This document shows positions 1 through 64,000 of a stretch of 64,000 nt of DNA, in pieces (positions within the stretch are counted from its first letter, which is position 1; every line of letters starts with the position of its first letter). The notes under the pieces were generated by a model, which did not search any database, had not been told where the DNA came from, and was given only the letters and a program-made list of their open reading frames with translations. The stretch comes from a virus. Its lineage: Duplodnaviria > Caudoviricetes. The translations under genes and the position numbers were made by a program. The stretch spans positions 1 through 64,000 of the IMG/VR virus record IMGVR_UViG_3300028888_000074. One strand, written 5' to 3'.

Positions 1-116
1 TTATACGGGAAACTCAATACACACAACAGTGCGCCCTATATTTCAATAAAACCCACTTGGTCTCGGAGGGAGGACGGTAACACCTCCACCACCTACCCAC
101 TACACCCTGCCAAGAC

Positions 117-200
117 CTGCCAAACTGACATGACAAACCGACATTGTGTCATACTGACAAATTGTCAGCGACAAGTGACATTGTGTCATGTGGCATGACA
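117..200. promoter_or_regulatory. TGACA-N3-TGTCA palindrome cluster 1 (putative activator/enhancer sites)
   Basis: Boxes at 139-151, 155-167 and 176-188, directly upstream of the sigma54 motif at 209. Confidence 0.65.
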
Positions 201-260
201 ATATATGTTTGGCATGGTGTTTGCATATTATATGGTGAGCAATTAAAATTTAGAATTATT

Positions 261-671
261 ATGACACAAAAAGAAAAAGAATTGTTACTCCAAGTCATTT
301 GCACAATGTTGCCGTATGGAGTTAGAGTTAAACTTAATGGGCGTAGAGAAACATCAAATAAATTAACAATTGATTGGCTTTATGCATATTCAAGACACAT
401 TGAAGATATTAAGCCATATCTTCGTCCAATGTCAAGTATGACAGAAGAGGAAAAGGTAGAATATGACCAGTTGTGTTATAATTGCCAAGAGCAAGATAGC
501 GTTGATTACAATATAACCCAACTTGATAGGACACAACTTATATATGTTATTGATTGGCTTAACGCCCATCATTTTGACTACCGTGGTTTAATCCCTATGG
601 GATTGGCATTAGAAGCACCAGAAGATATGTATGCAACGAAATCAAAATCAACAACAACAAAACAATTGTGA
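261..671 (+). CDS. Phage hypothetical protein, MTQEEK..LPYG..KPYLRPMSSMT..HHFDYRGLI family (paralog 1 of 3)
   Basis: ATG at 261 after the AATTAAAATT leader; motifs shared with 25131 and 26015. Confidence 0.8.
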   Translation: MTQKEKELLLQVICTMLPYGVRVKLNGRRETSNKLTIDWLYAYSRHIEDIKPYLRPMSSMTEEEKVEYDQLCYNCQEQDSVDYNITQLDRTQLIYVIDWLNAHHFDYRGLIPMGLALEAPEDMYATKSKSTTTKQL

Positions 672-748
672 TTATGTTGGCAGCAATAATATTGATAGGC
701 AGTTTCGGTGCAGTGGTTTATTCCTGCATTGGAAAATAGTGACACCAA

Positions 749-762
749 TACGCAGATGCGTA
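749..762. promoter_or_regulatory. Palindromic operator TACGCA-NN-TGCGTA (other copies at 9580, 15160, 18120, 18952, 20939)
   Basis: Six near-identical intergenic 14-bp palindromes. Confidence 0.7.
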
Positions 763-798
763 CACATATTTGGCACGATAATTGTATAAACGATATGT

Positions 799-834
799 GG
801 GTCAAGGTGCGCCACCCGAATCAAAGTGCGCACC
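799..834 (+). promoter_or_regulatory. Conserved 5' leader hairpin (other copies at 9085-9118 and 15184-15219)
   Basis: GGTCAA followed by stem GGTGCGC/GCGCACC; the 9085 copy has stem GGTCTC/GAGACC. Confidence 0.55.
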
Positions 835-855
835 GCAACAATTAAAATTAGAATT

Positions 856-1119
856 ATGGAACAGACAAAAGAACAAAAAGTTTATGTACTCACGACACAA
901 TGGAGTTTGGATTATGAGCAAGGCAGCAATGTAGGTGTGTATGCCACAAAGGAACTTGCCCAAAAGGAGATGAAACGTGACTATGAGTATATGTGTGAGG
1001 AATATCCCGATTGGGTTAGAAGTATTGATGATAATTGTGCTGAAATGCAGGAAGAGGGTGATTATACCCGAAATCATTGCGATTGGCAGATAAAGGAAAT
1101 GAAAGTAATCACCGAATAA
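856..1119 (+). CDS. hypothetical protein
   Basis: ATG after conserved leader and sigma54 motif. Confidence 0.75.
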   Translation: MEQTKEQKVYVLTTQWSLDYEQGSNVGVYATKELAQKEMKRDYEYMCEEYPDWVRSIDDNCAEMQEEGDYTRNHCDWQIKEMKVITE

Positions 1120-1353
1120 AAAACAAGTATCATGGATGAGATTATCAATATGCTAACCAAACCTTTCGTTACGGGAGAGTATGTCTATTTTTGGCGGTTG
1201 GAATGGTGGAAATGGTTTATAGTAGAACCACCAAACCGAAAGCACCTCATCGGGAAGCTATATTGGAGGTGCAAGTAAAGTGAATTGGCACGCTTTTTGC
1301 ATATATCGCAACACAATTAACAAGTTTTATTCACAATTAAAATTTAGATTATC

Positions 1354-1782
1354 ATGGAAAAACAAGCAGTCATTTCATTCAGCGTTGCAACAACAATAAG
1401 CGGAAATTCTATCGCTGAAATCAAGCGTAAATTTGAAAATATGAATATTCCGTTTGAGTTCATTGAATTGTTGTCCGTAGAGGATGCGAAGACAAGAGAT
1501 GACTTGATGGAGGTTTGGAATGATGACCGACCACTCTGTGAGTTGGAGGATGAATTGAGAGAACAATTTGATGATTTTGACACCGATACATTTTGTATTG
1601 ATGATTATGGCATCAAACACAATGGTGCTTTAATCACCCACATTACAAAGCCCAACGATGCGGATATTTGCTTTTGGAGTTGTAGTAGAACTCCGTATTG
1701 TGATAAGGATGCCGAAGAAATCCAAATCACAGACTACGACCAAAGAAGAGAAATCATTATTGAAATCCTGCAAAATTTGTAA
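1354..1782 (+). CDS. hypothetical protein
   Basis: ORF with leader and sigma54 motif. Confidence 0.75.
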   Translation: MEKQAVISFSVATTISGNSIAEIKRKFENMNIPFEFIELLSVEDAKTRDDLMEVWNDDRPLCELEDELREQFDDFDTDTFCIDDYGIKHNGALITHITKPNDADICFWSCSRTPYCDKDAEEIQITDYDQRREIIIEILQNL

Positions 1783-1803
1783 ACAATTAAAATTCAGATT
1801 ATC

Positions 1804-2031
1804 ATGGCAAAAATCAGTAAAGAAGAAATCAAGAACCTCAACGGAAAAAAATATGAGTTTGAGCAGGCGGTATATTGGAACGGAGATGGTTGGGCGAGCG
1901 TGTGCGGATATTTCACCGAAAAAGGTGTTGTCCGTTTCGCGGGGACACCGATGGAAACCATAGAAACCTATGATGAAATTGACGATTACATCCTGCAAGT
2001 CTGCATTGACAATATCGTTGATAACGATTAA
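1804..2031 (+). CDS. hypothetical protein
   Basis: ORF with conserved leader. Confidence 0.7.
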   Translation: MAKISKEEIKNLNGKKYEFEQAVYWNGDGWASVCGYFTEKGVVRFAGTPMETIETYDEIDDYILQVCIDNIVDND

Positions 2032-2099
2032 GACGAGACATTATAATAATTAAAATTAGCAAAACAATCATTAATTAAAATTTCATTAAAAAAAGTATT

Positions 2100-2783
2100 A
2101 TGAAGAAGATTTTATTTGTATTAACAATGGTTTTAATGAGCGTATGCTCTTTTGGTCAAGAATACAAAACAATTGATATTCCTTTGTCGGTGGAATATGG
2201 TCTTGTCCCGAAACAAGAAGTAATCAAAAGTTTTGACACCATTGAAAAATCGTATCAAGTTAAAGAATTGGTTACATCAAAAATTTCCAATCGTGGTTTT
2301 AAGACCGATTCGGATGGCTCAATATTGACAATTCTAACCCTTGAAGATGGACATATCGTCACACTTTCAGTCGCAAACAATCTAACCATCGCAGGAGATA
2401 TTATTGGTAGTGATTATAGTTATTACATTACACGAACCAAATGTTATCCGTATTATAAAGAAAAATACGATACCATCTATGTTAAGGTGAATGCTCCGAA
2501 ATATGTAAACCTCGCTTTGTTAAAAGTGAAGTCGGAAATGTATATTGACAACAAAACCCATTATTCAGCAAAAATCTATTCCTATTCACTTGATAAGGCA
2601 TTTTGGATTGAAACCGACAATTATTTTTATAAAAAGCACGAAAACGACAAGCGTATTACAAAAAGAAAAGCAAGATTGAACAAATACTATATGGAATATT
2701 CCGATTACAAGATGTTTTTGAATTTCGTATATACCGCATTTAGAATTAAAAATTATAATTTCATTGAAACACCATCCAATTAG
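2100..2783 (+). CDS. hypothetical exported protein
   Basis: N-terminal signal peptide MKKILFVLTMVLMSVCSFGQ. Confidence 0.75.
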   Translation: MKKILFVLTMVLMSVCSFGQEYKTIDIPLSVEYGLVPKQEVIKSFDTIEKSYQVKELVTSKISNRGFKTDSDGSILTILTLEDGHIVTLSVANNLTIAGDIIGSDYSYYITRTKCYPYYKEKYDTIYVKVNAPKYVNLALLKVKSEMYIDNKTHYSAKIYSYSLDKAFWIETDNYFYKKHENDKRITKRKARLNKYYMEYSDYKMFLNFVYTAFRIKNYNFIETPSN

Positions 2784-2873
2784 ATAATCAAAATATTCGT
2801 GTCATGCCGATGAGGTTTGGCACGATTTTTGTTTATATGGAGATGTATTAGTAACAATTAAAATTACGATATT

Positions 2874-3989
2874 ATGAAAATCACATTAAAAGAAATTACA
2901 ATCGGAGAAGTTGCAAAAGGTTTTGTTGATAACAACGAACAAGGTGTTGTCGGTTATGACGGATTGTTGAATATCCGACCCGCATACCAAAGGGAATTTG
3001 TCTATAAGGACAAACAACGCAATGCGGTCATTGACACGATTATGAAAGGTTTTCCGCTTAATGTTATGTATTGGGCGAAAAATGCAAATGGCACTTATGA
3101 ACTCCTTGATGGTCAGCAAAGAACAATATCTTTCTGCCAATTTGTCAGCGGTTGGTTCTCCGTGACTGACACAAATGGCAATCCGAAGTATTTTCAAAAC
3201 ATGACTGAAAAGGAGCAATCCGATTTCCTTTCATACAAATTGTTCATCTATGTTTGTGATGGGGCAGACAACGAGCGTCTTGATTGGTTTCGCACTATCA
3301 ATATAGCAGGCGAAAAACTGACCGACCAAGAACTTTTGAACGCTAATTATGTCGGTGCTTGGTTGAGCAGCGCAAAACAAAGGTTTTCAAAGACAAATTG
3401 TGTGGCATACCATATTGGCAACAAATATGTCAATGGCAGTCCGATTCGGCAGGAATACCTTGAAACCGCTATTAAATGGGTTTCCGATGGCAAGGTTGCT
3501 GAATACATGGCAGCGCATCAATTTGATGAAAATTCCGATGAATTATACAATCACTACCGCAATGTGATTGATTGGATTGAAAAAACATTCACCACATACC
3601 GAAAGGAAATGAAAGGTTTGGATTGGGGTAAATTGTATAAAACCTATCACAAAAACGAATATGATAGTGAAAAACTTGAAGAACAAGTGAAAGAGTTGAT
3701 GATGAACGATGAGGTCACCGACAAGAAAGGCATCTATGAATATGTGTTGAGTGGAAAGGATGAGTATATCGCACGCAAATTGTCAAAACGGACTTTCTCC
3801 AATGCTGACAAACGAACTGCCTATGAAAGACAAAATGGCATTTGCCCTAAATGCGGTCAGCATCACGAATTTTCCGAAATGGATGGAGACCACATTGTCG
3901 CTTGGTGGAGAGGAGGCAAAACAACACTTGACAACCTTCAAATGCTCTGCAAAAAGTGCAATGGTGTGAAAAGCGGAAAGACTGAATAA
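2874..3989 (+). CDS. DUF262 (ParB/GmrS-like) domain plus C-terminal HNH endonuclease
   Basis: IRPAYQREFVY, LLDGQQRT, FRTINIAG; C-terminal CPKC..DHIVAW..GG.T...NLQMLCKKCN. Confidence 0.85.
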   Translation: MKITLKEITIGEVAKGFVDNNEQGVVGYDGLLNIRPAYQREFVYKDKQRNAVIDTIMKGFPLNVMYWAKNANGTYELLDGQQRTISFCQFVSGWFSVTDTNGNPKYFQNMTEKEQSDFLSYKLFIYVCDGADNERLDWFRTINIAGEKLTDQELLNANYVGAWLSSAKQRFSKTNCVAYHIGNKYVNGSPIRQEYLETAIKWVSDGKVAEYMAAHQFDENSDELYNHYRNVIDWIEKTFTTYRKEMKGLDWGKLYKTYHKNEYDSEKLEEQVKELMMNDEVTDKKGIYEYVLSGKDEYIARKLSKRTFSNADKRTAYERQNGICPKCGQHHEFSEMDGDHIVAWWRGGKTTLDNLQMLCKKCNGVKSGKTE

Positions 3990-4061
3990 CTTTGGCATAC
4001 TTTTTGCATATATGGGAATGTCAGTATATTTATAGAAACAACAATTAAAATTATAATTACT

Positions 4062-4958
4062 ATGGCAAATAACAATTCAAACCTGCACAATGCAAAAACC
4101 GCAAAAAACGATGAGTTTTACACCCAACTTTCCGACATTGAGAAAGAACTGAACAACTACAAGGACTTTTTCAATGGAAAAATCGTTTATTGCAATTGTG
4201 ATGACCCAAGAGAATCCAATTTTTTCAAATTCTTCTCATTGAACTTTGAGAGACTTGGCTTGAAAAAACTCATCACTACGGGGTATAAGAAAGACGGACA
4301 CGGGGTTGTTTTTGTCTATGAGGGTGACAAGAACGGAAATAGAATGGTTGATGATGATGAGGTTGTTGTGACCGAATTGAAAGGCAATGGTAGTTATGAT
4401 TCCGAAGAGTGCATTGAATTTCTAAAAGAATGCGATGTTGTTGTGACCAACCCACCATTTAGTTTGTTCCGTGATTATGTGAAACAACTGATGGACTACA
4501 ATAAGAAATTTTTAATCATTGGAAGCCAAAATGCTATCACATACAAGGAGATTTTCCCTTACATCAAAAATAACCAACTTTGGTTAGGAATGAATTGGGT
4601 GAAAGAGTTTATCCAACCTAACAAGGAAATAAAAAAATTTGGAAACATTTGTTGGTTTACCAATGTGGAAAACAAAAAGAGAAACAAACCTTTGGATTTG
4701 TATAGAAAATACAATCCAACTGACTATCCGAAATACGACAACTATGATGCTATTGAGGTCAGCAAAGTAACTGATATTCCCGAAGATTACAACAGAGTGA
4801 TGGGTGTACCTATTACTTTCCTTGACAAATATTGTCCTACACAATTTCAAATTGTAGGAATTGACCGCTATGTTGAAGATAATCCAAATTATGGACATCG
4901 TTTCAACATCAATGGAAAAGAATGTTACGCACGAATTTTAATTAGGAAACTCGCTTAA
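4062..4958 (+). CDS. Adenine-specific DNA methyltransferase, EcoRI-methylase family
   Basis: AKTAKNDEFYT, VYCNCDDP, catalytic VTNPPFS, MGVPITFLDKY. Confidence 0.88.
   Translation: MANNNSNLHNAKTAKNDEFYTQLSDIEKELNNYKDFFNGKIVYCNCDDPRESNFFKFFSLNFERLGLKKLITTGYKKDGHGVVFVYEGDKNGNRMVDDDEVVVTELKGNGSYDSEECIEFLKECDVVVTNPPFSLFRDYVKQLMDYNKKFLIIGSQNAITYKEIFPYIKNNQLWLGMNWVKEFIQPNKEIKKFGNICWFTNVENKKRNKPLDLYRKYNPTDYPKYDNYDAIEVSKVTDIPEDYNRVMGVPITFLDKYCPTQFQIVGIDRYVEDNPNYGHRFNINGKECYARILIRKLA
4838..4858 (+). repeat. Left 21-bp inverted repeat inside the methylase gene
   Basis: TACACAATTTCAAATTGTAGG is the exact reverse complement of 5042-5062. Confidence 0.9.
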
Positions 4959-5062
4959 TCAATAATCTTTTATAAACACCCTTTCCATTGATTTCAAATT
5001 GACCAAGTGATGCTCCATTTCCATCAATATCGTGTTCGTGACCTACAATTTGAAATTGTGTA
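4942..5062 (-). other. Silent inverted alternative C-terminus of the methylase (TQFQIVG-HEHDIDGNGASLGQFEINGKGVYKRLLIKRVS*)
   Basis: Homologous to the expressed tail TQFQIVG..FNINGKECYARILIRKLA* and in frame after the repeat. Confidence 0.8.
5042..5062 (-). repeat. Right 21-bp inverted repeat
   Basis: CCTACAATTTGAAATTGTGTA. Confidence 0.9.
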
Positions 5063-5115
5063 CAATTAACGAAAAAAATATGACATTTATTGCATAATCC
5101 TAATTTTAATTGTAA

Positions 5116-5171
5116 TGACAATGTGTCACCTTTAACTGACAAGGTGGCACATTTTTTATGACAATATGTCA
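5116..5171. promoter_or_regulatory. TGACA-N3-TGTCA cluster 2
   Basis: Boxes at 5116, 5137 and 5159 (21/22-bp spacing) before the sigma54 motif at 5181. Confidence 0.65.
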
Positions 5172-5233
5172 GTTGAGGTTTTGGCATGGTATTTGCATAA
5201 TGGTAAATGTATAACAATTAAAAATTTAGTGCT

Positions 5234-5572
5234 ATGAGCGAAAATATTGAAAAAATCATTAAGAACGCAAAAGATAATAACTATAACACAATGGATATGG
5301 TTATTGCCGCCAACTCAATTATGGTGGAAGAATTGAAAAACAAAATCAAAGAAAACGGAGGTAGCATTTCATTCACCAAACAATTCTCAAATCCATTTAT
5401 GGTATATTGTGGAACTGAGGTGAGCGAGGTCAAGGTGACCAAAGTTTATTTTGATGAAAATGAAGAAATTAAAATTGACGGGCAAATTGTTTATGGTGAT
5501 GATACCATTTATACATTCGATATTGACGAATTTGTGATGGGGCAGATATACAACATTCTCATAGTGATATAA
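5234..5572 (+). CDS. hypothetical protein
   Basis: ORF with sigma54 motif and leader. Confidence 0.75.
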   Translation: MSENIEKIIKNAKDNNYNTMDMVIAANSIMVEELKNKIKENGGSISFTKQFSNPFMVYCGTEVSEVKVTKVYFDENEEIKIDGQIVYGDDTIYTFDIDEFVMGQIYNILIVI

Positions 5573-5625
5573 CAAATTGGCACACTATTTGCATATAGGG
5601 AAATGTAACAATTAAAATTAGAATT

Positions 5626-5937
5626 ATGGCAACATCAAGAGAAATCAAAGAAAAAGCAATCCAAAGTTTAATAGAAATTATTTCCTCTTGTGTCAAGAGG
5701 AGTGGTGGAAAAATAACAACCCGTGTCAATATTGGGGAGGCAAGAACACACAACGAAGTGTTCACCCGAACCATTAGGGATGTGTTTGATTACAAACACT
5801 CAAACAAAGACGCTTTACGAAATTCCGAATACGATTTGTATTATAGCGAAGATTGTTGCCACGATGCACCGATTGAAGAATTGGGATTCTATCAATTGTT
5901 TGAGATTGCATACCAATGTGAAAATATTAACAATTAA
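5626..5937 (+). CDS. hypothetical protein
   Basis: ORF with sigma54 motif and leader. Confidence 0.75.
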   Translation: MATSREIKEKAIQSLIEIISSCVKRSGGKITTRVNIGEARTHNEVFTRTIRDVFDYKHSNKDALRNSEYDLYYSEDCCHDAPIEELGFYQLFEIAYQCENINN

Positions 5938-5949
5938 GATTACAAGATT

Positions 5950-6207
5950 ATGAATAGCATTGAAACCTTACCAATCAGCATTGAGCGCAAAGGTGGCATA
6001 TATACATTAGATGTATATGTTACCGCATGGAACAAGTTGTGCGTATCTTATAGAAACATTGTGGTCCCTGCTGACAAGTATTGTTCGGTAGTGATTGAGC
6101 CCGACAATTATTCATCAAAACCAAACATTGAAAATGAATCAATTGGGAATGCCCGAAATCTTGACGATGCGGTGGAAATGATTAAAGAATATATTGAAAA
6201 CAATTAA
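5950..6207 (+). CDS. hypothetical protein
   Basis: ORF in co-oriented array. Confidence 0.7.
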   Translation: MNSIETLPISIERKGGIYTLDVYVTAWNKLCVSYRNIVVPADKYCSVVIEPDNYSSKPNIENESIGNARNLDDAVEMIKEYIENN

Positions 6208-6209
6208 TT

Positions 6210-6455
6210 ATGAATACCGAGAGAAAAAATTATATTTGTGAAAATGAGGATGAGTACAAGGAATTGCTATCATCCTTTGTGGCAACCAAAGCGTATGCCA
6301 AAATCAAGGAACACAACCTAAATGAAAATCAATCGTGGAAATTGATGGAATGGGCAATCAATTATTCCATCAATCTATATGAGAAAAGTGAAACGCTAAA
6401 CTATTATGTGATGGATTTGGATTTTGAAAAATACATCATTGAAAATTTGGCATAG
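6210..6455 (+). CDS. hypothetical protein
   Basis: ORF in array; stop overlaps the next sigma54 motif. Confidence 0.7.
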   Translation: MNTERKNYICENEDEYKELLSSFVATKAYAKIKEHNLNENQSWKLMEWAINYSINLYEKSETLNYYVMDLDFEKYIIENLA

Positions 6456-6510
6456 TATTTGCATATTGCATAATGTCAATTTAATTTATTCACCAATTAA
6501 AATTTGAATT

Positions 6511-7065
6511 ATGGCAAAGAAACAAAAAACCTATCGTGTGAGTTTATCATGTGTCTATAACGGATATATGAATGTAAAGGCGGACAATGAAGACGATGCT
6601 CTTCGCAAGGCAAATGAAATGCTTAACTGCGAAACCTTGTCGGAATTTCCCCAATATGTGGATATGCCTTATGGAGAATTTCAATTTGGTGAGGCAACTG
6701 CCGATTTCATTGAAGAAACCTATGAGGATGATGACAATATGTCACCCGATTCTGACATTGTGTCAGACCAATGCGCAAGCGGTGTTGTCCGTGAGTATGG
6801 TGTGATGTTTTGTGATGAGGGTATTTTCGGGGATGATGAAGAACACGAATACGATGTTGATTGTGCCGATGGTGCTGCCGTTGCACACGCAAAGAACGAA
6901 AAAGACCCACAAACATTAGTACTGACCTATCCGAAGATGGCGGAGGTTGTCAAAAATGTGAAGATGGTAGATGATATTGGTGATTATCGTGGATTGCTCT
7001 ATAACGAAAAAATCCACTACGCTGATGTTATGATGTATTGTGGCAAGATTGTCGCACGGATGTAA
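6511..7065 (+). CDS. hypothetical acidic protein
   Basis: ORF with sigma54 motif and leader. Confidence 0.75.
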   Translation: MAKKQKTYRVSLSCVYNGYMNVKADNEDDALRKANEMLNCETLSEFPQYVDMPYGEFQFGEATADFIEETYEDDDNMSPDSDIVSDQCASGVVREYGVMFCDEGIFGDDEEHEYDVDCADGAAVAHAKNEKDPQTLVLTYPKMAEVVKNVKMVDDIGDYRGLLYNEKIHYADVMMYCGKIVARM

Positions 7066-7086
7066 GGTGGAATTTTAATTGTTGTC

Positions 7087-7122
7087 AGCGTGCCATGCTT
7101 TTATGAGTTTGGCACGCTTTTT
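7087..7122 (+). terminator. Intrinsic terminator whose 3' arm is the sigma54 -24 box (also about 2798, 10105, 15874)
   Basis: AGCGTGCCA...TGGCACGCT followed by TTTT. Confidence 0.6.
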
Positions 7123-7168
7123 GCGTATAGTAATATGTAAACGGATTGTCTAACTTAAACCACCGACA

Positions 7169-7322
7169 ATGAAACCACCTTAATAGCATAGGACATAAAA
7201 ACCAATAAGGCATGGGTTATGCCGAAAAGGGCTGAACATTTAGTAGTGTAGTAGGAGAGTGTACTCCGTCACACGAAAAGCGTTTAGGAGAGTGTACTCC
7301 AACCTACCCTTTATTTTTTTAT
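7169..7322 (+). ncRNA. Candidate structured RNA, copy 1, with micro-ORF MKPP*
   Basis: Downstream of sigma54 motif 7109; about 150-nt homology to 15946-16105; two GGAG-AGTGTA-CTCC hairpins; ends in a U-tract. Confidence 0.55.
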
Positions 7323-7324
7323 AG

Positions 7325-7410
7325 GGACACATTGTCAGTCCTGCCATGACACTTTGTCAGTATGACATTTTTGTCATGTGTGTCATGCCACATTGTCAGT
7401 ATGTGTGACA
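7325..7410. promoter_or_regulatory. TGACA-N3-TGTCA cluster 3
   Basis: Boxes at 7325, 7347, 7363 and 7386 before the sigma54 motif at 7418. Confidence 0.65.
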
Positions 7411-7466
7411 AACAAGTTTGGCATGATTATTGCATGATGTATGGAGAATAATTAAAATTTCCGATT

Positions 7467-7754
7467 ATGAGCAACAATACAAACAAAGAAAAAGCAAAGG
7501 AGTTATTTTACAATTTTTGCAAAGAGAAATCTTGTGATGGTAGAGTTATATGCACATTTTGTCCAAGAGCAAAGGCATTAGCACCATTGATTGAAATGGC
7601 AGAGTGGAAAGAAAAACAAATGATTGAGAGGGCGCAAGATTTTATTGCCACTTGGTTTTATGAACATCCGCATGAACAAAAATTTATATGCTCCGATGAA
7701 TTTGGAAGTATTGACCAATTGCTTGAAAAGTTGAAAAAAGCAATGGAAGAATAA
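7467..7754 (+). CDS. hypothetical protein
   Basis: ORF with sigma54 motif. Confidence 0.75.
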   Translation: MSNNTNKEKAKELFYNFCKEKSCDGRVICTFCPRAKALAPLIEMAEWKEKQMIERAQDFIATWFYEHPHEQKFICSDEFGSIDQLLEKLKKAMEE

Positions 7755-7832
7755 AATTCCCGAATATGAATTTTAGTTTGGCACACTTTTTGCATATAGT
7801 AGTGTGCAGTAATAACAATTAAAATTAGAATT

Positions 7833-8192
7833 ATGAAACAAGCGACAAAATTGGTAGCAGCGAAAAAAGAAATCGGAAGAGTAATGCAGATTGCTGAAAC
7901 GATAAGAACACAAATCAAATACCCGAACAAATATGTGTTTTGCTCTTGGGGAGCACACAACTTCCAATTTGCGGTCACGGATGACAATAACTACCCTGCA
8001 TTGCGTTTCAAGGTGAACGGAATGAAATTCAAGGGTTATGTGCATATCATCTACAACCCTATGGATTACTATGAGATTGAGTTTGTCAGCACTCATGGCA
8101 ATTTGAAGAAGAGAGTGGAAATGTGCTATTTTGACAATTTGCAGGAAATCATTGACAATTATGTTGAGAAAATTCCCGAATATGAATTTTAG
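7833..8192 (+). CDS. hypothetical protein, flanked by a ~32-bp direct repeat
   Basis: AAAATTCCCGAATATGAATTTTAGTTTGGCAC at 7753-7784 and 8169-8200. Confidence 0.78.
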   Translation: MKQATKLVAAKKEIGRVMQIAETIRTQIKYPNKYVFCSWGAHNFQFAVTDDNNYPALRFKVNGMKFKGYVHIIYNPMDYYEIEFVSTHGNLKKRVEMCYFDNLQEIIDNYVEKIPEYEF

Positions 8193-8261
8193 TTTGGCAC
8201 GGTAATTGCGGATAATCAAGTACAATTAACAATATCATTAACAAACAAAAACAACACAATT

Positions 8262-9053
8262 ATGAAAAAATCACAAAACAACAACGCTGAAACTGAAACT
8301 CTTTTTGGTATTACCACATTTACCGATAAAGCAAATGAGTTGTGGTTGGTAACCGACCCAACCGACTATGATGATGAACTCATCGGAACATATCAAGTGG
8401 AATATGATGTCATTGACAAACTCGCCACAAAAGATGAAGCGGTCAAGTATTTGGTTGAAGAGGGCGATGATGGGGAAGATTTGTTGGGCGAAACCGACAA
8501 TCTTGATGTGGATAAGATGAAAGAAGACGGCTATCTTGGGTATTATTATGATATGGGAGATAGTGTATTGATGGTTTGTCTATTTGACAAGTCTATGGCG
8601 AAAAAGATTGACGGAGAAGAGGCAAGGTTTGATGACGATGGAAAAAAATTATATCGTTACCCAATAACTTGGTCGGAAGAGGATGGCGGTTGGTTGGTTG
8701 TGTATGCTCATTCTTACGAGGAGGCAGAACAACTCTATGATGACGGAGAGTATGAAGTTGAAGCCTCCGAAGAGGACAAAGAGTATGTTTGGGTGTATTC
8801 ATCATCCTTTGAGAACGGAGCAAAATTCAAAAACGAATGGGGTGTAAAACTCTTCAAGAATCGTTCTGCTGCGGAAAAATGTTTGAAAGAAGATGCGGAG
8901 ATTAAGAAATGTATGTTCTGTGATGTGTATAACGATGGTGTTATCATTGAAAAAGAAACGGACAAAGTAACAATCTCCACAAAAAACGATGGTTGTGTTG
9001 ATGATGAATGGAAAGGAATGATAACCAAAATGTCAGTCAGCAAGGCAAAATAA
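8262..9053 (+). CDS. hypothetical acidic protein
   Basis: 263-aa ORF with sigma54 motif. Confidence 0.78.
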   Translation: MKKSQNNNAETETLFGITTFTDKANELWLVTDPTDYDDELIGTYQVEYDVIDKLATKDEAVKYLVEEGDDGEDLLGETDNLDVDKMKEDGYLGYYYDMGDSVLMVCLFDKSMAKKIDGEEARFDDDGKKLYRYPITWSEEDGGWLVVYAHSYEEAEQLYDDGEYEVEASEEDKEYVWVYSSSFENGAKFKNEWGVKLFKNRSAAEKCLKEDAEIKKCMFCDVYNDGVIIEKETDKVTISTKNDGCVDDEWKGMITKMSVSKAK

Positions 9054-9141
9054 GTTTGGCACGATAATTGCATATAGTATAATCGGTCAAGGTCTCACAC
9101 CGACATTAAGCGGAGACCACAATTAAAATTTCAATAGTATT

Positions 9142-9510
9142 ATGGCAACAAACAAAATGAATCAAATTGTAAACAACACGAACCTTGAAATCTACAAGGC
9201 GAAAGCGAGAACCATTTTTGCGGAGGCGAAGAACGCATTGGTGAACGATGAAATCACCATGAGCGATTTGCTGAAATTGGACTTGGAATTTGACAAGGCG
9301 GTCATGGGTGTTGTTGAATGTGAGAAGAAAAAGGCGAAACTGAACAATGAGGAGGTTAAGAACAAGAGATTGCTTGACATTGCGAGAGACATCGTGTATG
9401 GCGAAGATGATGAGTGCGATGAGGAATGTGAAAACGAAGAAGATGATACCGATGACAATTCCCATGTGAATGAAGTCTTCGGGATGGTGTTCGGAGCATT
9501 TGGATTCTAA
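9142..9510 (+). CDS. hypothetical protein
   Basis: ORF with sigma54 motif and leader hairpin. Confidence 0.72.
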   Translation: MATNKMNQIVNNTNLEIYKAKARTIFAEAKNALVNDEITMSDLLKLDLEFDKAVMGVVECEKKKAKLNNEEVKNKRLLDIARDIVYGEDDECDEECENEEDDTDDNSHVNEVFGMVFGAFGF

Positions 9511-9664
9511 CGATTGGCAACATGGTGGCGGGGTTGTGTTTGCAATCTTGTCATCGTTTGTTTTATCACGAAACAATAATACGCAACTGCGTACATACAT
9601 TTTGGCATGATTATTGCATATAGGTGAATGACAAATTAAGTAATAACAATTAAAATTCACAATT

Positions 9665-10084
9665 ATGATTACATTTACTATACCATCATTTATTTCCTAC
9701 ACAATCTTCGTGATTGTATTGTCATTCTTAATGTTCATTTCGCTCCACTACATCATTGATGATATAAAAAGCAATAAGAAGTCAAAAAAGAAAATGGTCA
9801 AATCGCCTTTGAAGATTGGTGGAATATATGGAAGAAGACCATTGTATGGTAATGATAATGACCCATTTTCCCCTATTCGTGAGTATGATTATTATGTGGC
9901 AATCCTTGACATAAAACCATCAAGGGATGGAGATTGTGAATACTGCCAATATGTCTTTCTAAATGACAAAATGTCACCATATAGCACTTATTGTAACACT
10001 ACAATTTTGAGCGAAAAAACCAATTACTTTGATGGTTGGGAATATATAAAGGATATTGACTTGAACACCATAAAAATTTCATAA
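9665..10084 (+). CDS. hypothetical membrane-anchored protein
   Basis: N-terminal hydrophobic helix. Confidence 0.72.
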   Translation: MITFTIPSFISYTIFVIVLSFLMFISLHYIIDDIKSNKKSKKKMVKSPLKIGGIYGRRPLYGNDNDPFSPIREYDYYVAILDIKPSRDGDCEYCQYVFLNDKMSPYSTYCNTTILSEKTNYFDGWEYIKDIDLNTIKIS

Positions 10085-10189
10085 TCTTAATTTTAATTGT
10101 TGTCAGCGTGCCACTCCTAATAAGTTTGGCACGCTTTTTGCATATAGCATAATACAATTTAGTATTAACAAATTAAACAAATAGGCAAT

Positions 10190-10738
10190 ATGATAATTAT
10201 ACACATGGACACGCAGCAGGACACACATGTCCTTGATGTGCTTTACAAAGGATTTTCCGAATCGGACAACATCATCATGGTCAATCCGACAAGGGTTGAG
10301 GTTGAGGCAACTCTTAACAAATATCCCAATGAAAATGTCATGTTGATTGGTCATGGCGATTATTTTGGGTTATGGGCAAGTGATAACGACTTTTACAATC
10401 CAACGATGTATGTCATTGACGGGCATAATGTGGACTTGCTGAAAAATAGGGAAATCATTGGTATTTGGTGCTATGCGAGTTATTTTGCAAAAAAGCACAA
10501 ATTGAGAGGTTTTTTCACCTATATGTTTGTGTCAAACCCATCGGAGGCGAAAATGCTCAATTTCGGAGAATATTCCGAAAAATATTGTAATGAGCAGAAT
10601 GTGAAGTTCTGCAACCAAATCAACCAACTGATAACCGAGAATGTCAATATGGCAGATTGGACTGACAAACTGACACACGATGATGTCAATTTTGTCAATT
10701 ACAATTATAAGCATCTTGAATATTTGTACGGATATTAA
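10190..10738 (+). CDS. hypothetical protein
   Basis: ORF with sigma54 motif; LIGHG...IWCYA motif. Confidence 0.75.
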   Translation: MIIIHMDTQQDTHVLDVLYKGFSESDNIIMVNPTRVEVEATLNKYPNENVMLIGHGDYFGLWASDNDFYNPTMYVIDGHNVDLLKNREIIGIWCYASYFAKKHKLRGFFTYMFVSNPSEAKMLNFGEYSEKYCNEQNVKFCNQINQLITENVNMADWTDKLTHDDVNFVNYNYKHLEYLYGY

Positions 10739-10812
10739 AACAATCACTTTGGCACGATAATTGCACATAGTATAGTGACAATTTAGTAATAACAATTAAA
10801 ATTAGAAATTTT

Positions 10813-11178
10813 ATGAAAAAGAACGAAATCACAAAGCAAATCAGCAAGGTCATGGATATGCAGGCGGAGGTTGCCGCAAAAATGGTTTGTGACATCAAAG
10901 ACACTTTGAACAATGATTTTGATGGAAGCATTGATTGGGTGGACTACGAAACCGAAGACGATGAGGTTTGGACACCAACAATGAACTATGTTGACTATTG
11001 GTCATGTACTTGTGAGGAGGGTGTACACATGGAGCAAGTAATGTGCAATGAGGATGGTGAAGTCTATATCACATTGGAAAATGATGAAACCACAAACATC
11101 AATGATTTGAATTTTGAAGACCTCAACACATTATACATTGCAATTGCAAACCTTTGCGAATATCTTGGAAAAGAATAA
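10813..11178 (+). CDS. hypothetical protein
   Basis: ORF with sigma54 motif and leader. Confidence 0.75.
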   Translation: MKKNEITKQISKVMDMQAEVAAKMVCDIKDTLNNDFDGSIDWVDYETEDDEVWTPTMNYVDYWSCTCEEGVHMEQVMCNEDGEVYITLENDETTNINDLNFEDLNTLYIAIANLCEYLGKE

Positions 11179-11239
11179 AGTTTGGCATGGTTATTGTATA
11201 TAGTATGGTGTAGTATTAACAATTAAAATTTCAATTATT

Positions 11240-11938
11240 ATGGCAACAATTGACACAAAAGAAATCAACGAAAGAATAACAAAATATTATTCTCATACAA
11301 GGGAATTGCGTCAAGACATGGTTTCAGCAATCACCAATATGCTGAAAGATATGGGTGGCGAAATCTCGCTTACCGACAAACAATATGACGATACATTGTG
11401 TATTGCCTATGATGGCGGCAATCATGCGGAATACGCTTCCTCCATGTGTGAGGAGGTGGAATCAATCAAAACCTTGCAAGACGAAGATAATTTTTATGTT
11501 GAGGTTGCTGGCGAGGATTACATTGAAAGTCATAGATTGATTTTTGACGATGTGTGCGCTATTTGGGATGTTGTTTCATCAAGATACAACGATTTCAATG
11601 AGAATGTCGGTCAGTACAAAGAGGTTGTTGAAATCGCCAACAAGAATGAACTTAAAATACAAATGAATTTCAGTCTTAATGACGAATTGGATATTGTCAA
11701 ACAATTCGGTGAACCAATTGACCTTGAAACTTTGGAAAATCCCGCCTGCGTTGAGGTTAAAAGTTATTTGTATGTTGATGTCTTGGGTAATCAAACAATT
11801 GCCGAATTAAGAGGTAGTGACGAAAAGTTTTCCAAGTACCAAAACATTGTCGCTAATTTGATGAAAACCAAGAAACCGCAATATCTCATCGGTGCGAAAG
11901 ACGGAATTGTGCAAGGTCTATTGTGGTGCGAGTTCTGA
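11240..11938 (+). CDS. hypothetical protein
   Basis: ORF with sigma54 motif and leader. Confidence 0.78.
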   Translation: MATIDTKEINERITKYYSHTRELRQDMVSAITNMLKDMGGEISLTDKQYDDTLCIAYDGGNHAEYASSMCEEVESIKTLQDEDNFYVEVAGEDYIESHRLIFDDVCAIWDVVSSRYNDFNENVGQYKEVVEIANKNELKIQMNFSLNDELDIVKQFGEPIDLETLENPACVEVKSYLYVDVLGNQTIAELRGSDEKFSKYQNIVANLMKTKKPQYLIGAKDGIVQGLLWCEF

Positions 11939-12013
11939 TTTTTGGCACGATTATTGCATATAACACAATACAAACAATTAAAATTAATATTAACAAATTA
12001 AATTAAAATTATT

Positions 12014-12775
12014 ATGGGACAATATTATAAAGCGTGTTTCGTAAACACAAAAAAGGACAAAGTTGAAGAATATTTTGAATCTTGGGACACAAATAGTGGT
12101 TCTAAATTAATGGAACATTCGTATGTTGGCAATAAATTTGTGATGAATGTCACCTACAAAATGATTAATTCACCGAAGAGACTTGTTTGGGCGGGAGACT
12201 ATGGGGATGAAATTGTTGGAGAGGATAATTTCTATGACCTCACAAATAATGCGGAAAAATCAGAACCATTTGAAATTGATATGATGAAACATGTACTTGA
12301 TGCAAACACCATCTATATCAATCACGACAAAAAGGAATGGTTTGACCTCAAAAAGCAGACAATTCCCGCTATGAGAGGTTGGAGTGGAATTGTACACCCT
12401 CTCCCAATACTAACCGCTGACGGAAATGGTCGTGGAGGTGGAGACTATGGTGGTGCGAACATGGAACTTGTCGGCACTTGGAAAGGTGATTTAATTGAGA
12501 TTTCAGATACCATCCCCGACAATTATATTGAGATTGAGCCGTGGTTTACGGAAATGTCACAAAAAGAAATTGATGAATATTTCAAAGAGTTGGAAAACCC
12601 AAAAAAGAAATACACAATCAAAATCAATTATACAACATCGGAAGAATTTGTTGTAGAGGCACACACCGAAGAAGAAGCTTTAACACTTGTGGAGGATATG
12701 AATCCCGATGAAACACAAGTTTATGAGAACCTTACCCTTGACGGAAGTCCGCATGTGATTTTTTGTGAAGATTAA
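12014..12775 (+). CDS. phage hypothetical protein (MGQYY..KLMEHSY..WAGDY..HPLPILT.DGNGRGGGDY)
   Basis: ORF with sigma54 motif. Confidence 0.8.
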   Translation: MGQYYKACFVNTKKDKVEEYFESWDTNSGSKLMEHSYVGNKFVMNVTYKMINSPKRLVWAGDYGDEIVGEDNFYDLTNNAEKSEPFEIDMMKHVLDANTIYINHDKKEWFDLKKQTIPAMRGWSGIVHPLPILTADGNGRGGGDYGGANMELVGTWKGDLIEISDTIPDNYIEIEPWFTEMSQKEIDEYFKELENPKKKYTIKINYTTSEEFVVEAHTEEEALTLVEDMNPDETQVYENLTLDGSPHVIFCED

Positions 12776-12816
12776 TTTGTTGCTTTTTCATAGTTTGTAA
12801 GTTTTAATTAGTTATT

Positions 12817-12909
12817 TGTCATGGGTGTGTCATTTTGGCACACCTTTGTCATTTTTGTCATGTGACATTATGTACTGACAATTTGGCAAACATACATGAC
12901 ATTATGGCA
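12817..12909. promoter_or_regulatory. TGACA-N3-TGTCA cluster 4
   Basis: Boxes including 12876 and 12897 before the sigma54 motif at 12919. Confidence 0.6.
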
Positions 12910-12982
12910 TTTATAAGTTTGGCACGCTTTTTGCATATAGGGTAGTGACAATTTAGTATTAACAATTAAAATTAGAATTATT

Positions 12983-13579
12983 ATGATTAAGATTGAAATT
13001 CAAGCAGAAGATTATCATATTGCAGATGCAATGAGTGATTTGGTTATGAGAATTGAAAATGGAAACCTTTTGGATTCGGTGTATTTGGATAGAGCGGATA
13101 GTGTTACCATCCGTGATGACAATTATACTGCCACATTGTCAAAGGTAAAGCAAATTGAGAAACCTAAAATGTCAGCACACAAGTCGGAACTTATTGACGA
13201 AATCAAACTCTACGCAGGTCTTGAATATTCAATTGATGACTTGTGGAATGGTGAGGATTACGAAACCGAAGACGGAATGGTCAAGGAAGATGGTGTAGAA
13301 AGATTTACCAATGATTGGAAACACATCTTTGAAACCTATGAGGAAATTGATGAAGATGTTTTGGAAAACATCTTGGAGGCTGTCAAGAAACACCCTCTCG
13401 TCACCACAAAGAGAAATGTCCTTTTGGAAGACGATGAAACCGATTTTGGTGGCATATCGTTCATCGGTGAAACCCTGCTTGACTTCATGCTTTCAGTCCA
13501 CATGCCTTTCACCTCCACAAAGGAAGAAATTGACAAGGCATTGAAAGAATGTGGCATAAGACCACTTTTTGAAAAATAG
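12983..13579 (+). CDS. hypothetical protein
   Basis: ORF with sigma54 motif and leader. Confidence 0.78.
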   Translation: MIKIEIQAEDYHIADAMSDLVMRIENGNLLDSVYLDRADSVTIRDDNYTATLSKVKQIEKPKMSAHKSELIDEIKLYAGLEYSIDDLWNGEDYETEDGMVKEDGVERFTNDWKHIFETYEEIDEDVLENILEAVKKHPLVTTKRNVLLEDDETDFGGISFIGETLLDFMLSVHMPFTSTKEEIDKALKECGIRPLFEK

Positions 13580-13644
13580 TTTGGCATGGTATTTGCATAT
13601 AGCATAGTGACAAATCAGTATTAACAATTAAAATTAGAATTATT

Positions 13645-14028
13645 ATGACAATCAACATTCCCCAAAACACCTATCAATCTCCAACCACCATCAATCCCGA
13701 AATGGTAGAACTAATCTGCAAGGTATTCATTCGTGGTGATGAATATAAGGCTACATCATGCAATATTATTGCGGCAGATTATTGTATTGACACATATTCC
13801 GTTAAATATCCTCGTTTCTATAATGGATATAGAAGTGGGATTGGGGAAAAACACGAAGAGAGAAAATTCAACGGAGCGGAAATGAATGCGGCTTTTAATG
13901 CACTAATCCAAGCAGGTTATTATATGTTCAAAACCTACGATAAGGGTGTTGTATATAAGTGCAAAAGAGTGCCTTATGATAATGACGGATGGCAGAGAGT
14001 GTATTCATTTGACACTCAAATTGACTAA
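13645..14028 (+). CDS. hypothetical protein
   Basis: ORF with sigma54 motif and leader. Confidence 0.75.
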   Translation: MTINIPQNTYQSPTTINPEMVELICKVFIRGDEYKATSCNIIAADYCIDTYSVKYPRFYNGYRSGIGEKHEERKFNGAEMNAAFNALIQAGYYMFKTYDKGVVYKCKRVPYDNDGWQRVYSFDTQID

Positions 14029-14062
14029 TTTAAATAACAATTAAAATTAAAATCATTAAATC

Positions 14063-14278
14063 ATGGATAAGAGAAAGATTGAAACTGCCGATGGCATTGT
14101 ATTATGCAAGACCGCATTTGACACCGACACAAATACCGATTACATTGAGTTCTACCTTCACAATGGCGAGGAGGAAAGCGTGTTCCCTTATGACTATGTT
14201 GGTGAAAGCACAATGATGAAAGACTTTTCAGCATACACCGATAGTGAATTGGTTGGTCTCTATTATGAGAGTGTATAA
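14063..14278 (+). CDS. hypothetical protein
   Basis: ORF with leader. Confidence 0.68.
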   Translation: MDKRKIETADGIVLCKTAFDTDTNTDYIEFYLHNGEEESVFPYDYVGESTMMKDFSAYTDSELVGLYYESV

Positions 14279-14346
14279 AACTTTGGCACACTTTTTGCAT
14301 GTAGTATAGAGACAATTTAGTATTAACAATTAAAATTAAAAAGATT

Positions 14347-15153
14347 ATGGAAAAGAACATCAATGAAATCATTTTATTCGCAAACATTAAGGGTGAAAAT
14401 GGTCGTGAAGTCCGTGAGGCAAGAATCGTTGAACTCAACGAAAGACCTTGTTATTACTATTTCAATAAATCAACAAGCAAGTTAGATTATGTTCGTGGTT
14501 GTGGATTTTGTTTCACGCTTGAAATCGCAGGTATTGGCAAGGTATCGTCATACAAATTCTTAAATGACTACAAAGGTGGTTTATATAAGACATTAAACCT
14601 TGCATTACAAAACGATGAAGACTATACATTATTTAGGAACGGACATAATGAAAACATACTTAATATCGGTTGTATTGCCGATATATACTATGATGATTTG
14701 AATCTGACACATCCTTGCACTACATTGGAGTTTGAGTATGTGCGTGTGAATAGTTATGTCAATACTACTCATTTCCGTTTGAAACCAATCAGTTATTATT
14801 GGGATGGTACGAAGACCCAACGCTATGAAATTAAGTGGAAATTCCAATTTGACCTCATTGATAACAAGATTAAAATGTATGAGGGTGGTCGTAATTATGA
14901 AGACAAATTAGGTAAGTTGTATGCCACAAAGGAAATGTGTGAGAACGACAACAAACCGACCATTGTGCGATTTGACAACAAGCCAAAAGAAGTTGAAAAG
15001 ATTGTGACCTTTGAAATCACATTGGGGGTGAAAGTTGATTCTTCAAGTAATGAAGAGGATGCCATTTCCGCAGCAATGTATAAGATTAGAACCTGCGATG
15101 ATGAAGTCCTATTTGAATCTTGTGTCTCCTGCACAACCTATCCAAACAAATAA
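14347..15153 (+). CDS. hypothetical protein
   Basis: 268-aa ORF with sigma54 motif. Confidence 0.78.
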   Translation: MEKNINEIILFANIKGENGREVREARIVELNERPCYYYFNKSTSKLDYVRGCGFCFTLEIAGIGKVSSYKFLNDYKGGLYKTLNLALQNDEDYTLFRNGHNENILNIGCIADIYYDDLNLTHPCTTLEFEYVRVNSYVNTTHFRLKPISYYWDGTKTQRYEIKWKFQFDLIDNKIKMYEGGRNYEDKLGKLYATKEMCENDNKPTIVRFDNKPKEVEKIVTFEITLGVKVDSSSNEEDAISAAMYKIRTCDDEVLFESCVSCTTYPNK

Positions 15154-15246
15154 CCATAATACGCAACTGCGTACATACACTTTGGGTCAAGGTGCGCCGC
15201 CCGAATCAAAGTGCGCACCATAACAATTAATTAAAATTTGAATAAT

Positions 15247-15558
15247 ATGAACCAAGACAATATGCCCATCGCAACAAAATTGGCGGAGGTTTTACTTAAA
15301 AAACAAGATGGTGATTTCACACCGATTACCTTTGACTGCCTAATCCGTGTGAATGGAAACTACAATACCGAAAGTGTGACCATGTGCTATTGCACGGAAG
15401 AGGAGATGGAAACCCTTATGGCGAACCCATCGTTTGACGATACCATTTTCTTCTACATTGTGGTTGGCGAGAACCCTATCAGCAACCTTTTCAACGAGGA
15501 GGATTTTGAAATCGTTGATGTATATGAGAATAGTGTGCAGGATGTTCTTTGGATATAA
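15247..15558 (+). CDS. hypothetical protein
   Basis: First ATG after the leader. Confidence 0.7.
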   Translation: MNQDNMPIATKLAEVLLKKQDGDFTPITFDCLIRVNGNYNTESVTMCYCTEEEMETLMANPSFDDTIFFYIVVGENPISNLFNEEDFEIVDVYENSVQDVLWI

Positions 15559-15580
15559 CAACAACTAAAAACAATAGAGT

Positions 15581-15841
15581 ATGGACTATATCATTATCAA
15601 AGAAGACAAGACACCGCTTTGTTTTGATGACAATTCAATTGTTGTCTATGGGGACAAGCATGATGCACTTGAAGACCTTGCGGAAAACGACTTCGGTCTT
15701 GTTGAGATTGAATATGACGGGAATGCCGCAACATTGTATTTTGATGGCGAAATCGTTGGTTGGTTTGAGTATGACACAAATGACGAAGACGATTACCAAT
15801 CAAAATTGAAAGAATCCGTTTCAATGATGTTTTTGTCATAA
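15581..15841 (+). CDS. hypothetical acidic protein
   Basis: ORF in array. Confidence 0.68.
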   Translation: MDYIIIKEDKTPLCFDDNSIVVYGDKHDALEDLAENDFGLVEIEYDGNAATLYFDGEIVGWFEYDTNDEDDYQSKLKESVSMMFLS

Positions 15842-15945
15842 TATCAGTAAATAGTTTGTTTTAATTGTCGCTTGCGTGCCATGCCGATGAGGTTTGGCAC
15901 GCTTTTTGCATATACCAATATGCAAACCAATTAATAATTTAAATT

Positions 15946-16105
15946 ATGATTAGACCACCTTAATAGCATAGGACATAGTATCAGTAAGGCATGGGTTGTG
16001 CCGACAAGGGCTGAACATTGGATGAAAGTGTAGTAGGAGAGTGTACTCCGTTACACTTAAAATGGGTAGGAGAGTGTACTCCGTCACACCCTTTATTTTT
16101 TTTAT
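15946..16105 (+). ncRNA. Candidate structured RNA, copy 2, with micro-ORF MIRPP*
   Basis: Downstream of sigma54 motif 15894; homologous to 7169-7322. Confidence 0.55.
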
Positions 16106-16107
16106 AA

Positions 16108-16192
16108 GGACATGTTGCCAGTCCTGCCATGACACATTGTCACTATGACATAATGTCAGTGTGGCATGACAAATTGTCATAGGACATGACAA
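16108..16192. promoter_or_regulatory. TGACA-N3-TGTCA cluster 5
   Basis: Boxes at 16108, 16130, 16146 and 16167 before the sigma54 motif at 16200. Confidence 0.65.
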
Positions 16193-16254
16193 ATAAAGTT
16201 TGGCACGATAGTTGCATATAGTAGGGTGTAATAATGATAATTAAAATTTGAATT

Positions 16255-16431
16255 ATGGATTACAAAGAGAAAATGAAAGAGTTATTGTCCAATCTCATGG
16301 ATGATGGGTTTGAGGGCGCAATCCCAACCTTGATTGTTGAAGTGTTGGAGAGCATGGAGTTCAAGCACAATCATAATACCGACATGATTAGTGCGTTGAA
16401 AGACCAATGCGAAGTGGCATTGAACAATTAA
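16255..16431 (+). CDS. small hypothetical protein (58 aa, not in the ORF track)
   Basis: MDYKEKMKELL...EVALNN* after sigma54 motif and leader. Confidence 0.65.
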   Translation: MDYKEKMKELLSNLMDDGFEGAIPTLIVEVLESMEFKHNHNTDMISALKDQCEVALNN

Positions 16432-16444
16432 AATTTGAATTAAT

Positions 16445-16681
16445 ATGAAAAGACAAAGAGATTACAATTATTGGGTCATTGACAATTTCAATGAGCATTT
16501 CAAAACATTGAAAGATGCGAAATACCATTGCGACATTGCCTTTACACCAAAGGAGAGGAAAATGTACCTGCGAAGAGCGTTGATATACCATATTGTAGGG
16601 GATAGCGTTGTCTCCTATGTGGAAATCCGCATTGATGACAATGGCACATATTCATTTGGCAAAGTAATCAAAAACAAATAA
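16445..16681 (+). CDS. hypothetical protein
   Basis: ORF with leader. Confidence 0.7.
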   Translation: MKRQRDYNYWVIDNFNEHFKTLKDAKYHCDIAFTPKERKMYLRRALIYHIVGDSVVSYVEIRIDDNGTYSFGKVIKNK

Positions 16682-16688
16682 AACCAAT

Positions 16689-16919
16689 ATGAAACAAATT
16701 ATCAAACACCTTAACAAGCATGGTCTTTATTATGAAGTGTATAAAATCATGGATGAAATCCGAATTGAAATCATTTGGGGTGATTGGAAGCATGACCATG
16801 CACGAACCGATTATGTTATGAATCAAATCGGTTATAGAAAGACAAGCGAAATTGTAACGGAAGAAAATGGGGATGATTCGTACTCATCCATCCATTGCTA
16901 TAATAAAATCAATTATTAA
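16689..16919 (+). CDS. hypothetical protein
   Basis: ORF in array. Confidence 0.7.
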   Translation: MKQIIKHLNKHGLYYEVYKIMDEIRIEIIWGDWKHDHARTDYVMNQIGYRKTSEIVTEENGDDSYSSIHCYNKINY

Positions 16920-16940
16920 CCAATTCAAATTCAAATCACT

Positions 16941-17273
16941 ATGGATAAAGAGTTTATTGAAGAGTTTTTGGATTTCACCAAATCAAACAATGTGACCACG
17001 AAGAGCGATTTTCACAAGGTCACAATCCTTTCCGATGAGGTTGAAATCGCCACCATCAACGAAGATGGCACACTCACCATCAACATGACCAACCAAGTAG
17101 GAATTACAAAGGATTTTGTAGGAATCATACTTGATTACAACATCAAGTTCACACCAACCATTGACAAGGAATACAAATACTTGAATGGGATTAACCTTTC
17201 CAACGACAAGGGTTTGTGCCTCACAATCACAACCGACAACAAGATTGTCCTCCCCACAAATATCGGGGAGTGA
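16941..17273 (+). CDS. hypothetical protein
   Basis: ORF in array. Confidence 0.7.
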   Translation: MDKEFIEEFLDFTKSNNVTTKSDFHKVTILSDEVEIATINEDGTLTINMTNQVGITKDFVGIILDYNIKFTPTIDKEYKYLNGINLSNDKGLCLTITTDNKIVLPTNIGE

Positions 17274-17332
17274 CAATGTTTGGCACGATTTTTGCTGTAA
17301 TATTCACCAACAATTAAACACAAAAAAACAAC

Positions 17333-17674
17333 ATGAATAAGAAACAAATAAAGAAAACACTCTCCGAAATCTACAAAAAGGAGAATGAAATTCTGCAAGA
17401 GGGAACGAAACTAAAATCCCTCATTGAAAAAAACACATGCGAGATGCTTGAATATATGGGCGGCTCAATTGATGTTGAGGATGACGAAGAATTGCTCATT
17501 TCAAACGACAACTTTGTGGGAGAGGCAAGAACCATCAAAAACAACGATTCGGGTGGTTTCACCATCGTGTACGATTCGCTTCCGTCATTGCCGTCAAAAG
17601 CACTCACACATCGCGATATGTCATCGGTACACGGATATGTCCACCGAAAGTATATCCAATGCACCAAAGACTAA
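17333..17674 (+). CDS. hypothetical protein
   Basis: ORF with sigma54 motif. Confidence 0.7.
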   Translation: MNKKQIKKTLSEIYKKENEILQEGTKLKSLIEKNTCEMLEYMGGSIDVEDDEELLISNDNFVGEARTIKNNDSGGFTIVYDSLPSLPSKALTHRDMSSVHGYVHRKYIQCTKD

Positions 17675-17785
17675 TATTTGGATATTCCTTAATAAAAATA
17701 TATAATAATATTATTAATTAAAATTTAATATTATTAATATTTAATTAGAATTTTAATTTTATTATTAACTAATAAATAAGCATAC

Positions 17786-18052
17786 ATGAGTAATAGAGGA
17801 AAAACAATCTTGATTTCAATCTGCATCATTTTCATCGTCTGCACATTGGTGTATGGCATCATCGCAATCCCATCCCAATATGGTGACAACATTTGGTTCG
17901 GATTCATGGCTTTCGTGTCCCTGGTCTGCATCGTGTTCATCTCGGACAGCAGCAAGAAACACTTGTGGAAGGAAGACTTCCGAAAAGAAAGTGACAACGC
18001 GCTATTCGGCGCAAATCCAGACACGGAAGCGGAGGTTGAAAAAACCGAATAA
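17786..18052 (+). CDS. hypothetical membrane protein (2 TM)
   Basis: Two hydrophobic segments. Confidence 0.7.
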   Translation: MSNRGKTILISICIIFIVCTLVYGIIAIPSQYGDNIWFGFMAFVSLVCIVFISDSSKKHLWKEDFRKESDNALFGANPDTEAEVEKTE

Positions 18053-18167
18053 AAAAATTCCAATTTTATTTGCTTTTTCCATTTTTTTCTTGTATCATTA
18101 TATCACAATGATATTACAGTACGCAACTGCGTACATGAAAGAATAAAAGCATATATATAATATTGGA

Positions 18168-18536
18168 ATGACATTGAAAAGAATTGTAATTTTAATTTCA
18201 ATCATAATCTTTGGATTCAATGCACATGCGCAAACGACATACGGCAATACGGCACTTGTCAAGTCCGTACAAGACGGAATCGTCACTGGGGAAAAAACAA
18301 TGTATGTCAGTGTCACCATCAACGACACAAAGGACACCCTGCGATGGTCTGCTGGTGACTACTACGGAGGATACTTCCCAATCACAAGGGTTGAATGCCG
18401 CCCGTCAGACACGACATACCGATGCATTTACAAAGGTTACAGGGAGGATGCTACATTCAAGACCTATGAGGACTACTGCAAACTCCTAATCCGTAGCACA
18501 GAGGACGGATACATCAAGTTCCTCTTCGCACAATAG
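18168..18536 (+). CDS. hypothetical exported protein
   Basis: Signal peptide ending AHA-Q. Confidence 0.7.
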   Translation: MTLKRIVILISIIIFGFNAHAQTTYGNTALVKSVQDGIVTGEKTMYVSVTINDTKDTLRWSAGDYYGGYFPITRVECRPSDTTYRCIYKGYREDATFKTYEDYCKLLIRSTEDGYIKFLFAQ

Positions 18537-19023
18537 CGCATACATATCCAATATGTACAACAACGGGGAAGCTAACAGCAAAGTTATATGTTAATGGGGT
18601 AACAAACTGCTTCCCGACACACACACGCTCTTTGAAATAAAAAAAAGCAATCGCACAGCAAACTTTCTTATTAATGCAAATAAAAAGCTCACTATGGTCA
18701 TAATTTCCAAGGCACACGCCGTAGCCTTTGACCGAAAGCGGCAGGGTAAAGAAAACGGGTCATAGCGTACTGCCCGAAAAGGCGCACCACCTCGATTGCT
18801 GTCAATAACACATGGGGTGTGCCAGTTTATCATGGCTAGGCTTTCTTATTACTTATTTGTGCGGCACCAGCCCAGCCATTCGCGGTCTTGTTTTTTTTCA
18901 TATCGGCACACCCCTTTTTTAAAAACTGGCACACTTTTTGCTAGCATATGGTACGCAACTGCGTACATAAAAAGAAGAAAAATTTTAATTTTAATTAACA
19001 AACAAACTTTAAAACTTAAAACA

Positions 19024-19890
19024 ATGGATTTAAAACAGAAAACTTATTTCATTCAGAGAACAGATTTAATCAAGTCCTACCTCAAGGACATCAACAAATA
19101 TCCCGTCCTGACAAGACAACAGGAGGAGGACCTGTTCAAGGCATACTACGAGCTTGAAGGAAACAAGGAGGCCCAGAACGCCATCCGTAACCAAATCATC
19201 ATGGCAAACCAGCGCTTCGTGTTCGCAATCGCAAAGCGCTACGCTACAGATGACACCCTTGTCGACCTTGTCAACGAAGGGAACCTCGGAATGATTGCCG
19301 CATTCGACGACTACAACCCTGAGCTCGGTTACCGCTTCACAACCATGGCAGGCAACTATGTCCGCCGCGCCATTAACAAGTATCTCAACAACGACAATCT
19401 GACAGTGCGCCCGACCAACAACATCATGTTCGGCCCCAAGGTCAAGTGCATAGAGCGCGACTATCAGGCAAAGTACGGCACCAAGCCCACCATCGCCGAA
19501 ATCAAGGAAATCCTTAAGGAAAAGTACGGCCTGGAAGTGAAGAACGAATCCGACATCTATGGCGCTTTCGTAACTTCAATCGACGATAACCAGTCTGTTG
19601 AGGACGATGACGACATGCAGGACTACAGCGAATACGCCACAGTAAGCGCAAGCCATAACGAATACCTGGACACCATGGAAAAGGAAGACCTGTCATACCA
19701 AATGCAACAGGCCCTCAACTCTCTCTCAGAGAGAGAGCAAACCATTGTCAAAATGTCAAACGGAATCGGATACACCAAGGAATACAAGGACAAGGAAATC
19801 GCACAGGAACTCGGACTATCAACCGAACGTGTCCGCCAAATAAAACATTCGGCAACAAAGAAAATGGCTGAGGTATACTGCGTGGCTTAA
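19024..19890 (+). CDS. Phage RNA polymerase sigma70-family factor (RpoD/RpoS-like regions 1.2-4)
   Basis: YLKDINKYPVLT..EE, NQRFVFAIAKRY, DLVNEGNLGMI.A...Y.P..G.RFTT.A, LSEREQ, EIAQELGLSTERVRQI; start placed at ATG 19024. Confidence 0.9.
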   Translation: MDLKQKTYFIQRTDLIKSYLKDINKYPVLTRQQEEDLFKAYYELEGNKEAQNAIRNQIIMANQRFVFAIAKRYATDDTLVDLVNEGNLGMIAAFDDYNPELGYRFTTMAGNYVRRAINKYLNNDNLTVRPTNNIMFGPKVKCIERDYQAKYGTKPTIAEIKEILKEKYGLEVKNESDIYGAFVTSIDDNQSVEDDDDMQDYSEYATVSASHNEYLDTMEKEDLSYQMQQALNSLSEREQTIVKMSNGIGYTKEYKDKEIAQELGLSTERVRQIKHSATKKMAEVYCVA

Positions 19891-19937
19891 TCCCTGAATT
19901 GAAAATAATAATTAAATTTAAATTAACAATTAATATC

Positions 19938-20717
19938 ATGGGTGAAAAAAAACATATTGAAATTGATTTCAAAGATAAGAATGATGCCAATGACGATTTG
20001 AAGGACACTTTAGAAATCGGTGCGGATTTGAATTCATTCAATGAATGCAAAAACGGCTGCGCATATGACAACGAGGAAAATGACAGACGAATGACCCTTC
20101 AAGAGAAAGAGGACGCCAAGATTGAACTTGTAAAACAGGCAATCAAAAACCCTACAATCAGACATGAAGATGATGTCAACTACAATCCAGATTTGAATTG
20201 CAAGGATGATGGGGTTACAAAGGAACTTCTTATGGAGACGATTGATAAAGCCAGACACATTGATGAGCTGGCTGACTTGACACCGCTGCAAAAGAAATGG
20301 GATAAGATTGCACAGGAACATAATAACCAGAAGGTCCCAGTCACAGAGAAGGTCAAGGATATCATTGATTTCGATGAGGTGCGGAACATGGACAAGCGAA
20401 TGAACAATATATACGCGGATGCGTACAAGGAAATGGACAAGGAGAAATCAACCAATCAAAATTACAATTTCAATTCCGATATCCGTGACTACAACATCGG
20501 CTCGTCTGATTACTCCAAACACAAAATCCAACCATGGGATATCTGGGAAGACTATAACCTCAATCCCTGGGATGCCGATATCGTCAAACGGGTCCTTAGA
20601 AAAAAGGAACTCCCTGGCATGGAAAACTCCCAGTCAAGAATAATGGACTACCAGAAAATCATCCATATCTGCCTCAAACGAATCGACCAAATCAAAAACA
20701 ATTCAAACATAATTTAA
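19938..20717 (+). CDS. protein with C-terminal DUF3310-like domain
   Basis: GSSDYSKHKIQPWDIW..YNLNPWDADIVKRVLR. Confidence 0.65.
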   Translation: MGEKKHIEIDFKDKNDANDDLKDTLEIGADLNSFNECKNGCAYDNEENDRRMTLQEKEDAKIELVKQAIKNPTIRHEDDVNYNPDLNCKDDGVTKELLMETIDKARHIDELADLTPLQKKWDKIAQEHNNQKVPVTEKVKDIIDFDEVRNMDKRMNNIYADAYKEMDKEKSTNQNYNFNSDIRDYNIGSSDYSKHKIQPWDIWEDYNLNPWDADIVKRVLRKKELPGMENSQSRIMDYQKIIHICLKRIDQIKNNSNII

Positions 20718-21036
20718 ATTTTAATATCTTATATTTTGAAAATTCAAATTTTAATTGTATAATGACAATACTTTCATTGTATGACTCAAGACTGCCAGTC
20801 ACACTCTGTTAACCTGGCTTCATAATCTTGACAATTAAAAAAAGTTTTAAGTTTGTACCTGGCGGGGATAACGGTAATGCACTGTGAACCCCGCCTTTCT
20901 TTTTATACACCAGCACCCATACAAAAACCAACACATAGTACGCAACTGCGTACTTCACTAACCTCCGCACTATTTATATTGTCATAATAAATTCGGACAA
21001 ATATAAAAAATCAAATTTAAATTAGAATCCAAAACC

Positions 21037-21327
21037 ATGATTCCAGCAAAACTTAAACAACTACTCTCACAATTCATTGTCCTTGTCCTGTTCATACTGA
21101 CAGCCCTCGGCTTCTATCTCGCAATCAAGGTGGCCTTCTTCTCCTCTTTCATTAACATAATGCTAATCATAATCTCAATATTCATCCTCATCGTCGCCTG
21201 CGGGGAAATGGACAGAATTCACGGCTTCGGCAAATACAGCGGAACAACCGAATCCCAATCCGAATCAATACCACAACCACATGACAATGATGAACCTCAT
21301 CACCACCCACACCCGCACAAACCTTGA
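21037..21327 (+). CDS. hypothetical membrane protein
   Basis: Two TM segments; CTATTTAT motif upstream. Confidence 0.65.
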   Translation: MIPAKLKQLLSQFIVLVLFILTALGFYLAIKVAFFSSFINIMLIIISIFILIVACGEMDRIHGFGKYSGTTESQSESIPQPHDNDEPHHHPHPHKP

Positions 21328-21329
21328 CA

Positions 21330-22270
21330 ACACTCACTACAAAATTACTCATATATTATAATACCTCCTTAGCCCCGACATGCCCCATCAGCACGTTGGG
21401 GCTTTCCTTTTTCTGCCCATCACACCACATCCCTTAATTATAATTCTAATTATCTCCACCGCTCATTCAATAAACAACCTTAATTATAATTCAAATTTAC
21501 ATATCACACAATATCTCTTAATTAAAATTAAAATTACACTGAAACCAACTAATAGTGTAATCCGCACAAGAGGAAAATTTTTACTTATTAACAATTTCAT
21601 AAAACACTGTTCATAACTTTCATTTGGATAATTATAATTAGCTGAAAATGAATAAGTTAATTATAATTAAGTCTGTACCAGTAAGTTAGATAATTCTAAT
21701 TTGAATTGTTAAAAATTATTGAAATTTTAATTGGAATTTAACACAGGACACAATTGTTTTTGGGGTTTTTGGCACTTGTCGTGCGGATAAAATTATAATT
21801 CAAATTACAATCAATCAAATCACATTGAAACTATCACATTAAAATACAATCACATTGTACATTATCTAATTAAAATCCCATTATCCGTCCAAATCATTTG
21901 AGATTAATTCCAATTCCAATTTGTTCCTTTTGTTTCCAATCATTTCCATTTCTTTCCAATTTGTACCATAAGTTTCCAATATTTTCCATTTGATTCTTAC
22001 TGGCACGTGTGGTGTCTGTCCGATTGATTTTCGACTGGGCAAATGGCGTGTGTGTATGTTACGGTTTGGCTGTTGTTTTTTCGTTTGTGTGGCTGTGGAA
22101 TACAATTCAAATTCAAATTACTGTGTTCCAGCGTGTTCGGTCGCAATTAAAATTCCGATTCTGGTGGTGTTTTCATTACGTGTGTTCCAAGTCATTGGTT
22201 TCCAGGGTTGTTTCTGTATATGGGGTTAAAATATTTGTGGGGTAGATTTTGGTAATTAGAATTAAAATTT
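21330..22270. other. Origin-like non-coding region
   Basis: AT-rich; ATCACATT x3 (about 21819-21856); TTCCA repeats (about 21908-21990); C-rich to G-rich switch near 21990. Confidence 0.4.
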
Positions 22271-22328
22271 GTATAATGGTTGGTAACGGATAAAGAGTGA
22301 AAATCTATAACAATAAAAACACAGAGAC

Positions 22329-22676
22329 ATGTTAAATAACGACATTAAAAACCTTGAACTAACGATTAAAAACCTTGAACTAACGGACGAGCTGGTGGAA
22401 AGGAACAGTTTCCTTTCGCAAGGAAGTGTTGAACCGTACAGGAAGGGTGCCATGGACATGGCCAGAAAGAAGGACTTCCTGTCAAAGATGAAAGAGAATA
22501 ACATAACGAGATGGCTGAATTCGATAAGCAAGGAGGAATTCAGTGAGTTTTTCACCATACGTCTGACGGACTGTGACAAGTGTCCAGCGAAGCGATTATG
22601 TGATGAACGCGGTTCGGATGACGAATGTGAGGAAGTGTTTTACTTGTGGTCAATCAAGGAAAGGGGTGAGGAATGA
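22329..22676 (+). CDS. hypothetical protein
   Basis: ORF after GTATAAT motif; internal 21-bp tandem duplication. Confidence 0.7.
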   Translation: MLNNDIKNLELTIKNLELTDELVERNSFLSQGSVEPYRKGAMDMARKKDFLSKMKENNITRWLNSISKEEFSEFFTIRLTDCDKCPAKRLCDERGSDDECEEVFYLWSIKERGEE

Positions 22677-22999
22677 GAATTACATCTTGGGCAACTTTTA
22701 GAAAAAAGTACGTTAAAGAAAAATATTACGTGCGTGATGGAATAAAAGGATGGGTAAGGGATTCCGTGCTTCCAACTTTGTCACATTATGGGTGGAAGAT
22801 ATGCCATCAAGATTATGGATATACTATGTTCGAATATGAAAAGCCAAAAGCTATGGCAAAAAGAATCATTACAGAAGATAAAATGGACACGGATAAATAC
22901 GAGTATTTGTATTATCCGTATTACTACACAGTCAGCAACGGATTTATGGACGCTTTTTATTTATTTAGGCGAGAATACAAGGAAGGAGGTGAGGAATGA
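22673..22999 (+). CDS. hypothetical protein
   Basis: ATGA overlap with upstream gene. Confidence 0.7.
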   Translation: MRITSWATFRKKYVKEKYYVRDGIKGWVRDSVLPTLSHYGWKICHQDYGYTMFEYEKPKAMAKRIITEDKMDTDKYEYLYYPYYYTVSNGFMDAFYLFRREYKEGGEE

Positions 23000-23301
23000 G
23001 TACTTTATATCTGCCTCTTAAAAAGGAATGGTACAATATGATTGAAAGCGGTGAAAAGAAAGAAGAATACCGAGAAATAAATAACCATTGGAAGTCACGA
23101 CTTATGCAATACTCTTTACGTTACGGCGTGCGTGATTATGTTTTCAAACCTTTAGACGAAGTGCGCTTCTCATACGGATACACTAAAAAGACAATGACTT
23201 ATAAAATAGACAGCATCACAATCGGAAGAGGAAATCCAGATTGGGGCGCACCTTTAGACAGAGATGTTTTTATAATAACATTAGGTGAAAAATGTAATTA
23301 G
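22996..23301 (+). CDS. ASCH-domain protein
   Basis: LPLKKEWYNMIESGEKKEEYRE motif. Confidence 0.75.
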   Translation: MSTLYLPLKKEWYNMIESGEKKEEYREINNHWKSRLMQYSLRYGVRDYVFKPLDEVRFSYGYTKKTMTYKIDSITIGRGNPDWGAPLDRDVFIITLGEKCN

Positions 23302-23659
23302 GAAAGAAATGATAGTATTAAAAAAGGGAGCTTATAATTATCACGCAACTAAAGATGGCGTTTGTTGAAGCTTTTGATTATAAATCAAACCAAGAGGAAG
23401 GGGAAAAGGAATGATTAAAAAGATTGAAAAAGCAAGATTTAAAGGCGACCTATCCCGATGGTCGGTTGGGAATGTGTGGCATCGCCACGACATATTCAAA
23501 AACTGCCCAATGCAATATGAGGAAGAGCTTCAACCAGATTTCAGACATTGACAAACTATGAAAATACTTGACACAAACCAATATATAGGTGAAAAACTGA
23601 ACATTAATGGTTGTTCTGTATTACAACGGAATGAGAAACAAACGAAAAAATAAAGAAAA

Positions 23660-24175
23660 ATGAAAGACATTGTAGAAAGAGGAAAAGAGTTGGCGTATCT
23701 GCTGCGGCACGACACGTCATACAAGTTCGAGGAAGGCGGTTGGCGCACGATTGAAGACCTCATCGTGAACCACGGCTACACTATGCAGGAACTCAAAGAA
23801 ATAGTGGAAACCAACAACAAGAAACGGTACGAGTTCTCGGAGGACGGACTTCATATCCGCGCACGGCAGGGTCACAGCGTCAAGGTTGATGTGGGTCTCA
23901 CCGAGAAAATTCCGCCCAAGACGCTGTATCACGGAACAGCCGACAGATTCGTTGATTCCATTATGGAGCAGGGCATACTGAAAGGCTCTCGCCTTTATGT
24001 GCATCTGTCAGACACGGAGGCTACCGCCGTTGAGGTCGGCAAGCGACACGGCAAACCCGTTGTGCTGTCAGTTGACACGGGCCGTATGTCTGCTGACGGA
24101 ATCAAGTTCTACTTCAGCAACAACGGTGTGTGGCTTACCGAGTATGTTGACCCAAAATATGTGACAATCCTATAA
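23660..24175 (+). CDS. kptA: RNA 2'-phosphotransferase (Tpt1/KptA)
   Basis: YLLRH, KKRY, IRARQGHS, LYHGT, R.YVHLS, NGVWLT. Confidence 0.92.
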   Translation: MKDIVERGKELAYLLRHDTSYKFEEGGWRTIEDLIVNHGYTMQELKEIVETNNKKRYEFSEDGLHIRARQGHSVKVDVGLTEKIPPKTLYHGTADRFVDSIMEQGILKGSRLYVHLSDTEATAVEVGKRHGKPVVLSVDTGRMSADGIKFYFSNNGVWLTEYVDPKYVTIL

Positions 24176-24185
24176 ATCGAAAGCA

Positions 24186-24416
24186 ATGACATACAGAATC
24201 TTAAAAACAGACAAAGGATATTCGGTTTGGTTCAAGAATGATTACGACAACAGAGGAATCAAATGGGAGCGTGTGATTTGGGAAAAGGAGGCATACTGCC
24301 GTTTCCAAGATTTCAATTTCACCGACACCATTGAGGAAGCCAAGCAGCGTGCAGCCGAACACAAGGCTGAAATGGAGAAAGAGTACGGCGTGTTTGTTGA
24401 AGAATTTACAATCTGA
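24186..24416 (+). CDS. hypothetical protein
   Basis: ORF in operon. Confidence 0.65.
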   Translation: MTYRILKTDKGYSVWFKNDYDNRGIKWERVIWEKEAYCRFQDFNFTDTIEEAKQRAAEHKAEMEKEYGVFVEEFTI

Positions 24417-24421
24417 CGACT

Positions 24422-24757
24422 ATGGAAAAGAAAGAATCAAAGACCACATACGATGGTATGATTTCGGAACCTAAAAATAATATTATGACAAAAGAAGAAT
24501 TTATAAAACAAGTTGTCACAATATCAAAATATAATGGCGATATAGCATCATATATCAATGATAACTTGGAAAACGTGGAAATACCATTTACTTTGAATGA
24601 CTCATTTACAGGAATATTAACAAAAGAAGGGGAAGACGGATATATGGCTGATAAAGTAGGCCAGAAAGTCAGATTGCAATTCCATAATTTAATGAGATTC
24701 AAAAGTCCTGTTGGAAGTGAGACTTTACCAGTAATAGATTGTAAACTAACGAGATAG
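24422..24757 (+). CDS. hypothetical protein
   Basis: ORF in operon. Confidence 0.65.
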   Translation: MEKKESKTTYDGMISEPKNNIMTKEEFIKQVVTISKYNGDIASYINDNLENVEIPFTLNDSFTGILTKEGEDGYMADKVGQKVRLQFHNLMRFKSPVGSETLPVIDCKLTR

Positions 24758-24770
24758 ATAAAAATTATAA

Positions 24771-25127
24771 ATGGAACTTAAAAAAAGAATAAAACTAAAC
24801 CCCGTTGTTGCGTTTCGTATGTCGGAGCAAAATTCGTATATGTACGGGTTACAGATGAAGCGTGGTTTGACAATAAAAGAAGCCTGCCACATCTACCGCA
24901 ACATTTTCCTTTTTGACATTGACCTATCTCTTAACGAGAGTGATGCCGAGGAAAAAAAGGAATACTATACCGCAATTACCGAAGCGATGAATAATTACAT
25001 CAAGGGCGACATTGGTTGGCGTACATTGTGTGACGAAACCTACTGCTATGACGATGATGAAATGGGACCATCGGTTGCATCATGTCTAAAACTAACTGAG
25101 TATTTACAACAAAAAGGAATTGTATAA
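24771..25127 (+). CDS. hypothetical protein
   Basis: ORF in operon. Confidence 0.68.
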   Translation: MELKKRIKLNPVVAFRMSEQNSYMYGLQMKRGLTIKEACHIYRNIFLFDIDLSLNESDAEEKKEYYTAITEAMNNYIKGDIGWRTLCDETYCYDDDEMGPSVASCLKLTEYLQQKGIV

Positions 25128-25130
25128 GAT

Positions 25131-25622
25131 ATGACACAGGAAGAAAAACAACTTTTATTGAAAGACCTTTGTGCAAGGTTGCCTTACGGTATAATGTGCC
25201 GTATCGACCACGACCCAGAAGGTGAGTATGATATAGGAATTGACGATGAAAGGTTTATTGACGACAGAATTGTCAGTGTTTGCCATGAGAACGAGCAGAT
25301 ATTCGTGTATGAGGATGAAGATTATCCGTATAGCCCAGAGGAAATCAGACCTTATCTCCGCCCGATGAGTTCTATGACTAAGGATGAAAAACGTGAGTTC
25401 CAAAATATTTTGTCCAACAACAAACACGGTGTATGGCTGGAGAATAGCGATGTATATGACGAAAAATGGGAGATAAGTGTGGATTCTTACTATCCTTACA
25501 TCCCTTTGGAGGGTTTCACAAACGGATTTGATTGGCTCAACGCCCATCATTTTGACTATCGTGGTTTAATTGAAAGAGGATTGGCGATGGAAGCACCTGA
25601 AGGGATGTATGAAATTAACTGA
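25131..25622 (+). CDS. MTQEEK-family phage protein (paralog 2)
   Basis: Shares LPYG, PYLRPMSSMT and DWLNAHHFDYRGLI with 261..671. Confidence 0.8.
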   Translation: MTQEEKQLLLKDLCARLPYGIMCRIDHDPEGEYDIGIDDERFIDDRIVSVCHENEQIFVYEDEDYPYSPEEIRPYLRPMSSMTKDEKREFQNILSNNKHGVWLENSDVYDEKWEISVDSYYPYIPLEGFTNGFDWLNAHHFDYRGLIERGLAMEAPEGMYEIN

Positions 25623-25643
25623 AATATTATAAAAAATTAATTT

Positions 25644-26018
25644 ATGAAACTTATTAGTTATATGTACAGTTACGGAGGCGATACTGGTTTTTGTCCATCT
25701 AATCGTGAGGAATGGCATTCGATAGCAACGTACCTTTATTTCGATGCTGAAAAGTGGACAATGAATGAAATATATAACATAACAAAAACCTTGTACAGTG
25801 AATATAAAAGTTTGGGTACTACTTGGACTTTGGGTGATGTCATGGATAATTTAGCCGAAGTCATCGTTCCTTTTATAAACAAAACTGAAGGTGTGTATCA
25901 AAAAATAGGAAATGGATGGACAAAAGTCAAAAAAAGAAAAATTATTGACCCAAATGAGCATGAAGTCATTTCATGGGAACTTAATGGCAAAACATATAAT
26001 TACGATTATAACAAATGA
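25644..26018 (+). CDS. hypothetical protein
   Basis: ORF in operon. Confidence 0.68.
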   Translation: MKLISYMYSYGGDTGFCPSNREEWHSIATYLYFDAEKWTMNEIYNITKTLYSEYKSLGTTWTLGDVMDNLAEVIVPFINKTEGVYQKIGNGWTKVKKRKIIDPNEHEVISWELNGKTYNYDYNK

Positions 26019-26407
26019 CACAAGAAGAAAAACAACTACTGTTGAAAGCGCTATGCGGATATTTGCCGTATGGAGTAAAGGTAAATGTGGAAACCACTGA
26101 CAGTAATGGAAATGAGATTAAAGATGAGGGAGTGCTTAATAGCGTCTTCATCGATGAGTACGGCATGGTATACATCTGCATTGATGGCTGTGAGTATGAA
26201 CTTGACGATGTTAAACCTTACCTACGCACAATGTCAAGTATGACGGAGGATGAAAAAGGTCAATATAATATTATAAAATGTTCCATTTGTCCTGATGATG
26301 CTGATGATTACGCAGGATTTGTTGATTGGCTCAACGAACACCATCTCGACTACCGTGAATTGATACCGATGGGATTGGCACTACCAGCAAAAGAAGGAAT
26401 GTATTAG
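26015..26407 (+). CDS. MTQEEK-family phage protein (paralog 3)
   Basis: Same motifs as paralogs 1 and 2. Confidence 0.8.
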   Translation: MTQEEKQLLLKALCGYLPYGVKVNVETTDSNGNEIKDEGVLNSVFIDEYGMVYICIDGCEYELDDVKPYLRTMSSMTEDEKGQYNIIKCSICPDDADDYAGFVDWLNEHHLDYRELIPMGLALPAKEGMY

Positions 26408-26408
26408 T

Positions 26409-26693
26409 ATGAAAGGACAATCGTTACAAAGACAGTTCAATTACTTGAAAGAGAGACTTGACAATAAGGACGGAACACGTATAATTGTGGATGAAAACCC
26501 TTATTATGGATTTTATGCCGAGTGTGATTGTCTCTATCATACAGAACGGCACGGTGATTGGGAATTGGTTATTGACGAAAAGATAAAAAACTGTGACTCA
26601 AACTGCAAGGAATGTAAAGAATGTGGTTTGTGGAATAAGAAAGGGTATTATTTTATTCCTTGTTCAAATATTTGGAGAATAAGATTGGATTGA
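26409..26693 (+). CDS. hypothetical Cys-rich protein
   Basis: Flanked by a duplicated tail of the upstream gene. Confidence 0.65.
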   Translation: MKGQSLQRQFNYLKERLDNKDGTRIIVDENPYYGFYAECDCLYHTERHGDWELVIDEKIKNCDSNCKECKECGLWNKKGYYFIPCSNIWRIRLD

Positions 26694-26754
26694 TACCGAT
26701 GGGACTTGCTTTACCAGCAAAAGAAGGAATGTATAACATATAAATAACAAAATT

Positions 26755-28197
26755 ATGGATTACGAAAAGAAATACAAAGAGGCTCTTGAAAGAGCTAAAG
26801 GAATGTGGGAACAAGGAATGATGCCCGAAAGAATCGAGTATATTTTCCCAGAACTCAAAGAGAGCGAGGATGAGAGGATAAGGAAAGAAATAATATTCTT
26901 CTTTGAACAAGAAATACCACAATGTAGTATTGAAGAGCATAAAGAATATATGAGAAAATGGATTTCTTGGCTTGAAAAGCAAGGTGAGAAAGCAAATATA
27001 CATCAAGATACAGAAGATGACTTAAGACGTCAAAGTACAATACAAGTACTTGAATATGCAAGAAGTCTTGATGCTTATAATCAATATGGCAAAGAAAGTA
27101 TTAACAAGGATATTGCTTGGCTTGAAAAACAAGGACAAGAGCCGAAGAAAGTTTCAATTTGGAAACATTGGAAAAACGGAATTGCAGGTAATGGAGATGG
27201 TGAACAAATCTATTTAATAAAATATGGTAACACATATCACCTCAGTTCTTGCCTTAGTTTTGAATGTGACTATATAGAACTTTCAGAATTGGATAGCCTT
27301 ATGCTTGAAAAGCAAGGTGAGCAAAACAAACAACATTTATATGATATCATTATAGCCCTATGGGAGTTATTGGATAAAATAGATACATTTTCAGATTTGC
27401 AAATAGATGATACTAACCCAGATAACCCTTTTAGAAAAATAGAACATATAACAGAAGAAAGACATAAATTTGTTAAATCTGATGGTTATAATCTATATAT
27501 CGAAGGAGAACAAATTACGGATTTTCATCAAGAACTAATGAAGTTCAATGCTACAGATGAAGTTGAAATAGAAACCTGCGATAAGGTTGAGCCAAAGTTT
27601 AAGGTTGGTGATTGGATTGTTTACGATGGATTAGGAACATATAAGATTATTGAGATACATGAAGGATGGTATAGTGTAATTGATAACAATGACAAGCGTT
27701 GGTCAGTAATGTTTGACAAAGAAAATTTATGTCATCTTTGGACTATCCAAGATGCAAAGGATGGCGATGTACTTTGCGGTTATCCTGAATCTGAATATCC
27801 TTGGATTGGGATTTTCCACAAATTAAATGCTGAAGGTTCTTTTGTTTCTCATTGTTATTTACAAGCAGGACAACATGGTGAATTTTGTCCTCCGAGTGGA
27901 GAAAATATATTTGGTAAAAGGAATGTAGATAATCACTCGTTAAACGTAGTTCCAGCAACTAAAGAGCAACGTGACCTCTTATTTCAAAAGATGAAAGAAG
28001 CTGGTTATGAATGGAATGCTGAGAAGAAGGAGTTGAAGGATATTGAGAATAAGCATGCTTGGAGTGAGGAAGATGAAAGAAATCTCAGAGGGATAATTTG
28101 TGAGATTGAGATAAACAAATTTAATGCTCCAGAGTATGACATGGAGACTTATGATGGGTTTCTTTCTTGGCTCAAATCACTCAAAGATAGAGTATAA
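26755..28197 (+). CDS. Modular phage protein with repeated LEKQG linkers
   Basis: LEKQG x3, EPKFKVGDW, LWTIQDAKDGDVL, PATKEQRDLLF, WSEEDE. Confidence 0.8.
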   Translation: MDYEKKYKEALERAKGMWEQGMMPERIEYIFPELKESEDERIRKEIIFFFEQEIPQCSIEEHKEYMRKWISWLEKQGEKANIHQDTEDDLRRQSTIQVLEYARSLDAYNQYGKESINKDIAWLEKQGQEPKKVSIWKHWKNGIAGNGDGEQIYLIKYGNTYHLSSCLSFECDYIELSELDSLMLEKQGEQNKQHLYDIIIALWELLDKIDTFSDLQIDDTNPDNPFRKIEHITEERHKFVKSDGYNLYIEGEQITDFHQELMKFNATDEVEIETCDKVEPKFKVGDWIVYDGLGTYKIIEIHEGWYSVIDNNDKRWSVMFDKENLCHLWTIQDAKDGDVLCGYPESEYPWIGIFHKLNAEGSFVSHCYLQAGQHGEFCPPSGENIFGKRNVDNHSLNVVPATKEQRDLLFQKMKEAGYEWNAEKKELKDIENKHAWSEEDERNLRGIICEIEINKFNAPEYDMETYDGFLSWLKSLKDRV

Positions 28198-28315
28198 CTC
28201 CAATCAAAGCAAGAATGGAGTGAAGAAGATAAAGACGCACTTGATGCTGAATCTTAAAGTTTTGAAATTTGAAATATTATTGGTATAATTGTTTTAAAGT
28301 TAAATTTTGTAAAAA

Positions 28316-28543
28316 ATGAATTATACGGTTTACTACCACGATTTGTTAAATCAAGATGAATCAACTATATCCATTGTAAATGCAAGCAAAGAGGAGGTTG
28401 GTTTGGTGTTAAGGTTTCTTAATGCAAAAACGGATGAAATTGAAAAAGAAAACATAGCCTGTGAAATAGAAAAACTTTTAAAAGAATATGGAAAACTAAA
28501 AGAACATGATTGGATAGATTACATTCGTATTGACGAACTATAA
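28316..28543 (+). CDS. hypothetical protein
   Basis: ORF after GTATAAT motif. Confidence 0.65.
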   Translation: MNYTVYYHDLLNQDESTISIVNASKEEVGLVLRFLNAKTDEIEKENIACEIEKLLKEYGKLKEHDWIDYIRIDEL

Positions 28544-28741
28544 AGGATAAACAATTATGGATATAAAGGAGATAGGTAAAATCAACAGTCTGACTTCCGA
28601 TTGGTTGTATCATGAGCAGGAGATAAGACGTGGTTCTGATAAATCATATCATGAAGGACAACAGAAAAAAGATGAAAAGTTGCTGTTTGAAATGATGTCA
28701 AATATTGTGGATAGAAATTTGAAAAACAAGTAAAGTGCTAT

Positions 28742-29578
28742 ATGGAGGAAAAAGAGGTATTAAAAGGTCAGTTATGCATGTTTCATGATGAATGCGCCGA
28801 TGGTGATGTGATTTGTGACATCAGCGAATTGGAATGTGGTGAATATTACGCTTTTCACTATGATGACATTTTCGAGTTATATGACGGAAGGTGTTATAAG
28901 ATGCCTTACTGTATCGAATGCCACAAGAATGAAGCGAATTTGGTTTTATATGAGGTTTATGGAGGGGACATTAGGCCAAAGAAGGAATTGCTTGTCGGAA
29001 GGATACAGACACCAGATGGAACAGTGTTGTCATCCAGGCACAGGCATGACTTTGTCGAGCACTATGACAGTTGGTCCAAAGAATTGTATTTTGTTGACGG
29101 TGGAGGTGATTATCTTAGGATGTCCGTGAACAAGATTCCAGCGAAAAACATCTCAGTATACACAACAAGCGATTTTGAAACTATCCGACAAAATGTTTGC
29201 AGGGGAACGTTTGACATATACGGCAATAGCATCCTCAAACCGATTTCAAAATGCAGTGACGAACATCTGAGATGCATATTGGTGTACAATGAAGAGCATG
29301 GTTTCAATGACAAGGTTTACAATTGGATTATAAAAAGGGAATTGGAGTACAGGAAGGAAAACCATTTCTCAATCCAGGATGATGTCATAAAGGATAAAAA
29401 CGGTAACCTGCTGTTTGTCGGCGACAAGGTAATACATGATAACGGGTATGCATATGAAGTATGTTATGACAAAGATTCGCAAGGGCACAAATGGTATGGC
29501 AAGGTCGTTTCTGGAAGTGGTTATCTGGGGTATAAAACCGAAGTTGCTTTGGTTCCAAAAGATATTGCCCGAATTTAA
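28742..29578 (+). CDS. hypothetical phage protein (TPDGTVL.S.HRHDF..VDGG.DY.R motif)
   Basis: 278-aa ORF. Confidence 0.75.
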   Translation: MEEKEVLKGQLCMFHDECADGDVICDISELECGEYYAFHYDDIFELYDGRCYKMPYCIECHKNEANLVLYEVYGGDIRPKKELLVGRIQTPDGTVLSSRHRHDFVEHYDSWSKELYFVDGGGDYLRMSVNKIPAKNISVYTTSDFETIRQNVCRGTFDIYGNSILKPISKCSDEHLRCILVYNEEHGFNDKVYNWIIKRELEYRKENHFSIQDDVIKDKNGNLLFVGDKVIHDNGYAYEVCYDKDSQGHKWYGKVVSGSGYLGYKTEVALVPKDIARI

Positions 29579-29619
29579 TTCAAATAGAAAACTATTTATA
29601 AGTTAAAAAAGAATAAGAT

Positions 29620-29811
29620 ATGTTGTTTGCATTGTCTTTTGTGTTACTGATAGTGGTCTCCGTAATAATCGGGCTTTTAGTGTATTTGCTTATGGGTTCA
29701 TGGGTGGCTTTTTTGATTGCGTTTCTTTGTGTCACCATCACTGTTTCAGTTGCTTTTGCTGTTGTAAAGATAGTGCGGGCAATAACAAGTAAAAAGAAAA
29801 ATAAATCATGA
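29620..29811 (+). CDS. small membrane protein
   Basis: Two TM segments; CTATTTAT motif upstream. Confidence 0.6.
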   Translation: MLFALSFVLLIVVSVIIGLLVYLLMGSWVAFLIAFLCVTITVSVAFAVVKIVRAITSKKKNKS

Positions 29812-30425
29812 TTTCATTACCTATTATTTCAATTGTGGCGTGTGTCGCCTACATCGTTTTTGTTTTGTTTAAATTCGGTGTTCCGACATCATTGTCCGAG
29901 ACTTTTTATTTGCTTCCAGAGAAATGGAGATGGCTTTTTTCAGCTTGGTGTGTTTTGACGGCAGCACCTCTTGGTGTGTATTGGTTCACGATTTCAACCA
30001 CAAGCCTTTGCTGGATTCCGATTGTGTGTATGATAGGCCTTTTGTTTGTCGGTGTGTCATGTGACTATAAGGCTCCAGTTGTTTTGCCAGAGGACATAGT
30101 GAAGGGTAATACAGCCAAATCAAAATCGATAAAAGAATTGTTAAAAACATTGTCATTCAAAGAGTTGTTCAAAAACGGGTGGACCAAGCCGATACATTAT
30201 GCTAATTCGATTTTGATTATCATTTTGTCTACTGTTTATATCTGTATCATGAACAATGCTGCAATAATGACAACATTGTTGTTGTATCCTTTGTTTATTT
30301 TGATTGGATTGAAGGTTGACGGTGTTTATAATTCGGCATATAGTGCCGACGTTGACAACAAAGCATGGATATTCTTCATGGAGGTTATTTGTTTTGTCAA
30401 TTTGTTTTCATTCATTGTGTTTTGA
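29808..30425 (+). CDS. multi-pass membrane protein
   Basis: About 6 hydrophobic segments; GVPTSLSETFY. Confidence 0.75.
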   Translation: MISLPIISIVACVAYIVFVLFKFGVPTSLSETFYLLPEKWRWLFSAWCVLTAAPLGVYWFTISTTSLCWIPIVCMIGLLFVGVSCDYKAPVVLPEDIVKGNTAKSKSIKELLKTLSFKELFKNGWTKPIHYANSILIIILSTVYICIMNNAAIMTTLLLYPLFILIGLKVDGVYNSAYSADVDNKAWIFFMEVICFVNLFSFIVF

Positions 30426-30441
30426 TATTTGTTTTTTTCTA

Positions 30442-31740
30442 TTGACATACTCCCACGAATAAATTCGTGGGATTCTTGACTTAAACATGCACGCTGATGG
30501 CGTTGACGCCAGCAGCATTTGCACTCGCCAATTCGTCGATGCCCCGACGAAGTATATTTCTCGCTGCATTCAAGTCCCTGTCGTTTGTCCTTCCGCAATG
30601 CGGGCAGACCCACTCCCTGTCCTTCAGCGACAGGTTCTCATTGACAAACCCGCACTCACAGGTTTTGCTTGACGGATAGAACCTGTCAATCTTGTGCAGG
30701 TTGCATCCGTATTTCGACGCAACCATTCCGAGGATTTCCACGAACCTTCCGTGCGCCAGGTCGTTCATTTTCCTTCCCCACCTCCTCGACATTCCAGTCA
30801 GGACAAGGTCCTCGATGAATATGTTGTCATATGAGCGGCATATCGCATGGGCAAGTTTCCACTGCCAGTCGGTGCGTGAATTCACAACCTTTTCATGACA
30901 TCTGTCAAGGTCCATGCGTTTCCGTCTTCTGTTGTTCGAGCCACGCTTTGCGTTGCTCAGCTTTCTGGACGCCTTTCTTAATGATGCTAGGTTGTGTTTA
31001 AGGAACTGCGGGTTCTCTACCACCTGTCCGTCGGAGAGCGTGAGATAGGTTTTCAGACCGAAGTCAATGCCGACGGATGCACCATTGTGTGTCTTTCCGT
31101 ATCTTTTGGCTTCGGCGTCGGTGACCACACTGATGTAGTAGTCGCCAAGCGGTGACCGCTTGACCGACAACCTCTTCACTTCTCCCTTGAGCGGACGGCT
31201 CAGCGAGAACTTGAATGTTGTTTTCAGTTTGTTTATTGTGAATTTGTTGCCTTTCAGTTTGAATCCTCCCTGTTTGAAAACCACGGACGACATGTCCGAG
31301 AACTTCTTGAATTTCGGGGGTCTCTTGGACTTGTGGGTGAAGAACCTCTGGTATGCATAGTCGAGGCGTTCAATCACCTCCTGCACACTTTGAGAGTGAA
31401 GGTTCTGCATCTTGTACCTCTTGGCGAAGTGTGTCTTCATCCTGTTTCCGCCTACATACTTGCCGTACATTTCATAGTACTTCTTCTGGAGGGCAAGGCA
31501 ATGGTTCCATACAAAGCAAGCCTCACGCATCAGGGTTTCGATGCGTTTGTTTCTTTTGGATGCGTATAGCTTGTACTTGTATGTCAGCATTTTATTGTTA
31601 TGTTTATAACAATAAATAGTCCGTTATGTGTAAAAAGCACCACGAGCGTTGTTTTTTTTTGTTTTTTAATTTTAAAAATGTATAATTAAAAATAACTGGA
31701 TTCATCCAACGACTGAAGTCGTTGGTTTTCTCCAGTGTAA
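30442..31740 (-). mobile_element. IS200/IS605-family TnpB-only element A
   Basis: Near-identical to 60146-61445; subterminal hairpins; right end TCAA; TTATGAT 5' of the left end; no tnpA. Confidence 0.88.
30481..31590 (-). CDS. tnpB: RNA-guided endonuclease TnpB
   Basis: GIDFG, IEDL, DRDLNAA RuvC triad; CECG and CPHC Zn finger. Confidence 0.92.
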   Translation of the reverse strand: MLTYKYKLYASKRNKRIETLMREACFVWNHCLALQKKYYEMYGKYVGGNRMKTHFAKRYKMQNLHSQSVQEVIERLDYAYQRFFTHKSKRPPKFKKFSDMSSVVFKQGGFKLKGNKFTINKLKTTFKFSLSRPLKGEVKRLSVKRSPLGDYYISVVTDAEAKRYGKTHNGASVGIDFGLKTYLTLSDGQVVENPQFLKHNLASLRKASRKLSNAKRGSNNRRRKRMDLDRCHEKVVNSRTDWQWKLAHAICRSYDNIFIEDLVLTGMSRRWGRKMNDLAHGRFVEILGMVASKYGCNLHKIDRFYPSSKTCECGFVNENLSLKDREWVCPHCGRTNDRDLNAARNILRRGIDELASANAAGVNAISVHV

Positions 31741-31799
31741 ATCATAATAAATGCGATGGCTCATATTTGGTTGTCGCATTTTTATTAAAAAAAATTGTC

Positions 31800-32180
31800 A
31801 TGAAATATTTTTTGGAAAGAGTTAAAAACAACATCAAGTGGTGGTTTCAGAAAAAGACAAGAGGCTATTCTGATTTGGAATTATGGAATCTTGACAATAC
31901 GATAGCGGAGTGGATAGTTCCAAGACTGAAGACCTTCAGGGACAGAACACAAGCATATCCAGCGAATCTTGAGTCGTTCGAGCAATGGCGGGAAATGCTT
32001 GACGAGATGATATTCGGATTCGAATTCACATTAATAAGTGACGACTGGTATCGCGACAATGTGTTCCAGTGCTCTGGAGACATGCACGATAAGAAAATGA
32101 ATGAGTTCGAATCAATGGTGAAACGTGCCGAGAACGGCAGAATTCTGTTCGCAAAACATTTTTGTGGAATCTGGTGGTGA
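31800..32180 (+). CDS. hypothetical phage protein
   Basis: RGYSD.ELWNLD..IA.WI.PRL motif. Confidence 0.75.
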   Translation: MKYFLERVKNNIKWWFQKKTRGYSDLELWNLDNTIAEWIVPRLKTFRDRTQAYPANLESFEQWREMLDEMIFGFEFTLISDDWYRDNVFQCSGDMHDKKMNEFESMVKRAENGRILFAKHFCGIWW

Positions 32181-32219
32181 AAGAAATCTAAAAAAAAATA
32201 ACAATAATGCAACAAAATT

Positions 32220-33626
32220 ATGGAAAATAAAAACATAGCTGACATTCTTAAAAACGCTCCACTCGGAGTTTTATTGTATTCACCAATTTGTGGATTTGTA
32301 AATTTTGTTCATGTTTTTTGTGATATTGGGAAACGTAATCACATATTAGTAACATCTCAATTTGGTGATAAGAATTTTGAGTTTGATGAATTTGGAAAAT
32401 ATAATCCAGATGGTGAATGTATGTTATTTCCAAGTAAATTCCACCAAGTTTGGGATGACTGGCAGAATAGCTTGTTTAATTTTGGCATCTTTATTACGAA
32501 TATTGATGGGTATAAGGAAACATTTGTTATTAGTGGGTTTGACACTTCACTCGCATATAATTCTCATGCTAGAGAAGTAACCATAAATAAACTTGAATAC
32601 AGGTATGCCACAAAAGAGGAAAAAGATGCATTTATATATGAGCTAGAAAGAAACGGTTATTTTTGGGATGAAAATAATTGTCAAATTAAAATGAAAATGT
32701 CTGATTCAAATAAAGAAGAAGTGTCTAATTTACACAATTATCTATATAATGAGGATAGACGTGTAAACAAACTTGAAATTGACAATTATAGATTAACCGC
32801 ATTAGTACTGCTTATAACCAAACATAACCTAACAAAAAAAGAAATTGAAGATAGTCTTAATATGCTTTCAAAGGCTAATACAATTAAAGAAATCAATGAA
32901 GTTAGTGATAATATCTCAAAATTATATGGACTAACATATCTTGATGATGCTGCTAAGGCAATAATTGAACAGCAGGCAAGTAGTGAAGAAAAAAAACCAA
33001 CATTTAAAATTGGTGATAATGTAAGGATTAAGGAAAGAAAAGGTGATGAAGAAAATTATTACTGTCATTTCACTGATGAAATGCTTGGGTTTGTAGGTGG
33101 TGTTTATAAAATCAAGAGTGTGACAGAACAGTCTTGCATTAGAGGTGAAAACTTAATAGATGACGATGGCTTTGTCTATACGCTTTGGGGTGTGGATTGG
33201 TCATGGGCCAGCTCAATGCTTGAGCCTGTTGAAAAAAAGGAAATAATCAACGAAAAGAAAACGCCTTATTTGGTGAAGGGAAATGATTATTTGTGTATTG
33301 AGGATTTCTATGTAAATTCTGAACACCAAGACTCATTGTTTGAATGTGGTGAAATCTGCCATAGTGACGAAGACAATACAGTGAAAAACCACAACGGATG
33401 CATGTTTATTGACGGTCATGACGGAAATGCGGAAGTTTATTTTCAGGAAATAGACACATTAAACAAGGAGTTGACAAAGGTGAAACAGTATGCATATGAG
33501 AGATGGCATAAACTCTGGGAAATAATTCCAGGCACTGATAAACCAGACATAACAAAAGAGGACCTGAATAATCTCGGAAGGTTCATGGAAATCGAACAAC
33601 TGAATAATTTTTTGGAAAAATTGTAA
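32220..33626 (+). CDS. modular hypothetical protein
   Basis: 468-aa ORF. Confidence 0.78.
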   Translation: MENKNIADILKNAPLGVLLYSPICGFVNFVHVFCDIGKRNHILVTSQFGDKNFEFDEFGKYNPDGECMLFPSKFHQVWDDWQNSLFNFGIFITNIDGYKETFVISGFDTSLAYNSHAREVTINKLEYRYATKEEKDAFIYELERNGYFWDENNCQIKMKMSDSNKEEVSNLHNYLYNEDRRVNKLEIDNYRLTALVLLITKHNLTKKEIEDSLNMLSKANTIKEINEVSDNISKLYGLTYLDDAAKAIIEQQASSEEKKPTFKIGDNVRIKERKGDEENYYCHFTDEMLGFVGGVYKIKSVTEQSCIRGENLIDDDGFVYTLWGVDWSWASSMLEPVEKKEIINEKKTPYLVKGNDYLCIEDFYVNSEHQDSLFECGEICHSDEDNTVKNHNGCMFIDGHDGNAEVYFQEIDTLNKELTKVKQYAYERWHKLWEIIPGTDKPDITKEDLNNLGRFMEIEQLNNFLEKL

Positions 33627-33773
33627 ATATGCTAACAATAATGTGTATATTAGGAAACTATTGGTCGAAACATTATTTCAATTTTACTGAAAATGATGTT
33701 TGGAATTATGGTTTGTTAGGTGTATTTTTCGCAAGAATATTTGGAATAGATTGGTTAAAGTAAATTATATTTT

Positions 33774-34019
33774 ATGAAAGAAGAAACTATAAAACTCGCA
33801 TGGGAGATTTACAAAAAAACGCTGTCATATGAACTGGACAGTCTTAAAGTGAACGATGACGGAACGACAACACACTTGCATTCAGATAGGTTTCTAGACG
33901 AACATCCAGAAAGAAGGGACTCACCAGAATTCACAGATAACGAAGAGAAAGAACAGGCGGAGCTGATTGCAACCATGGCCCGTGCATTCTATAATGGAAA
34001 ATCATTATTTAATAATTAA
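33774..34019 (+). CDS. hypothetical protein
   Basis: ORF in operon. Confidence 0.65.
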   Translation: MKEETIKLAWEIYKKTLSYELDSLKVNDDGTTTHLHSDRFLDEHPERRDSPEFTDNEEKEQAELIATMARAFYNGKSLFNN

Positions 34020-34033
34020 AAACATATAATATT

Positions 34034-34891
34034 ATGGCAAACAAAGACAGTTTAGGCGATAGAATGAAAGAGAACTACGAAGGTAGGTTCAAATTTAAAT
34101 TAATGAGAAGAACACCAGTTATAATTAGAATCGATGGACGTGCATTTCATACGTGGACTAGAGGATTTAACAAACCTTTTGATAAAGTCCTATCCAACGC
34201 AATGGACAAGACAATGAAACAACTCTGTGAGAATATTCAGGGATGTGTGTTTGGGTACACACAGTCCGATGAAGTAACATTGGTACTTAATGATTACAAG
34301 AAACTTGAGAGTTCTGCATGGTTCGACAACGAGGTTCAGAAAATATGCAGTGTTGCGGCATCAATGGCTACAATGTATTTTAATAGGAATTTCTCAGACG
34401 AGGTGCAATCATTTTATTCTTGGGTTTATTTTAACGATTACGACATTAATGAAAAATTCCCAAAAGAAAACAGGTATATGGTGTCAGACAGTAAAAAAGC
34501 CGTTGACTTAATCGGAGTATATCAAAAGAAAGTTTTTACTGCTTTGTTTGACGCACGATGTTTCAACATTCCTGAATCAGAAGTCACAAATTGTACAATT
34601 TGGAGGCAGCAGGATTGTAGTAGAAATAGCATTGAAATGGTTGGAAGAACATATTTTTCCGATAAAGAACTCTTCAAGAAGAATTGTTCCAATATCCAAG
34701 ATATACTGATGGAGAAATACAATGTCAACTGGAACGACTTCCCCACCAGGTACAAGAGGGGCTGCGCTTGCTACAAGATGAATAGGTCGGAAAACGAGGC
34801 CGAGCGCGGGAAATGGGTCGTCGATTACGACATGCCGATTATCACCCAGGACAGGGAGTATGTTGAAAAATGGGTCAGACTCGACGGATAA
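34034..34891 (+). CDS. tRNA(His) guanylyltransferase Thg1-like protein (3'-5' polymerase)
   Basis: RMK..YE, IRIDGRAFH, YTQSDEV, FDAR, WRQQDC.RNSI. Confidence 0.9.
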   Translation: MANKDSLGDRMKENYEGRFKFKLMRRTPVIIRIDGRAFHTWTRGFNKPFDKVLSNAMDKTMKQLCENIQGCVFGYTQSDEVTLVLNDYKKLESSAWFDNEVQKICSVAASMATMYFNRNFSDEVQSFYSWVYFNDYDINEKFPKENRYMVSDSKKAVDLIGVYQKKVFTALFDARCFNIPESEVTNCTIWRQQDCSRNSIEMVGRTYFSDKELFKKNCSNIQDILMEKYNVNWNDFPTRYKRGCACYKMNRSENEAERGKWVVDYDMPIITQDREYVEKWVRLDG

Positions 34892-34915
34892 AACACAGAC
34901 AAAAACAAGCACAGA

Positions 34916-35149
34916 ATGAATGCAATATTACTAGTAGCTCTGGCATTGGCCGTAACGGTCTTTTGCTGCAATAGGAAAAGAAAAATACCGAACATCCATG
35001 TAACGGAGAAAACAACGGAATGCAAGGATTGCGGAAAATCTGGAAGCGTAATCATGGCGAATTCGATGGAATACCACGGCCCGAACAGACCTCCGTTAAT
35101 CATACCCGATTCGGACTACGACAGTTTCATAAAGGTTTATAACAACTAG
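34916..35149 (+). CDS. hypothetical protein
   Basis: N-terminal hydrophobic segment. Confidence 0.6.
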   Translation: MNAILLVALALAVTVFCCNRKRKIPNIHVTEKTTECKDCGKSGSVIMANSMEYHGPNRPPLIIPDSDYDSFIKVYNN

Positions 35150-35170
35150 CAAATAAAAAATTTCAAAGAC

Positions 35171-35572
35171 ATGCTTACAATCATCACGCTTTTAACACTC
35201 GGAACTGGGCTCTTTTGGCTTGGCGCACGGAAGGAAATCGCCCCAGCCGCCTTTCTGGGCGGCGCACTGTGCCTGGCCGCAATCGTCTGCCTGCTCACCC
35301 TAATCAACATTAACAACAGGTTCGAGGAGGAGAAGGAGCACTACGCGAACCTGAAGATGCAGGTTGAGGACTACAACGCGCTTCCAGACTCTTGCAAGAA
35401 CGTCTCATTCGAGTACGACATCAGGGAGGACGTGCTCAGGATGAACAACGACATCTCCGACCACAAGGTCATGTCCAGAAGCCCGTGGGTAAATATATGG
35501 TATTGTAAGGATATTGGAAAACTTGAAAAATTGCAAATATATCATGAAAACAAAAATGAAACAAATTATTGA
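35171..35572 (+). CDS. hypothetical membrane protein
   Basis: Two TM segments. Confidence 0.7.
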   Translation: MLTIITLLTLGTGLFWLGARKEIAPAAFLGGALCLAAIVCLLTLININNRFEEEKEHYANLKMQVEDYNALPDSCKNVSFEYDIREDVLRMNNDISDHKVMSRSPWVNIWYCKDIGKLEKLQIYHENKNETNY

Positions 35573-35711
35573 CCGATTGAAAGCTGCAAAGGCAGCTAAC
35601 CGCTCTGATGAAATTAGAGCATACGGTAAGTCTATAAACTATTCAAACGTTTGTAGAAATCGAAAAAAATACACAAGAAAACAAAAGCATAAAAAAAAGC
35701 TGGAGAATTAA
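35556..35711 (+). CDS. small basic protein
   Basis: KKYTRKQKHK tail; ends at a terminator. Confidence 0.55.
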   Translation: MKQIIDRLKAAKAANRSDEIRAYGKSINYSNVCRNRKKYTRKQKHKKKLEN

Positions 35712-35728
35712 CTCCAGCTTTTTTATTT
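35694..35728. terminator. Bidirectional intrinsic terminator
   Basis: AAAAAGCTGGAG/CTCCAGCTTTTT between convergent genes. Confidence 0.75.
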
Positions 35729-36265
35729 TTACAAACACTTCCAACGGTCGTTCATTTCATGTGTCCAATACTGTGAAAGTGCTACTGCAATTACATGAAC
35801 ATGATTAAAAGCCCATTGATATTTGTCCACATCATTTATGTTGATAAAGGCAATATCTCCCACTTCATCTTTTTCATTTCCATTGTGAGAAAATTGTTCT
35901 TCGTAAAATGATTTGTCTTTAGATAGACTAATAAGATATCTAAATGACACATTTTGCCTTTTATCTGATGTAGGGTCAGAATTAATTCCAATCAATTCAA
36001 TATGTTCATAATTAAGGTCAACACCTGTTTCTTCTTTAATTTCACGTAGTACTGCTTCTTCTGTCGTTTCGTCAAAATCCAAATATCCACAGCATAGGTT
36101 CCACATACCTCTATATTCTTCATCTGGCGTACCTTCTCCACGTTGTGATGCAAGAACATAGTATTGCTCATTTTCCTTTAAAATTGGAATACCAACAACA
36201 GCAACTGAACGGCTGAACCATCCAATGAAATTTCCGTTTTTATCGTAAGATTCTTGATTTTTCAT
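35729..36265 (-). CDS. Nudix hydrolase (ADP-ribose pyrophosphatase-like)
   Basis: Nudix box GYLDFDETTEEAVLREIKEETGV; WAFNH. Confidence 0.85.
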   Translation of the reverse strand: MKNQESYDKNGNFIGWFSRSVAVVGIPILKENEQYYVLASQRGEGTPDEEYRGMWNLCCGYLDFDETTEEAVLREIKEETGVDLNYEHIELIGINSDPTSDKRQNVSFRYLISLSKDKSFYEEQFSHNGNEKDEVGDIAFININDVDKYQWAFNHVHVIAVALSQYWTHEMNDRWKCL

Positions 36266-36590
36266 TTTTAATAATTTTATCTAATTCTTTAGTTAATTTA
36301 TCATTTTCAGCATTTAGAGCCATAACTTGCATTGTAGATAGATAACACTTTCTGAAATAAGGAATTTCACGCCTTTGTTTGCGTGTAGCCATACAATAAG
36401 CCAAAATAATATCATAGTCTTTTGTGCTCATATGTTTATACATTCCACATTTCAACATCTGTAGAGATTTCTTATACCAAAGATATGGAAGTGGGTCCAT
36501 TCCAAGGTGTAATCTTGATATAGTATCAGCTTCCATTAAATCAATAATATCTTTATTGCTTACTTTTGGCAAGGATAAATTATTATTCAT
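36240..36590 (-). CDS. hypothetical protein
   Basis: ORF in minus-strand operon. Confidence 0.65.
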   Translation of the reverse strand: MNNNLSLPKVSNKDIIDLMEADTISRLHLGMDPLPYLWYKKSLQMLKCGMYKHMSTKDYDIILAYCMATRKQRREIPYFRKCYLSTMQVMALNAENDKLTKELDKIIKNEKSRILR

Positions 36591-36609
36591 ATTTATAAAT
36601 TTTAATAGT

Positions 36610-38003
36610 TTCTAGCAAGAAGTCTCCCTCCTTTAGGCGGGGGTTGAATTGCTCTTTGTTATTTTATGGTTATTATACACTTTTTTTTGGAAAAACCAAA
36701 TACCTTTTGTAATACACCAAACTATTTATACATACATGTTAAAAGCGTTCAAATACAGACTGTTGCCAGATACCGAACAGGCCGAGTACATCAAACGTAC
36801 CATCGGCTCGGCCAGGTTTGTCTACAACTGGCTGTTGAATGACTACAAGGAACAGCTTGACATTTATAACCAGAATAACAAGCAAGGAAACAAACCAATA
36901 ATCAAGGAAGTCACTGAAGCCAAAAAGGACAATTATTTCCTGTCTGGCGTGGATTCATTGGCCTTGGCCAATGCCAAGCTCAACCTGAACACGGCATTGA
37001 GGAACTTCTTCGACTCACGGAATGGAAAAAGAAAGGGCAGGAAAATCGGGTTCCCGAAACCACACAAGAAAACGAAATGCAGATGGAGTTACACAACGAA
37101 CAACCAGGGAGGAAACATAAGGGTTGAAAACGGGCACATCTGTCTACCGAAAATAAAGTGGGTCAAACTAATACAGCACAGGGAACTGGAAGGAGTGATA
37201 CGAAGCGCAACCGTTTCCATGGAACGGAACGGCGATTTCTATGTCTCGGTTCTCTGCAACGTGGAACAAGCAAAGAAACAAAGACAAAAACCAGATACAA
37301 TCAAGGTCGTCGGCCTTGATATGTCATACACCGAATTCGTTGTCGATTCCGACACGTTGTCTGACGATACGAAACCCAAGTACGTCAGGCAATACAGGAG
37401 TAATGAGAAGAAACGGTCAAGGCTTAACCGAGCCATGTCAAGAAAGGCAATCGGTTCCAGGAACAGGGACAAAGCCAGAGTCAGGCTTGCAAAGCTTGAC
37501 AGGCACATTGCAAACTGCCGAACTGATTTCGCCCACAAGATGAGCAGGCACTATGCTGAGAACTATGACGTTATTGTAATAGAAGACATAGACATGCAGT
37601 CGCAAGCCAGGAAAAAGATGAGGGGACACGGAAAGTCAGCCAACGACTTGGGCTGGGGACAGTTCAAGTCTTACCTGAAATACAAATGCGAGATATATGG
37701 GTCGCTTTTTGTTGTTGCGGACAAATGGTTTGCAAGTTCGAAGACATGTAACCTTTGCGGAACGGTCAACCACGGATTGACGTTGTCCGACAGGGAGTGG
37801 ACATGTCCAGAATGCGGAGCAACACTACATCGTGACTACAATGCGGCATGTAACCTCAGGGACTGGTATTTTGAAAGATATAATACCGTAGGGACTACGG
37901 GAATTCACGCTTGTGGAGATTCAGCCGATACAGCAGGGGGAACCCTGCTGCAAGCTGGGTCGTTGAAACAAGAAGCACCTTCCTTCAGGGAGGGGTAGTT
38001 CAC
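36610..38003 (+). mobile_element. IS200/IS605-family TnpB-only element C (left end approximate)
   Basis: Left hairpin at 36614-36653; right hairpin followed by TTCAC. Confidence 0.75.
36736..37998 (+). CDS. tnpB: RNA-guided endonuclease TnpB
   Basis: MLKAFKYRL start; GLD, IEDI, HRDYNAA; Zn finger CNLC/CPEC. Confidence 0.9.
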   Translation: MLKAFKYRLLPDTEQAEYIKRTIGSARFVYNWLLNDYKEQLDIYNQNNKQGNKPIIKEVTEAKKDNYFLSGVDSLALANAKLNLNTALRNFFDSRNGKRKGRKIGFPKPHKKTKCRWSYTTNNQGGNIRVENGHICLPKIKWVKLIQHRELEGVIRSATVSMERNGDFYVSVLCNVEQAKKQRQKPDTIKVVGLDMSYTEFVVDSDTLSDDTKPKYVRQYRSNEKKRSRLNRAMSRKAIGSRNRDKARVRLAKLDRHIANCRTDFAHKMSRHYAENYDVIVIEDIDMQSQARKKMRGHGKSANDLGWGQFKSYLKYKCEIYGSLFVVADKWFASSKTCNLCGTVNHGLTLSDREWTCPECGATLHRDYNAACNLRDWYFERYNTVGTTGIHACGDSADTAGGTLLQAGSLKQEAPSFREG

Positions 38004-38039
38004 ATTAACAATACTATTATACAATAATATTTTTTAATT

Positions 38040-39236
38040 TCAAACTTTTAATTTCAATTGCATTCTAGCCATGTTTATCTCTGTGGAATCACCCATATGC
38101 TTTCCAGCATCGTCAGAAATCTTGATGCAATTTTCCCAATCTGAATTTCTATCAAGACGGCACCCTTTTAATTTCATAACAATGTTAGCTGGACTCCAAG
38201 ATACACCCGTATCATTTGTTAAGTTAGTACCTATACCGAAACTTACATTACATCTACCTTTAAACTCATCATTAATACGTTTTGCCTTATCAAAGTCAAG
38301 AGAATTACTGAAAACAATAAGTTTTGATTTAGGGTCAATTCCGAACGACCTAATCTTATTCAATATCTTAATACCAACTTCAATTTCATCACCGCTATCC
38401 TGTCTGAACCCAGACAATAGATGAGCTTGTTTTTTAGTCAGTGTGTTGAGAAACGAATCTGTTGTATATGTATCAACTAATGCGGTTCCAAGGTCACCTT
38501 GATATACATCAATCCAATCTTCAAGACTGAGATAGTTTGCACGTTTATAACCAAATGTAGCTCCATGAAACATAACCCATTCGTGAGGGAACGTCCCAAT
38601 AGGCTTCATATTGTATTTCATAGCGAAGTAAACATTTGATGTTCCAGCACATGTTTTAGACTCACTCTTGATTTGTTTAATAACAAATTCCTGTACATCA
38701 GCACTATATCTTCTTCTTGTTCCAAATTCACTGAAAACGATATTGTTTTTATTTGCTAACATAAGTTTATCGTGTAGATTGTTACAAATAGTGAAGATAC
38801 TTGGTTCCTCATTTAATGATTCCTCTTTTAGTTTGTTTCTAATTTCAGAATAAATTGATAAAACCATAATTTCATAAAGCGTAACTTTATACAGTTTATC
38901 AATTGCCTTGCAATGAAATACATTGTCTTCATCAAACCAAAAATCCATTTTGTCAGGATTAAATCTAAATGTTGACAACCATTCCCAATATGTTGCTGGA
39001 ATATATGGAATATTTTTTATACACCAGCACATTTCATCATCAGTTAATGAAAGTTGCTTTACTTCATTGATTTGTTCATTAAACATTTCAATAAATTTAT
39101 CCTTCAATTCTGGTTCCCAAGACTCTTCACGTCTGTCGGTAAATTCAAATATACCCTGTGCATTCGGGTATAGTTTAAAATAAGCATAGCTTGTGCTAAA
39201 TTTATAAAGGTCTGTGTCTAAAATACTTTTAACCAT
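38040..39236 (-). CDS. pncB: Nicotinate phosphoribosyltransferase
   Basis: SILDTDLYK, EFGTRRR, GTSN, GTFPHEW, RQDSGD, FGIGTNLTND, KISDD. Confidence 0.92.
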   Translation of the reverse strand: MVKSILDTDLYKFSTSYAYFKLYPNAQGIFEFTDRREESWEPELKDKFIEMFNEQINEVKQLSLTDDEMCWCIKNIPYIPATYWEWLSTFRFNPDKMDFWFDEDNVFHCKAIDKLYKVTLYEIMVLSIYSEIRNKLKEESLNEEPSIFTICNNLHDKLMLANKNNIVFSEFGTRRRYSADVQEFVIKQIKSESKTCAGTSNVYFAMKYNMKPIGTFPHEWVMFHGATFGYKRANYLSLEDWIDVYQGDLGTALVDTYTTDSFLNTLTKKQAHLLSGFRQDSGDEIEVGIKILNKIRSFGIDPKSKLIVFSNSLDFDKAKRINDEFKGRCNVSFGIGTNLTNDTGVSWSPANIVMKLKGCRLDRNSDWENCIKISDDAGKHMGDSTEINMARMQLKLKV

Positions 39237-39309
39237 TTTCTTATGAATTAAGTTTTAATAATCTAAGTCTTGCATGATTGTTTTTCAATTCATCAAAATC
39301 TTTTACGAT

Positions 39310-40694
39310 TAACGTGCAAGAAAGCCCACTGCTTTAGCTGTGGGATGAATTGCACTCTATTATAATATACATTTTTTTTGAAAAAACCAAAACTTTTTCA
39401 AAAAACACACTATTTATAAGTACATGATACAGTACAGGACATATACAATCAGGCTGTTTCCGAACATGGAGCAGGAACAGGAACTCAAAAACCTGTCCCT
39501 TGCAAGGAACATTTTGTATAACATGCTTGTCGGAATCGAACAGAAAACCTATGAGGAGACAAGGAAAATAAAAACCGAGTTCGACCTAGACAGGGATATC
39601 ACTGTATTGCGAAAAGAACACCCGTTCCTGACCAAACTCAACTCCAAGGCGAGCCAGAGAGTCGCCAAGGAGGTGTATTCAGCATACAAATCGTTCTTCA
39701 GCCTTGTCAAAAAGGACAAGACGGCGAAACCGCCTAAGCAAATGAAAGACGTGAATAGGTTCCATACAGTGGCATACAACCAGACTGGCTGGAAGTTTAT
39801 CAGCGAGAACACATTAAAGTTGAACGGTTTAATCGTGAACTACAAGGGAATCCCTGGCATGGATTACAAGTCCATGGCGGTTAAGGAAGTCAAACTGAAA
39901 CGTGTGAATGGAAAGTATCTGCTGGACTTGAGTGTGGCAAACAGTGTGGAGGAAAAACAAACAATAACCAATGAAAACAAGGTGCTTGCGATAGACCTCG
40001 GCCTAAAGAACCTTTGCAACGGCGTGGACAACCTCGGCTCTGTTGTAGTGTTACCAAACAAAGCCAGGAAAATAAACAGGTACTTCAGGAAACAGATATC
40101 GGCTGTACAGTCGAAGATGGACAGGTGCATCAAGGGCAGCAGCCGACACTGCAAGCTCAAAAAAACGAAAAGGAAACTCTATAACAGGAGGAATGCACAG
40201 ATAAAACAGACTCTGCATATCCAGAGTAAAAAACTGGTGGATATGAACTACAAGACGATTGTAGTTGGTGACTTGAGTGTGAAGAAGCTGATGGATAAGG
40301 GGAGCAACAAGCTGACCAAGACTTCCAGAAGCTTCGGCGAATCATCGATAGCCACATTCATGGAATACCTTGCATACAAGTGCCAGAACAGCAACACCGA
40401 GCTGGTGACAATCAACGAGATGTGGACAACACAGCAGAACTGTCTGACTGGCAAGCTGTTCAAGGAGAAGGTCGGACTGTCCGACAGGACTGTCATGCTT
40501 TCGGATTCCATAGAGATAGACCGTGATTTGAACGCCGCAATCAACATAATGAAGCGGTACGAGCAGAATCACCTTGCGCTGCTGACAGCGCCGCTGGATG
40601 TTTCCAGTGTGGTCAACAGGCACAACCTGTTGACAGATACGTGTTCTTGAAACAGGTCAAGAACCCCACGGTTTTAACCGTGTGAGTATGTCAG
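39310..40694 (+). mobile_element. IS200/IS605-family TnpB-only element D, inserted in the 3' end of pncA
   Basis: End hairpins; removing 39310-40694 restores an in-frame pncA tail. Confidence 0.8.
39424..40650 (+). CDS. tnpB: TnpB-family protein (rearranged RuvC-II type)
   Basis: AIDLG, VVGDL, INEMWTT, DRDLNAA. Confidence 0.85.
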   Translation: MIQYRTYTIRLFPNMEQEQELKNLSLARNILYNMLVGIEQKTYEETRKIKTEFDLDRDITVLRKEHPFLTKLNSKASQRVAKEVYSAYKSFFSLVKKDKTAKPPKQMKDVNRFHTVAYNQTGWKFISENTLKLNGLIVNYKGIPGMDYKSMAVKEVKLKRVNGKYLLDLSVANSVEEKQTITNENKVLAIDLGLKNLCNGVDNLGSVVVLPNKARKINRYFRKQISAVQSKMDRCIKGSSRHCKLKKTKRKLYNRRNAQIKQTLHIQSKKLVDMNYKTIVVGDLSVKKLMDKGSNKLTKTSRSFGESSIATFMEYLAYKCQNSNTELVTINEMWTTQQNCLTGKLFKEKVGLSDRTVMLSDSIEIDRDLNAAINIMKRYEQNHLALLTAPLDVSSVVNRHNLLTDTCS

Positions 40695-41225
40695 AATGTT
40701 TATTTGGCACGATTCCATAATATGTATAGCATGCTCATGGTTTTCTTGTGTGGTCCCAGCACAACATGGTTCAATTAAGTAGATTTCAGTTTCTGGAAAC
40801 ATACTTGACAATTGAAAAGCAGTGCTTACGACACAAATATCTGTACATACACCACAAATGAATATTTTATCGCTGCTAGCATCAAAATCCCAGAATTTAT
40901 CATAAAGTTGTTTCTGTCCAGGGGCGAATGAATATTTTTCAATAAAATCAACATTTGGTTGTGAATATAAACTGTCGTAAATAGGCTTCACCAACTTGTG
41001 CCCATTTGTGTTTTGTATACAATGTGGTACTGGCAAGTGTCTACCTTCTTTTGTTGTAGTGTACTTGTCATTGTGAGTGTCAAGAGTACATATCACTTTG
41101 TCAAAACAAAAATTTTCAAGCAAACTTACATTTTCATCAATAACTTTTTGAAAATCTGGAACAGAAAGACAACCACCAAGAAAGTCGTTCTGCATGTCAA
41201 CTAATACAAGATAATCTTTATTCAT
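40674..41225 (-). CDS. pncA: Nicotinamidase / isochorismatase-family cysteine hydrolase
   Basis: LVDMQNDF, DTH, PHC, K.SF, CGVCTDICV; adjacent to pncB once the IS is removed. Confidence 0.82.
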   Translation of the reverse strand: MNKDYLVLVDMQNDFLGGCLSVPDFQKVIDENVSLLENFCFDKVICTLDTHNDKYTTTKEGRHLPVPHCIQNTNGHKLVKPIYDSLYSQPNVDFIEKYSFAPGQKQLYDKFWDFDASSDKIFICGVCTDICVVSTAFQLSSMFPETEIYLIEPCCAGTTQENHEHAIHIMESCQINILTYSHG

Positions 41226-41232
41226 AATAATT

Positions 41233-42210
41233 TTAATTTAAGTTTTCCATACTTAATAATGCGTTTCCGCAAGTAATTCTATCCTGGTCCTCTTCAAGTG
41301 AAGGGATGAACACAATAACTTCCCATCCTTCATCGAGCAAAGGTTGTTCAAATTGTCTATAAACATCGTATTTGTAATACCCTTCTGGTGTGTTGATTCC
41401 GTTTGCATTGGCTTCGTTAGTCTCATGAATGGGTGTTATCTTTACGATGAATTTTTCCTTGTCGAACAATCTTGTTAGTTCCTTCGGGTCAAGGATGGTT
41501 TTGTCGGTGACTGGGAAATTTAACGTGTACTTTCTTCCTTTTGGCATTGGAAGTGTTTTTGATATTTCAGAGATTTCCTCCAAAGACAATGACCGTCCTC
41601 TGAACAATTCATTTCTTTGCTTTTCATCTGTGCTGTTTATTGATAATTGTAAACCAGCTTCTCCATCATAGTCTTCGTTTTTGATTTTGCAGAATTCGTT
41701 AAGTATTTCACCCATTCTAACTAATCCAAGATTTTTTGGCATCATGGTTGTGAAAACTGGGTGAATTGTGTCCGCTTTCATTTTTTGATTTACCAAATTA
41801 TGCAAGTCGTATTTCAAGAAATCAAAAACATTTTTTGTATTTAATGACGGTTCCCCCATACGTGCAAGGTGAAGATTAAATCTCTTTGTATATTTGCATT
41901 TACTAAAGTCAATGGCGTTTGACACTTCTTCGTTTAATTCGTCACGAGAAACATTACCGCCAAATCTAACCTTGGGACAATCACAAAACATGCAATTCAT
42001 GGAACATCCCTTTTGGGTTGAAATAGTAACAACCATCTTGTCAGACAGGTCAACTTCGTGATGCGGAACGCTGTTAATCTCTTTCTTGTAGCCAAGAAAA
42101 TCTGCCTTGATGTTGTTCTCTTTTCCATAATCACCTACATATAGGTATTCCATTTTCTTTTCGGTGTCACAATAAATGGCACCAGTTCTTGTTTTAAATT
42201 CTTTAATCAT
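41233..42210 (-). CDS. Radical SAM protein, RlmN/Cfr-like
   Basis: ISTQKGCSMNCMFC, MGEP, C-terminal TCG. Confidence 0.8.
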   Translation of the reverse strand: MIKEFKTRTGAIYCDTEKKMEYLYVGDYGKENNIKADFLGYKKEINSVPHHEVDLSDKMVVTISTQKGCSMNCMFCDCPKVRFGGNVSRDELNEEVSNAIDFSKCKYTKRFNLHLARMGEPSLNTKNVFDFLKYDLHNLVNQKMKADTIHPVFTTMMPKNLGLVRMGEILNEFCKIKNEDYDGEAGLQLSINSTDEKQRNELFRGRSLSLEEISEISKTLPMPKGRKYTLNFPVTDKTILDPKELTRLFDKEKFIVKITPIHETNEANANGINTPEGYYKYDVYRQFEQPLLDEGWEVIVFIPSLEEDQDRITCGNALLSMENLN

Positions 42211-42213
42211 AAT

Positions 42214-42585
42214 TTATATTATATCAACTGAAATTATATTTAATTTTTCATTATCAAAATAAGTTCTTACACCAAATGTTGGATTAATGCCATAATTCAA
42301 CATTTCTTGTAATATCTTTCCGTTCGGAGTGTTTAAGACTTCAACTTCACAAGATATATTATCGTTATTCAATTTCAATGAATTAATATCAACTTGATGT
42401 GATGCTTCTGAAATTGAAGTGTGTAATGCATAATCAGAAGGATTCATTTGGCCATAAATTATACTTGAACCATTATTATTCTTTATGTAGTTATCTATGG
42501 CATTTTTTATCGACTTTTCATCATATTTTCTACCATTTGATTGGTCAACATCAAATAATATTACATTAACTGTTAATTTTTCCAT
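42214..42585 (-). CDS. Prohead core protease (T4 gp21)-like protein, probably degenerate
   Basis: NGRKY, ASH, VLNTPNGKIL motifs. Confidence 0.55.
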   Translation of the reverse strand: MEKLTVNVILFDVDQSNGRKYDEKSIKNAIDNYIKNNNGSSIIYGQMNPSDYALHTSISEASHQVDINSLKLNNDNISCEVEVLNTPNGKILQEMLNYGINPTFGVRTYFDNEKLNIISVDII

Positions 42586-42832
42586 ATTGTTTTTCTCTTT
42601 GTTTGTTAATTTCTTTCCACCACTTTTCACTATATTGGTAGTCATAACTGTACAAACCTAAACCAACAAGTACTATAGTTGGAATAAGTATTGCTAATGC
42701 TATCCAAAATAATGGAGTGCAATAAGAATACAATTGAACCATTCCACAAATTAAGCACACGCCAAGAGCAATAAGTAAAATTGCGGTAAAAACGTTAGCT
42801 AATAATTCACAAATTCTTTCAATTTTAGTCAT
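42566..42832 (-). CDS. membrane protein
   Basis: Two TM segments. Confidence 0.65.
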   Translation of the reverse strand: MTKIERICELLANVFTAILLIALGVCLICGMVQLYSYCTPLFWIALAILIPTIVLVGLGLYSYDYQYSEKWWKEINKQREKQYGKINS

Positions 42833-43736
42833 AAATCTCAAATTTAAGTCCTGTTTTGTTTTGAATATAATCTTTAATTGTAATTTCTTTTAATAAGTCC
42901 AAATCGAATACTGGATATTCACCACGAAGTTCGTTACCATAACATACTAACGGATTGTGAGTCACGCATATTACAGTACCGTTGAATACCATACATAAAT
43001 TTCTCAGAAGGTGGTCAAACTTGAATAAGTTCTCAAGGTCAAGCCCCTCATCAATTTCATCGATAAGAATCAATGACGCTGAATCAGTAAGAAGTTTATA
43101 ATTTTTATGGTCTTCAAATGTGAAATTCAACACATTCTGCATTTTAGTGAACAAATTGCCAAGCATGTGTTGTGTTTTTTGTCCTTTTGAACTGTTTGTG
43201 GCATTTAATCCACCACCATTGATAAAGCCAAATGCTGTTGCAGCATTAATAAAGTTGCAAGGGTCATCCTCAATTGCGTCAAGAGAAAAAACGTGAGTGA
43301 ACTTATCATCAATTCCATCTATGGTAATTGGAGCGCCTTTCAACATTTGAATGTTTTGGCTTGTCATACCGTCAAGTTCTTTTTTGTTAATCTCAAACAA
43401 AGAATCTTTATTTGCTCTAATGGTTTGGAGGATTGTCGATTTTCCAGAACCGTTTGAACCGACAATGTAATTAACATCGCCAAGTCTTATTGGAATGTCG
43501 AACTCAGAATTATTGAAACAACGGAACCCACCGTCAACCTTTACATGAAACTTTGTGTTTATTGTTTGGATGATTTCATTCATCGTCATTAACAAATCAC
43601 ACCTTTTGGCTTCAATTATACCCAATTCTTTATCATCACGATTGTGACTGGCACAATACATATCTATTTCTAAACCTTTCAGATTTTCCGTAAGAGTTTT
43701 AAGGGTTTTTCTGTCTGTATAATAATTTCTCACCAT
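42825..43736 (-). CDS. ABC-type P-loop ATPase
   Basis: Walker A GSNGSGKS, signature SKGQ, Walker B LILIDE, H-loop VTH. Confidence 0.85.
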   Translation of the reverse strand: MVRNYYTDRKTLKTLTENLKGLEIDMYCASHNRDDKELGIIEAKRCDLLMTMNEIIQTINTKFHVKVDGGFRCFNNSEFDIPIRLGDVNYIVGSNGSGKSTILQTIRANKDSLFEINKKELDGMTSQNIQMLKGAPITIDGIDDKFTHVFSLDAIEDDPCNFINAATAFGFINGGGLNATNSSKGQKTQHMLGNLFTKMQNVLNFTFEDHKNYKLLTDSASLILIDEIDEGLDLENLFKFDHLLRNLCMVFNGTVICVTHNPLVCYGNELRGEYPVFDLDLLKEITIKDYIQNKTGLKFEIYD

Positions 43737-43853
43737 GTTAACTGTTTTTCATTATATTATTTTGATTTGTAAGACTATGATACCAAAATTTTCAATCAAA
43801 AACAAATTTGGTTTTTAGAATTGTTAATTGTATAATCATAAAAAAATTAAATA

Positions 43854-44909
43854 ATGAATGATAAAGAAAAATTAGATTACCTTAACAAAGAACTTGGAAC
43901 CGATTACCAATCATTTGACAAGGTTGATTGGGCTTATGTCTCATATCAGTATAAACTATCCGAGGACTTCATCCGTGAGTTTCAAGATATAGTTGACTGG
44001 CCTCAAATTTCAGTATACCAGAAGCTGTCTGAGGACTTTATGCGTGAGTTTAAGTATAGGATTAATTGGTTTGCTGTGTCAATATACCAAAATCTGTCGG
44101 AAGGCTTCATGCGTGAGTTTAAGGATGAGTTTGATTGGTCTAACATTTCAATATATCAAAGACTTTCCGAGGGACTCATACGTGACTTTAAGGATGAGGT
44201 TAATTGGTCTAGAATTTCAAAATATCAGAAGCTATCGGAGGGTTTCATACGTGAATTTAAAGATAATATTGATTGGTATTTAATTTCAATAAATCAGAAG
44301 CTTTCAGAAGACTTCATTAGAGAGTTTCATGACAGAGTCAAATGGTCTAACATTTCAATATACCAGAAATTATCAGAGGACTTCATCCGCGAGTTCAAGG
44401 ACATGGTGAATTGGGGTTGTATTTCAAAATACCAGAAACTGTCAGAGAATTTCATCAGAGAGTTTAGTGACATGGTTGACTGGTCTCAAATTGCAGCGCA
44501 TCAGAAACTTTCTGATAGTTTTATTTGTGAGTTCGGTAATAAAATCAGCCAAAATTTGATAAATAACAACTGGGCATACAAGGACGCTGAGTTTTTGAAA
44601 GCACAAGTGGAGAAAACTGGCTTGTACGAATGCCACGACGATTACTTCATTGCGTATAAGGGAATCCGTTCGGACAGGTACTCAAAGTATAACTTCCAAT
44701 ACCAATACCTTCCTGTTGAGACATACGAATCGTTCTGTGACTGTTCGCCAAGCGAACACTCATTCGGCTTGTCCGTGTGGACAGAAGGAAAGGCGAAAGA
44801 ATATAGTGACGAGTTTGTCGTGAAGGTAAAAGTTAAATACGAAGATGTTGGCCGTGTCGTGCATGACGGAGGCAAGATAAGATGCAGGAGAATAACAATA
44901 CTTGATTAA
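43854..44909 (+). CDS. Tryptophan-repeat protein (about 9 x 24-aa repeats DW..IS.YQKLSE.FIREF)
   Basis: 72-bp period repeat visible in DNA and protein. Confidence 0.85.
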   Translation: MNDKEKLDYLNKELGTDYQSFDKVDWAYVSYQYKLSEDFIREFQDIVDWPQISVYQKLSEDFMREFKYRINWFAVSIYQNLSEGFMREFKDEFDWSNISIYQRLSEGLIRDFKDEVNWSRISKYQKLSEGFIREFKDNIDWYLISINQKLSEDFIREFHDRVKWSNISIYQKLSEDFIREFKDMVNWGCISKYQKLSENFIREFSDMVDWSQIAAHQKLSDSFICEFGNKISQNLINNNWAYKDAEFLKAQVEKTGLYECHDDYFIAYKGIRSDRYSKYNFQYQYLPVETYESFCDCSPSEHSFGLSVWTEGKAKEYSDEFVVKVKVKYEDVGRVVHDGGKIRCRRITILD

Positions 44910-44910
44910 A

Positions 44911-45114
44911 ATGAGAGAGCCGAAGGAAAAAGCCAAAAGGTTGTCAAAAGGACATTATGAGTATCGTGGTTATAAAATTGTGTGTGTCGGATACTACAAC
45001 CCAGAGCACAAAGTTTGCTGGGAATGTGTTGACGAAAACGGATGCGGTTTCGGACATGACTATTCATTGAAAGCGTGTAAGAGATGGATAGATATCGAGA
45101 TTGACGGTGAATAA
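44911..45114 (+). CDS. hypothetical protein
   Basis: ORF in operon. Confidence 0.62.
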   Translation: MREPKEKAKRLSKGHYEYRGYKIVCVGYYNPEHKVCWECVDENGCGFGHDYSLKACKRWIDIEIDGE

Positions 45115-45189
45115 CAATATTATACATTTTGAATTTAAATTTTTTATTTGTATAATCAATTTAGTTTGAAATTAAAAAAAATAAAAATT

Positions 45190-45501
45190 ATGACAAATTT
45201 GGAAATACTGTTTTTAAGTTATGTGATTATCACTGTTTTATCTTTGTTTGTTGTAATATACAATTACTTGACAAAGTACGAAATCGAGAATCAAAGGGTA
45301 TATACAAGAATTGGGTTTGTTTTCAGACTTTTAGTTTCATTTTTGCCAGGCATGAATTTTGTTGGGTTGTTTATGAACATTTTTGAACCGATGGCCAGTA
45401 TATTTCAGTGGAAGGACATAAAGACTCAAGAATTATGCAGACGCGCAAAATTATGGGAAAATTTAAATTCATATTCAAAAATTAAGCAAAACAAGTGGTA
45501 A
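45190..45501 (+). CDS. membrane protein
   Basis: Two TM segments; GTATAAT upstream. Confidence 0.65.
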   Translation: MTNLEILFLSYVIITVLSLFVVIYNYLTKYEIENQRVYTRIGFVFRLLVSFLPGMNFVGLFMNIFEPMASIFQWKDIKTQELCRRAKLWENLNSYSKIKQNKW

Positions 45502-45815
45502 TGGAAAAAAATCTTGCAGAAGAATTTAGGAAAATCATTGACAATATGTCAGATGAAGAACTTAATCAGAAACTCAAAGAACTTGAACCTTTACATAATG
45601 TTGGTTTAAAAGCAGATGACTATTTGGCATTTTTAGAAGAAAAACAAAAGAATAAACGCATCACAACCAAGTGTGGATACTGCTTGACTGTTTTTGAATA
45701 TGATACTTCTGAATTAGAAGAAGAGGAAGACCGCGACATGAGAGGATATCATTATTACTATTATATTAAATGTCCAATTTGTGGAAATAGAATTTTAGTA
45801 AACGCATTGATGTAA
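45501..45815 (+). CDS. Zn-ribbon protein
   Basis: CGYC...CPIC. Confidence 0.68.
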   Translation: MEKNLAEEFRKIIDNMSDEELNQKLKELEPLHNVGLKADDYLAFLEEKQKNKRITTKCGYCLTVFEYDTSELEEEEDRDMRGYHYYYYIKCPICGNRILVNALM

Positions 45816-45892
45816 TGAAAATATTATAAAACATAATAGTTATGATACCAAAAATTAACAAATATTATTCAAAAATCACAAGATAAGATAAT

Positions 45893-46144
45893 ATGGAAAA
45901 ATTCAAACATCTTTATAATTTTGGAGATATTGTAAAAATACAAACAGCCAAAAAAACAATCCGAATCGGTGTGATTGTCGGTATGGTTTTTTCAGGTGTA
46001 GTTTTTTCAAATTCAGACGACAACGATGCTTCGGTAATCTATCAATGCCATTCATATGATAAAGAAAGTGTAGAAATTCCATTTTATTTTAAGGATGTGG
46101 ATGAAAATAAAATAATCGAAAAGTTAGGTAGCATAATAGAATAA
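45893..46144 (+). CDS. hypothetical protein
   Basis: ORF in operon. Confidence 0.62.
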   Translation: MEKFKHLYNFGDIVKIQTAKKTIRIGVIVGMVFSGVVFSNSDDNDASVIYQCHSYDKESVEIPFYFKDVDENKIIEKLGSIIE

Positions 46145-46147
46145 CTA

Positions 46148-47332
46148 ATGGAAAAATACCTTTTAAAATATATTAGAGGAAGCCATGCTCATGGTATTTC
46201 CACTCCACAGTCTGACGTTGACATGGGTGGTGTATTCGCTTGTGACAACAAACAACTGCTTGGTCTTGGATTTGACTATAAAGATGAAATTGCAGATGAA
46301 AGACACGATGTCGTGTATTGGGAACTTGGAAAGTTCGGAAATTTGTTATGCAAGTCAAACCCAACTGTTCTTGAAAGTCTTTTTGTCGATAAGGAGTTCA
46401 TTGTTGAACAAGATAAACTCTTTATGCCGTTTGTTGAAAATAGAAAAGCTTTTTTGACAAAGGAGTGTTTTAATCCTTTCGGAACGTATTCCGCCTCACA
46501 AATCAAGAAGTGCAGGGGACTTAACAAGCTGATTACCAATCCGTTAGTAGAAAGAAAGGACATTCTTGACTTCTGCTATACATTTCATAACCAGGGTAGT
46601 ATGCCATTGAATCAGTGGCTGAATAAATATAATCTCAATCAAAAATATTGCGGTCTAGTTAATATTCCTAATATGCCAAACTGTTATGGTTTGTATTATG
46701 ACTGGTGGAATCATTTTGCTGATGAAGACATTTCAATTGGTGACATTGAAGATATGTCTTTGGCTGGCAGTGATATGTACGAACTAATTGTTGACCACTA
46801 TAATCTTGATGTATATGATTTTGATACTGTTGCTGATTGGTTTAAGGAGTTGAAGCCAGCTGGGTATAAAGGTATTATGGATGAGGAAGGAAAATCCACA
46901 AGCTTAAGACTTTCTTCTGTTGTGAAATATGAAAAACCGTTGTGTTATGTGAATTACAATCAGGACGGCTATACATGCCATTGTAGGAAATATCGTGAGT
47001 ACAAGGAATGGGAGGCTAAAAGGAATCCTGTGCGTTATCAGTCAAATCTGAATAAAAATTACGACGCAAAGAACATGAGCGAATGTTTCAGACTTGTACA
47101 GACTTGCATTGAAATCGCAAATGGTGAGACTTATAAGGTAAACAGGAAAGGTATTGATTCTGAGTTACTTCTTAACATTAGAGGACACAAGTTTGAATAT
47201 GACGAACTTATGGAAATTCTTGACAAGAAAGTTGTTGAAATGAATGCAGCAATTGAAAAGTCAACAATTCCAGAAACAGTTGATGTGAATTTGGTTAATG
47301 ATTTGGTAATTGACATTAGAAAGAAAATTTAA
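46148..47332 (+). CDS. Nucleotidyltransferase, Pol-beta superfamily (YcgL/RlaP-like)
   Basis: RGSHAHG...SDVDMGGVF, NPTVLE, YDAKNMS. Confidence 0.82.
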   Translation: MEKYLLKYIRGSHAHGISTPQSDVDMGGVFACDNKQLLGLGFDYKDEIADERHDVVYWELGKFGNLLCKSNPTVLESLFVDKEFIVEQDKLFMPFVENRKAFLTKECFNPFGTYSASQIKKCRGLNKLITNPLVERKDILDFCYTFHNQGSMPLNQWLNKYNLNQKYCGLVNIPNMPNCYGLYYDWWNHFADEDISIGDIEDMSLAGSDMYELIVDHYNLDVYDFDTVADWFKELKPAGYKGIMDEEGKSTSLRLSSVVKYEKPLCYVNYNQDGYTCHCRKYREYKEWEAKRNPVRYQSNLNKNYDAKNMSECFRLVQTCIEIANGETYKVNRKGIDSELLLNIRGHKFEYDELMEILDKKVVEMNAAIEKSTIPETVDVNLVNDLVIDIRKKI

Positions 47333-47428
47333 AACAATGATAAGTTTTTTAATTTTTATTATTTGGTTTTAGGATGAAGGTTATGATGTATTAAAAGAAA
47401 TTAACGAAAATTGCAAAAATTAACATAT

Positions 47429-47821
47429 ATGTGTTTAGTAGTAAAGAAAATAAGGCACTTAAACAATAAGCCTAAAATTGCAAAGAAAGATATTATTTGT
47501 TACAAGATGTTCAGGGTAAATAAACTCGGACTTCAAAGCCCGTATAGAGGTACAATATGGAATTGTGGCGATAACATAAAAAATGGGTATATGAATGCTG
47601 ACAATTTTCAAATGATGCCAGAGGATGGTATGATAAACAACGGATTGCATAGTTTTAGAAAACTAGAAAAACCAACAGATTGTCCATATACAAAATATAT
47701 AATCAAAATGACAAAAGATGATGATTGTGTTACTGTATGTTGTATAATCCCAAAAGGTTCAAGATATTGGATTGGAAGAGATAATGATTATTGCTCTGAA
47801 AAATTGTATCTCATGTATTAA
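47429..47821 (+). CDS. hypothetical phage protein
   Basis: AKKDIICYK..GLHSF..CIIPKGS.Y.G motif. Confidence 0.72.
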   Translation: MCLVVKKIRHLNNKPKIAKKDIICYKMFRVNKLGLQSPYRGTIWNCGDNIKNGYMNADNFQMMPEDGMINNGLHSFRKLEKPTDCPYTKYIIKMTKDDDCVTVCCIIPKGSRYWIGRDNDYCSEKLYLMY

Positions 47822-47846
47822 TTTTTTTTTAGTTTTACATAAAATT

Positions 47847-48290
47847 ATGAGTAAATCAATAATAGAAATAAGGAGAAAAAGAGACGGTAAAATCCTTCGT
47901 GACGAAATCAACGATGCGTGCCAGACGCACAACATTTACGATGGGGACGTGCTTGTTGAATCCGACAAGGACTACAACATAGGGTACATTGAGGGGATTG
48001 GTTTTTGCAGCTTTTCCGAATATGAGGAGCTGGCAGACTACGAAGAACAACCTATGATGACACAGGAAGCAACGATTAAAGGCTGGGTTGCAGTTGACAC
48101 AGTAATGGGTATAAGGAGAGTCATTTTCTTTCCAAACAAACCCGTAAGGGATGTATTGGCACACTTTCATTATTGGGCAGCCACCTGGCCAAATTATGAA
48201 TCATTTCAATTAGGTTCAAACCTTTTCAAAGGTTTACGGTGGGAGGACGAGCCTGTTGAAGCAGAAATAACTATAAAAATAAATAGATAA
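47847..48290 (+). CDS. hypothetical protein
   Basis: ORF in operon. Confidence 0.68.
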   Translation: MSKSIIEIRRKRDGKILRDEINDACQTHNIYDGDVLVESDKDYNIGYIEGIGFCSFSEYEELADYEEQPMMTQEATIKGWVAVDTVMGIRRVIFFPNKPVRDVLAHFHYWAATWPNYESFQLGSNLFKGLRWEDEPVEAEITIKINR

Positions 48291-48502
48291 ATGATTACCG
48301 AAGATTATTCAAGTTCAAGTTTGGAAATCGCTAAATGCGGTGAATGCCCATTTTATTGGGGAGACGAAAGAAATGTTAGAAATAGCTTTTGCAGATATGG
48401 CAACGGTTGGGGATGGGGTTTTTCACCGACAGAAGAATGCCATTATATTTAATTTAGTTTATTGTTAACATTGAAAAAGTATGTGTATGAAAGAAGATTA
48501 TT

Positions 48503-48781
48503 GTGAGTGATATGACAAAGAAAGAAAAGCTTATAAATAGATTGAATAAGGCGTTTGACCTTAATTTTAATAACAAGACACCCATTATAACAAGAATGAA
48601 CAACAGGAATGGAGGTTTCAGTTGGATTGCTGGTGTTGGGGGAAGTTCAGTTGGAAGCACAAATTCAATAACAGAATGTTTAACTTGGGAAAAATGGGTT
48701 CTTTCTACAGAATTACACGAACTGTTGGAATACCACGAGAATGACATATATGATTCAAGTTGTAGAATAGAAAAAATTTAA
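48503..48781 (+). CDS. hypothetical protein
   Basis: ORF in operon. Confidence 0.6.
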   Translation: MSDMTKKEKLINRLNKAFDLNFNNKTPIITRMNNRNGGFSWIAGVGGSSVGSTNSITECLTWEKWVLSTELHELLEYHENDIYDSSCRIEKI

Positions 48782-48789
48782 ATATAAGT

Positions 48790-49347
48790 GTGATATTAGA
48801 GGAATTTCACGAAAAACATTGCATGGAATGCGGTTCTCAACGTTGCATTGGTGTATATGACAATGGGTGGTGTGAAGCTTGTAAACTGTACAAAAACGAA
48901 TTTGAAGATAATTCAAATTTTGTAAACAAACAATTGATTAATAAAAAAAAAATAGAGAACATGAAAAAACAAGTTTTAATATGTGACAGATGCGGTAAAG
49001 ATATATCGCAAGATACAATTCTACATGGCTGCAAAAGTAATATAAATATTGATTTGGAATTCTGCCACTATGGAAGTATGGGTGGTGAAGAGGATTTGGA
49101 ACACTTTGAATTGGACCTTTGTGACGATTGTTCTCGTGATTTATATTATAAATTAAAAAACTGGTTGAAAGAAAAGAAAGACAATTTAATTCCTGTTCTT
49201 GTTGACACGTTTTCGTATGACGAAGCTTTCGGAACATATGAGAAGGTGAGATGTCATGATTATACAAAAAACTACGAACCAATGAGGCTTACACCGCAAC
49301 AAATAAAAGAATTCATTGACAAAGGAATAAATTTGAAATTTGAATAA
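48790..49347 (+). CDS. Cys-rich hypothetical protein
   Basis: Several CxxC pairs. Confidence 0.65.
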   Translation: MILEEFHEKHCMECGSQRCIGVYDNGWCEACKLYKNEFEDNSNFVNKQLINKKKIENMKKQVLICDRCGKDISQDTILHGCKSNINIDLEFCHYGSMGGEEDLEHFELDLCDDCSRDLYYKLKNWLKEKKDNLIPVLVDTFSYDEAFGTYEKVRCHDYTKNYEPMRLTPQQIKEFIDKGINLKFE

Positions 49348-49359
49348 ATTATCATTGTT

Positions 49360-49797
49360 ATGATTAAAGAAGATTACGTCAGCTTTGAAACAGCAAAGTT
49401 GTTGAAAGAAAAAGGTTTTGATGAGAAGTGTTTTCAGTATTGGCATGAGAAAGACAACGAGTTGGTACACAGCCGAAGTCCGTGCCCTATTCGTAACATC
49501 ACAAATCCTTGTTTCTTCGGGCCTGCCGCCCCGACATTGCAGATGGCGATGAAGTGGCTGCGTGATGTGCATAGTTGTTATATTACAACTTATTGGGAAT
49601 TTAAAAATTACAATGAAAATGGCAATCCAGTATTTAAAGATATTATTTGGAGTTATAACATATCAATTCCAAAATATAACAGTGCAAGAAATGGTGACGG
49701 AGATTATTTTGATATGGACAGTGAAAAAGAAGATTATACTACATCCGAGGAAGCTTGCGAAGCAGCCATCAAATATTGTCTGGAAAACCTTATCTGA
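49360..49797 (+). CDS. hypothetical phage protein (EDYVSFETAKLLKEKGF..PTLQMAMKWLR)
   Basis: ORF in operon. Confidence 0.75.
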   Translation: MIKEDYVSFETAKLLKEKGFDEKCFQYWHEKDNELVHSRSPCPIRNITNPCFFGPAAPTLQMAMKWLRDVHSCYITTYWEFKNYNENGNPVFKDIIWSYNISIPKYNSARNGDGDYFDMDSEKEDYTTSEEACEAAIKYCLENLI

Positions 49798-49966
49798 CCT
49801 ATGACAAAAGCGGAATATGAAGTGACAAAACGATGGTGCCATGTCAGGTGTTTGAAACCAAAAGAACAATGCAAGAAGTGTTCCATCTTGAAATATTATG
49901 AAACTGTTTTTGGAAAAACGGAAAAAAAATAGTAGTATAGATTTACAAAAAATAAATAACAAAGCA

Positions 49967-50224
49967 ATGAAATTAGAAAAAATTGATTTATTGGAGTGGG
50001 GATGGCATAAAACAGGAGACCCAAGCAAACCGAAAGGAGGATTTTTGTGGGTAAATCCAGATTACCCTGAATTCTATATAATGTACGATGAACCTGAAGG
50101 ATGCGCATATGTGCTTTACAGATATGCAAAAGGTGGAAGCGATGCCTATAATAGCATTGTAGAGATTTACAGATTCATGGATATCCATAAAGGATATGAG
50201 CATGAACAGGATTTTGGGCTTTAA
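49967..50224 (+). CDS. hypothetical protein
   Basis: ORF in operon. Confidence 0.6.
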   Translation: MKLEKIDLLEWGWHKTGDPSKPKGGFLWVNPDYPEFYIMYDEPEGCAYVLYRYAKGGSDAYNSIVEIYRFMDIHKGYEHEQDFGL

Positions 50225-50338
50225 GAAAAGCAAAAACCATCATATCAAAGTAGACTGAGACAATAACGGAAGAGTTGTTTTTTTTTAAATTTAATTGTAT
50301 AATCATAATTGAATAAAAAAATTAAAAAAAAAAATATT

Positions 50339-50779
50339 ATGAAAATCTACATTTTATTAGACGAGTACTTGAATTCAGAACACCACTGTGACTTTGTTGA
50401 TGTGTTCGACAGTGCAGAAGCTGTTTTGAAATATATATCAGAACACCAGACTGATGGTCATAAATTCAAATATGAGACAAGAGAATTTCAAGACCCACCT
50501 ACTGGAATCAAAATTGATTACCCAAATGTTACACCAATTACAACCCCTCTTAAACCTGGAGAAACATATCCGCTTGGTATAACATGGGGTGGTTATGCTT
50601 ATCCTCCATGCTTCAAAGGAGGACCGTGTACAAATCCAAACTACGACTGCATCAACTGTCCAAGGCCATATGGAGGTGGAGGAACATATTCAACAAACAC
50701 TATTGATGAACTAAAGCCAAACACTATTGATGAACTAAAGCCAAAGAATACAGTAACCACAAACATAAAGACAGAATAA
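50339..50779 (+). CDS. hypothetical protein
   Basis: GTATAAT upstream; 24-bp tandem duplication (NTIDELKP x2). Confidence 0.68.
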   Translation: MKIYILLDEYLNSEHHCDFVDVFDSAEAVLKYISEHQTDGHKFKYETREFQDPPTGIKIDYPNVTPITTPLKPGETYPLGITWGGYAYPPCFKGGPCTNPNYDCINCPRPYGGGGTYSTNTIDELKPNTIDELKPKNTVTTNIKTE

Positions 50780-50832
50780 TGTCATATCATTACATCATTA
50801 CATAATAGTTTTAGTATTAAACGAATAAAAGT

Positions 50833-51063
50833 ATGAAAAAAATTTTAATTTTTATTTTGGGTGTTATCTTTATGTGCGGATGTGCTGAAAGAGACTATAG
50901 CTATGATGACAAAATGCCGTTTCTAGATAGAGTTATTGTTATTGATAGTTGCGAGTATATAGAAGGTACATATGCACTTACTCATAAGGGTAACTGCAAA
51001 TATTGTGCCGCCAGAAGAAAAGCCGAAATGGAAGAAGTCATTAATAATTTAAAATTAAAATAA
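50833..51063 (+). CDS. small lipoprotein
   Basis: Signal peptide with Cys; THKGNCKYC. Confidence 0.68.
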   Translation: MKKILIFILGVIFMCGCAERDYSYDDKMPFLDRVIVIDSCEYIEGTYALTHKGNCKYCAARRKAEMEEVINNLKLK

Positions 51064-51116
51064 TACAGTAAACAAAATTCATTTATAGAAAATTTACCTT
51101 AAAAAAATAATTTAAA

Positions 51117-51596
51117 ATGATTGAAAATTTTGTATTTAATGACGTTGTTTTATATTCTAAGGGCTGGTATAGAAAGACTGATTTGGTTTCTGACCTTGGA
51201 TATATTTTCAGTAAAATTTATGGCTGGACACCTAAAACAGAAGAAGAAGTTGCAAGATTTATGCTGATTGCGATAGACCATCTATACACAGAACTGGAAA
51301 TACCGTTTGATTATAACTGTAACGGGAAATATAAAAATTCATTTGCATCGTTTAGCGACGAGATTAAAAAACGCATGAGATTATATGATGTGTCATATGA
51401 CATGGCCATTATACTTTTTTGTTTATCTATTTTCCAACAACTTGACAATACTCAAATAAAACTTAATCCACCTCATTTTGGGAAAAAAGAACATTTCAGA
51501 CTTGGTATAATGTTTGGAGAATATCCAATTTCACAAACTTATGCTGAAATGAACAGACGTGTAAATAATTTTTTTAATAGAAATAAGCATGACTAA
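51117..51596 (+). CDS. hypothetical protein
   Basis: ORF in operon. Confidence 0.7.
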   Translation: MIENFVFNDVVLYSKGWYRKTDLVSDLGYIFSKIYGWTPKTEEEVARFMLIAIDHLYTELEIPFDYNCNGKYKNSFASFSDEIKKRMRLYDVSYDMAIILFCLSIFQQLDNTQIKLNPPHFGKKEHFRLGIMFGEYPISQTYAEMNRRVNNFFNRNKHD

Positions 51597-51954
51597 ATTC
51601 AATGTGTTAACTTGGGATTTTAATACCGACAAACTGGAGCATTATGACGTCATTCCGTATTTTGTTGAACGTTATAAAGAAAGAGTTGAGCGCTCCGAAG
51701 ATGAAACAATAAAACGAGATATTGATAATTATCCAGAATATAAGGCACGTTTTGGTGTTCCAGAAACAATTGATGAATTCAAAAAATTTGTCGAAGACGA
51801 ATCAATGTATATGTTCTGGTCGAGATGCGAATGGGAAATGATTATCCATGGATGGCCAGTACAACGTGAAGAATATAAAATAGATGTCCATGAACAAATT
51901 ATGATGAATATTGACGTCATTGCGGATATTTTGAATAAAGAACTTAACCACTAA
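51589..51954 (+). CDS. hypothetical protein
   Basis: FWSRCEWE motif; ORF in operon. Confidence 0.7.
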   Translation: MTKFNVLTWDFNTDKLEHYDVIPYFVERYKERVERSEDETIKRDIDNYPEYKARFGVPETIDEFKKFVEDESMYMFWSRCEWEMIIHGWPVQREEYKIDVHEQIMMNIDVIADILNKELNH

Positions 51955-51967
51955 AAAGGAAAACCAA

Positions 51968-52453
51968 ATGATTACAACTTGTGCAATGGTTTTGATAAAC
52001 CAGGAAGGCGATATACTTGCTTGCCACGGAACTGGAAAACCGAAAAACTATGGTTACGATTTTCCAAAAGGTTGTGTTGACGATGAAAACGAATCACACT
52101 TTGAGGCCGCTTGCCGTGAATTGAAAGAAGAAACTGGGCTCACTATAGAACAGCTTGAATTAGATGGTATTACAGTGTCAGAATACATAATAGACGGCGG
52201 TGTATATAAACATAATCACGAAAAAAACATTCATTTGTTTTTATGTCCATTGAAAACATTCCCTAATCTGGAAACATTGGAATGTACAACTTCTTTTCAA
52301 ACAAAGGAAGGAAAATCCCTGCCAGAAATGGATGGATACAAAATCATCACAAAAGAAGAAAGGAATTTGTTCAACAAAGTATTGTGGAATAAATTTGAAT
52401 TAATTGACGCTTTAAATTCAAAAGTTGAATATAAAAACAGTAAAAATGTTTGA
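51968..52453 (+). CDS. Nudix hydrolase
   Basis: PKGCVDDENESHFEAACRELKEETGL. Confidence 0.85.
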   Translation: MITTCAMVLINQEGDILACHGTGKPKNYGYDFPKGCVDDENESHFEAACRELKEETGLTIEQLELDGITVSEYIIDGGVYKHNHEKNIHLFLCPLKTFPNLETLECTTSFQTKEGKSLPEMDGYKIITKEERNLFNKVLWNKFELIDALNSKVEYKNSKNV

Positions 52454-53375
52454 AGAAATCAAAAAAAGAAGAGTAAGAAAATTGTTTTACAACACTGGCT
52501 TTGTAGATGTGTTGAACAAGGTATGTAGCGTAATGATGAGTATAACAAAAGATGGTGTGAATGAAAACTCAAACAAACAATATTGGAATACCTGGAAATG
52601 GGCTCGTGTCGTTTTGCACCAAAAATTAGAAGAAATCACCAGGTGTGAATACGATTCGGTTACAACGGATTACATCTATTCATATTATAATGAATTGGTT
52701 AAGAGATTTGAACATGTTGACAATGTAGTTGGTGCGAAGATTGATGATTACATTGAAAAAAAGCTATTGGAACAGAAAGACGAAATTGTTTTTGCAATAG
52801 ATGTTGACAGTGTCCTGAGAAACAATCTTGGCGAAATGGTGAAACTTTACAATCAGGAGTTTAATGAAAACATGACTGTTGAGGATATCAAGAACTATAA
52901 GACTGATATATCGTTTCCACGAATTGAGGAAGAGACTGGCCAAACATCAAGCCAATGGTTTTTCCAGGACCACTCTGAAGAGCTTTTTGTGAAAGCAAAA
53001 CCGTTTGAAAATGCAAGCGAAGATGTTGCAGAACTGAGAAAGCTTGGAAAGGTAATCATTGTCACATACCAAAAAACAACACTAAATAAAGTACAGACAT
53101 TGGAATGGTTGGATAACAATGGTATTAAATATGATGGAATTGTGTTTGTCAAGGACAAATCAATCGTTGATTGTGATTATTTCATTGACGATAACGATTG
53201 GAATTTCAATGGATGCAAGGCAAGTCATGGCATTTTGATAGATGCGCCGTATAACCAAAATTTGAATTTGGAAGAGCTTAGGCGAAAAACATATTGTAAA
53301 GAAATAATAAGATTCAACTCGCTGCATGATTTTGTTGTTGAGTTGAAAGACTCTTTAAATTATAAACAACATTGA
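52446..53375 (+). CDS. HAD-family 5'(3')-deoxyribonucleotidase-like protein with N-terminal extension
   Basis: AIDVDSVL, IVT, DKS...D.FIDD, DAPYN. Confidence 0.78.
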   Translation: MFEEIKKRRVRKLFYNTGFVDVLNKVCSVMMSITKDGVNENSNKQYWNTWKWARVVLHQKLEEITRCEYDSVTTDYIYSYYNELVKRFEHVDNVVGAKIDDYIEKKLLEQKDEIVFAIDVDSVLRNNLGEMVKLYNQEFNENMTVEDIKNYKTDISFPRIEEETGQTSSQWFFQDHSEELFVKAKPFENASEDVAELRKLGKVIIVTYQKTTLNKVQTLEWLDNNGIKYDGIVFVKDKSIVDCDYFIDDNDWNFNGCKASHGILIDAPYNQNLNLEELRRKTYCKEIIRFNSLHDFVVELKDSLNYKQH

Positions 53376-53983
53376 GACAAAAAAGTTTATTAAGAGATGA
53401 AGATGAAAAATTATCTGAAGAAATAGGTGATTTCCTTGACAAAACATTCTATCTTGAAGAAACAACAGATTCCACAAGAATTAAAGACAAAAAACTTCAA
53501 ATATCTGGAATAGATACAATATTCACATATCAAGGACAAAAATATGAATGTGATGAGAAGGCGGCTGTTAGATACAGAAATCTGAAAACATTCTCACTTG
53601 AGTTGTCTTTTATTGACAAAAACGGAGACATTGCTGTTGGATGGTTTTTAAGCCAAAAAAACAGAAACAACTCCTATCTTTTTGTGTGGATTGATGACGG
53701 AGAAATTGAGATTGCGTTGGTTGAGAAATCTGCCATTTTGAAATATCTACAGAGCCTTGGATGGACCAATGAATTGTTATTAAAAAAACAACGGAAAATA
53801 AGGTATGCACTAGACAATGATAAATTCGAATATCTTGGAAATTTAGACAATGATGGATTAAAATTCCATTACTCGAAACAACTTGTTGAAAAACCGATAA
53901 ATATATTGTTATATAGGGATGTTTATCGAAAATTGGCTATATTCAATAAATTTTATTCAATAAAAGAATTTGGAAAAAAATAA
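53372..53983 (+). CDS. PD-(D/E)xK-like putative nuclease
   Basis: Q..GID...DEK motif. Confidence 0.45.
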   Translation: MRQKSLLRDEDEKLSEEIGDFLDKTFYLEETTDSTRIKDKKLQISGIDTIFTYQGQKYECDEKAAVRYRNLKTFSLELSFIDKNGDIAVGWFLSQKNRNNSYLFVWIDDGEIEIALVEKSAILKYLQSLGWTNELLLKKQRKIRYALDNDKFEYLGNLDNDGLKFHYSKQLVEKPINILLYRDVYRKLAIFNKFYSIKEFGKK

Positions 53984-54040
53984 TATTTATGTTAAAAGTT
54001 GAACAAACTTTAAAAATAATTTTAAAATTAAATTAAGAAT

Positions 54041-54619
54041 ATGAAAAAGATTTTTAATTTTTTTGCCATTGTTTTAATGGTGTTTGCTTTTGCTTCTTGT
54101 AATGGATGTAAGAGCGGTCAGGATGTGATTCCTCAAGACCAGGATGTTATTGTTGCTGGTTATGACTATGACAGCGTTGTTGTCGGGGATTACGACTATA
54201 TAGCTTCTCAATACAAGAGATTTTTGTTCTATGAGGTTGATGTTGTATTTGACACACTTCTTAATGCTGGAACCGATGTGAATATTGTCTCAATCGGTAC
54301 GGTGTTCCAGGTTGGTGACACATGTGTGATGATTTTCCATAACCCAGGAAAATGTGGTGAGAAACCAGAAATCATAAAAGAATGCGACCACTGGATGGAA
54401 TGCAGTGATATGACAGCAAGAAACCCGATTATGTACGATTCCTGCATGGCTTTGGCAAAACCTTACATGTGTAACATGCCGACAAGAAAGCTAACGTTTA
54501 GAAAACGTGTCGGCCCTCCGTTCCCGAAACATGGCGAATACATCTTCGGAAACGGATACCTGTTCATCGAGAGCCATACAGGTGAGATTACTGGTACAGC
54601 CGTACCTTGCAACAAATAA
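54041..54619 (+). CDS. lipoprotein
   Basis: Lipobox FAS-C. Confidence 0.72.
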   Translation: MKKIFNFFAIVLMVFAFASCNGCKSGQDVIPQDQDVIVAGYDYDSVVVGDYDYIASQYKRFLFYEVDVVFDTLLNAGTDVNIVSIGTVFQVGDTCVMIFHNPGKCGEKPEIIKECDHWMECSDMTARNPIMYDSCMALAKPYMCNMPTRKLTFRKRVGPPFPKHGEYIFGNGYLFIESHTGEITGTAVPCNK

Positions 54620-54722
54620 CATTTGTTGGAAACAAAAAATCAAAAGCGCTTGGAATTTTTCTTAAGCGCTTTTTTGTTTTTTTCATTTTTAAAAAGTATA
54701 ATCAATAAAAAAACACTTAAAG

Positions 54723-56228
54723 GTCAACTACCCACGACTAAAGTCGTGGGCTTGTGGAGCAAAGGACAGAACCCTGTAACGGATTAAGCCTTTGACATGG
54801 CGCGTTGACAAGCGCTCTTACATCATCTTGGTACAACCAATTTGATTTACGTTCTTTGAAATACTTTTTTAGAATATTGACACTACCATTTATATCAGCG
54901 TTCAGCATACTGCCGTCGGAAGACATGTATAAGCCACGCTCTACCCTTATTCCTGAAAAGGTGTGTTTCTCTTCGGAAATTCCGTATGTCGGAATCGGGT
55001 CGTCGTCAAGCGAGCTCGCCTTTGATGTGTAGCTCTCCTCCTGGGGACAGTATGCTATGCCGTGCAGTTCACACTTGTATTTCAGTTTCTGGCGGAACTT
55101 ATGCAGCGGTATCATCACGGTGTTCTGGTTATTGACCTTACCAATGCTGATTTCCTGTTTCTGTTCCTTGTTGTAACCGACAACAAGTGTTGTCACACCG
55201 AACTCAAGGCATTTGTCCACGATAAGTTTGACCGACTTTCCGAAATAGTCGTCAATCCTGTGCGACCTTCCGTTCATCAGGCGAAGCATCTTTGGTGTGT
55301 TGGCCGACTTTACATGTTCGTTCTTGGCATATTCGCCCTTTAGCATTGCAACTTTCTTATTGTAATAGTGATTTATGCTTTTTAGTCTTCGCCCGTCAAT
55401 AAGGAACTGACGGGTTTCACCATTAGAAAAGATTGTGCAAGCGGCAAGGTTGTCAACACCAAGGTCTATGGACATGTAACCGTCACCTTCAGCCTGTCTG
55501 AGTTGGTTTCCTGCCTCGTAAATAAATTCTATTGAGAACTGCCGACCGTTGTACTGCGGGATTATACGGATTTCCTTGAATTCAGTTACATTTCTGAGAT
55601 TCTTCGGAATGGTGAGCAGGATTCTCCTGTCGTCAATCCCGTACTTTTCGCGGAATTCCTTGGTGAGTCCGATAGCGACAGTCCCGTTCTTTTGGATACG
55701 ACAGCTTCTCCCCTGAATGGTACAGATTGCCAGACCTTCGGAATCCTTATAACGGGGAAGTCTCACCTGTTCGGAATACCTGCCTGACTTTTTCAGTGCA
55801 AGCAGTTTGAAGAACGACTGCATGTCCCTGTCGACAAGTCTGAGAATCTGTTGCGCACAGTCGGAGAGAAGTATGTGGTAGTTCTCATTGTCCTTGCATT
55901 CGTTATAGTTTGCATAGTAGGACAGGTAGGATTGTGTGTTGAAATAGTGCTGGCGCACGGAATACAGGCCGACATTGTACATCCTTGCGGAATGGTAACA
56001 GAGGTTTCTGAGGATGGACAAGTCCACCTCGTGTTTCTGTTTGGTCTGAAGTATTTTCGTTGTCAGGTACATTTCCGTGTGTTGTATATATAAATAGTAG
56101 GTTATTTCAAAAAAGTTTATAATATATTATATTTATAAAAAAAAAAATAAGAATAATAATAAAAAAAAAGAAAAGGCTAGCCTGCAATTCCTCCCACCAC
56201 TAAAGTAGTGGGTTTCCTTGCAGGAGTT
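54723..56228 (-). mobile_element. IS200/IS605-family TnpB-only element E
   Basis: Hairpins at both ends; ATGAT 5' of the left end; right end TGAC. Confidence 0.78.
54738..56072 (-). CDS. tnpB: TnpB-family protein (rearranged RuvC-II type)
   Basis: SIDLGVDN, VVGYN, QEESYTS, NADING. Confidence 0.88.
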   Translation of the reverse strand: MYLTTKILQTKQKHEVDLSILRNLCYHSARMYNVGLYSVRQHYFNTQSYLSYYANYNECKDNENYHILLSDCAQQILRLVDRDMQSFFKLLALKKSGRYSEQVRLPRYKDSEGLAICTIQGRSCRIQKNGTVAIGLTKEFREKYGIDDRRILLTIPKNLRNVTEFKEIRIIPQYNGRQFSIEFIYEAGNQLRQAEGDGYMSIDLGVDNLAACTIFSNGETRQFLIDGRRLKSINHYYNKKVAMLKGEYAKNEHVKSANTPKMLRLMNGRSHRIDDYFGKSVKLIVDKCLEFGVTTLVVGYNKEQKQEISIGKVNNQNTVMIPLHKFRQKLKYKCELHGIAYCPQEESYTSKASSLDDDPIPTYGISEEKHTFSGIRVERGLYMSSDGSMLNADINGSVNILKKYFKERKSNWLYQDDVRALVNAPCQRLNPLQGSVLCSTSPRL

Positions 56229-56231
56229 ATC

Positions 56232-56660
56232 ATGAAACATATTGCTTTTAATAATTTTTCCCATATCACTTTCAAGTACAGAACTGAAAACGATACAATA
56301 AAAAGGATTAAGAAGGGCGAACACTATTGCCAACATCCTTTCTTGGAAGCTATAATAGAAGAGGATTACGATTCAAAATTTGGTACGGTACGCTATTTTA
56401 ATAACTGGAGTAGCACTGCACAAGAAGACAGATGGTATAGCGGAAACGCTTATTTCAAGACTATAGAAGAAGTTGTTAAAGACTGGAATGACCACGTCTT
56501 TTATGCCGAACAAGAAGACATATGGTATAATAAACCATGGATTGAAATAACATTGCTTGACGGGTCGAAACGGATATCATTTCTTAACAATGATGAAGAG
56601 CTTGAAAATGAACTCGCTTTATATGGGAAACTAAAATTTTGTACACATGTCAACGAATAA
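56232..56660 (+). CDS. hypothetical protein
   Basis: ATG 3 bp outside the IS E left end. Confidence 0.65.
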   Translation: MKHIAFNNFSHITFKYRTENDTIKRIKKGEHYCQHPFLEAIIEEDYDSKFGTVRYFNNWSSTAQEDRWYSGNAYFKTIEEVVKDWNDHVFYAEQEDIWYNKPWIEITLLDGSKRISFLNNDEELENELALYGKLKFCTHVNE

Positions 56661-56666
56661 CGTGTT

Positions 56667-57254
56667 TCACATTTTGTTTTTTTTCAATATCTTAATATCG
56701 TTATCATCGAATATAACATAATTGGTGACATTTTGCTTGAAATTCTTGTCGAACCATTTTATTCCGACATAACCGATTGACTTAAGGAACTTTGAAGTTT
56801 CCTTATCGCTTCCACACAAGGACGCAATTGTTCCATAAATATCACCTCCGTCTTCACATTCCAGAATATACCTGCATTCATATTGCCAAAAATCGCGTTT
56901 AGCCTCTTGGCTTGCATATGCCTCTCTGCCATATTCACTTTCGGTTGTGTAATATTTGAAAAAGAGGTTTGCAATACGCCTCTTTTCCTGTTGGCTTATA
57001 GACTTGTAGGAAAGATATTTTCCATCTGGAACCTCAACCGTATACACAATACCATTACCAGCATATTGTTTGGCTGCTTCAATTGAATTTGTGAAATAAT
57101 GTCCATATCCGTACATTTGTTCTCCCCATCCAGTGGACAAATATTTTGAGTCAAACTTGTCGAAATCGGCGTTACTTAACGAACCATGATATAACTCAAG
57201 TTCATTGATAACTTCGGTAACCATTTTCCTTACATCGTTTTGATTGAATTCCAT
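56667..57254 (-). CDS. ADP-ribosyltransferase-like (ART-PolyVal-type) domain protein
   Basis: LYHGS..FDKFD..G.G...YG.G.YFT...A..YA...YVIFD...IKI. Confidence 0.6.
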   Translation of the reverse strand: MEFNQNDVRKMVTEVINELELYHGSLSNADFDKFDSKYLSTGWGEQMYGYGHYFTNSIEAAKQYAGNGIVYTVEVPDGKYLSYKSISQQEKRRIANLFFKYYTTESEYGREAYASQEAKRDFWQYECRYILECEDGGDIYGTIASLCGSDKETSKFLKSIGYVGIKWFDKNFKQNVTNYVIFDDNDIKILKKNKM

Positions 57255-57324
57255 TTAAGATTTTTTTTTATAAATAGTTGTGTTTTCCCGATTAAAAATG
57301 TATAATAACAAAAAAAGAAATATT

Positions 57325-57927
57325 ATGAGTACAAGTAGAAGTTTTAGATTAACGGATGAATTGGTTGAAAAATACAAACCTTACACACCGTCAAGTGAAG
57401 AAACCAACGACAATTTCATAAACCAGATTGAAATTGAAATCCTAGTCAAGTGTATGTCAGACAACAACGATTGTGACGTAAAGGAGATTTTCAATTACAT
57501 AAAAGGAAGACTATGGATGTACAGGGCGTGTGTTGAACATGCAGCAGAATATGATATCTATCGTTGGTACAAAGAAGATGAGGATAATATACTCACCATA
57601 TATGGTTATCATGAACAGTATTGTGGCCATGAAATAGATGATGAAACAAATGACATTGTTGAGGAACTTGTATTAACCGCAAAACTTGTCAATGCTGGAG
57701 ATTATTTTGACAGTGAATCACACTTCTTCGATTTGAAAAATGAAATCAAAGACAAACTTGATTATATCAGAGGAGTTTATTTTGACAACAAATTGACTGA
57801 TATTATGGATGAATTCAAGAAGTATGAATTGACTGATGATGATTTTAATGAATATGGTGAATTGAAAGAAACAAAAAACAAAATCGACGCTGAGGATGGT
57901 GGCGTTTTGTTTGATTCTTTGGACTAA
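57325..57927 (+). CDS. hypothetical acidic protein
   Basis: GTATAAT upstream. Confidence 0.72.
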   Translation: MSTSRSFRLTDELVEKYKPYTPSSEETNDNFINQIEIEILVKCMSDNNDCDVKEIFNYIKGRLWMYRACVEHAAEYDIYRWYKEDEDNILTIYGYHEQYCGHEIDDETNDIVEELVLTAKLVNAGDYFDSESHFFDLKNEIKDKLDYIRGVYFDNKLTDIMDEFKKYELTDDDFNEYGELKETKNKIDAEDGGVLFDSLD

Positions 57928-57980
57928 CAAACTATTTATTGAAAATAAAATAATTGATTTAGATTAAAATTGTTTTCAAA

Positions 57981-58376
57981 ATGAAGAAAGTATTAAACGA
58001 GGAAGGACTTAAAGAAATGGTCAAAACAATGGTTTTGCAAACCTTGGAAGAATCATACATAATGAACAAAATACAGGACAGGCGTTCAACACAAGCAAAT
58101 AACCAAATGAAACTGAAAAGTCTCCGAGAATTGCTTTTGAGCGTCGGAATTGATAAAATAACCGAAAAAAACGTGCATGGTGATGTCGGATATATGTTCA
58201 CTATTCCGATGGACAAGGCTGTTTCTGCGGCAAAACAACTTAAGAGTGAAGGAGTGGCGTTTAAAACATTAAGACAAGACGGCCATTATCAGGATGGTGA
58301 AATTTGGGATGCCACAATGTTCGCTTATTTTGGAAGATACCAAATGATGGAAGGTGAAATTAAAAAAACCAAATAA
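57981..58376 (+). CDS. hypothetical protein
   Basis: CTATTTAT upstream. Confidence 0.7.
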   Translation: MKKVLNEEGLKEMVKTMVLQTLEESYIMNKIQDRRSTQANNQMKLKSLRELLLSVGIDKITEKNVHGDVGYMFTIPMDKAVSAAKQLKSEGVAFKTLRQDGHYQDGEIWDATMFAYFGRYQMMEGEIKKTK

Positions 58377-58928
58377 ATGGAAGAAATTCGGAAAAAGATT
58401 AAAAATCAATACAAATCATCAGTTGAAAGTTATATTGTGACTTTCAAAAACTGTTATTTTAAAAATGTGGAATGCGAAGATTATTGGGTTGGAGAAGAAA
58501 TCGGTGGTGTGTTTTTTATCAATGATTTCTTCTTTGATTTCAACGATATACGATATGCAATTGACAACCAGGTGTTAGGTACGGAATTGTTTGCTTGGTA
58601 TGATTATGTTGTCAATATTGGAACCAACAACAGCGAAACACAGACTCCAACATTGAAGGAATGGTGGGAATCTAAAAATGATAACGACAAGAGATTGAAA
58701 TACGAATTGTCGCTTTATCGGAAAAACATAATGGATTTCAAAAAAGAAAACCTTGTATTGACAAATGACTCCCCAACGGAAGATGGCTATTACGTAGTTC
58801 TTTATCTTGGTTTTGACGGCGTGTTTCAACGGACAAACCAATGGAAAAACGGAAAGTGGTCAAGTCCGATTCGTGACAAACTGATTGCCAGGAGCGCAGA
58901 CCCGATAAAACTTAAAACGCTTGTTTAA
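58377..58928 (+). CDS. hypothetical protein
   Basis: ORF followed by a terminator. Confidence 0.7.
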   Translation: MEEIRKKIKNQYKSSVESYIVTFKNCYFKNVECEDYWVGEEIGGVFFINDFFFDFNDIRYAIDNQVLGTELFAWYDYVVNIGTNNSETQTPTLKEWWESKNDNDKRLKYELSLYRKNIMDFKKENLVLTNDSPTEDGYYVVLYLGFDGVFQRTNQWKNGKWSSPIRDKLIARSADPIKLKTLV

Positions 58929-59035
58929 CCAAAAACATAACGAAATTAACGGATTGTTGAATAAAACCACAATCCGTTTTTTCTTGTATCATTGAAACTA
59001 TTTATTATGAAATAAACATTAAAGATTTTAATATT

Positions 59036-60052
59036 ATGTATGAAGAATATAATACAGTTTTTTTGTACGGAGATGTGACATATAAAACAAGTGGAGGAGA
59101 TATAAAAATGGCAAAATCAATAACTTGGGATGAGAATTATATTGGTGAGTATGAGGAAGGTAGCTATAATTATGAAGCTGTTGGACTTTGTGGTATAACA
59201 TCTGGTATTACAAATAAAGAATCCATTATACCATATAACAGAGTTTTAACTTTGTTTCCAATTTTCTCAAGTGCAACATATGATTCAGTAACCAAGGGTT
59301 TGACGTTGAAAACAGGTGATGTGGATATTAAAATAAACACGCCAAAGATGACAGGCGTGAATGATTCAAGTGGTGGTGGAAATGGAGGACCAAAAGCTGG
59401 AGTTTCGAGTTTTGATTACTTAGGTTTATCATTTGATTATATATTCTGGAAAAGTCATTTCGGTGATTATTTCTTTAACGCACAAATTCCGCCGACAATG
59501 CATAATATCAGACATATTTTGAGAATATATGGATTGGATGAGAAATATGGTGGTAGTAATAATGAAACTTATCTATATGATGATGTTGTGTATGACACAA
59601 CACAAAATACATGCGTTTTAATTGACTCTTCGAATATCAATAGTGCAAACATACGTCCAGCTGTCATCAATGTTGATTGTAATTTGGCGTCAGATTTTAG
59701 GTTTACTCAAGAGTCTGATGGCTCTTACACAAGTTCTAAATATGACTGTTTCGTAAATATAAAACCAATTAATGATGACATGGTTCAAGTTAAAATTGCC
59801 ACTGTCAACTCCTCTTATTCATCTGAAGAAAATTTTATTATATATGACCAGTTAAATGATGGAAATGAAGGTGGTAGTAATACGAGAACATTACAAATTT
59901 ACGATGGTTATTATAATACTGATGGTCTTTATACAATATTTGCAACCGTACCACCATATATGCACAATATATTGCATATGATGAAAATGTGTGGCTGGTA
60001 TGGAAGTTACAGTGTAGGAGGTGGAGGAGGAGGAGAAGAGATAGCAGTGTAA
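59036..60052 (+). CDS. hypothetical protein with internal duplication (PP.MHNI.H), possibly virion-associated
   Basis: 338-aa ORF; CTATTTAT upstream. Confidence 0.72.
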   Translation: MYEEYNTVFLYGDVTYKTSGGDIKMAKSITWDENYIGEYEEGSYNYEAVGLCGITSGITNKESIIPYNRVLTLFPIFSSATYDSVTKGLTLKTGDVDIKINTPKMTGVNDSSGGGNGGPKAGVSSFDYLGLSFDYIFWKSHFGDYFFNAQIPPTMHNIRHILRIYGLDEKYGGSNNETYLYDDVVYDTTQNTCVLIDSSNINSANIRPAVINVDCNLASDFRFTQESDGSYTSSKYDCFVNIKPINDDMVQVKIATVNSSYSSEENFIIYDQLNDGNEGGSNTRTLQIYDGYYNTDGLYTIFATVPPYMHNILHMMKMCGWYGSYSVGGGGGGEEIAV

Positions 60053-60145
60053 ATAAATGGCGGAACCAATGATTCCGCCATTTATTTTAGTTATATCCAC
60101 CTATAAATTCTCTGACTGATATTCCATTATCATCCGTTTTATGAT

Positions 60146-61445
60146 TTACACTGGAGAAAACCAACGACTTCAGTCGTTGGATGAATCCAGTTATTTAATT
60201 ATACATTTTTAAAATTAAAAAAGCAAAAAAAAAAACAATGCCCGTGGTGCTTTTTACACATAACGGACTATTTATTGTTATAAACATAACAATAAAATGC
60301 TGACATACAAGTACAAGCTATACGCATCCAAAAGAAACAAACGCATCGAAACCCTGATGCGTGAGGCTTGCTTTGTATGGAACCATTGCGTTGCCCTTCA
60401 GAAGAAGTACTATGAAATGTACGGCAAGTACATAGGCGGAAACAGGATGAAGACACACTTCGCAAAGAGGTACAAGATGCAGAACCTTCACTCTCAAAGC
60501 GTGCAGGAGGTGATTGAACGCCTCGACTGTGCATACCAGAGGTTCTTCGCCCACAAGTCCAAGAGACCTCCGAAATTCAAGAAGTTCTCGGATATGTCAT
60601 CCGTGGTTTTCAAACAGGGAGGGTTCAAACTGAAAGGCAACAAATTCACGATAAACAAACTGAAAACAACATTCAAGTTCTCTTTGAGCCGTCCGCTCAG
60701 GGGAGAGACAAAGAGGTTGTCGGTCAAGCGGTCACCGCTTGGAGACTACTACATCTGTGTGGTCACCGACGCCGAAGCCAAAAGATACGGAAAGACACAC
60801 AATGGTGCATCCGTTGGCATTGACTTCGGTCTGAAAACCTATCTCACACTATCAGACGGACAGGCGGTCGAGAACCCGCAGTTCCTTAAACACAACCTCG
60901 CATCATTGAGAAAGGCATCCAGAAAATTTAGCAACGCAAAGCGTGGCTCGAACAACAGAAGACGGAAACGCATGGACCTTGACAGATGCCATGAAAAGGT
61001 TGTGAATTCACGCACCGACTGGCAGTGGAAACTTGCCCATGCGATATGCCGCTCATATGACAACATATTCGTCGAGGACCTTGTCCTTACTGGTATGTCG
61101 AAGAGGTGGGGAAGGAAAATGAACGACCTGGCACACGGAAGGTTCGTGGAAATCCTCGGAATGGTTGCGTCGAAATACGGATGCAACCTGCACAAGATTG
61201 ACAGGTTCTATCCGTCAAGCAAAACTTGCGAGTGCGGGTTTGTCAATGAGAACCTGTCACTGAAGGACAGGGAGTGGGTCTGCCCGCATTGCGGAAGGAC
61301 AAACGACAGGGACTTGAATGCTGCAAGAAATATACTTCGTCGGGGCATCGACGAATTGGCGAGTGCAAATGCTGCTGGCGTCAACGCCATCAGCGTGCAT
61401 GTTTAAGTCAAGAATCCCACGAATTTATTCGTGGGAGTATGTCAA
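60146..61445 (+). mobile_element. IS200/IS605-family TnpB-only element B (sister of A)
   Basis: Same ends as A; interrupts the 3' end of the 61878 gene. Confidence 0.88.
60297..61406 (+). CDS. tnpB: RNA-guided endonuclease TnpB
   Basis: Near-identical to 30481..31590; RuvC triad intact. Confidence 0.92.
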   Translation: MLTYKYKLYASKRNKRIETLMREACFVWNHCVALQKKYYEMYGKYIGGNRMKTHFAKRYKMQNLHSQSVQEVIERLDCAYQRFFAHKSKRPPKFKKFSDMSSVVFKQGGFKLKGNKFTINKLKTTFKFSLSRPLRGETKRLSVKRSPLGDYYICVVTDAEAKRYGKTHNGASVGIDFGLKTYLTLSDGQAVENPQFLKHNLASLRKASRKFSNAKRGSNNRRRKRMDLDRCHEKVVNSRTDWQWKLAHAICRSYDNIFVEDLVLTGMSKRWGRKMNDLAHGRFVEILGMVASKYGCNLHKIDRFYPSSKTCECGFVNENLSLKDREWVCPHCGRTNDRDLNAARNILRRGIDELASANAAGVNAISVHV

Positions 61446-61878
61446 ATGTATTCATCTCAATCAATGAATCAGTACATGGTTGCCAGGTTCCTTTTTTTGC
61501 TGATTCTTGTAGCGAGTCTGCCCTGAAATCGACTTCTTCTATTTCCGTATCGCCAGTTTCCCTGATATAATCAATACAGCATTGAACCAGTCTTTCCTGT
61601 AGTTTTTTCGCTTTTTCTGAATCATAGTGATGGTACTTTTCAAATTGTTTCACTTCGTCTTCAGCATCTGGATTCAGTATTGGAATTTCGTTTTCGCTTT
61701 GGAATAATGTTACTTGGTAAATGTTTGTCTCAGTCTTAAGCGAACTGTTTTTGTTTGCATTATCCACCTTTTCCTTAACCAAGTCGGATATTTGTTTGTT
61801 TTCAAAACAAGAGCGGTCTATAACGTTTTTTATCGTTCCATTTTGTATTGAAGTTTCAATCAAATATAAAATTCTCAT
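61408..61878 (-). CDS. hypothetical protein, C-terminus replaced by IS B sequence
   Basis: Original tail YHKTDDNGISVREFIGGYN* lies at 60145-60087. Confidence 0.65.
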   Translation of the reverse strand: MRILYLIETSIQNGTIKNVIDRSCFENKQISDLVKEKVDNANKNSSLKTETNIYQVTLFQSENEIPILNPDAEDEVKQFEKYHHYDSEKAKKLQERLVQCCIDYIRETGDTEIEEVDFRADSLQESAKKGTWQPCTDSLIEMNTFDILPRINSWDS

Positions 61879-61892
61879 CTGTTTACATTGTT

Positions 61893-62501
61893 TTATTCTC
61901 CACACCAAACCAATGTGGGATTATTCTTATGTACTTGTATGTCATATTTTTGCATGAAATCATATAGATTGAATGGTGTTGTCAATATATGCACACCGTT
62001 TTTTGTATGATTAATCATGGCGATTTTGTTTTCTTGATTTTTCGGTTGTAAACTATTGATGAAGTCGCACATTTCATAAACATATTTGTACCTGGATTTT
62101 ACATCTTGAAGCTCATCCCAATCAATATCAACAATCCAGATTGCGTTTTTTGACCCACAAGCTCCAGCAACAGAGTCGAAAATCTTATATGGTTTATGAT
62201 AATCCTCATTTGATATTCTATCGGCAAATTCTTTCAGGCAAGCCAAAGTGCATTTCTTGAATGATTTTCTATTTGGATTAAGGTAAATTCTTGCGTTGTT
62301 TTTCTGTGCAAGCTCAATCAAGTCGTCCTTTAAATCAATTAACTGATTTTCCCTATGCAAATAAACCGTCTTAATAGCAATGGAATTCTTATCCATGTCT
62401 GGATTTTCCTTTCTACGTTTCAGTACCTGAAGCATATAGAAATCATCGTCATTTTCAAAGTTTAGAATCTTGTTTAATTCTGAAAAATTATCAACTGCCA
62501 T
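61893..62501 (-). CDS. phage protein, possibly AEP/prim-pol fold
   Basis: WIVDID and TKNGVH motifs. Confidence 0.45.
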   Translation of the reverse strand: MAVDNFSELNKILNFENDDDFYMLQVLKRRKENPDMDKNSIAIKTVYLHRENQLIDLKDDLIELAQKNNARIYLNPNRKSFKKCTLACLKEFADRISNEDYHKPYKIFDSVAGACGSKNAIWIVDIDWDELQDVKSRYKYVYEMCDFINSLQPKNQENKIAMINHTKNGVHILTTPFNLYDFMQKYDIQVHKNNPTLVWCGE

Positions 62502-62512
62502 AAATGAAAATT

Positions 62513-63196
62513 CTAATGTTTTTTATTTTTATATGTTTTTGCAACCGTTTTAACTTTGTCCAGATATGTCGGGCTTTGCGCATATGAACCGATTCTTTTA
62601 ACATATTCTTCCTCGTTTGGTTTTATATTGCGAAATATGTCAAGTTCCCATAAAACCCTGTCTATAACACTCATTTTCCAGTTTTTATATTTGGCATAAA
62701 CATCATTCTTATTGTTTGTCAGCATAGCTGTGGTTTCTCGTCTTTGCGGGATTGTCATACCGAACAAGTTGTTGCTTCTGTTTGGGGTAACCTTTCCGCA
62801 CTGACTTTCAATTACAGCCTGTGCCATGATGTATTCTGGGTACCACACATCAAGCGATTTTATGTAATCCCAAACAGAATCTTCATTTAACATGTGGTAT
62901 TTTTCCCTTTCAACAGAGACCTTTCCGATTTCGGTATAAATGTGGCATTTCTCCGCCAGGGTTTTGACATAATCCAATTCAAATTGCAATGAATCACCAA
63001 GTGTTTTGATTTTGGCTTCATAACTGTTTGCTAGTTTTTTTTGCTCTTTGTCTTTTTTTAATGGTGTGTATATGTTAAAGAACAAAGATATGACAAGCAG
63101 TATTAAGGTAGGAATTGTAATCATCCAACCGTTTTTGTTTGTAAGTTTATGCATTTTAAGACCGTATAAAGCCTTTTTGTTAATTTTCTTGTACAT
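62513..63196 (-). CDS. Membrane-anchored GH73 glucosaminidase-like peptidoglycan hydrolase
   Basis: TM helix; AQAVIES, NNLFGM, YA.SP.Y. Confidence 0.75.
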   Translation of the reverse strand: MYKKINKKALYGLKMHKLTNKNGWMITIPTLILLVISLFFNIYTPLKKDKEQKKLANSYEAKIKTLGDSLQFELDYVKTLAEKCHIYTEIGKVSVEREKYHMLNEDSVWDYIKSLDVWYPEYIMAQAVIESQCGKVTPNRSNNLFGMTIPQRRETTAMLTNNKNDVYAKYKNWKMSVIDRVLWELDIFRNIKPNEEEYVKRIGSYAQSPTYLDKVKTVAKTYKNKKH

Positions 63197-63554
63197 TTTC
63201 AAATTCGTTTTTTGTTATATAATGGTATTCTTGTGTTGATGGGTTGAATTCCACATACTTGGTGTTACCATTTCCCTTAAACACAAAATACCTGTAATTC
63301 TCGTAAACATAATCAAAAGGTTCGAACACAAGTTGTGAATTAGAATTTCTGGATTCCCGTTTCACGTTGATTCTGGCTATCAGGTTTTTGTCGACATCGT
63401 AAGCTAAAACAGTGTTAAACCAATCAATACTTGAAAAGACAAAACACCTGTCACTGTTGGACAGATTCAATTCGTATGGTATGTTGGATTGGGCCGATGT
63501 CGCTGTTGTTAAGAATAACACAATTAAAATTAAAAAATATTTTAATTTGAACAT
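63180..63554 (-). CDS. exported hypothetical protein
   Basis: Signal peptide. Confidence 0.65.
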   Translation of the reverse strand: MFKLKYFLILIVLFLTTATSAQSNIPYELNLSNSDRCFVFSSIDWFNTVLAYDVDKNLIARINVKRESRNSNSQLVFEPFDYVYENYRYFVFKGNGNTKYVEFNPSTQEYHYITKNEFENVQEN

Positions 63555-63631
63555 AGGTTTTGGTTTGTTTTAAATTGAAATGGGCGCAAACATAAATTCA
63601 CGCCCACTCCATGTATTCATAACAGCATTTG

Positions 63632-63826
63632 TTATTGGGCATTCTTCACTGCTTGGATAGCCTCTCTAACTTCCTTGCACTTTTTGGAAATGTCCATCAA
63701 GGCCATACGAACATCCTTTGCGGCTGTCTTGTTACCTTTTTCCATGAATGCGTTCATTCTTTCTCTTGTGTACTCTGAATCCACAAGCTCCAAAAATTCG
63801 TTCCAAAGTTTTTCTAAATTTTGCAT
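63632..63826 (-). CDS. Histone H1-like (Hc1-family) small DNA-binding protein
   Basis: KGNKTAAKDVRMAL..I.K..KE.R motif. Confidence 0.7.
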   Translation of the reverse strand: MQNLEKLWNEFLELVDSEYTRERMNAFMEKGNKTAAKDVRMALMDISKKCKEVREAIQAVKNAQ

Positions 63827-64000
63827 GTTGAATCTTTTTAATTTGTTATTATTAAAGTTTTGTAATTTAAGATTACTTTTTTTTTCTCAAAAAAACAAAT
63901 GAATTTTAATTTTTTTTCACTTGCCATTTCATGAAATCCTTTGTGGCTGTTATCGGCACATTGTCAAAGTCATCCACAGCATTGAATATAACCTTAACAG

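Follow-up and report, generated by a model that had tools for sequence, protein, structure and literature searches.

What are the clusters of TGACA/TGTCA boxes in this phage DNA for, and which protein reads them? The window (the whole stretch analysed, 64,000 nt) carries 12 exact copies of TGACA-N3-TGTCA, against 0.18 expected from shuffled sequence (shuffle maximum 2), and 24 copies with at most one mismatch, against 4.16 expected. Five intergenic gaps hold clusters, each gap ahead of a near-consensus sigma-54 -24/-12 promoter, and the 125 bp before these five promoters contain 36 TGACA/TGTCA half-sites where 2.8 would be expected (P 2e-27). The sequence-only reading took the clusters for five helically phased enhancer hubs that serve 25 promoters and may mimic a host regulon. 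We consider it rather probable that they are phage copies of a Bacteroidales sigma-54 chaperone control site and that they recruit a host regulator, most likely an enhancer-binding protein (bEBP) without a sensor domain.

The promoters belong to an array in which strict TGGCA-N6-TTGC occurs 22 times, on the + strand only, between 210 and 18927; none was found in the rest of the 116-kb contig. Two weaker copies of the motif lie at 2818 and 11183. In the array, a small gene with the conserved leader AACAATTAAAATT follows each promoter; the last promoter, at 18927, overlaps the 5′ end of ORF 18796-19890, in which Pfam identifies sigma-70 domains. All five clusters lie upstream of TGGCAY-N5-TTGCA on the same strand, and the distance from the end of the last half-site to TGGCA is 8-10 bp in every cluster, not the 10-35 bp given earlier. 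Each cluster contains two to four palindromic boxes, that is, two or more dyad sites, on which dimers of a bEBP could assemble into a hexamer. The box pairs on which the phasing argument had been built (155/176, 5116/5137/5159, 7325/7347, 12876/12897, 16108/16130 and 16146/16167) are all present; the boxes of 155/176 and 16146/16167 are exact, and both boxes of 12876/12897 have one mismatch. Phasing itself held up in part: six pairs are spaced at 21-22 bp, but they are interleaved with recurring spacings of 16 bp (139/155, 7347/7363, 16130/16146) and 20 bp, so that the boxes do not all lie on one face of the helix. Start-to-start spacing runs 22/16/23/20 bp in cluster 3 and 22/16/21/20 bp in cluster 5, and these two clusters are partly paralogous copies (families D12 and D15). 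The positions of all features are collected in Table 1.

Table 1. Boxes and sigma-54-type promoters in the window.
Feature	Position	Strand	Details
Promoter array	210..18942	+	22 strict and 2 weaker sigma-54-type promoters
Box cluster 1	126..200	+	eight half-sites; boxes 139 (1 mismatch), 155, 176; half-site 196
Sigma-54-type promoter TGGCATGGTGTTTGCA	210..225	+	9 bp after cluster 1; ATG at 261
Box cluster 2	5081..5171	+	boxes 5116, 5137 (1 mismatch), 5159; spacing 21, 22 bp; half-site 5081
Sigma-54-type promoter TGGCATGGTATTTGCA	5182..5197	+	10 bp after cluster 2; ATG at 5234
Intragenic exact box pair	6732..6765	+	21 bp apart, in ORF 6511-7065, 345 bp upstream of promoter 7110
Box cluster 3	7325..7410	+	boxes 7325 (1 mismatch), 7347, 7363 (N4 spacer), 7386 (1 mismatch); half-site 7406
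Sigma-54-type promoter TGGCATGATTATTGCA	7419..7434	+	8 bp after cluster 3; ATG at 7467
Single exact box	9964..9976	+	inside ORF 9665-10084, 150 bp upstream of promoter 10127
Five half-sites	10642..10697	+	3′ end of ORF 10190-10738, 50-105 bp upstream of promoter 10750
Box cluster 4	12817..12909	+	four direct TGTCA, then three TGACA; degenerate boxes 12876, 12897, 21 bp apart
Sigma-54-type promoter TGGCACGCTTTTTGCA	12920..12935	+	10 bp after cluster 4; ATG at 12983
Box cluster 5	16108..16191	+	boxes 16108 (2 mismatches), 16130, 16146, 16167; half-site 16187
Sigma-54-type promoter TGGCACGATAGTTGCA	16201..16216	+	9 bp after cluster 5; ATG at 16255

The sequence-only reading had linked a similar box to Bacteroidota chaperone genes and proposed scanning Prevotella/Bacteroides genomes for it near sigma-54 motifs. 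Bacteroidales genomes bore this out, and with it the idea of host-regulon mimicry: within 150 bp upstream of TGGCAY no 5-mer ranked above TGACA/TGTCA, either at Bacteroidales groES (50 occurrences, at 20 of 23 promoters; 9.7 expected, P 5e-20) or at dnaK (53 occurrences, at 23 of 26 promoters; 8.0 expected, P 7.5e-26). Host half-sites most often stand 8 bp apart, a distance that corresponds to the N3 spacing and is the same in the phage. In a Muribaculaceae MAG, a pair of TGACA-N3-TGTCA boxes spaced at 22 bp is followed after 10 bp by TGGCACGGTACTTGCA and then by groES-groEL. Judged by sequence, the phage boxes are the same element as that at the host groES and dnaK promoters; boxes, N3 pairing and nearness to the -24 element are shared with the Bacteroidales promoters sampled, and the -24/-12 consensus is shared with Bacteroidota sigma-54 chaperone promoters. 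The -12 element is canonical TTGCA in the phage and often TTGA or TCGC in Bacteroidales. The phage differs in having five to seven copies of the module, with more and cleaner palindromes, and in driving small genes of unknown function rather than chaperones; the ORFs that start at 261, 5234, 7467, 12983 and 16255 downstream of the clusters gave no Pfam match over cut-off. The predicted chaperone promoter module is thus copied by the phage, and its protein-quality-control cargo is not. In other phages, tandem boxes do stand ahead of phage-borne ClpB-like genes (6 loci) and Hsp20 genes (5 loci).

Sigma-54 promoters (motif SM4) have been mapped in Flavobacterium psychrophilum at groES-groEL, lon, dnaK, grpE-dnaJ and htpG (Guerin et al. 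2021, PMC9723704), and chaperone genes across Bacteroidota are enriched for predicted sigma-54 promoters (PMC12316311). Neither of these two papers mentions an upstream TGTCA/TGACA box, and in the literature searched neither the box nor its use by a phage is described.

The phage does not appear to bring the corresponding machinery with it. The 116-kb fragment gave no match over cut-off to PF00158, PF04552, PF02954 or PF13730. A relative with a complete genome of 361 kb (G107; CheckV 100%; 65-90% nucleotide identity in patches) has no bEBP, sigma-54 or HTH_36 initiator gene, but only an ATPase of the ClpB/ClpC type. A phage with neither sigma-54 nor an activator of its own probably borrows the stress-response switch of its host. 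All five Bacteroidales genomes tested have one rpoN and exactly one sensor-less bEBP, with Sigma54_activat at residues 12-178 and HTH_8 at 366-401. In seven Bacteroidia genomes the gene for this protein is on the groES strand, 1.8-3.5 kb upstream of that gene; the 200 bp directly upstream of the bEBP gene contain no tandem boxes in five Bacteroidales genomes. The sensor-less bEBP adjoining groES in several Bacteroidia genomes is named here as a plausible candidate for the protein that binds the boxes.

PspF, which acts at E. coli pspA, is a sensor-less bEBP of a stress response; it binds at about -80 to -126, and IHF bends the DNA between these sites and the promoter. The candidate host activator is likewise sensor-less (AAA+ from residue 12, C-terminal Fis-type HTH), and it would, like PspF, run a stress regulon from tandem dyads upstream of a sigma-54 promoter. 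The phage boxes differ in position, at about -35 to -115, and the proximal ones leave no room for a loop. Measured from the expected start site, the proximal boxes are no more than about 35-55 bp away, the last full box is centred at about 50 bp and the distal boxes reach ~110 bp; the clusters do not occupy the classical enhancer position, about 80-150 bp or more upstream, from which looping occurs. Looping from a distance, as first proposed, fits poorly with boxes that abut the promoter in phage and host alike. Host promoters being equally box-proximal, closeness belongs to the system and not to the phage.

With the box centre ~50 bp from the start, against -80 to -150 for classical looping enhancers, the position would suit a repressor too. 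The boxes might be operators by the -24 element for a host heat-shock repressor or a phage repressor, which would hold the five phage promoters, and the chaperone promoters of the host, silent pending a signal. A bEBP would then need no specific site, and the many box-less promoters would be accounted for as well. Boxes 8-10 bp from TGGCA in the phage, and host half-sites clustered at -10 to -40 (as well as -60 to -90) from TGGCA at groES and dnaK, are nearer than classical enhancers, and boxes are absent from 17 phage promoters and from the whole arrays of other phages. Bacterial heat-shock operons are as a rule controlled negatively through inverted repeats (HrcA/CIRCE, HspR/HAIR), and we found CIRCE at groES in other classes of Bacteroidota. 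We nevertheless hold repression to be unlikely. Lacking an activator, sigma-54 promoters stay silent, and tight control therefore needs no repressor; no protein emerged as a candidate for one; the -24/-12 core is left free by the boxes; and the HTH of the conserved sensor-less bEBP needs a target, the boxes being the one conserved element ahead of these promoters. Both the identity of the box-binding protein and an activating rather than repressing effect of its binding are inferred.

As shared hubs, the clusters would each activate by looping every sigma-54 promoter that lies no more than a few kilobases away. No cluster precedes 17 of the 22 strict promoters; these 17 have 18 half-sites where 9.5 would be expected, mostly at 10750 and 8195. 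Every box-less promoter has a cluster or an intragenic box no more than ~3.8 kb upstream of it, and NtrC-type enhancers are known to act over kilobases. The sequence-only reading had overlooked the boxes inside the array: the pair at 6732-6765, the single box at 9964 and the five half-sites at 10642-10697. Conservation extends to these sites as well as to clusters. Clusters 3 and 4 are conserved in relatives, cluster 3 in G105 and G106, and against these two close relatives half-sites are conserved at 96.8% and spacers at 87.7%, a difference of modest significance (Fisher P 0.004). In the complete relative a box cluster likewise precedes the first promoter of the array, the second box of the intragenic pair is identical and the single box is conserved; four of the five half-sites also occur in a relative's locus (L080). 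The pair, 345 bp upstream of promoter 7110, and the single box, 150 bp upstream of promoter 10127, would suit action at a distance, but their conservation may reflect coding constraint. Against shared hubs stand the promoter-proximal boxes of the host and, in other phages, sigma-54-type promoter arrays with few or no clusters (L202, L268, L276, L284, L297), which indicate that boxes are not required at every such promoter. Five hubs for 25 promoters, as originally worded, find no support, with many arrays in other phages lacking clusters, and we regard long-range hubs as doubtful, if somewhat less so than repression; how the box-less promoters are switched on is a matter on which we can only infer.

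The same 13-bp word also occurs in a replication setting, in unrelated phages. In 43-48 of 116 IMG/VR loci, tandem TGACA-N3-TGTCA at 21-22 bp lies inside a ~260-aa HTH_36 initiator gene, with SSB, DnaB and DnaC-like genes beside it. The phage clusters could accordingly be imagined as iterons, either origins of replication or binding sites for an HTH_36 (PF13730, lambda O-like) winged-helix initiator, the more so as the box pair in ORF 6511-7065 sits at relative position 0.40-0.46, resembling the iterons of HTH_36 genes. These iteron arrays are located within the initiator gene and lack a sigma-54 motif, whereas the phage boxes stand ahead of promoters, each cluster keeping a fixed distance of 8-10 bp from its sigma-54 promoter, as at host groES. 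ORF 6511-7065 encodes an acidic protein without an HTH, and an HMM built from 40+ HTH_36 initiators had no match in the 116-kb fragment, which also lacks PF13730, or in the complete relative. Nor is it plausible that 16 kb should hold five to seven separate origins; a role as iterons is highly improbable.

The reading that we favour is that of a borrowed host control site. In the proposed module, TGACA/TGTCA boxes, a gap of 8-10 bp and a -24/-12 promoter would be read by host RNA polymerase with host sigma-54. The host regulator of groES and dnaK would be recruited to the boxes. It is most likely the conserved enhancer-binding protein that consists of an AAA+ domain with a GSFTGA loop and a C-terminal Fis-type HTH and that, like PspF, has no sensor domain; its ATPase would serve to open the promoter complex. 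In this way the phage could fire at least five early transcription units, located at the largest intergenic gaps of the array, without a phage sigma factor or activator, and it may also tie them to the protein-folding stress state of the host. Phages T7 (A1-A3) and T4 have early promoters that mimic strong promoters of the host and are served by its sigma-70 polymerase. The phage studied here resembles them in using host-consensus promoters for early genes and unmodified host polymerase; it differs in that the pathway apparently borrowed is activator-dependent sigma-54 and that the candidate binding sites of the activator seem to be copied too.

Beyond switching on phage genes, the ~20 high-quality sites per incoming genome might act as a sink for the single heat-shock activator of the host, an idea that we put forward as a long shot. 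If it were true, the phage would time its early programme by the folding stress of the host and at the same time withhold the activator from the chaperone regulon of the host. Copied enhancers, without any phage-encoded transcription factor, would then suffice to hijack the regulation of a stress response, and the giant rumen phage and its kin would pinpoint the still-unnamed heat-shock regulator and operator of the phylum Bacteroidota.

The 115,947-bp IMG/VR virus contig whose first 64 kb make up the window has a CheckV completeness of about 32%, and GC content along the window ranges from 0.31 to 0.43. The phage was found in metagenomes of sheep, goat and bovine gut, and a megablast search of its first 20 kb against GenBank phages gave no match. 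The sigma-54-type promoter motif TGGCA-N6-TTGCA was seen 18 times against 0.24 expected; the looser TGGCA-N6-TTGC gave 22 sites, from 210 to 18927 and on the plus strand only, and was absent from the rest of the 116-kb contig. Two weaker promoter copies were located at 2818 and 11183. A scan for sigma-70 promoters and terminators was uninformative: it flagged TTGGCA-N16-TATAGT as sigma-70-like, a consensus that Bacteroidota sigma-A is not known to use. Searches of 30 array proteins against Pfam produced no useful match, and thus no DNA-binding protein is encoded beside the clusters of boxes described below.

Several features of the array were recorded alongside. A conserved leader, AACAATTAAAATT(T)AGAATTATG, lies directly 5′ of the start codons of most array genes (for example at 240-260, 837-857 and 5607-5627), and the array gene leaders carry no Shine-Dalgarno-like sequence, consistent with a Bacteroidota host. 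Promoters 7110, 10127 and 15895 have a common upstream element, cttaattttaattgtTGTCAGCGTGCCA (window 7083-7125, 10100-10142 and 15868-15910), in which the -24 element recurs in inverted orientation some 15-20 bp ahead of TGGCACGC; two of these three promoters stand before a duplicated structured element that includes a tiny ORF. Contigs of relatives from goat and bovine gut runs link 7414 with 7775 and 8191 with 9055; either joint drops exactly one promoter-plus-gene cassette and has its breakpoints within repeated promoter sequence, and cassettes seem to be gained and lost by recombination at the repeated promoter copies. Contig depth in two sheep metatranscriptome runs was 20-50 over the array versus 190-500 at 18-20 kb (5-20 times the array depth across 18010-20000), and two DNA runs had flat depth over the same region; as contig depth, the difference in the RNA libraries is no more than a weak hint.

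Exact TGACA-N3-TGTCA boxes numbered 12 in the window against 0.18 expected, and 24 against 4.16 when one mismatch was allowed, the expected counts being derived from dinucleotide-preserving shuffles. When the promoters were aligned, dense runs of half-sites (TGACA or TGTCA) appeared before five of them (210, 5182, 7419, 12920 and 16201), with 36 half-sites in 625 bp versus 2.8 expected (P = 2e-27), and the 17 box-less promoters showed a mild excess, 18 versus 9.5. These clusters occupy the five largest intergenic gaps of the sigma-54-driven early region. Clusters 1, 3 and 5 follow a common layout of 22/16/21-23/20 bp and then 13-14 bp to TGGCA, with 3 and 5 being in part paralogous repeats. 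The sequence-only reading had described the clusters as helically phased, and all of its box pairs are present with starts 21 or 22 bp apart; uniform phasing did not hold, as three spacings of 16 bp, and others of about 20 bp, occur in between. The gap to the promoter, put there at 10-35 bp, measured 8-10 bp from the end of the last half-site to TGGCA, and further sites had been overlooked (see the table). Beyond the array only isolated boxes were found, at 45539 and 70039. Half-site clusters at 72.9, 78.1 and 79.9 kb were discarded, since none forms N3 palindromes and all resemble chance occurrences in coding sequence.

The clusters are conserved in relatives of the phage. Two close relatives retain clusters orthologous to those before 7419, 12920 and 16201, in which half-site positions were 96.8% identical versus 87.7% for the intervening spacers (Fisher P = 0.004). 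The complete relative G107 (361,445 bp, CheckV 100% complete) is much more divergent, with 65-90% nucleotide identity to the phage in patches. There a cluster (TGACActtTGTCAgtaTGACActtTGTCAgtTGTCA...TGTCA) again lies ahead of the first promoter of the array, the cluster past the duplicated small-RNA-like element has decayed to two TGTCA, and intragenic boxes equivalent to 6753 and 9964 are kept.

A link between such boxes and Bacteroidota chaperone genes, which the sequence-only reading had put forward, proved correct, half-sites being enriched at the sigma-54-type promoters of groES and dnaK. In loci taken from about 40 Bacteroidales genomes, nearly all groES and dnaK upstream regions sampled carried a TGGCAY element 47-89 bp ahead of the start codon, and in the 150 bp ahead of TGGCAY the top-enriched 5-mer of all was TGACA/TGTCA. 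For groES, 50 half-sites were counted versus 9.7 expected (P = 5e-20), with at least one in 20 of 23 promoters; for dnaK the count was 53 versus 8.0 (P = 7.5e-26; 23 of 26 promoters). The commonest spacing between host half-sites was 8 bp, that is N3, in palindromic and direct-repeat arrangement alike. Host half-sites peaked at -10 to -40 and -60 to -90 relative to TGGCA, and therefore the closeness of the phage boxes to their promoters, unusual in an enhancer, belongs to the host system itself. Bacteria seldom carry perfect tandem pairs, and in hosts the element tends to be more degenerate, since a GTDB scan with one genome per species, looking for tandem boxes with TTGGCA behind them, gave only two loci. 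One of them, in a Muribaculaceae MAG, consists of TGACAtttTGTCA and TGACAgcaTGTCA 22 bp apart, 10 bp, TGGCACGGTACTTGCA and then groES-groEL.

Across the phylum the groES picture was mixed, with CIRCE in some classes, TGGTAC-N5-TTGC without nearby boxes in some, and TGACA-N4-TGTCA downstream of the promoter in some. At three Bacteroidota loci outside Bacteroidales (L142, L147 and L151) this last palindrome lies in the groES leader, 3′ of a sigma-54-type promoter, and its stem can reach 8 bp (gacTGACAaatcTGTCAgtc); an operator and an RNA hairpin are both conceivable. In Flavobacterium psychrophilum, sigma-54 (SM4) promoters have been mapped at groES-groEL, lon, dnaK, grpE-dnaJ and htpG in a study that noted three predicted activators and did not mention TGTCA/TGACA (PMC9723704), and a 2025 survey found chaperone and protease genes of Bacteroidota enriched for sigma-54 promoters (PMC12316311). 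Published work thus backs the promoter part only and not the box. We conclude that the phage clusters copy the site through which the host sigma-54 chaperone regulon is controlled.

Sigma-54 promoters require an ATP-driven activator, and a phage with a 19-kb sigma-54 early region must therefore get one from somewhere. The phage fragment contained no sigma-54 DNA-binding domain, no real domain of a sigma-54 enhancer-binding protein (bEBP) and no Fis-type HTH. A match to Sigma54_activat (PF00158) at 106.7 kb (14 bits, Walker A region only) was rejected as a bEBP, as were 850-aa matches in relatives, which are ClpB/ClpC-type ATPases. Sigma-54 was not found in G107, whose sole PF00158-like match is a two-ring ClpB/ClpC-type ATPase (L359:1075-3429, minus strand); the large phages G108 and G109 likewise encode such an ATPase, and the length across the three phages is about 784-850 aa. 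On the host side, each of five Bacteroidales genomes had one copy of rpoN and exactly one sensor-less bEBP, a protein of 406-422 aa that has Sigma54_activat starting at residue 12-24, a GSFTGA loop and a C-terminal HTH_8. In seven Bacteroidia genomes its gene shares a strand with groES and is located 1.8-3.5 kb upstream of it. Because it is single in each genome tested and syntenic with groES, this protein is, as judged from sequence, the strongest candidate for an activator that binds the boxes. The 200 bp directly upstream of its gene held no tandem boxes in five genomes inspected, and a phyletic comparison of the protein with groES promoter type was suggestive, not clean. The likeliest mode, and one we regard as reasonably probable, is that the clusters would recruit the host sensor-less bEBP, which would open the adjacent closed complex. 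Binding of the boxes by a repressor, to which the abutment of the sites on the -24 element and their lack at most phage sigma-54 promoters would also be suited, seems rather unlikely.

Two boxes 21-22 bp apart were present at 116 or more IMG/VR loci, with GC from 0.29 to 0.70. In 43-48 among the 116 matches listed, the array lies within a gene of roughly 260 aa, at 35-60% of its length; the protein has an N-terminal HTH_36 (PF13730), a replication initiator domain, and the neighbours are SSB, DnaB and DnaC-like genes. Tandem boxes recur every 21-22 bp at these initiator loci (L003, L007, L019, L041, L046, L052 and about 40 more). The arrangement is that of lambda O, with origin iterons within the initiator gene, and the arrays look like origin iterons bearing the 13-bp word of the Bacteroidota chaperone box; the word is thus not confined to sigma-54 biology. 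An origin-iteron reading fails for the present phage, in which an HTH_36 initiator was not found: HTH_36 had no match in the 116-kb contig, and an HMM built from the HTH_36 initiators had none in this fragment or in G107. ORF 6511-7065, considered as a divergent initiator with its own iterons, was rejected, being acidic, without an HTH and without an HMM match. Weak HMM matches of ORFs that overlap the clusters stem from the boxes themselves, whose translation gives similar peptides.

The array was mostly intergenic in the other 68 among the matches listed. These matches included six AT-rich phages in which the boxes, with TTGGCAT after them, are some 45 bp away from a gene for a ClpB/ClpC-type ATPase, and five further phages with boxes about 80 bp from an Hsp20 gene. 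Such loci are phage-borne chaperone genes that retain a host-type heat-shock control region.

Additional box sites, ORFs of the high-depth stretch and phage chaperone loci
Feature	Position or locus	Context
Exact box pair overlooked by the sequence-only reading	6732 and 6753	inside ORF 6511-7065
Single box overlooked by the sequence-only reading	9964	
Five half-sites overlooked by the sequence-only reading	10642-10697	just ahead of promoter 10750
ORFs in the high-depth stretch	18168-18536 and 18796-19890 (sigma-70 domains)	
ClpB-like loci behind boxes	L017, L030, L042, L056, L062, L086	UVR-motif protein alongside
Hsp20 loci behind tandem boxes and TTGGCAT	L021, L051, L055, L103, L116	AT-rich phages

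Many other uncultured phages (among them L202, L268, L276, L284, L297 and L250) also have 8-16 sigma-54-type promoters (TGGCAY-N5-TTGC) in an array, with a promoter to each small gene and a flanking consensus particular to each phage, and in L268 every array promoter can also be read as TTGACA-N17-TATAAT. When IMG/VR was scanned for the promoter pattern together with TATA, most matches were isolated chance ones. In the sequence-only reading, the five clusters would be enhancer hubs serving 25 promoters. The arrays of L202, L268, L276, L284, L297 and L250 have few or no box clusters. These near-clusterless arrays, together with the mild half-site excess at the 17 promoters, indicate that at box-less promoters the activator needs no site close by, or else the promoters are switched on in some other way.

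Sigma-54 control of Bacteroidota chaperone genes is already published. The searchable literature contained neither the upstream box nor a phage copying promoter and box in multiple modules, held nothing on phage sigma-54 arrays, and nowhere named the Bacteroidota heat-shock regulator or its binding site. Bacteroidota are a dominant phylum of gut and rumen. The clusters point to the source of the activator, being the same boxes as those before chaperone genes of the likely host order; the boxes are a candidate operator for the Bacteroidota heat-shock regulon, and the sensor-less bEBP adjoining groES is a candidate heat-shock regulator. The phage sites, being clean and multi-copy, lend themselves better to definition of the binding motif than do the degenerate ones of the host, and the modules could serve as stress-responsive or strong promoters in genetic tools for Bacteroides and Prevotella. 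The phage would represent a case of borrowing an activator-dependent host stress circuit in place of a factor of its own.

Follow-up and report, generated by a model that had tools for sequence, protein, structure and literature searches.

Sigma-54 promoters are known at the chaperone genes of Bacteroidota. In Flavobacterium psychrophilum, mapped transcript starts place sigma-54 (-24/-12) promoters at groES-groEL, dnaK, grpE-dnaJ, htpG, clpB, and lon (PMC9723704), and a regulon survey found the chaperone cluster to be enriched in Bacteroidota (PMC12316311). These promoters (motif SM4; PMC9723704, PMC12316311) have the same -24/-12 core as the phage promoters described here, and upstream of them, in the Bacteroidales genomes analyzed, stand the TGACA/TGTCA dyads also seen in the phage. 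However, the phage sites do not lie on host chaperone genes, and the genes that follow them are ORFans plus those for a nuclease, a methylase, and a sigma factor; they number 25 within 19 kb, whereas a host genome has a handful, their -12 element is nearer to consensus than that of most hosts, and most lack a dyad cluster of their own. With classical sigma-54 promoters that depend on an enhancer, for example glnAp2, pspA, and nifH (review PMC7057263), the phage system shares GG and GC one helical turn apart in TGGCAC-N5-TTGCW, dyads upstream as sites of an AAA+ activator, and the sensor-less PspF architecture seen in the candidate host activator. Unlike those promoters, the present ones form an array in a phage, where they are the only recurrent promoter type of one 19-kb gene block, and their enhancer-like clusters stand right next to the -24 element, whereas the classical enhancers are 80-150 nt upstream.

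Among phages, large lytic ones whose dense early-promoter arrays are read by the primary host sigma factor (for example T4, where promoter-stem-loop repeats accompany the early promoters) are similar in that each small early gene has one strong, uniform promoter, cassettes are shuffled between relatives, and a cascade runs via phage-encoded specificity factors. Those arrays, however, rely on the housekeeping sigma factor and work without an ATP-dependent activator. A further phage whose programme has been studied, the crAss-like phi14:2 of Cellulophaga (bioRxiv 10.1101/2020.03.07.982082), is comparable in its Bacteroidota host, its three temporal classes, and its -35/-10-like middle promoters, but a virion RNA polymerase transcribes its early genes, which have no common motif, whereas no phage polymerase is detectable here.

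The window is a 64,000-nt stretch at the start of a 115,947-bp record, which represents about 32% of the ~360-kb genome of an uncultured jumbo phage. The first-pass annotation had listed 25 co-oriented copies of TTGGCAC/T-N5-TTGCA, mostly 30-65 bp before an ATG and nearly absent after 19 kb. The number and orientation were confirmed with a relaxed motif, TGGCAY-N5-TTG[C/T], which has 25 plus-strand copies (210-18,941) and none on the minus strand of the whole record. The sequence as originally written holds for 18 copies but not for the other seven, which fit only the relaxed form (with TTGC[A/G/T] or TTGT admitted at -12 and the leading T missing from one copy). The strict TTGGCAY-N5-TTGCA gave 18 matches in the record, all on the plus strand (209-16216), where shuffles predict 0.02, and none beyond the first 19 kb; the remaining 97 kb contain a single weak outlier, at 41737. 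The proposed distance to the gene was essentially right, as the C of the -12 element lies 34-85 nt (median 49) before an ATG in 23 copies. The remaining two (7110 and 15895) stand upstream of a duplicated non-coding stretch of ~185 nt ending in a T-run.

To avoid circularity, sites were also chosen by the -24 hexamer TTGGCAY alone, and the -12 element was then checked. TTG[C/T] was present at the exact +12 offset in 24 of 26 plus-strand sites in the first 19.1 kb, compared with 1 of 28 elsewhere in the record. A consensus derived de novo agrees with the sigma-54 consensus TGGCACG-N4-TTGCW wherever the latter is specified, at 12 positions in all, among them the G that follows TGGCAC and the W that follows TTGC, and the obligatory one-turn spacing of the two blocks is kept. 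The array of sigma-54-type promoters (Table 1) is confirmed as observed, and its motif statistics, orientation, and coupling to gene starts are direct observations.

Table 1. Positions and contents of the promoter array in the window
Feature	Position	Strand	Description
Whole array	126..19890	+	25 sigma-54-type promoters, 7 TGACA/TGTCA clusters, 2 non-coding RNA copies, terminal sigma-70-family gene
Array genes			~40, small, mostly ORFans; nearly all behind a promoter copy
Enhancer-like cluster 1	126..200	.	8 TGACA/TGTCA pentamers incl. TGACA-N3-TGTCA dyads; 10 nt upstream of promoter 1
Promoter 1	209..225	+	gene 261-671
Promoter 2	770..786	+	TTGT at -12; gene 856-1119
Promoter 3	1285..1301	+	genes 1354-1782, 1804-2031, 2100-2783
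Promoter 4	2817..2833	+	TTGT; DUF262/GmrSD_N + HNH nuclease gene 2874-3989
Promoter 5	3992..4008	+	EcoRI-type adenine methyltransferase gene 4062-4958
Enhancer-like cluster 2	5116..5171	.	5 pentamers, two TGACA-N3-TGTCA dyads; 11 nt upstream of promoter 6
Promoter 6	5181..5197	+	gene 5234-5572
Promoter 7	5577..5593	+	genes 5626-5937, 5950-6207, 6210-6455
Promoter 8	6447..6463	+	gene 6511-7065
Enhancer-like cluster 3	6732..6765	.	two dyads, 21 bp apart, within gene 6511-7065
Promoter 9	7109..7125	+	non-coding RNA copy 1; -24 element doubles as 3' hairpin arm (7087-7095 with 7110-7118), T5 after hairpin
Non-coding transcript copy 1 (predicted)	7136..7320	+	~185 nt; T7 run at end; conserved in relative G001
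Enhancer-like cluster 4	7333..7410	.	8 pentamers; 9 nt upstream of promoter 10
Promoter 10	7418..7434	+	gene 7467-7754
Promoter 11	7778..7794	+	gene 7833-8192
Promoter 12	8194..8210	+	TTGCG; gene 8262-9053
Promoter 13	9056..9072	+	gene 9142-9510
Promoter 14	9602..9618	+	gene 9665-10084
Promoter 15	10126..10142	+	gene 10190-10738; inverted -24 element copy upstream
Enhancer-like cluster 5	10642..10697	.	5 pentamers; 53 nt upstream of promoter 16
Promoter 16	10749..10765	+	gene 10813-11178
Promoter 17	11182..11198	+	TTGT; gene 11240-11938
Promoter 18	11942..11958	+	gene 12014-12775; core identical at orthologous G001 gene
Enhancer-like cluster 6	12817..12901	.	7 pentamers; 19 nt upstream of promoter 19
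Promoter 19	12919..12935	+	gene 12983-13579
Promoter 20	13581..13597	+	genes 13645-14028, 14063-14278
Promoter 21	14283..14299	+	gene 14347-15153 and small genes downstream
Promoter 22	15894..15910	+	non-coding RNA copy 2; inverted -24 arm upstream
Non-coding transcript copy 2 (predicted)	15921..16110	+	
Enhancer-like cluster 7	16130..16191	.	7 pentamers, three dyads; 10 nt upstream of promoter 23
Promoter 23	16200..16216	+	genes 16255-16431, 16445-16681, 16689-16919, 16941-17273
Promoter 24	17280..17296	+	TTGCT; gene 17333-17674 and small genes to 18536
Promoter 25	18926..18942	+	no leading T; TTGCT; phage sigma factor gene
Phage sigma-70-family factor	19026..19890	+	regions 1.2, 2, 4; start revised to ATG at 19026

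The arrays are conserved in related jumbo phages. Within array windows of 26-34 kb, G001 (361 kb, complete) had 19 motif copies, G003 had 41, located ~35 nt upstream of ATGs, and G005 (335 kb, terminal repeats, complete) had 27. Among the four divergent jumbo phages compared, conservation was confined to the -24 and -12 blocks.

The same promoter-plus-dyad design was observed directly at host dnaK and groES. In Bacteroidales, TGGCAY-N5-TTG lay 39-132 nt upstream of dnaK in 24 of 26 genomes, and the -24 element preceded groES in 24 of 27. An unbiased test of 5-mer enrichment upstream of the promoters was applied to host and phage alike. TGACA/TGTCA ranked first before the dnaK promoter (53 observed, 6.7 expected) and again in the 100-nt stretches preceding the 25 phage promoters (51 observed, 9.6 expected); at groES, 53 were observed and 8.1 expected. 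Of 15 genomes searched in the genus of an Alloprevotella metagenome-assembled genome (MAG), 12 yielded dnaK; all of these carried TTGGCAC-N5-TTG[C/T] before it, and most of the 12 had TG[A/C]CA-N3-4-TG[T/G]CA dyads upstream, the phage's own form. In this genus the agreement reaches as far as the palindrome TGACA-N3-TGTCA and TTGGCAC-N5-TTGCA. The -12 element of most sampled Bacteroidales is TTGA or ATG, not TTGC, and the phage fits only some lineages. Moreover, only 6-7 of the 25 phage promoters have an enhancer-like cluster nearby, and no TGACA clusters were found in the more distant relatives G003 and G005. The matches at dnaK and groES support the view that the phage copies the promoter-plus-enhancer design of host dnaK and groES, sigma-54 regulon genes in Bacteroidota (PMC9723704, PMC12316311), which makes the earlier idea of a host stress signal specific.

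The machinery for reading such promoters was searched for in the phages. Neither Sigma54_DBD/Sigma54_CBD domains nor an RNA polymerase beta-prime or T7-type domain was found in G000 (this record) to G005. Matches to PF00158 were rejected as enhancer-binding ATPases, being ClpB-like or generic AAA proteins, and a 2019-aa protein proved to be a collagen-like tail fibre. That genes for sigma-54, the activator, and RNA polymerase are missing was observed directly in the complete relatives, on which the statement about the activator rests since the record covers only part of its genome; it remains possible that the phage encodes a divergent factor that Pfam does not detect.

The host is probably a member of Bacteroidales, an indirect inference from sequence. 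The translation signals of the phage are of the Bacteroidota type: Shine-Dalgarno-like 4-mers precede 11 of 124 genes, against a background of 11%, and the leaders are A-rich, with A enriched at -3, -6, and -12 to -14. A phage TnpB element shares 81% protein identity with a copy in the Alloprevotella MAG, with unrelated flanks. Both this MAG and a Paludibacteraceae MAG, taken as candidate hosts, encode RpoN, and the former has a single activator of 385 aa, with an AAA+ domain from residue 17, a GAFTTA loop, HTH_8, and no sensor domain. With the match to the sigma-54 consensus, these hosts, and the gene content of the complete relatives, the first-pass proposal that host RpoN runs the block is supported.

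The sites might instead bind host sigma-54 holoenzyme and activator mainly to soak both up, shutting down or diverting the host chaperone response, with expression secondary. The sigma-54 holoenzyme forms stable closed complexes, candidate host genomes of 2.6-3.6 Mb have only 3-4 strict sites, whereas the 19 kb of phage DNA contain 18, and the Alloprevotella MAG has a single activator. In G005, many sites are arranged face to face as palindromes in which the minus-strand half lies before no gene, and half of the sites are wrongly oriented relative to genes. Yet all sites in G000, G001, and G003 are co-oriented with genes and tightly placed, 24-85 nt from an ATG or ahead of a terminator-bounded RNA, and a pure decoy would need neither such placement nor one copy per gene. 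We regard this reading as unlikely; titration of RpoN is inferred, not shown, and could be a side effect of genuine promoters. It is also quite improbable that the reader is phage-encoded (a sigma-70-family protein, an unrecognisable sigma-54 analogue, or an activator on two similar half-sites), with the sigma-54 likeness being mimicry or coincidence. These phages do encode several sigma-70-family proteins, no cognate activator gene was seen in them, divergent phage proteins can escape Pfam, and TTGGCA resembles a -35 box. A TATAAT-like hexamer follows 16 nt downstream (TTGGCA-N16-TAnAAT) at some sites, but only at 9 of 27 (the 25 promoters plus two stray regex matches), 4 of 21, 19 of 45, and 3 of 25 against a 12% background, and it is not conserved between phages. 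No sigma-70-family factor uses invariant blocks one helical turn apart, and host dnaK and groES carry the same promoter and upstream dyads. In addition, the sigma gene itself lies behind the last motif copy, so that a separate starter would be needed; its G001 ortholog (54% identity) is likewise behind the last promoter of its array.

That the repeats serve chiefly in recombination or insulation, shuffling and separating gene cassettes without real promoter activity, seems very improbable. Homologous genes of G000 and G001 are reordered, each with its own upstream repeat, and hairpins formed with an inverted partner and followed by a T-run occur at three G000 copies and most G005 copies. However, an inverted partner is missing from 22 of the 25 copies, no specified position of the sequence departs from a known promoter consensus, and shuffling is likely a by-product of repeated promoters, as with the T4-type promoter-stem-loop repeats.

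We favor, at a probability of roughly 70%, the reading that host RpoN and a host sensor-less heat-shock activator drive the presumably early block. There are no transcript, binding, or genetic data, and the binder of the sites, the transcript start positions, the early timing, and the host identity are inferred. The 19-kb block would be a row of promoter-gene cassettes transcribed by host RNA polymerase with sigma-54 (RpoN), most likely switched on by a host sensor-less, PspF-like enhancer-binding ATPase that appears to drive Bacteroidota chaperone (heat-shock/protein-quality-control) genes. In each putative cassette, a -24/-12 promoter close to consensus (TTTGGCAYG-N4-TTGCATATAG) and a short leader that lacks a Shine-Dalgarno sequence (ACAATTAAAATT...ATG) precede one to a few small genes. 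The seven TGACA/TGTCA dyad clusters, 2-5 kb apart and five of them adjoining promoters, may be enhancers on which the activator assembles, while promoters without a cluster of their own, all within ~2.7 kb of one, could receive it via looping or from solution. The last promoter would then supply the phage sigma-70-family factor, redirecting core polymerase to TTG-N16-18-(G)TATAAT-type promoters, which start after 20 kb. We found no published phage study in which a gene block uses a host stress-response switch, and no publication on such phage sigma-54 promoter arrays. Since its sigma-54 promoters, and the activator-binding boxes that several of them carry, are like those of heat-shock genes in the probable hosts, Bacteroidales, the block appears to be run on a host stress-response switch.

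The motif was counted in two forms. Strict TTGGCAY-N5-TTGCA occurred 18 times between 209 and 16216, on the plus strand only, against 0.02 matches in shuffled sequence. The relaxed form, which accepts TTGC followed by any base, or TTGT, plus one copy without the first T, gave 25 plus-strand copies, the first at 210 and the last at 18927; the 115,947-bp record as a whole had one weak outlier, at 41737, and no copy on the minus strand. The first-pass annotation had described 25 co-oriented copies that are essentially absent past 19 kb, and this description held; its spelling of the motif fitted 18 copies strictly, while the remaining 7 needed the relaxed pattern. In a non-circular test, sites were chosen by TTGGCAY only and then checked at offset +12. 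TTG[C/T] stood at exactly this offset in 24 of 26 plus-strand sites in the first 19.1 kb vs 1 of 28 elsewhere, and the downstream information maximum fell at TTGCA.

The consensus of the 25 copies was TTTGGCAcG.TttTTGCAT. When aligned, the copies read TTTGGCAcG.TttTTGCATATAg, then a variable stretch, and then a second conserved box, ACAATTAAAATTAGAATT, adjoining the ATG. The sigma-54 dinucleotide criterion, GG and GC 10 nt apart in TGGCAC-N5-TTGCW, was met: GG was present in 25/25 copies and the -12 dinucleotide was GC in 21 and GT in 4. All 25 copies were co-oriented with the transcription unit. In 23 copies the ATG follows the -12 C after 34-85 nt (median 49), and the other two precede a predicted terminator-bounded RNA. 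Immediately 5' of the ATG lies a leader box, ACAATTAAAA(TT), 18 of whose 22 plus-strand copies are within the array (window 838-16424); in the related jumbo phage G003, the box AACCAAAAAA takes its place. The leader box may serve as a translation signal specific to this class, or as the site of a translational regulator.

Two blocks one helical turn apart are the geometry of sigma-54 and not that of sigma-70-family factors, and the invariant blocks of the array motif have this spacing. The same sites could be read as TTGGCA-N16-TAnAAT, a pattern present at 9/27, 4/21, 19/45 and 3/25 sites in four phages vs a 12% background. A sigma-70-type promoter would need a conserved -10 hexamer 16-18 nt after a -35 hexamer; the -10-like hexamer was not conserved in the relatives, and the information peak was the TTGC inside the would-be spacer, so the sites do not fit this class. 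The Bacteroidota primary-sigma pattern (TAnnTTTG about 19 nt after TTG) was found twice in the array, in neither case at a -24/-12 site or an expected start. Reading by a phage RNA polymerase was likewise not supported, no such enzyme being found with PF00623 or PF00940 (RNA polymerase beta-prime, T7-type) in this phage or in the relatives G001, G003, G004 and G005. The PF00940 control was also without a match in all 14 of its genomes, and very divergent enzymes could escape. A 2019-aa ORF was considered as a crAss-like virion polymerase with the motif as its promoter, and was rejected because it encodes a collagen-like tail fibre. The early promoters of phi14:2, a crAss-like phage, share no motif (bioRxiv 10.1101/2020.03.07.982082).

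With sigma-54 as the preferred reading of the motif, the factor and its activator were sought in phage and host. The search for a phage rpoN or enhancer-binding protein proposed in the first-pass annotation revealed no Sigma54_DBD or Sigma54_CBD domain in the phage or its five relatives (G000 to G005). It did return PF00158 matches, and those in the relatives were rejected as phage-encoded activators, being ClpB-type two-ring chaperones or generic AAA proteins. A conserved 373-aa AAA protein (105892-107013, minus strand) was rejected too, as it is Cdc48-like and lacks the GAFTGA loop. RpoN is encoded in both inferred hosts, an Alloprevotella MAG and a Paludibacteraceae MAG, where the strict motif gave only 3-4 matches per genome. 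The Alloprevotella MAG has one sigma-54 activator, a 385-aa protein (L243:889-2046, minus strand, in a stretch of this MAG) with an AAA+ domain from residue 17, HTH_8, GAFTTA instead of GAFTGA and no sensor domain. PspF has the same sensor-less architecture. We regard this protein as a candidate heat-shock regulator of Bacteroidales.

Enhancer-like clusters of TGACA/TGTCA pentamers, including TGACA-N3-TGTCA dyads, were found at 6-7 of the 25 array promoters and resemble those at host dnaK and groES, with no data on activator dependence. Of the 13 TGACA-N3-TGTCA dyads in the record, 11 lay inside the array. The best strict motif match in the Alloprevotella MAG was 132 nt 5' of dnaK, and across Bacteroidales TGGCAY-N5-TTG was located 39-132 nt upstream of dnaK in 24/26 genomes (opposite-strand control, 0). 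In an unbiased 5-mer count, TGACA/TGTCA ranked top in the 160 nt upstream of dnaK (53 observed vs 6.7 expected) and also in the 100 nt before the 25 phage promoters (51 vs 9.6), where the pentamers were concentrated at six promoters. For groES, the -24 element was present in 24/27 genomes and TGACA/TGTCA was again in excess (53 vs 8.1), with a -12 element more degenerate than at dnaK. The strict motif preceded groES in only 2/27 genomes because the -12 element is degenerate in most Bacteroidales, not because the promoter is absent. Within the genus Alloprevotella, dnaK was located in 12 of the 15 genomes searched, and in each of these 12 TTGGCAC-N5-TTG[C/T] preceded it; most had upstream TG[A/C]CA-N3-4-TG[T/G]CA dyads, exactly the form seen in the phage.

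In Flavobacterium psychrophilum, mapped transcript starts place chaperone and protease genes behind -24/-12 promoters (PMC9723704), and a regulon survey found the chaperone cluster enriched in Bacteroidota (PMC12316311). The array has the promoter architecture of this regulon, a -24/-12 promoter with TGACA/TGTCA-type upstream dyads. It does not have the gene content, as it consists of ORFans plus a nuclease, a methylase and a sigma factor, with no chaperones or proteases. The array is like the Bacteroidota sigma-54 chaperone regulon in its working, without induction data, but its genes do not make it a member. A ClpB-type two-ring AAA+ chaperone of ~790-850 aa is encoded in G001 (177909-181364; stretch L056) and G003 (stretch L058), which is noteworthy because host chaperone genes have the promoters that the phage copies. 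The 116-kb fragment of the present phage lacks this chaperone.

The record, an IMG/VR viral contig, was judged ~32% complete, so that the full phage genome should be ~360 kb. Its array genes are almost all ORFans, the exceptions being a DUF262+HNH nuclease, an EcoRI-type methyltransferase and, 3' of the last array promoter, a sigma-70-family factor (regions 1.2, 2 and 4), whose start is better set at 19026. Past 20 kb, other motifs take over between the genes, namely TTG-N16-18-(G)TATAAT and CTATTTAT(A) (window 20736-57300); these are candidate middle/late promoter classes, possibly read with phage sigma factors. The phage also carries an RNA-repair set comprising an RNA ligase, an 'RNA-binding protein' (phrog_850), an RlaP-family nucleotidyltransferase and a CCA-adding tRNA nucleotidyltransferase; no tRNA genes were found in the window. 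Coordinates are collected in the table.

Coordinates of the dyad clusters and other features of the phage record
Feature	Coordinates	Strand	Remark
Dyad cluster 1	126-200		
Dyad cluster 2	5116-5171		
Dyad cluster 3	6732-6765		
Dyad cluster 4	7333-7410		
Dyad cluster 5	10642-10697		
Dyad cluster 6	12817-12901		
Dyad cluster 7	16130-16191		
Duplicated non-coding stretch	window 7136-7320, 15921-16110		
Counterpart of the non-coding stretch in G001	L078:10040-10240	-	
Collagen-repeat tail-fibre protein	record 93662-99721	-	2019 aa; many PHROG tail-fibre matches
RNA-repair gene set	record 70226-73893 (-), 91441-92691 (+); window 46148-47332		
Divergent TnpB elements, several	window 36649-37998, 39424-40650, 54738-56072 (-), neighbours		OrfB_IS605 + Cas12f-like TNB
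TTG-N16-18-(G)TATAAT, examples	20736, 22249, 26458, 28262, 43808, 45129, 50275, 54674, 57278		
CTATTTAT(A), examples	20970, 29592, 36722, 39410, 57932		

Several features bear on the host. Shine-Dalgarno sequences preceded 11 of 124 phage genes, the background rate, and the leaders were A-rich at -3, -6 and -12 to -14; absence of Shine-Dalgarno sequences together with an A-rich leader is the Bacteroidota pattern. The TnpB at 54738-56072 shared 81% protein identity with a copy in the Alloprevotella MAG, the match being confined to the element, and 68% with a copy in a 'Bacilli' MAG contig. The phage pncB, looked up in the Atlas, yielded nothing usable on the host. Against cultured phages, megablast of the array found no match, and a 626-aa protein (large terminase in PHROGs) found distant matches only, mostly annotated as exonucleases.

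A pattern scan of IMG/VR identified several contigs with multiple motif copies; in a wider scan, the matches listed were mostly single sites and were uninformative. Copy numbers in the relatives come from scans of 26-34-kb array windows, not whole records: 19 on one strand in G001 (361 kb, 100% complete), 41 + 4 in G003 (217 kb), typically 35 nt 5' of ATGs, 27 in ~20 kb in G005 (335 kb, terminal repeats) and few in G004 (413 kb). Conservation across the phage and its relatives was limited to TTTGGCAC(G) and TTGCA, set at a fixed distance from each other; the spacer, the region after the -12 element and the leader differ. Between the window (1-19000) and G001 (L078/L079, 130001-160000), array genes share 66-84% nucleotide identity in scrambled order, each keeping its own promoter, which suggests cassette shuffling via the repeated promoter and leader sequences. 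The sigma gene of G001 likewise follows the last array promoter. In the distant relatives G003 and G005, the promoters are present and the TGACA clusters absent.

Copies at 7110 and 15895 (promoters 9 and 22) lead two non-coding stretches of ~185 nt, ~78% identical, each with a terminal T-run and conserved in G001, which contain two copies of a GGAGAGTGTACTCC hairpin plus a GGCAT...ATGCC hairpin. In G001 the hairpin is GGAGC...GCTCC, a double compensatory change. The stretch folded no better than shuffles (z -0.26), and no Rfam family was found in the array. Just upstream of three promoters (window 7081-7125, 10090-10142 and 15859-15910), the leader box and -24 element recur in inverted orientation (…TTAATTGTTGTCAGCGTGCCA…), so that the promoter's own TGGCACGC and TTTTT form the 3' half of a terminator-like hairpin; these three look like fused terminator-promoters. 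At G005:258001-284000, many sites are 35-bp face-to-face palindromes (TTGGCA...TTGC-N5-GCAA...TGCCAA) between same-strand genes, with no gene for the minus-strand half to act on. That half could be an antisense RNA driver, a terminator hairpin or a decoy, and the palindromes may double as terminator hairpins.

A working scheme can be proposed, in which host sigma-54 holoenzyme would occupy the 25 promoters, for which there are no binding data, and the host's sensor-less activator would assemble on the seven dyad clusters and open nearby promoters. At remoter promoters, all within ~2.7 kb of a cluster, the activator might act through DNA looping or from solution. Since chaperone genes show strong expression in the absence of stress as well, the array promoters would fire at DNA entry and rise with infection stress. 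The last promoter would then supply the phage sigma factor, and the motif change past 20 kb would fit a cascade. In its full form, the reading is that a Bacteroidales jumbo-phage lineage copied both the promoter and the enhancer of the host sigma-54 heat-shock switch as the sole entry to its programme, coupling infection to protein stress, and that the array captures the single activator and RpoN, starves the chaperone regulon and feeds a cascade from host sigma-54 to phage sigma to late genes. We consider this tentative, with a probability of roughly 0.3. Everything in this scheme that concerns binding, transcript starts, timing, titration or the identity of the host is inference.

What is new in the array is the use made of a known promoter class; the element itself is of a familiar kind. 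No paper describing sigma-54 promoter arrays in phages was found in the literature, the nearest being a preprint from 2026 about a T4-like phage's AAA+ protein with structural similarity to activators. The array offers a handle on the still-unnamed heat-shock activator of Bacteroidota, a promoter-plus-enhancer signature for host assignment of uncultured phages, and a compact orthogonal promoter set for Bacteroidales genetics. Textbook phage programmes begin with the host housekeeping sigma factor or a phage polymerase. Sigma-54 cannot open DNA without an ATP-driven activator, so a phage with a gene block on sigma-54 depends on one particular host stress circuit, which it may also sense. The genes under this circuit in Bacteroidota include some with the very highest expression (DnaK, GroEL), so a phage that copied it would gain strong promoters, boosted further by stress. 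In addition, rpoN or activator mutants are predicted to be resistant to these phages.

Follow-up and report, generated by a model that had tools for sequence, protein, structure and literature searches.

A two-state DNA inversion exchanges the C-terminal tail of an EcoRI-family DNA methyltransferase in a large phage and probably changes its target motif

Introduction

Why should a phage keep, directly behind the gene of a DNA methyltransferase, a second version of the end of that gene, written on the opposite strand and enclosed together with the first version between the arms of a perfect inverted repeat? The locus lies in the window, by which we mean the whole stretch of DNA analysed here, i.e., the first 64 kb of a 115,947-bp IMG/VR virus record. 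CheckV rates this record as 32 % complete and the genome should therefore measure several hundred kb; its carrier is a large gut or rumen phage, a jumbo phage of the lytic type.

The answer we favour, and consider likely, is that the locus forms a two-state DNA switch in which a flip swaps the tail of the methylase and most likely retargets the motif that is methylated. The switch is real and under selection. Methylation specificity probably changes with the tail. The features on which the argument turns are the following, in the order of their coordinates.

2874..3989, plus strand: DUF262 (GmrSD_N)-HNH nuclease, the gene upstream of the methylase (PF03235 + PF01844)
3992..4021, plus strand: repeated promoter-type motif TGGCAY-N5-TTGCA (sigma-54-like), ahead of the methylase gene
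4062..4958, plus strand: predicted N6-adenine-type DNA methyltransferase of the EcoRI family (P0001, PF13651), 298 aa in its present state
4062..4837, plus strand: constant methyltransferase body, residues 1-258, outside the switch and collinear with the related loci L009, L010 and L011
4838..4858, plus strand: left arm of the inverted repeat, inside the methylase gene, encoding (P)TQFQIVG
4859..5041, no strand assigned: invertible 183-bp core with both tails
4859..4958, plus strand: expressed tail of 32 residues, IDRYVEDNPNYGHRFNINGKECYARILIRKLA and stop, type T1 (the commonest type)
4942..5041, minus strand: silent tail, HEHDIDGNGASLGQFEINGKGVYKRLLIKRVS and stop, type T6, promoterless and with no start codon of its own
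5042..5062, minus strand: right arm of the inverted repeat, the exact reverse complement of the left arm
5120..5153, plus strand: terminator-like hairpin with T-run that closes the methylase transcription unit, outside the invertible segment

The methyltransferase and its nuclease partner

The preliminary description had placed the enzyme in the EcoRI family, and a full-length match to the EcoRI_methylase profile PF13651, which covers positions 1-344 of its 345, bears this out (E 1.2e-111; score 373.8 bits, cut-off 26.4). PF13651 is the only Pfam family matched by P0001, which also matches MTase_II of PADLOC (E 2e-103). An NPPF motif occupies residues 130-133, N130 being invariant in 144 sequences. 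The protein combines the (D/N)PP(Y/F) motif and the Rossmann-type SAM methyltransferase fold that define the family, and is predicted to be an N6-adenine-type DNA methyltransferase.

An AF2 model built from 144 sequences reached a mean pLDDT of 91.9, with values of 90-96 in the tail; an earlier model from 28 close sequences, in which the tail scored only 42-57, was discarded. Residues ~18-203 of the retained model form a Rossmann methyltransferase core, whose best structural matches are rRNA methyltransferases (Z 10-11.5). Among DNA methyltransferases, M.TaqI is matched with Z 10.2 (rmsd 3.4, 155 residues aligned), followed by MmeI (Z 9.0), CamA (Z 8.5) and M.BseCI (Z 8.4). The C-terminal 95 residues of the model gave no structural match; Foldseek matched the Rossmann core only and VIA-align matches seldom extend past about residue 270. 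A sequence search of the PDB returned no solved structure for any member of the methylase family.

The protein encoded upstream, a DUF262-HNH nuclease, is matched from end to end by the PADLOC model REase_II (“Type II restriction enzyme”; E 1e-131) and is well conserved throughout. A relative of it adjoins the methylase in 142 of 178 loci. The methylase therefore belongs to a conserved pair with a DUF262-HNH nuclease and is not a stand-alone gene. Between the two genes, the TGGCAY-N5-TTGCA motif is a candidate promoter, as judged from its sequence; it belongs to a repeat family (D1) with further copies at 5181-5210 and 5577-5606.

The inverted repeat and the two tails

Direct inspection of the sequence confirmed the perfect 21-bp inverted repeat first reported at this locus, TACACAATTTCAAATTGTAGG, at 4838-4858 on the plus strand and 5042-5062 on the minus strand. 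Only these two copies occur in the window when up to 3 mismatches are allowed, and 100 shuffles gave 0 matches. The pair is the longest perfect inverted repeat with arms at most 6 kb apart across the whole 115,947-bp record, and the genome contains almost no other perfect inverted repeats of at least 17 nt within 6 kb.

One copy of the repeat lies inside the gene, and a flip brings a promoterless alternative end into frame behind it. Read from position 5062, the minus strand encodes TQFQIVG followed by HEHDIDGNGASLGQFEINGKGVYKRLLIKRVS and a stop codon, in the same phase relative to the repeat as the left arm; the silent tail thus joins in frame at TQFQIVG upon inversion, as had been proposed. 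Two terms used initially need correction. The tails are not “head-to-head”: they are convergent, their 3' ends meet and their stop regions overlap at 4942-4958. Moreover, “mini-shufflon” is a loose label, since the locus comprises a single invertible segment that adopts two states and lacks a recombinase of the Rci type; the record carries one tail pair only. Another genome (G001), in which four copies of one repeat are spread over two methylase genes, comes closer to a shufflon. A 91-aa open reading frame on the minus strand (4942-5217) was rejected as a gene, relatives having stop codons directly upstream of the silent tail.

Both orientations occur in nature

Comparison of orthologous loci for their orientation, proposed in the preliminary description, revealed both states in near-identical genomes. 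L009, a contig from JGI metagenome sample 3300041891, runs collinear with the window on both sides of the switch, at 99.5 % identity in the upstream flank and 95 % beyond the right arm. The 183 nt between the arms, by contrast, agree with those of the window only when read as the reverse complement (181/183, 98.9 %, against 62 % in the forward direction). The product of this locus, P0005, has a body about 94 % identical to that of P0001 and ends in the silent tail of the window, identical in 32 of the last 32 residues, while the expressed tail of the window is the silent one of L009. The T1/T6 pair is found again in the flipped state in L014, a more distant locus (72 % identical) that lies on a 383-kb contig. 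Conversely, L011, a Logan contig derived from a separate run (SRR7633495), has the orientation of the window and shares 100 % identity with it across 3,409 nt; the arrangement is therefore not the product of misassembly in a single data set. Both orientations therefore exist in nature, the window and L011 representing one and L009 and L014 the other, in different samples or strains and not within one population. A search of short protein fragments for the flipped state of the window's own strain found none, and returned only the window's own antisense open reading frame (P0380) and more distant relatives.

Conservation of the layout and of the silent tails

A scripted scan of the architecture across 177 fetched loci identified the switch layout at nine independent loci: the window (WIN), L009, L010, L014, L018, L021, L028, L001 and L032. 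The eight loci beyond the window belong to relatives that are 54-94 % identical. L010 (94 %) expresses T1 and has a silent tail different from that of the window; L014/L015 (72 %, on the 383-kb contig) carries the tail pair of the window; L018 (69 %), L001 (63 %), L021 (61 %, on a 344,580-bp contig) and L028 (54 %) have the same architecture. L032 is the second methylase of the record that contains L001, and these two share their arm sequence. Most family members at 46-60 % identity do without a second tail.

At the nine loci the arms measure 15-21 nt and always fall on the codons Q-F-E/Q/R-I, with the outer edge at the same codon position. Over their first 15 nt, arms are identical to 0.99 within genomes and to 0.77 between genomes, and in L010 the central base is altered in both arms. 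It is thus the identity between the two arms that is conserved, not a particular sequence, and the arms co-evolve. An exact search for the 21-mer in viral contigs returned 0 loci; the sequence of the arm is strain-specific.

Decay of the silent tail in relatives, which was named at the outset as a sign that would speak against a switch, was looked for and found at none of the nine loci: all silent tails are intact, their reading frames running uninterrupted to a stop codon in the usual position. Comparisons between silent tails gave dN/dS values of 0.02 (L014 vs L021) and 0.11-0.12 (L018 and L028, each vs L032), with dS near or beyond saturation. The silent tails are maintained under purifying selection, the opposite of decay. 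Values between 0.02 and 0.12 imply that each tail is expressed often enough for selection to act on it. T6, silent in the window, is the expressed tail in L009 (P0005), in L014 and in P0079.

A repertoire of exchangeable loops

In each tail, a hypervariable loop (13-60 residues) precedes the conserved strand NGK..Y.RILI. Among the 120 closest proteins (69-94 % identity), 25 unrelated tail types are found between QF.IVG and NGK..Y.RILI, and T1 alone accounts for 66 of the 120. A tree built from the constant body requires 44 changes of tail type, to be compared with a minimum of 24 and a mean of 53 for shuffled labels. Tails are thus often swapped and their types are almost scrambled on the body tree. 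The same pattern of a conserved strand, a variable loop (between QFEIVG and NGK..Y.RILI) and a second conserved strand extends to the wider family at 45-60 % identity.

Close relatives display three layouts: a single tail (L180, L181 and L016), an expressed tail with an inverted silent one, or two to three full-length paralogues in tandem. In L179, the first and second paralogues have two variable stretches, namely residues ~176-200 and the tail, outside which their identity is about 90 %. Their tails are of types T1 and T2, which L018 combines as its expressed/silent pair. Since whole extra genes that differ mainly in the loop are kept, the loops should be functionally distinct.

What the exchange of tails changes

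In gamma-class methyltransferases such as M.TaqI, the target-recognition domain follows the catalytic core. The tail of P0001 sits beyond a catalytic core that ends near residue 203 in the AF2 model, in the confidently modelled C-terminal part. Because the variable loop is both C-terminal to the catalytic core and hypervariable, we infer that it reads DNA. A change of the methylated motif is the most likely consequence of an exchange, since the tail belongs to the C-terminal, non-catalytic part that constitutes the target-recognition domain in the gamma class.

The proposed switch would operate as follows. Recombination between the two 21-bp inverted arms, placed on the codons of the conserved beta-strand TQFQIVG, would flip the 183-bp core. 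Both arms encode this strand in one and the same phase, so that each flip would join the constant body (residues 1-266) to one of two 32-residue tails, and the other tail would be parked in antisense, with neither promoter nor start codon. Tail exchange would alter the DNA motif methylated by the phage, and the phage population would gain two pre-made protection patterns against host restriction; the DUF262-HNH nuclease paired with the methylase might likewise acquire two targeting states. The flipping agent could be a host recombinase, or else short-homology recombination carried out by the replication/recombination machinery of the phage.

The nuclease poses a difficulty for a switch of specificity. 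In L009, which is in the flipped state, 228 nuclease residues are present and 100 % identical to those of the window. Given this identity, the nuclease must tolerate both states of the methylase, and if it were an ordinary sequence-specific restriction enzyme, a change of motif would be self-harming. The nuclease may be targeted through the methylase, it may be insensitive to this particular methylation, or else the motif stays the same after a flip.

An alternative that we consider unlikely nevertheless deserves to be weighed: the flip would be real, but its purpose would not be DNA specificity. The tail would instead be the target of a defence sensor or inhibitor, or a docking surface for the DUF262-HNH protein, and switching would evade recognition or alter the coupling to the nuclease while the motif stayed the same. 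The extreme diversity of the tails and their scrambling on the tree, as in an arms race, fit such a role, and so does the tight linkage of the methylase to a nuclease whose sequence does not differ between the two states; in addition, the PDB, Foldseek and VIA-align searches gave no support for contacts between the loop and DNA. However, the loop lies in the C-terminal, non-catalytic part where M.TaqI has its target-recognition domain, and the succession of QFEIVG, a variable loop and NGK..Y.RILI recurs across the wider family at 45-60 % identity. Tandem paralogues that differ mainly in the loop are also easier to explain by distinct motifs.

A further reading holds that the silent tail has no function and is left over from a methylase gene that was duplicated or convergent, the repeat being kept only by the codons of a shared motif. 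This would suit the absence of a second tail from most family members at 46-60 % identity and the coincidence of the repeat with conserved codons, but is highly improbable in view of the exact inversion in the near-identical L009, the strong purifying selection on silent tails, none of which is broken, and the identity of the arms within genomes while synonymous sites differ between genomes.

How the segment could be inverted

The preliminary description had noted that no recombinase gene is adjacent, and this holds for the whole 116-kb record (32 % complete), from which serine (PF00239), tyrosine (PF00589) and IS110/Piv-type (PF02371) recombinases are absent. The same three families are missing from the cassette-bearing relatives G001 (60 % complete), G003 (344 kb, 93 % complete) and G004, whose records are incomplete. 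The cognate recombinase of an inverton-type switch was thus found neither in the record nor in G001, G003 or G004. Several candidates were set aside. The PF00239 serine recombinase of G005 is an IS607 TnpA encoded beside a TnpB gene, and no relative of it turned up in the other records; PF00239 matches also occur in G002 (one full-length, one partial), a relative that lacks the repeat; and the five “transposase” genes of the window are TnpB (OrfB_IS605). A RecA/UvsX-like protein gave weak matches in G001 and G003 (E values of 1e-8 and 6e-7) and no match in this record.

Two mechanisms appear about equally likely, each falling somewhat short of an even chance. A dedicated site-specific invertase could act in trans on the 21-bp arms, supplied by the host or encoded in the two-thirds of the phage genome that have not been sequenced. 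Bacteroidales genomes carry many invertases. With a record only 32 % complete according to CheckV, there is room for such a gene, and a site-specific enzyme would suit the shortness of the arms (15-21 nt) and their sharp outer edge, which falls on one codon position in every genome. The arm of the window also has an internal dyad. This dyad, ACAATTT-C-AAATTGT, is present here as first described; in switch-bearing relatives it is reduced (L001) or essentially lost (L018 and L028). It was therefore rejected as a conserved recombinase site, and most likely arises as a by-product of AT-rich codons for Q-F-E/Q-I-V. Its loss in L018 and L028 counts against a dedicated invertase, as does the free variation of arm sequences between genomes, where only arm-to-arm identity is kept; and no PF00239, PF00589 or PF02371 match was found in this record (G000), G001, G003, G004 and G005 except for the IS607 TnpA of G005.

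The other mechanism, to which we give the same weight, dispenses with a dedicated invertase. Rare flips would arise by short-homology recombination or by replication template switching between arms that lie close together, through the replication/recombination machinery of the phage, and selection by host restriction would then amplify the useful state. This fits the conservation of arm identity, and not of arm sequence. The lack of a canonical recombinase in a switch-bearing relative that is 93 % complete (G003), the RecA/UvsX-like protein encoded by G001 and G003 and the near absence of other perfect inverted repeats of at least 17 nt within 6 kb point in the same direction. However, the matches to RecA are weak, as their E values show, with none in this record, and 15-21 nt is a very short homology for RecA-type exchange.

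Relation to known inversion systems

Flipping of a segment that swaps the C-terminal part of a protein is familiar in phages from the G segment of Mu and the C segment of P1. There, the serine invertases Gin and Cin act on 26-bp sites with the help of an enhancer, the genes concerned encode tail fibres, and the process affects adsorption, yielding two phage types with different hosts. The methylase switch differs from these in its target, a DNA-modification enzyme, and in that no PF00239 gene is present in the record; a Gin/Cin/Hin-type invertase is accordingly not seen in G000. In the R64 shufflon, the tyrosine recombinase Rci rearranges several segments at seven 19-bp sfx sites. As in our case, alternative C-terminal segments of one protein are chosen by inversion at short repeats, but the phage locus has one segment, two arms (two copies of the repeat), one tail pair and no PF00589 gene.

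With Type I hsdS invertons, for instance those of Streptococcus pneumoniae and Bacteroides fragilis, the switch shares the exchange of target-recognition modules by inversion (PMC7672463, PMC7641763). Inversion of hsdS changes the methylation pattern within a clonal population (PMC7672463, PMC7641763). However, HsdS is a specificity subunit in its own right, contains two recognition domains, is accompanied by an adjacent tyrosine recombinase and serves host defence (PMC7672463, PMC7641763), whereas P0001 matches no Pfam family other than PF13651.

The nearest parallel is provided by the programmed inversions in bacterial Type IIG/IIL-like methyltransferases (BREX PglX, DISARM DrmMI and Cj0031-like) described by Milman et al. 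2023 (PMC9881135). Here too, intragenic inverted repeats swap the 3' part of the gene with a promoterless, inverted partial copy, and the exchange is thought to change target specificity (PMC9881135). These enzymes are longer than 1000 aa, chromosomal and members of other families; kilobase segments are inverted and a recombinase gene is usually nearby (PMC9881135). In comparison, the phage switch involves a 298-aa enzyme of the EcoRI family in a jumbo phage, a cassette of ~100 nt, arms of 15-21 nt and no recombinase that could be found. Full-text literature searches returned no account of a phage methylase of the EcoRI family whose tail can be inverted. The system works like the known inversions but differs from them in the enzyme family, the large-phage carrier, the ~100-nt cassette with 15-21-nt arms and the lack of a visible recombinase.

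Biological implications

A more general reading, which we put forward tentatively, is that in jumbo phages of Bacteroidales-type hosts from gut and rumen an invertase-free cassette of ~100 nt retargets the methylase, and perhaps the nuclease, by drawing on a shared pool of at least 25 loops. The absence of an invertase from a nearly complete relative raises the question of how such short repeats recombine. With arms of 21 bp and modules of 32 residues the system takes up very little space, and since nature provides at least 25 loops on a scaffold that hardly varies, how a loop relates to its motif can be tested directly. The tail repertoire may serve the engineering of methyltransferase specificity, and the pool of loops would, if our reading is correct, amount to a natural and portable specificity code for EcoRI-family methylases.

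Bacteria are known to change their methylation specificity by phase variation, and the phage flip-switches known to us act on tail fibres. If a flip does retarget the methylase, phages would hedge their bets at the restriction barrier as well, with two ready-made methylation patterns per population.

A methylase-nuclease module with a hypervariable methylase tail

A two-gene module consisting of an EcoRI-family methylase and a DUF262-HNH nuclease is very widespread among viral and metagenome loci (L001-L177), the nuclease adjoining the methylase in 142 of the 178 loci fetched. In the window, PADLOC assigns both partners to Type II:

2874-3989, DUF262-HNH nuclease (REase_II)
4062-4958, EcoRI-family methylase (MTase_II)

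Conservation spans the entire length of the nuclease while the tail of the methylase is, by contrast, hypervariable, a combination at odds with a conventional Type II system.

In a relative lacking the invertible tail (L016:1-9813), a gene island lies 5' of the methylase. It comprises:

GmrSD (DUF262 + DUF1524)
D12-class methylase
T5orf172 protein
second EcoRI-family methylase (345 aa)
DUF262-HNH gene

Promoter-type motifs and mobile elements

A motif resembling the -24/-12 elements of sigma-54 promoters, TGGCAY-N5-TTGCA, is repeated ahead of genes both in the window and in the related locus L001, and is followed on its 3' side by a common leader, AACAATTAAAATTA. At the end of this array of sigma-54-like promoter motifs in the window lies a gene for a phage-encoded sigma factor of the sigma-70 family.

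Motif, window: 3992-4021, 5181-5210, 5577-5606
Motif, L001: 2957-2980, 4093-4110
Window 18796-19890 (+), sigma-70-family factor with regions 1.2, 2 and 4

Five TnpB genes (OrfB_IS605 and Cas12f1-like TNB) are found in the window within 31 kb of the phage genome; no serine TnpA (PF00239) was found in the window's record.

30481-31590 (-), TnpB
36649-37998 (+), TnpB
39424-40650 (+), TnpB
54738-56072 (-), TnpB
60297-61406 (+), TnpB

An IS607-type element encoding a MerR-HTH serine TnpA together with TnpB is present inside the cassette-bearing relative G005 (L178:1306-3320), next to a GDP-mannose dehydratase-like gene.

Tails and paralogues in related phages

Locus L020 carries, at 3467-4716, a second, tandem methylase copy broken into pieces and, after it in direct orientation, two mini-ORFs (75 and 58 aa), both beginning MKTYKIKIKNP..GVPITF.DKYNP.QFEII and ending in different tail types (T3-like and T2). 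These look like alternative C-terminal pieces produced as separate polypeptides. Three full-length EcoRI-family paralogues stand in tandem at L179:1501-3897, the first two sharing about 90 % identity except in a pair of variable regions, namely the tail (T1 versus T2) and residues ~176-200, which may constitute a second recognition element.

Finally, a single phage (221,842-bp record) possesses two methylase genes about 10 kb apart, each having its own invertible tail (L001:3779-4042 and L032:3426-3689). All four arms, the inverted repeats bracketing these tails, are near-identical in sequence (CTAAACAATTTAGGATTGTA). In principle, were L001 and L032 to recombine with each other, the four tails might be exchanged or the intervening ~10 kb inverted.

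Follow-up and report, generated by a model that had tools for sequence, protein, structure and literature searches.

The put sites of phage HK022 and the nut sites of lambda lie shortly after early promoters, at two or more places in each genome, and consist of a short single-stranded box and/or two stem-loops. In Salmonella mgtP and mgtL and in E. coli TnaC, a short leader ORF in which Pro-Pro or Pro-stop slows the ribosome couples translation to the fate of the RNA; it lies in the leader of the controlled gene, where its effect comes from alternative hairpins or from masking of a Rho site. Repeated hairpin modules characterize CsrB and RsmZ, phage pseudo-ToxI and the RNA anti-CRISPRs, and the phage-encoded ones act early against host factors. 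Near the 5' end, a ribosome or 30S subunit protects downstream RNA in the stalled-ribosome case of ermC, the STAB-SD of cryIIIA and the polypurine leader of phage SP82, all of which are from Firmicutes. The lambda bar minigenes consist of AUG-AUA-stop, and have neither Pro-Pro nor a conserved structured RNA downstream. Translation of minigenes is abortive or slow, and tRNA is known to become trapped in the form of peptidyl-tRNA by those of 2-8 codons (PMC2490762; for lambda bar, PMC1170711, cited there).

The 64,000-nucleotide stretch of phage DNA analysed here (the window) carries, on the + strand, two copies of an RNA element at about 7136-7320 and 15921-16103 that are 84% identical (BLAST, 7174-7320 against 15946-16105). 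The initial annotation had placed both copies in a common context, and this was borne out: a fused terminator and sigma54 promoter lies 5' of each and a T-tract 3', followed, as also claimed, by a TGACA/TGTCA cluster and the sigma54-type motif of the next unit (7419 and 16201). The order in both copies is terminator/promoter, leader, mini-ORF, hairpin A, AAGGGCTGAACATT, two GGAGAGTGTACTCC hairpins and T-tract. In copy 1, the terminator hairpin of the upstream gene (GCGTGCCA at 7088-7095 and TGGCACGC at 7110-7117, then T5) overlaps through its 3' arm the sigma54-type motif TGGCACGCTTTTTGC (7110-7124), from which the usual -12 spacing predicts a transcription start at about 7135-7137. The same hairpin arms lie at 15874-15881 and 15895-15902 in copy 2, with the overlapping motif at 15895-15909 and a predicted start at about 15920-15922. 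The leaders between promoter and mini-ORF are unlike in the two copies. Despite this, an in-frame ATG was indeed located upstream of Pro-Pro in each, at 7169 and 15946, and the leader of copy 2, AATTATG, is that of an ordinary, Shine-Dalgarno (SD)-less gene, as had been noted. The mini-ORF of copy 1 (7169-7186) reads ATG AAA CCA CCT TAA followed by TAG (MKPP, double stop), and that of copy 2 (15946-15966) reads ATG ATT AGA CCA CCT TAA followed by TAG (MIRPP, double stop). The originally described GGCAT-N5-RTGCC hairpin and two GGAGAGTGTACTCC hairpins were recovered in both copies. Hairpin A is GGCAT GGGTT ATGCC at 7209-7223 and GGCAT GGGTT GTGCC, with one U-G wobble, at 15988-16002; the invariant motif AAGGGCTGAACATT, predicted to be single-stranded, follows at 7227-7240 and 16006-16019. 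Module 1 of copy 1 (7246-7274; helices 3 and 4) has an outer stem GTGTAG / GTCACAC around GGAG-AGTGTA-CTCC (7254-7267), and that of copy 2 (16026-16058) has AAGTGTAG / TTACACTT around the same hairpin (16036-16049). Including the T-tract, module 2 spans 7284-7320 in copy 1 (GGAGAGTGTACTCC at 7287-7300, tail AACCTAC at 7301-7307, then CCC) and 16065-16103 in copy 2 (GGAGAGTGTACTCC at 16069-16082, outer pairs GGGT/ACCC). The T-tracts, TTTATTTTTTT at 7310-7320 in copy 1 and 16092-16103 in copy 2, presumably mark the 3' end.

Homologues occurred in three lineages of large uncultured phages, and the carriers are giant rumen/gut phages of Bacteroidota. The sigma54 lineage, one of whose members is a complete 361-kb genome, has 1-3 copies per genome. 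Two copies are present on a phage contig that was binned with a metagenome-assembled genome (MAG), and a complete 299-kb phage has a minimal form. The RNA was absent from 46 related large-phage records; 2 of 48 such records carry it (2 of the 10 that are at least 90% complete), a sporadic distribution that would be expected of an accessory role. The element motif had no other occurrence in three genomes, and when 185,579 species, each represented by one genome, were scanned for pairs of hairpins spaced 10-40 nt apart, the only locus returned was the phage contig in the MAG. No family had been recognised initially, and no Rfam, tRNA/tmRNA or GenBank-phage match was obtained: the 64-kb window gave no match to Rfam (release 15) at gathering thresholds, the three copy-bearing loci gave only chance snoRNA or U12 matches, far below threshold, at E up to 5, and in the window ARAGORN called neither a tRNA nor a tmRNA. 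The homologues place the two copies in a family of small structured RNA genes that had not been described before, many of whose members open with a tiny Met-x-Pro-Pro frame.

The structure was assessed on an alignment of 12 sequences, which is small, related, partly paralogous and fitted to the structural model. Across it, 96.9% of helix cells were paired, a level reached by none of 500 shuffles; slid registers of the same alignment gave 36-61%. Nine pairs, in helices 1-3, had changed on both sides. The covariation check suggested in the initial annotation thus found, in these 12 related sequences, compensatory changes in three helices, the pattern of a structured RNA, although such a narrow and model-fitted alignment also counts against an independent small RNA. 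Hairpin A was 100% paired, with compensatory changes in three of its four pairs and seven different stems (GGCAU/AUGCC, GGCAU/GUGCC, GGCA/UGCC, GGAGC/GCUCC, GGAA/UUCC, GAGA/UCUC, and GUUGU/ACAAC). The stem of the GGAG-AGURUA-CUCC hairpin, on the other side, was invariant, and the loops of both modules switched together, one group having AGUGUA and others AGUAUA. Each module opens with an A-rich linker, AAAAUGGR, and GGGCTGAACA of the single-stranded motif was retained in all three lineages. Module number ranged from 1 (the minimal form and a goat variant) through 2 to 2 plus a remnant, i.e., 1 to about 3; in the goat variant, a gut DNA version of copy 2, exactly one 33-nt module is missing (16032 is joined to 16066). 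Single-sequence folds were no more stable than shuffles (z of -0.29 and +0.67), which is a further point against a stand-alone RNA. Helices 1-3 contain G-U wobble pairs, which favours pairing at the RNA rather than the DNA level. These pairs bear on the proposal that the element acts as DNA, for instance through palindromes that bind protein, or as an origin or packaging site. In the AGUAUA variants GAGTATACTC is a perfect 10-bp palindrome, and the copies sit among enhancer-like TGACA repeats; however, the palindrome is imperfect in the window copies (GAGTGTACTC), the orientation relative to promoters and genes is strict, and an SD, an ATG and synonymous codon changes also speak against it; a DNA-level role is barely credible. 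The comparison supports a structured RNA element that is conserved and strand-specific and has its own predicted promoter.

The pattern M-x(0-3)-P-P-stop is not rare in itself, with 5 occurrences in the 116-kb record versus about 1.3 expected; the weight of the mini-ORF therefore comes from its conservation in homologues. Within the sigma54 lineage, it takes the form MKPP, MIRPP or MPP, with the Pro codons CCA CCT, CCA CCA or CCG CCA and the stops TAA TAG or TAG TAG. Orthologues of copy 1 keep MKPP with CCA CCT or CCG CCA, and one relative's version of copy 2 has CCA CCA TAG TAG; substitutions are confined to third codon positions (synonymous Pro) or exchange one stop for another. An in-frame ATG is present in five different leader contexts. 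In the MAG lineage, the mini-ORFs encode MRSPPC or MRDPPKT after AAAGGAGG-N4-ATG, and their 9-10 nt SDs, AGAAAGGAGG and AAAGGAGGU, are the only strong SD sites of a contig in which 34 of 36 genes lack any SD-like sequence. The mini-ORFs at 7169 and 15946 have no SD. At the sequence level, the mini-ORF behaves like a frame that is read. The Pro-Pro-stop had been highlighted in both copies. Pro-Pro and the frame did hold in two lineages, whereas the stop directly after Pro-Pro gave way to PPC-stop and PPKT-stop in distant homologues, and the minimal form of the 299-kb phage has no ORF. The ORF is thus an accessory to a smaller RNA core, and its role is uncertain, since the minimal form does without it.

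These observations weigh on the idea that the mini-ORF is itself the effector, as in lambda bar: heavy translation of M-x-P-P early on would occupy ribosomes, EF-P or release factor, peptidyl-tRNA(Pro) could also be shed and host translation thereby reshaped, and the 3' structure would merely stabilise and end the transcript. Like lambda bar (barI/barII) and synthetic minigenes, the phage copies are very short, multi-copy ORFs on early transcripts with good initiation signals, including the contig-unique SD, and both frame and Pro-Pro persist in two lineages. In contrast to lambda bar, the downstream core is better conserved than the ORF and can exist without it; moreover, a stabilising role leaves the invariant loops and their concerted change unexplained, and the phage itself depends on those ribosomes and on the common Pro codons. 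An effector minigene is accordingly rather improbable. The MAG-lineage copies, whose very strong SD sits right at the 5' end, also resemble the 5' stabilisers; those, however, are from Firmicutes, and Bacteroidia ribosomes normally ignore SD sequences (PMC7797042, PMC9976891).

The promoters bear on whether the element acts in cis. The pattern of a sigma54-dependent unit, TGGCAC-N5-TTGC at -24/-12, is present in both copies (TGGCACGCTTTTTGC at 7110 and 15895), where the 3' arm of the terminator hairpin is the -24 element of the TGGCACG-N4-TTGC motif (7110-7124 and 15895-15909). Sixteen sigma54-type motifs, all on the + strand, occur in 1-17.3 kb (0.03 expected). An imperfect palindrome read from the sequence of copy 1, TTGCGTAT-AGTA-ATATGTAA (7121-7140), covers -12/+1; such a palindrome is present at the promoters of the RNA and missing at the sigma54 promoters 1286, 10127 and 12920. 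In every lineage the RNA has its own promoter and a fixed orientation, the promoter in the MAG phage and the 299-kb phage being TTTG-N19-TAnnTTTG. At the 3' end, a T-tract of 7-8 lies 3-9 nt from an invariant 4-bp stem, and only 72% of the outer pairs of this hairpin are kept; a simple scan called no canonical terminator, in which a U-tract adjoins a GC-rich stem directly, in either copy, which speaks against a stand-alone transcript and makes read-through into the next unit possible. Contigs from RNA-library runs cover the whole region and, as contigs, carry no information on ends, strand or abundance. A cis-acting leader would control such read-through past the T-tract into the downstream block, either by put/nut-like modification of RNA polymerase or as a Pro-Pro-sensing attenuator. 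Transcription from a strong terminator/promoter fusion reaches each copy before any other feature, and the copy heads a gene block; partial read-through is plausible with so weak a 3' hairpin, and runs of Pro codons in leader ORFs are known to serve as sensors in attenuators. With two or three copies in the early region of a genome and two stem-loops in each, the element recalls put and nut, to which there is, however, no sequence likeness; the phage RNA differs from them also in its T-tract, a separate next promoter and a predicted mini-ORF. With mgtP/mgtL and TnaC it shares a short Pro-Pro ORF near the 5' end, but differs in that the next gene has its own promoter, in all three lineages and with two promoter types, and in that neither inspection by eye nor RNAalifold revealed a conserved alternative pairing of the ORF region with the 3' hairpin. 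More than 100 nt separate the ORF from the T-tract, the minimal form has no ORF, the downstream genes are unrelated between copies and lineages, and the terminator/promoter fusion at 10127 heads a block without the element. Control in cis is therefore judged unlikely. A leader-peptide transcription attenuator, whose leader ORF would overlap or adjoin mutually exclusive terminator and antiterminator pairings, was rejected in sequence-level tests, given the promoter between element and next gene and the absence of a visible alternative pairing.

The preferred reading, to which a probability of roughly 0.45 is tentatively assigned, is a stand-alone early phage small RNA whose hairpin modules bind a partner, with the 5' ribosome-parking mini-ORF as an accessory. 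Each copy would be a phage gene expressed early, its product a small structured RNA about 185 nt long, probably transcribed from its own sigma54-type promoter overlapping the terminator of the previous gene and ending at or near the T-tract. Its working core would comprise hairpin A of variable sequence, the invariant single-stranded GGGCUGAACA and one to three tandem modules of ~33 nt. The modules, with their invariant GGAG-AGURUA-CUCC hairpin, may offer a single partner, most likely a protein, several places to dock, in which case the RNA would be a decoy or sponge that acts in trans. Instead of this, or besides it, a host RNA could be paired with by the single-stranded motif. The mini-ORF M-x(0-2)-P-P would load a ribosome at the very 5' end. 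Peptide-bond formation is slow at Pro-Pro and termination is slow when Pro precedes the stop, as it does directly in both window copies, so a ribosome would be expected to dwell there and, like the 5' stabilisers of ermC or STAB-SD, to shield the 5' end or to tie RNA lifetime and folding to the state of translation. Among the three functions proposed earlier, namely protein sponge, ribosome trap and attenuator, the sponge with its repeated hairpins appears to fit best, given that the loops are invariant and change in concert and that the number of modules varies. The RNA resembles the described sponge and decoy RNAs in its repeated identical hairpin modules of variable copy number, but has no family similarity to them, carries GGA in the stem rather than the loop, and has no cognate host locus among those searched. 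Also counting against a trans-acting RNA, no partner protein was found, no flanking gene is shared between lineages, and no target complementary to the single-stranded motif was found in the phage.

As a special case of action in trans, the modules could imitate a host RNA such as a type III antitoxin repeat or a CRISPR repeat and, in the manner of pseudo-ToxI or Racr RNAs, titrate away the cognate toxin or Cas protein. Tandem identical modules of variable number, the A-rich linker at the start of each, the sporadic distribution and an early region rich in anti-restriction-type genes (its neighbours include DNA methylases, DUF262-HNH and NAD salvage) are consistent with such mimicry. However, Rfam, antitoxin RNA families included, gave no match, the 185,579-species scan returned no host locus within its 10-40 nt range (CRISPR-array spacing above 40 nt lies outside it), no toxin-like gene adjoins the element, and the 5' domain is left unexplained; mimicry of a defence RNA is a long shot. 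The downstream genes are small ORFs without Pfam matches that differ between the copies, and a ToxI-like antitoxin RNA, which has tandem direct repeats of about 34-45 nt immediately before the gene of its endoribonuclease toxin, was rejected because the tandem ~33-nt modules are accompanied by neither a cognate toxin gene downstream nor, in the species scan, a host repeat locus.

In Bacteroidota, rpsU and rpsR have almost the sole strong SDs of SD-blind organisms, and the rpsU SD is read by ribosomes that lack bS21 (PMC9976891, PMC13000453). The MAG-lineage mini-ORFs, with AGAAAGGAGG and AAAGGAGGU in an otherwise SD-less contig, resemble these genes, whereas the mini-ORFs at 7169 and 15946 differ from them in having no SD. 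A bS21 gene was not found in four related phage records, and a link between the RNA and bS21-free ribosomes is speculation. Building on this likeness, the Pro-Pro mini-ORF RNA could be a phage ribosome trap or selector, a role considered hardly likely, in which the modules hold the parked ribosome or a translation factor and the rpsU-like extended SD of the MAG lineage would be readable only by bS21-free Bacteroidia ribosomes. If such a trap were real, the phage would take a subpopulation of ribosomes out of service, or re-programme it, at an early stage of infection.

The RNA element reported as duplicated in the initial annotation was confirmed at both proposed positions, where BLAST aligned 7174-7320 with 15946-16105 at 84% identity. 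Copy 1 (approximately 7136-7320, + strand) and copy 2 (approximately 15921-16103, + strand) could be aligned along the entire unit, which begins with a terminator hairpin (GCGTGCCA/TGGCACGC, followed by T5) whose 3' arm also serves as the -24 element of TGGCACGCTTTTTGC. The unit continues with a leader of different sequence in each copy, a mini-ORF encoding MKPP in copy 1 (7169-7186) and MIRPP in copy 2 (15946-15966) that is terminated by TAA TAG, a first hairpin of variable sequence (hairpin A), the motif AAGGGCTGAACATT, a pair of GGAGAGTGTACTCC hairpins at a spacing of 33 nt, a T-tract, and a TGACA/TGTCA cluster followed by the next promoter. The parent IMG/VR record of the window comprises 115,947 bases and is estimated to be 32% complete. 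Sigma54-type motifs were found 16 times within 1-17.3 kb of the window (0.03 expected), exclusively on the + strand. At three sites (7088-7124, 10098-10141, and 15874-15909) a terminator overlaps the sigma54-type promoter that follows it, its 3' arm supplying the -24 element; these fusions split the array into blocks, and the RNA element follows two of the three. At both RNA promoters (7121-7140 and 15906-15925), a palindrome extends from the -12 element across the predicted start, reading TTGCATAT-ACCA-ATATGCAA in copy 2 and carrying a G-T mismatch in copy 1. It was not seen at the sigma54 promoters inspected at 1286, 10127, and 12920, and may represent an operator particular to the RNA genes.

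The genome context pointed to the host. Only seven of the 128 long ORFs in the 115,947-base record were preceded by a Shine-Dalgarno (SD)-like sequence, and adenine was enriched at positions -3, -6, and -12 to -15, a pattern described for Bacteroidia, in which ribosomes are blind to SD sequences (PMC7797042, PMC9976891, PMC13000457). The sequencing runs that contained the stretch were gut metagenomes of sheep, goat, and bovine. The window is part of a large phage that infects a rumen Bacteroidota host. Its genes include DNA methylases, a DUF262-HNH nuclease, a nicotinate phosphoribosyltransferase (NAPRTase) and an RlaP-type nucleotidyltransferase (38040-39236 on the - strand and 46148-47332 on the + strand), and, by Pfam, five TnpB (IS605 OrfB/Cas12f-like) genes at 30481-31590(-), 36649-37998(+), 39424-40650(+), 54738-56072(-), and 60297-61406(+), of which those at 30481 and 60297 had near-identical Pfam scores and are apparent duplicates. 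A report on gut jumbo phages mentions NAD+ synthesis genes, with which the nicotinate phosphoribosyltransferase of the window is consistent (PMC11662467).

Exact-pattern scans and a covariance model (R1) built on five copies identified further members in three lineages. Within the sigma54 lineage, which includes the window phage, three copies were located on a 14-kb contig, three on a 30-kb contig, one in a complete phage of 361,445 bases, and others on several rumen metagenome contigs. Two copies were detected on a contig of 47,677 bases in a metagenome-assembled genome (MAG) labelled 'Clostridiales bacterium'. This contig carried 36 Bacteroidota-type promoters (TTTG-N17-23-TAnnTTTG), all on a single strand, and no sigma54 motifs; its genes encoded two EcoRI-type methylases, DUF262-HNH, GmrSD, RadC, ParB, and T5orf172, the EcoRI-type methylase and DUF262-HNH genes being common to this contig and the window. 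The DUF262(GmrSD_N)-HNH nuclease gene adjoins the EcoRI-type methylase gene in both (window 2874-4958; stretch L095 of the MAG-lineage contig, 14863-17308). The contig appears to be a wrongly binned early region from a large related Bacteroidota phage rather than a bacterial locus, and the RNA was found in none of 150 genomes from the family of that MAG. A minimal form occurred once in a complete phage of 298,833 bases and was also present in three incomplete records of that phage. It consists of a GUUGU/ACAAC hairpin behind a Bacteroidota promoter, followed by GGGCUGAACA, a single hairpin GGGAGAGUAUACUCC with the tail AACCUAC, and a short U-run. It scored only 25 bits against the long covariance model. 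Because MAFFT did not align it to the long forms, a loose pattern search took the place of a core-only model; the minimal form was accepted as a relative because it agrees with other members at six loop and seven tail letters outside the searched pattern.

The family had not been recognised in the initial annotation, and it likewise had no match in Rfam at the gathering threshold or at E up to 5, nor did ARAGORN return anything. Three family members had no BLAST match among 50,697 GenBank phage records. Through the sigma-factor-like protein of the phage, 50 large-phage loci were gathered; in the 48 records searched with the model and the loose pattern, the RNA was present in none beyond the two already known. 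The RNA is a sporadic accessory among related large phages. The proteins beside it included no neighbour conserved between lineages, and the flanking ORFs had no Pfam match.

The proposal that the element is a structured RNA was supported by covariation. In an alignment of 12 sequences, which was fitted to the model and drawn from a small family of related members, 96.9% of cells were paired, 9 pairs showed changes on both sides, and none of 500 shuffles matched any of the five measures; slid registers of the alignment gave 36-61% pairing. The clearest helix was hairpin A (GGCAU/AUGCC, GGCAU/GUGCC, GGCA/UGCC, GGAGC/GCUCC, GGAA/UUCC, and GAGA/UCUC; GUUGU/ACAAC in the minimal form). A stem extending hairpin 1 changed from AAGUGUAG/UUACACUU to AAUGUAG/CUACAUU, and an additional stem (CAUU/AAUG, AAUAC/GUAUU) closed the hairpin-1 domain. 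All three helices contain wobble pairs, which favours RNA pairing over DNA pairing. The outer stem of hairpin 2 was only 72% paired, and both GGAG/CUCC stems are uninformative on pairing because they are invariant. Single-sequence folds were no more stable than those of shuffles, and the RNAalifold consensus of five close copies was distrusted since pairings of A- and U-tracts dominated it. A pseudoknot between the loop GUGUA and the tail UACAC was rejected, as both loops are AGUAUA in the 361-kb phage and its tails are still GUCACAC; pairing of AAGGG with a 3' CCCUU was also rejected because one relative has CAC there and GGG is unchanged. Around the T-tract, CCC-TTTATTTTTTT-ATAGGG (window 7308-7326; approximately 2360-2379 in L003, a stretch with the copy of one relative) is replaced in a compensatory manner by CAC...GTG in one relative. 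This pairing across the T-tract is lost in the 361-kb phage.

The core spans approximately 75 nt. Its modules of approximately 33 nt, each with a GGAG-AGURUA-CUCC hairpin, vary in number: most copies have two, two copies have an additional, decayed third, and the minimal form and a goat-gut variant have a single one; in the goat-gut DNA assembly, a relative of copy 2 lacked exactly one 33-nt module (window 16032-16066). AGUGUA occupies both loops in the majority of sigma54-lineage copies; the 361-kb phage and one MAG copy carry AGUAUA in each loop. Such otherwise invariant loops that change together, along with a variable module number, would be the expected appearance of repeated docking sites for one partner. 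As possible operator sites, the hairpin motif occurred nowhere outside the elements in three genomes, and the complement of the single-stranded motif had no site in the 116-kb record and no excess over the control in the MAG. Apparent similarities that would link GGGCUGAACA with either the 16S 3' region or rrn boxA, and the hairpin with either the sarcin-ricin loop or type I-F CRISPR repeats, were too weak to use.

The initial annotation had also described a mini-ORF ending in Pro-Pro-stop. An in-frame ATG, CCN CCN, and two stops were retained in all 10 distinct sigma54-lineage sequences, but a stop directly after Pro-Pro was confined to this lineage. Its leaders fell into two unrelated classes, with the ATG 0, 1, or 2 codons upstream (MPP, MKPP, MIRPP), and the variable sites of the 12-nt block were third positions only (CCA/CCG, CCT/CCA, TAA/TAG). 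Leaders of the copy-1 type form a short hairpin, AUUGUC...GACAAU (window 7141-7171), that terminates exactly at the mini-ORF start codon and in which CGG/CCG is replaced by CUGAU/AUCAG in the 361-kb phage; this hairpin could gate initiation. The MAG-lineage frames read ATG AGA AGT CCA CCA TGT TAA and ATG AGA GAC CCA CCA AAA ACA TAG, each with AAAGGAGG 4 nt ahead of its ATG (SDs AGAAAGGAGG and AAAGGAGGU; stretches L093 1495-1530 and L094 1495-1530 of JALFSR010000100.1). No SD-like sequence preceded 34 of the 36 genes of this contig, and two of its three AAGGAGG sites precede mini-ORF start codons, the third not lying before a start codon. Strong SDs in Bacteroidota are otherwise typical of rpsU/rpsR (PMC9976891), and in the host group of the MAG-lineage phage SDs are normally ignored and reserved for ribosomal-protein autoregulation (PMC9976891, PMC13000453); no phage bS21 gene was found in four phage records. 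At the sequence level, the frame-keeping substitutions and the strong SDs of the MAG lineage indicate that Met-x-x-Pro-Pro translation is a selected feature of the sigma54 and MAG lineages. By itself, the M-x(0-3)-PP-stop pattern is not rare, with 5 occurrences in the record where 1.3 would be expected. The possibility that the mini-ORF itself is the effector, as a minigene, is weakened because the core persists in the minimal form, which has no ORF.

Each copy is most likely a stand-alone, trans-acting early sRNA. In every lineage, the RNA has its own promoter, the next gene has a separate one, and the orientation is fixed. The 3' end of the RNA would lie near the T-tract, the hairpin modules would bind a partner, and a ribosome would load onto the mini-ORF and dwell at Pro-Pro(-stop), thereby protecting or regulating the RNA. 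Such dwelling is suggested by the slow, EF-P-dependent formation of Pro-Pro bonds and by slow termination after proline. Two sheep-gut RNA libraries included the region, as assembled contigs that also span flanking genes; one sheep-gut RNA run had gaps over the elements, on which no interpretation is placed. A cis-acting element, either put/nut-like or an attenuator, stays alive as an alternative because the elements head gene blocks, immediately after strong terminators, and because the 3' hairpin and T-tract are non-canonical. As a sub-case, the trans-acting sRNA could be a decoy that imitates a defence RNA of the host; no host counterpart was found in a scan for two hairpins 10-40 nt apart that covered 185,579 species, with a single genome per species.

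To our knowledge, very few non-coding RNAs from Bacteroidota phages are known, and almost nothing is known of host takeover by giant gut and rumen phages. Judged by sequence comparison, the RNA is a real and previously undescribed phage sRNA family, and it is unusual in pairing a structured core with a Pro-Pro mini-ORF that is predicted to be translated. The family is a compact, testable object, with a small core, invariant modules in varying number, and a 5' Met-x-Pro-Pro frame in two lineages, one of which joins a very strong SD to the mini-ORF, in a host group whose ribosomes normally ignore SDs. Ribosome parking, if true, would be a new viral route to RNA stabilisation or regulation, or an action on a special ribosome population, whereas a hairpin decoy, if true, would indicate an unknown host factor important for infection.
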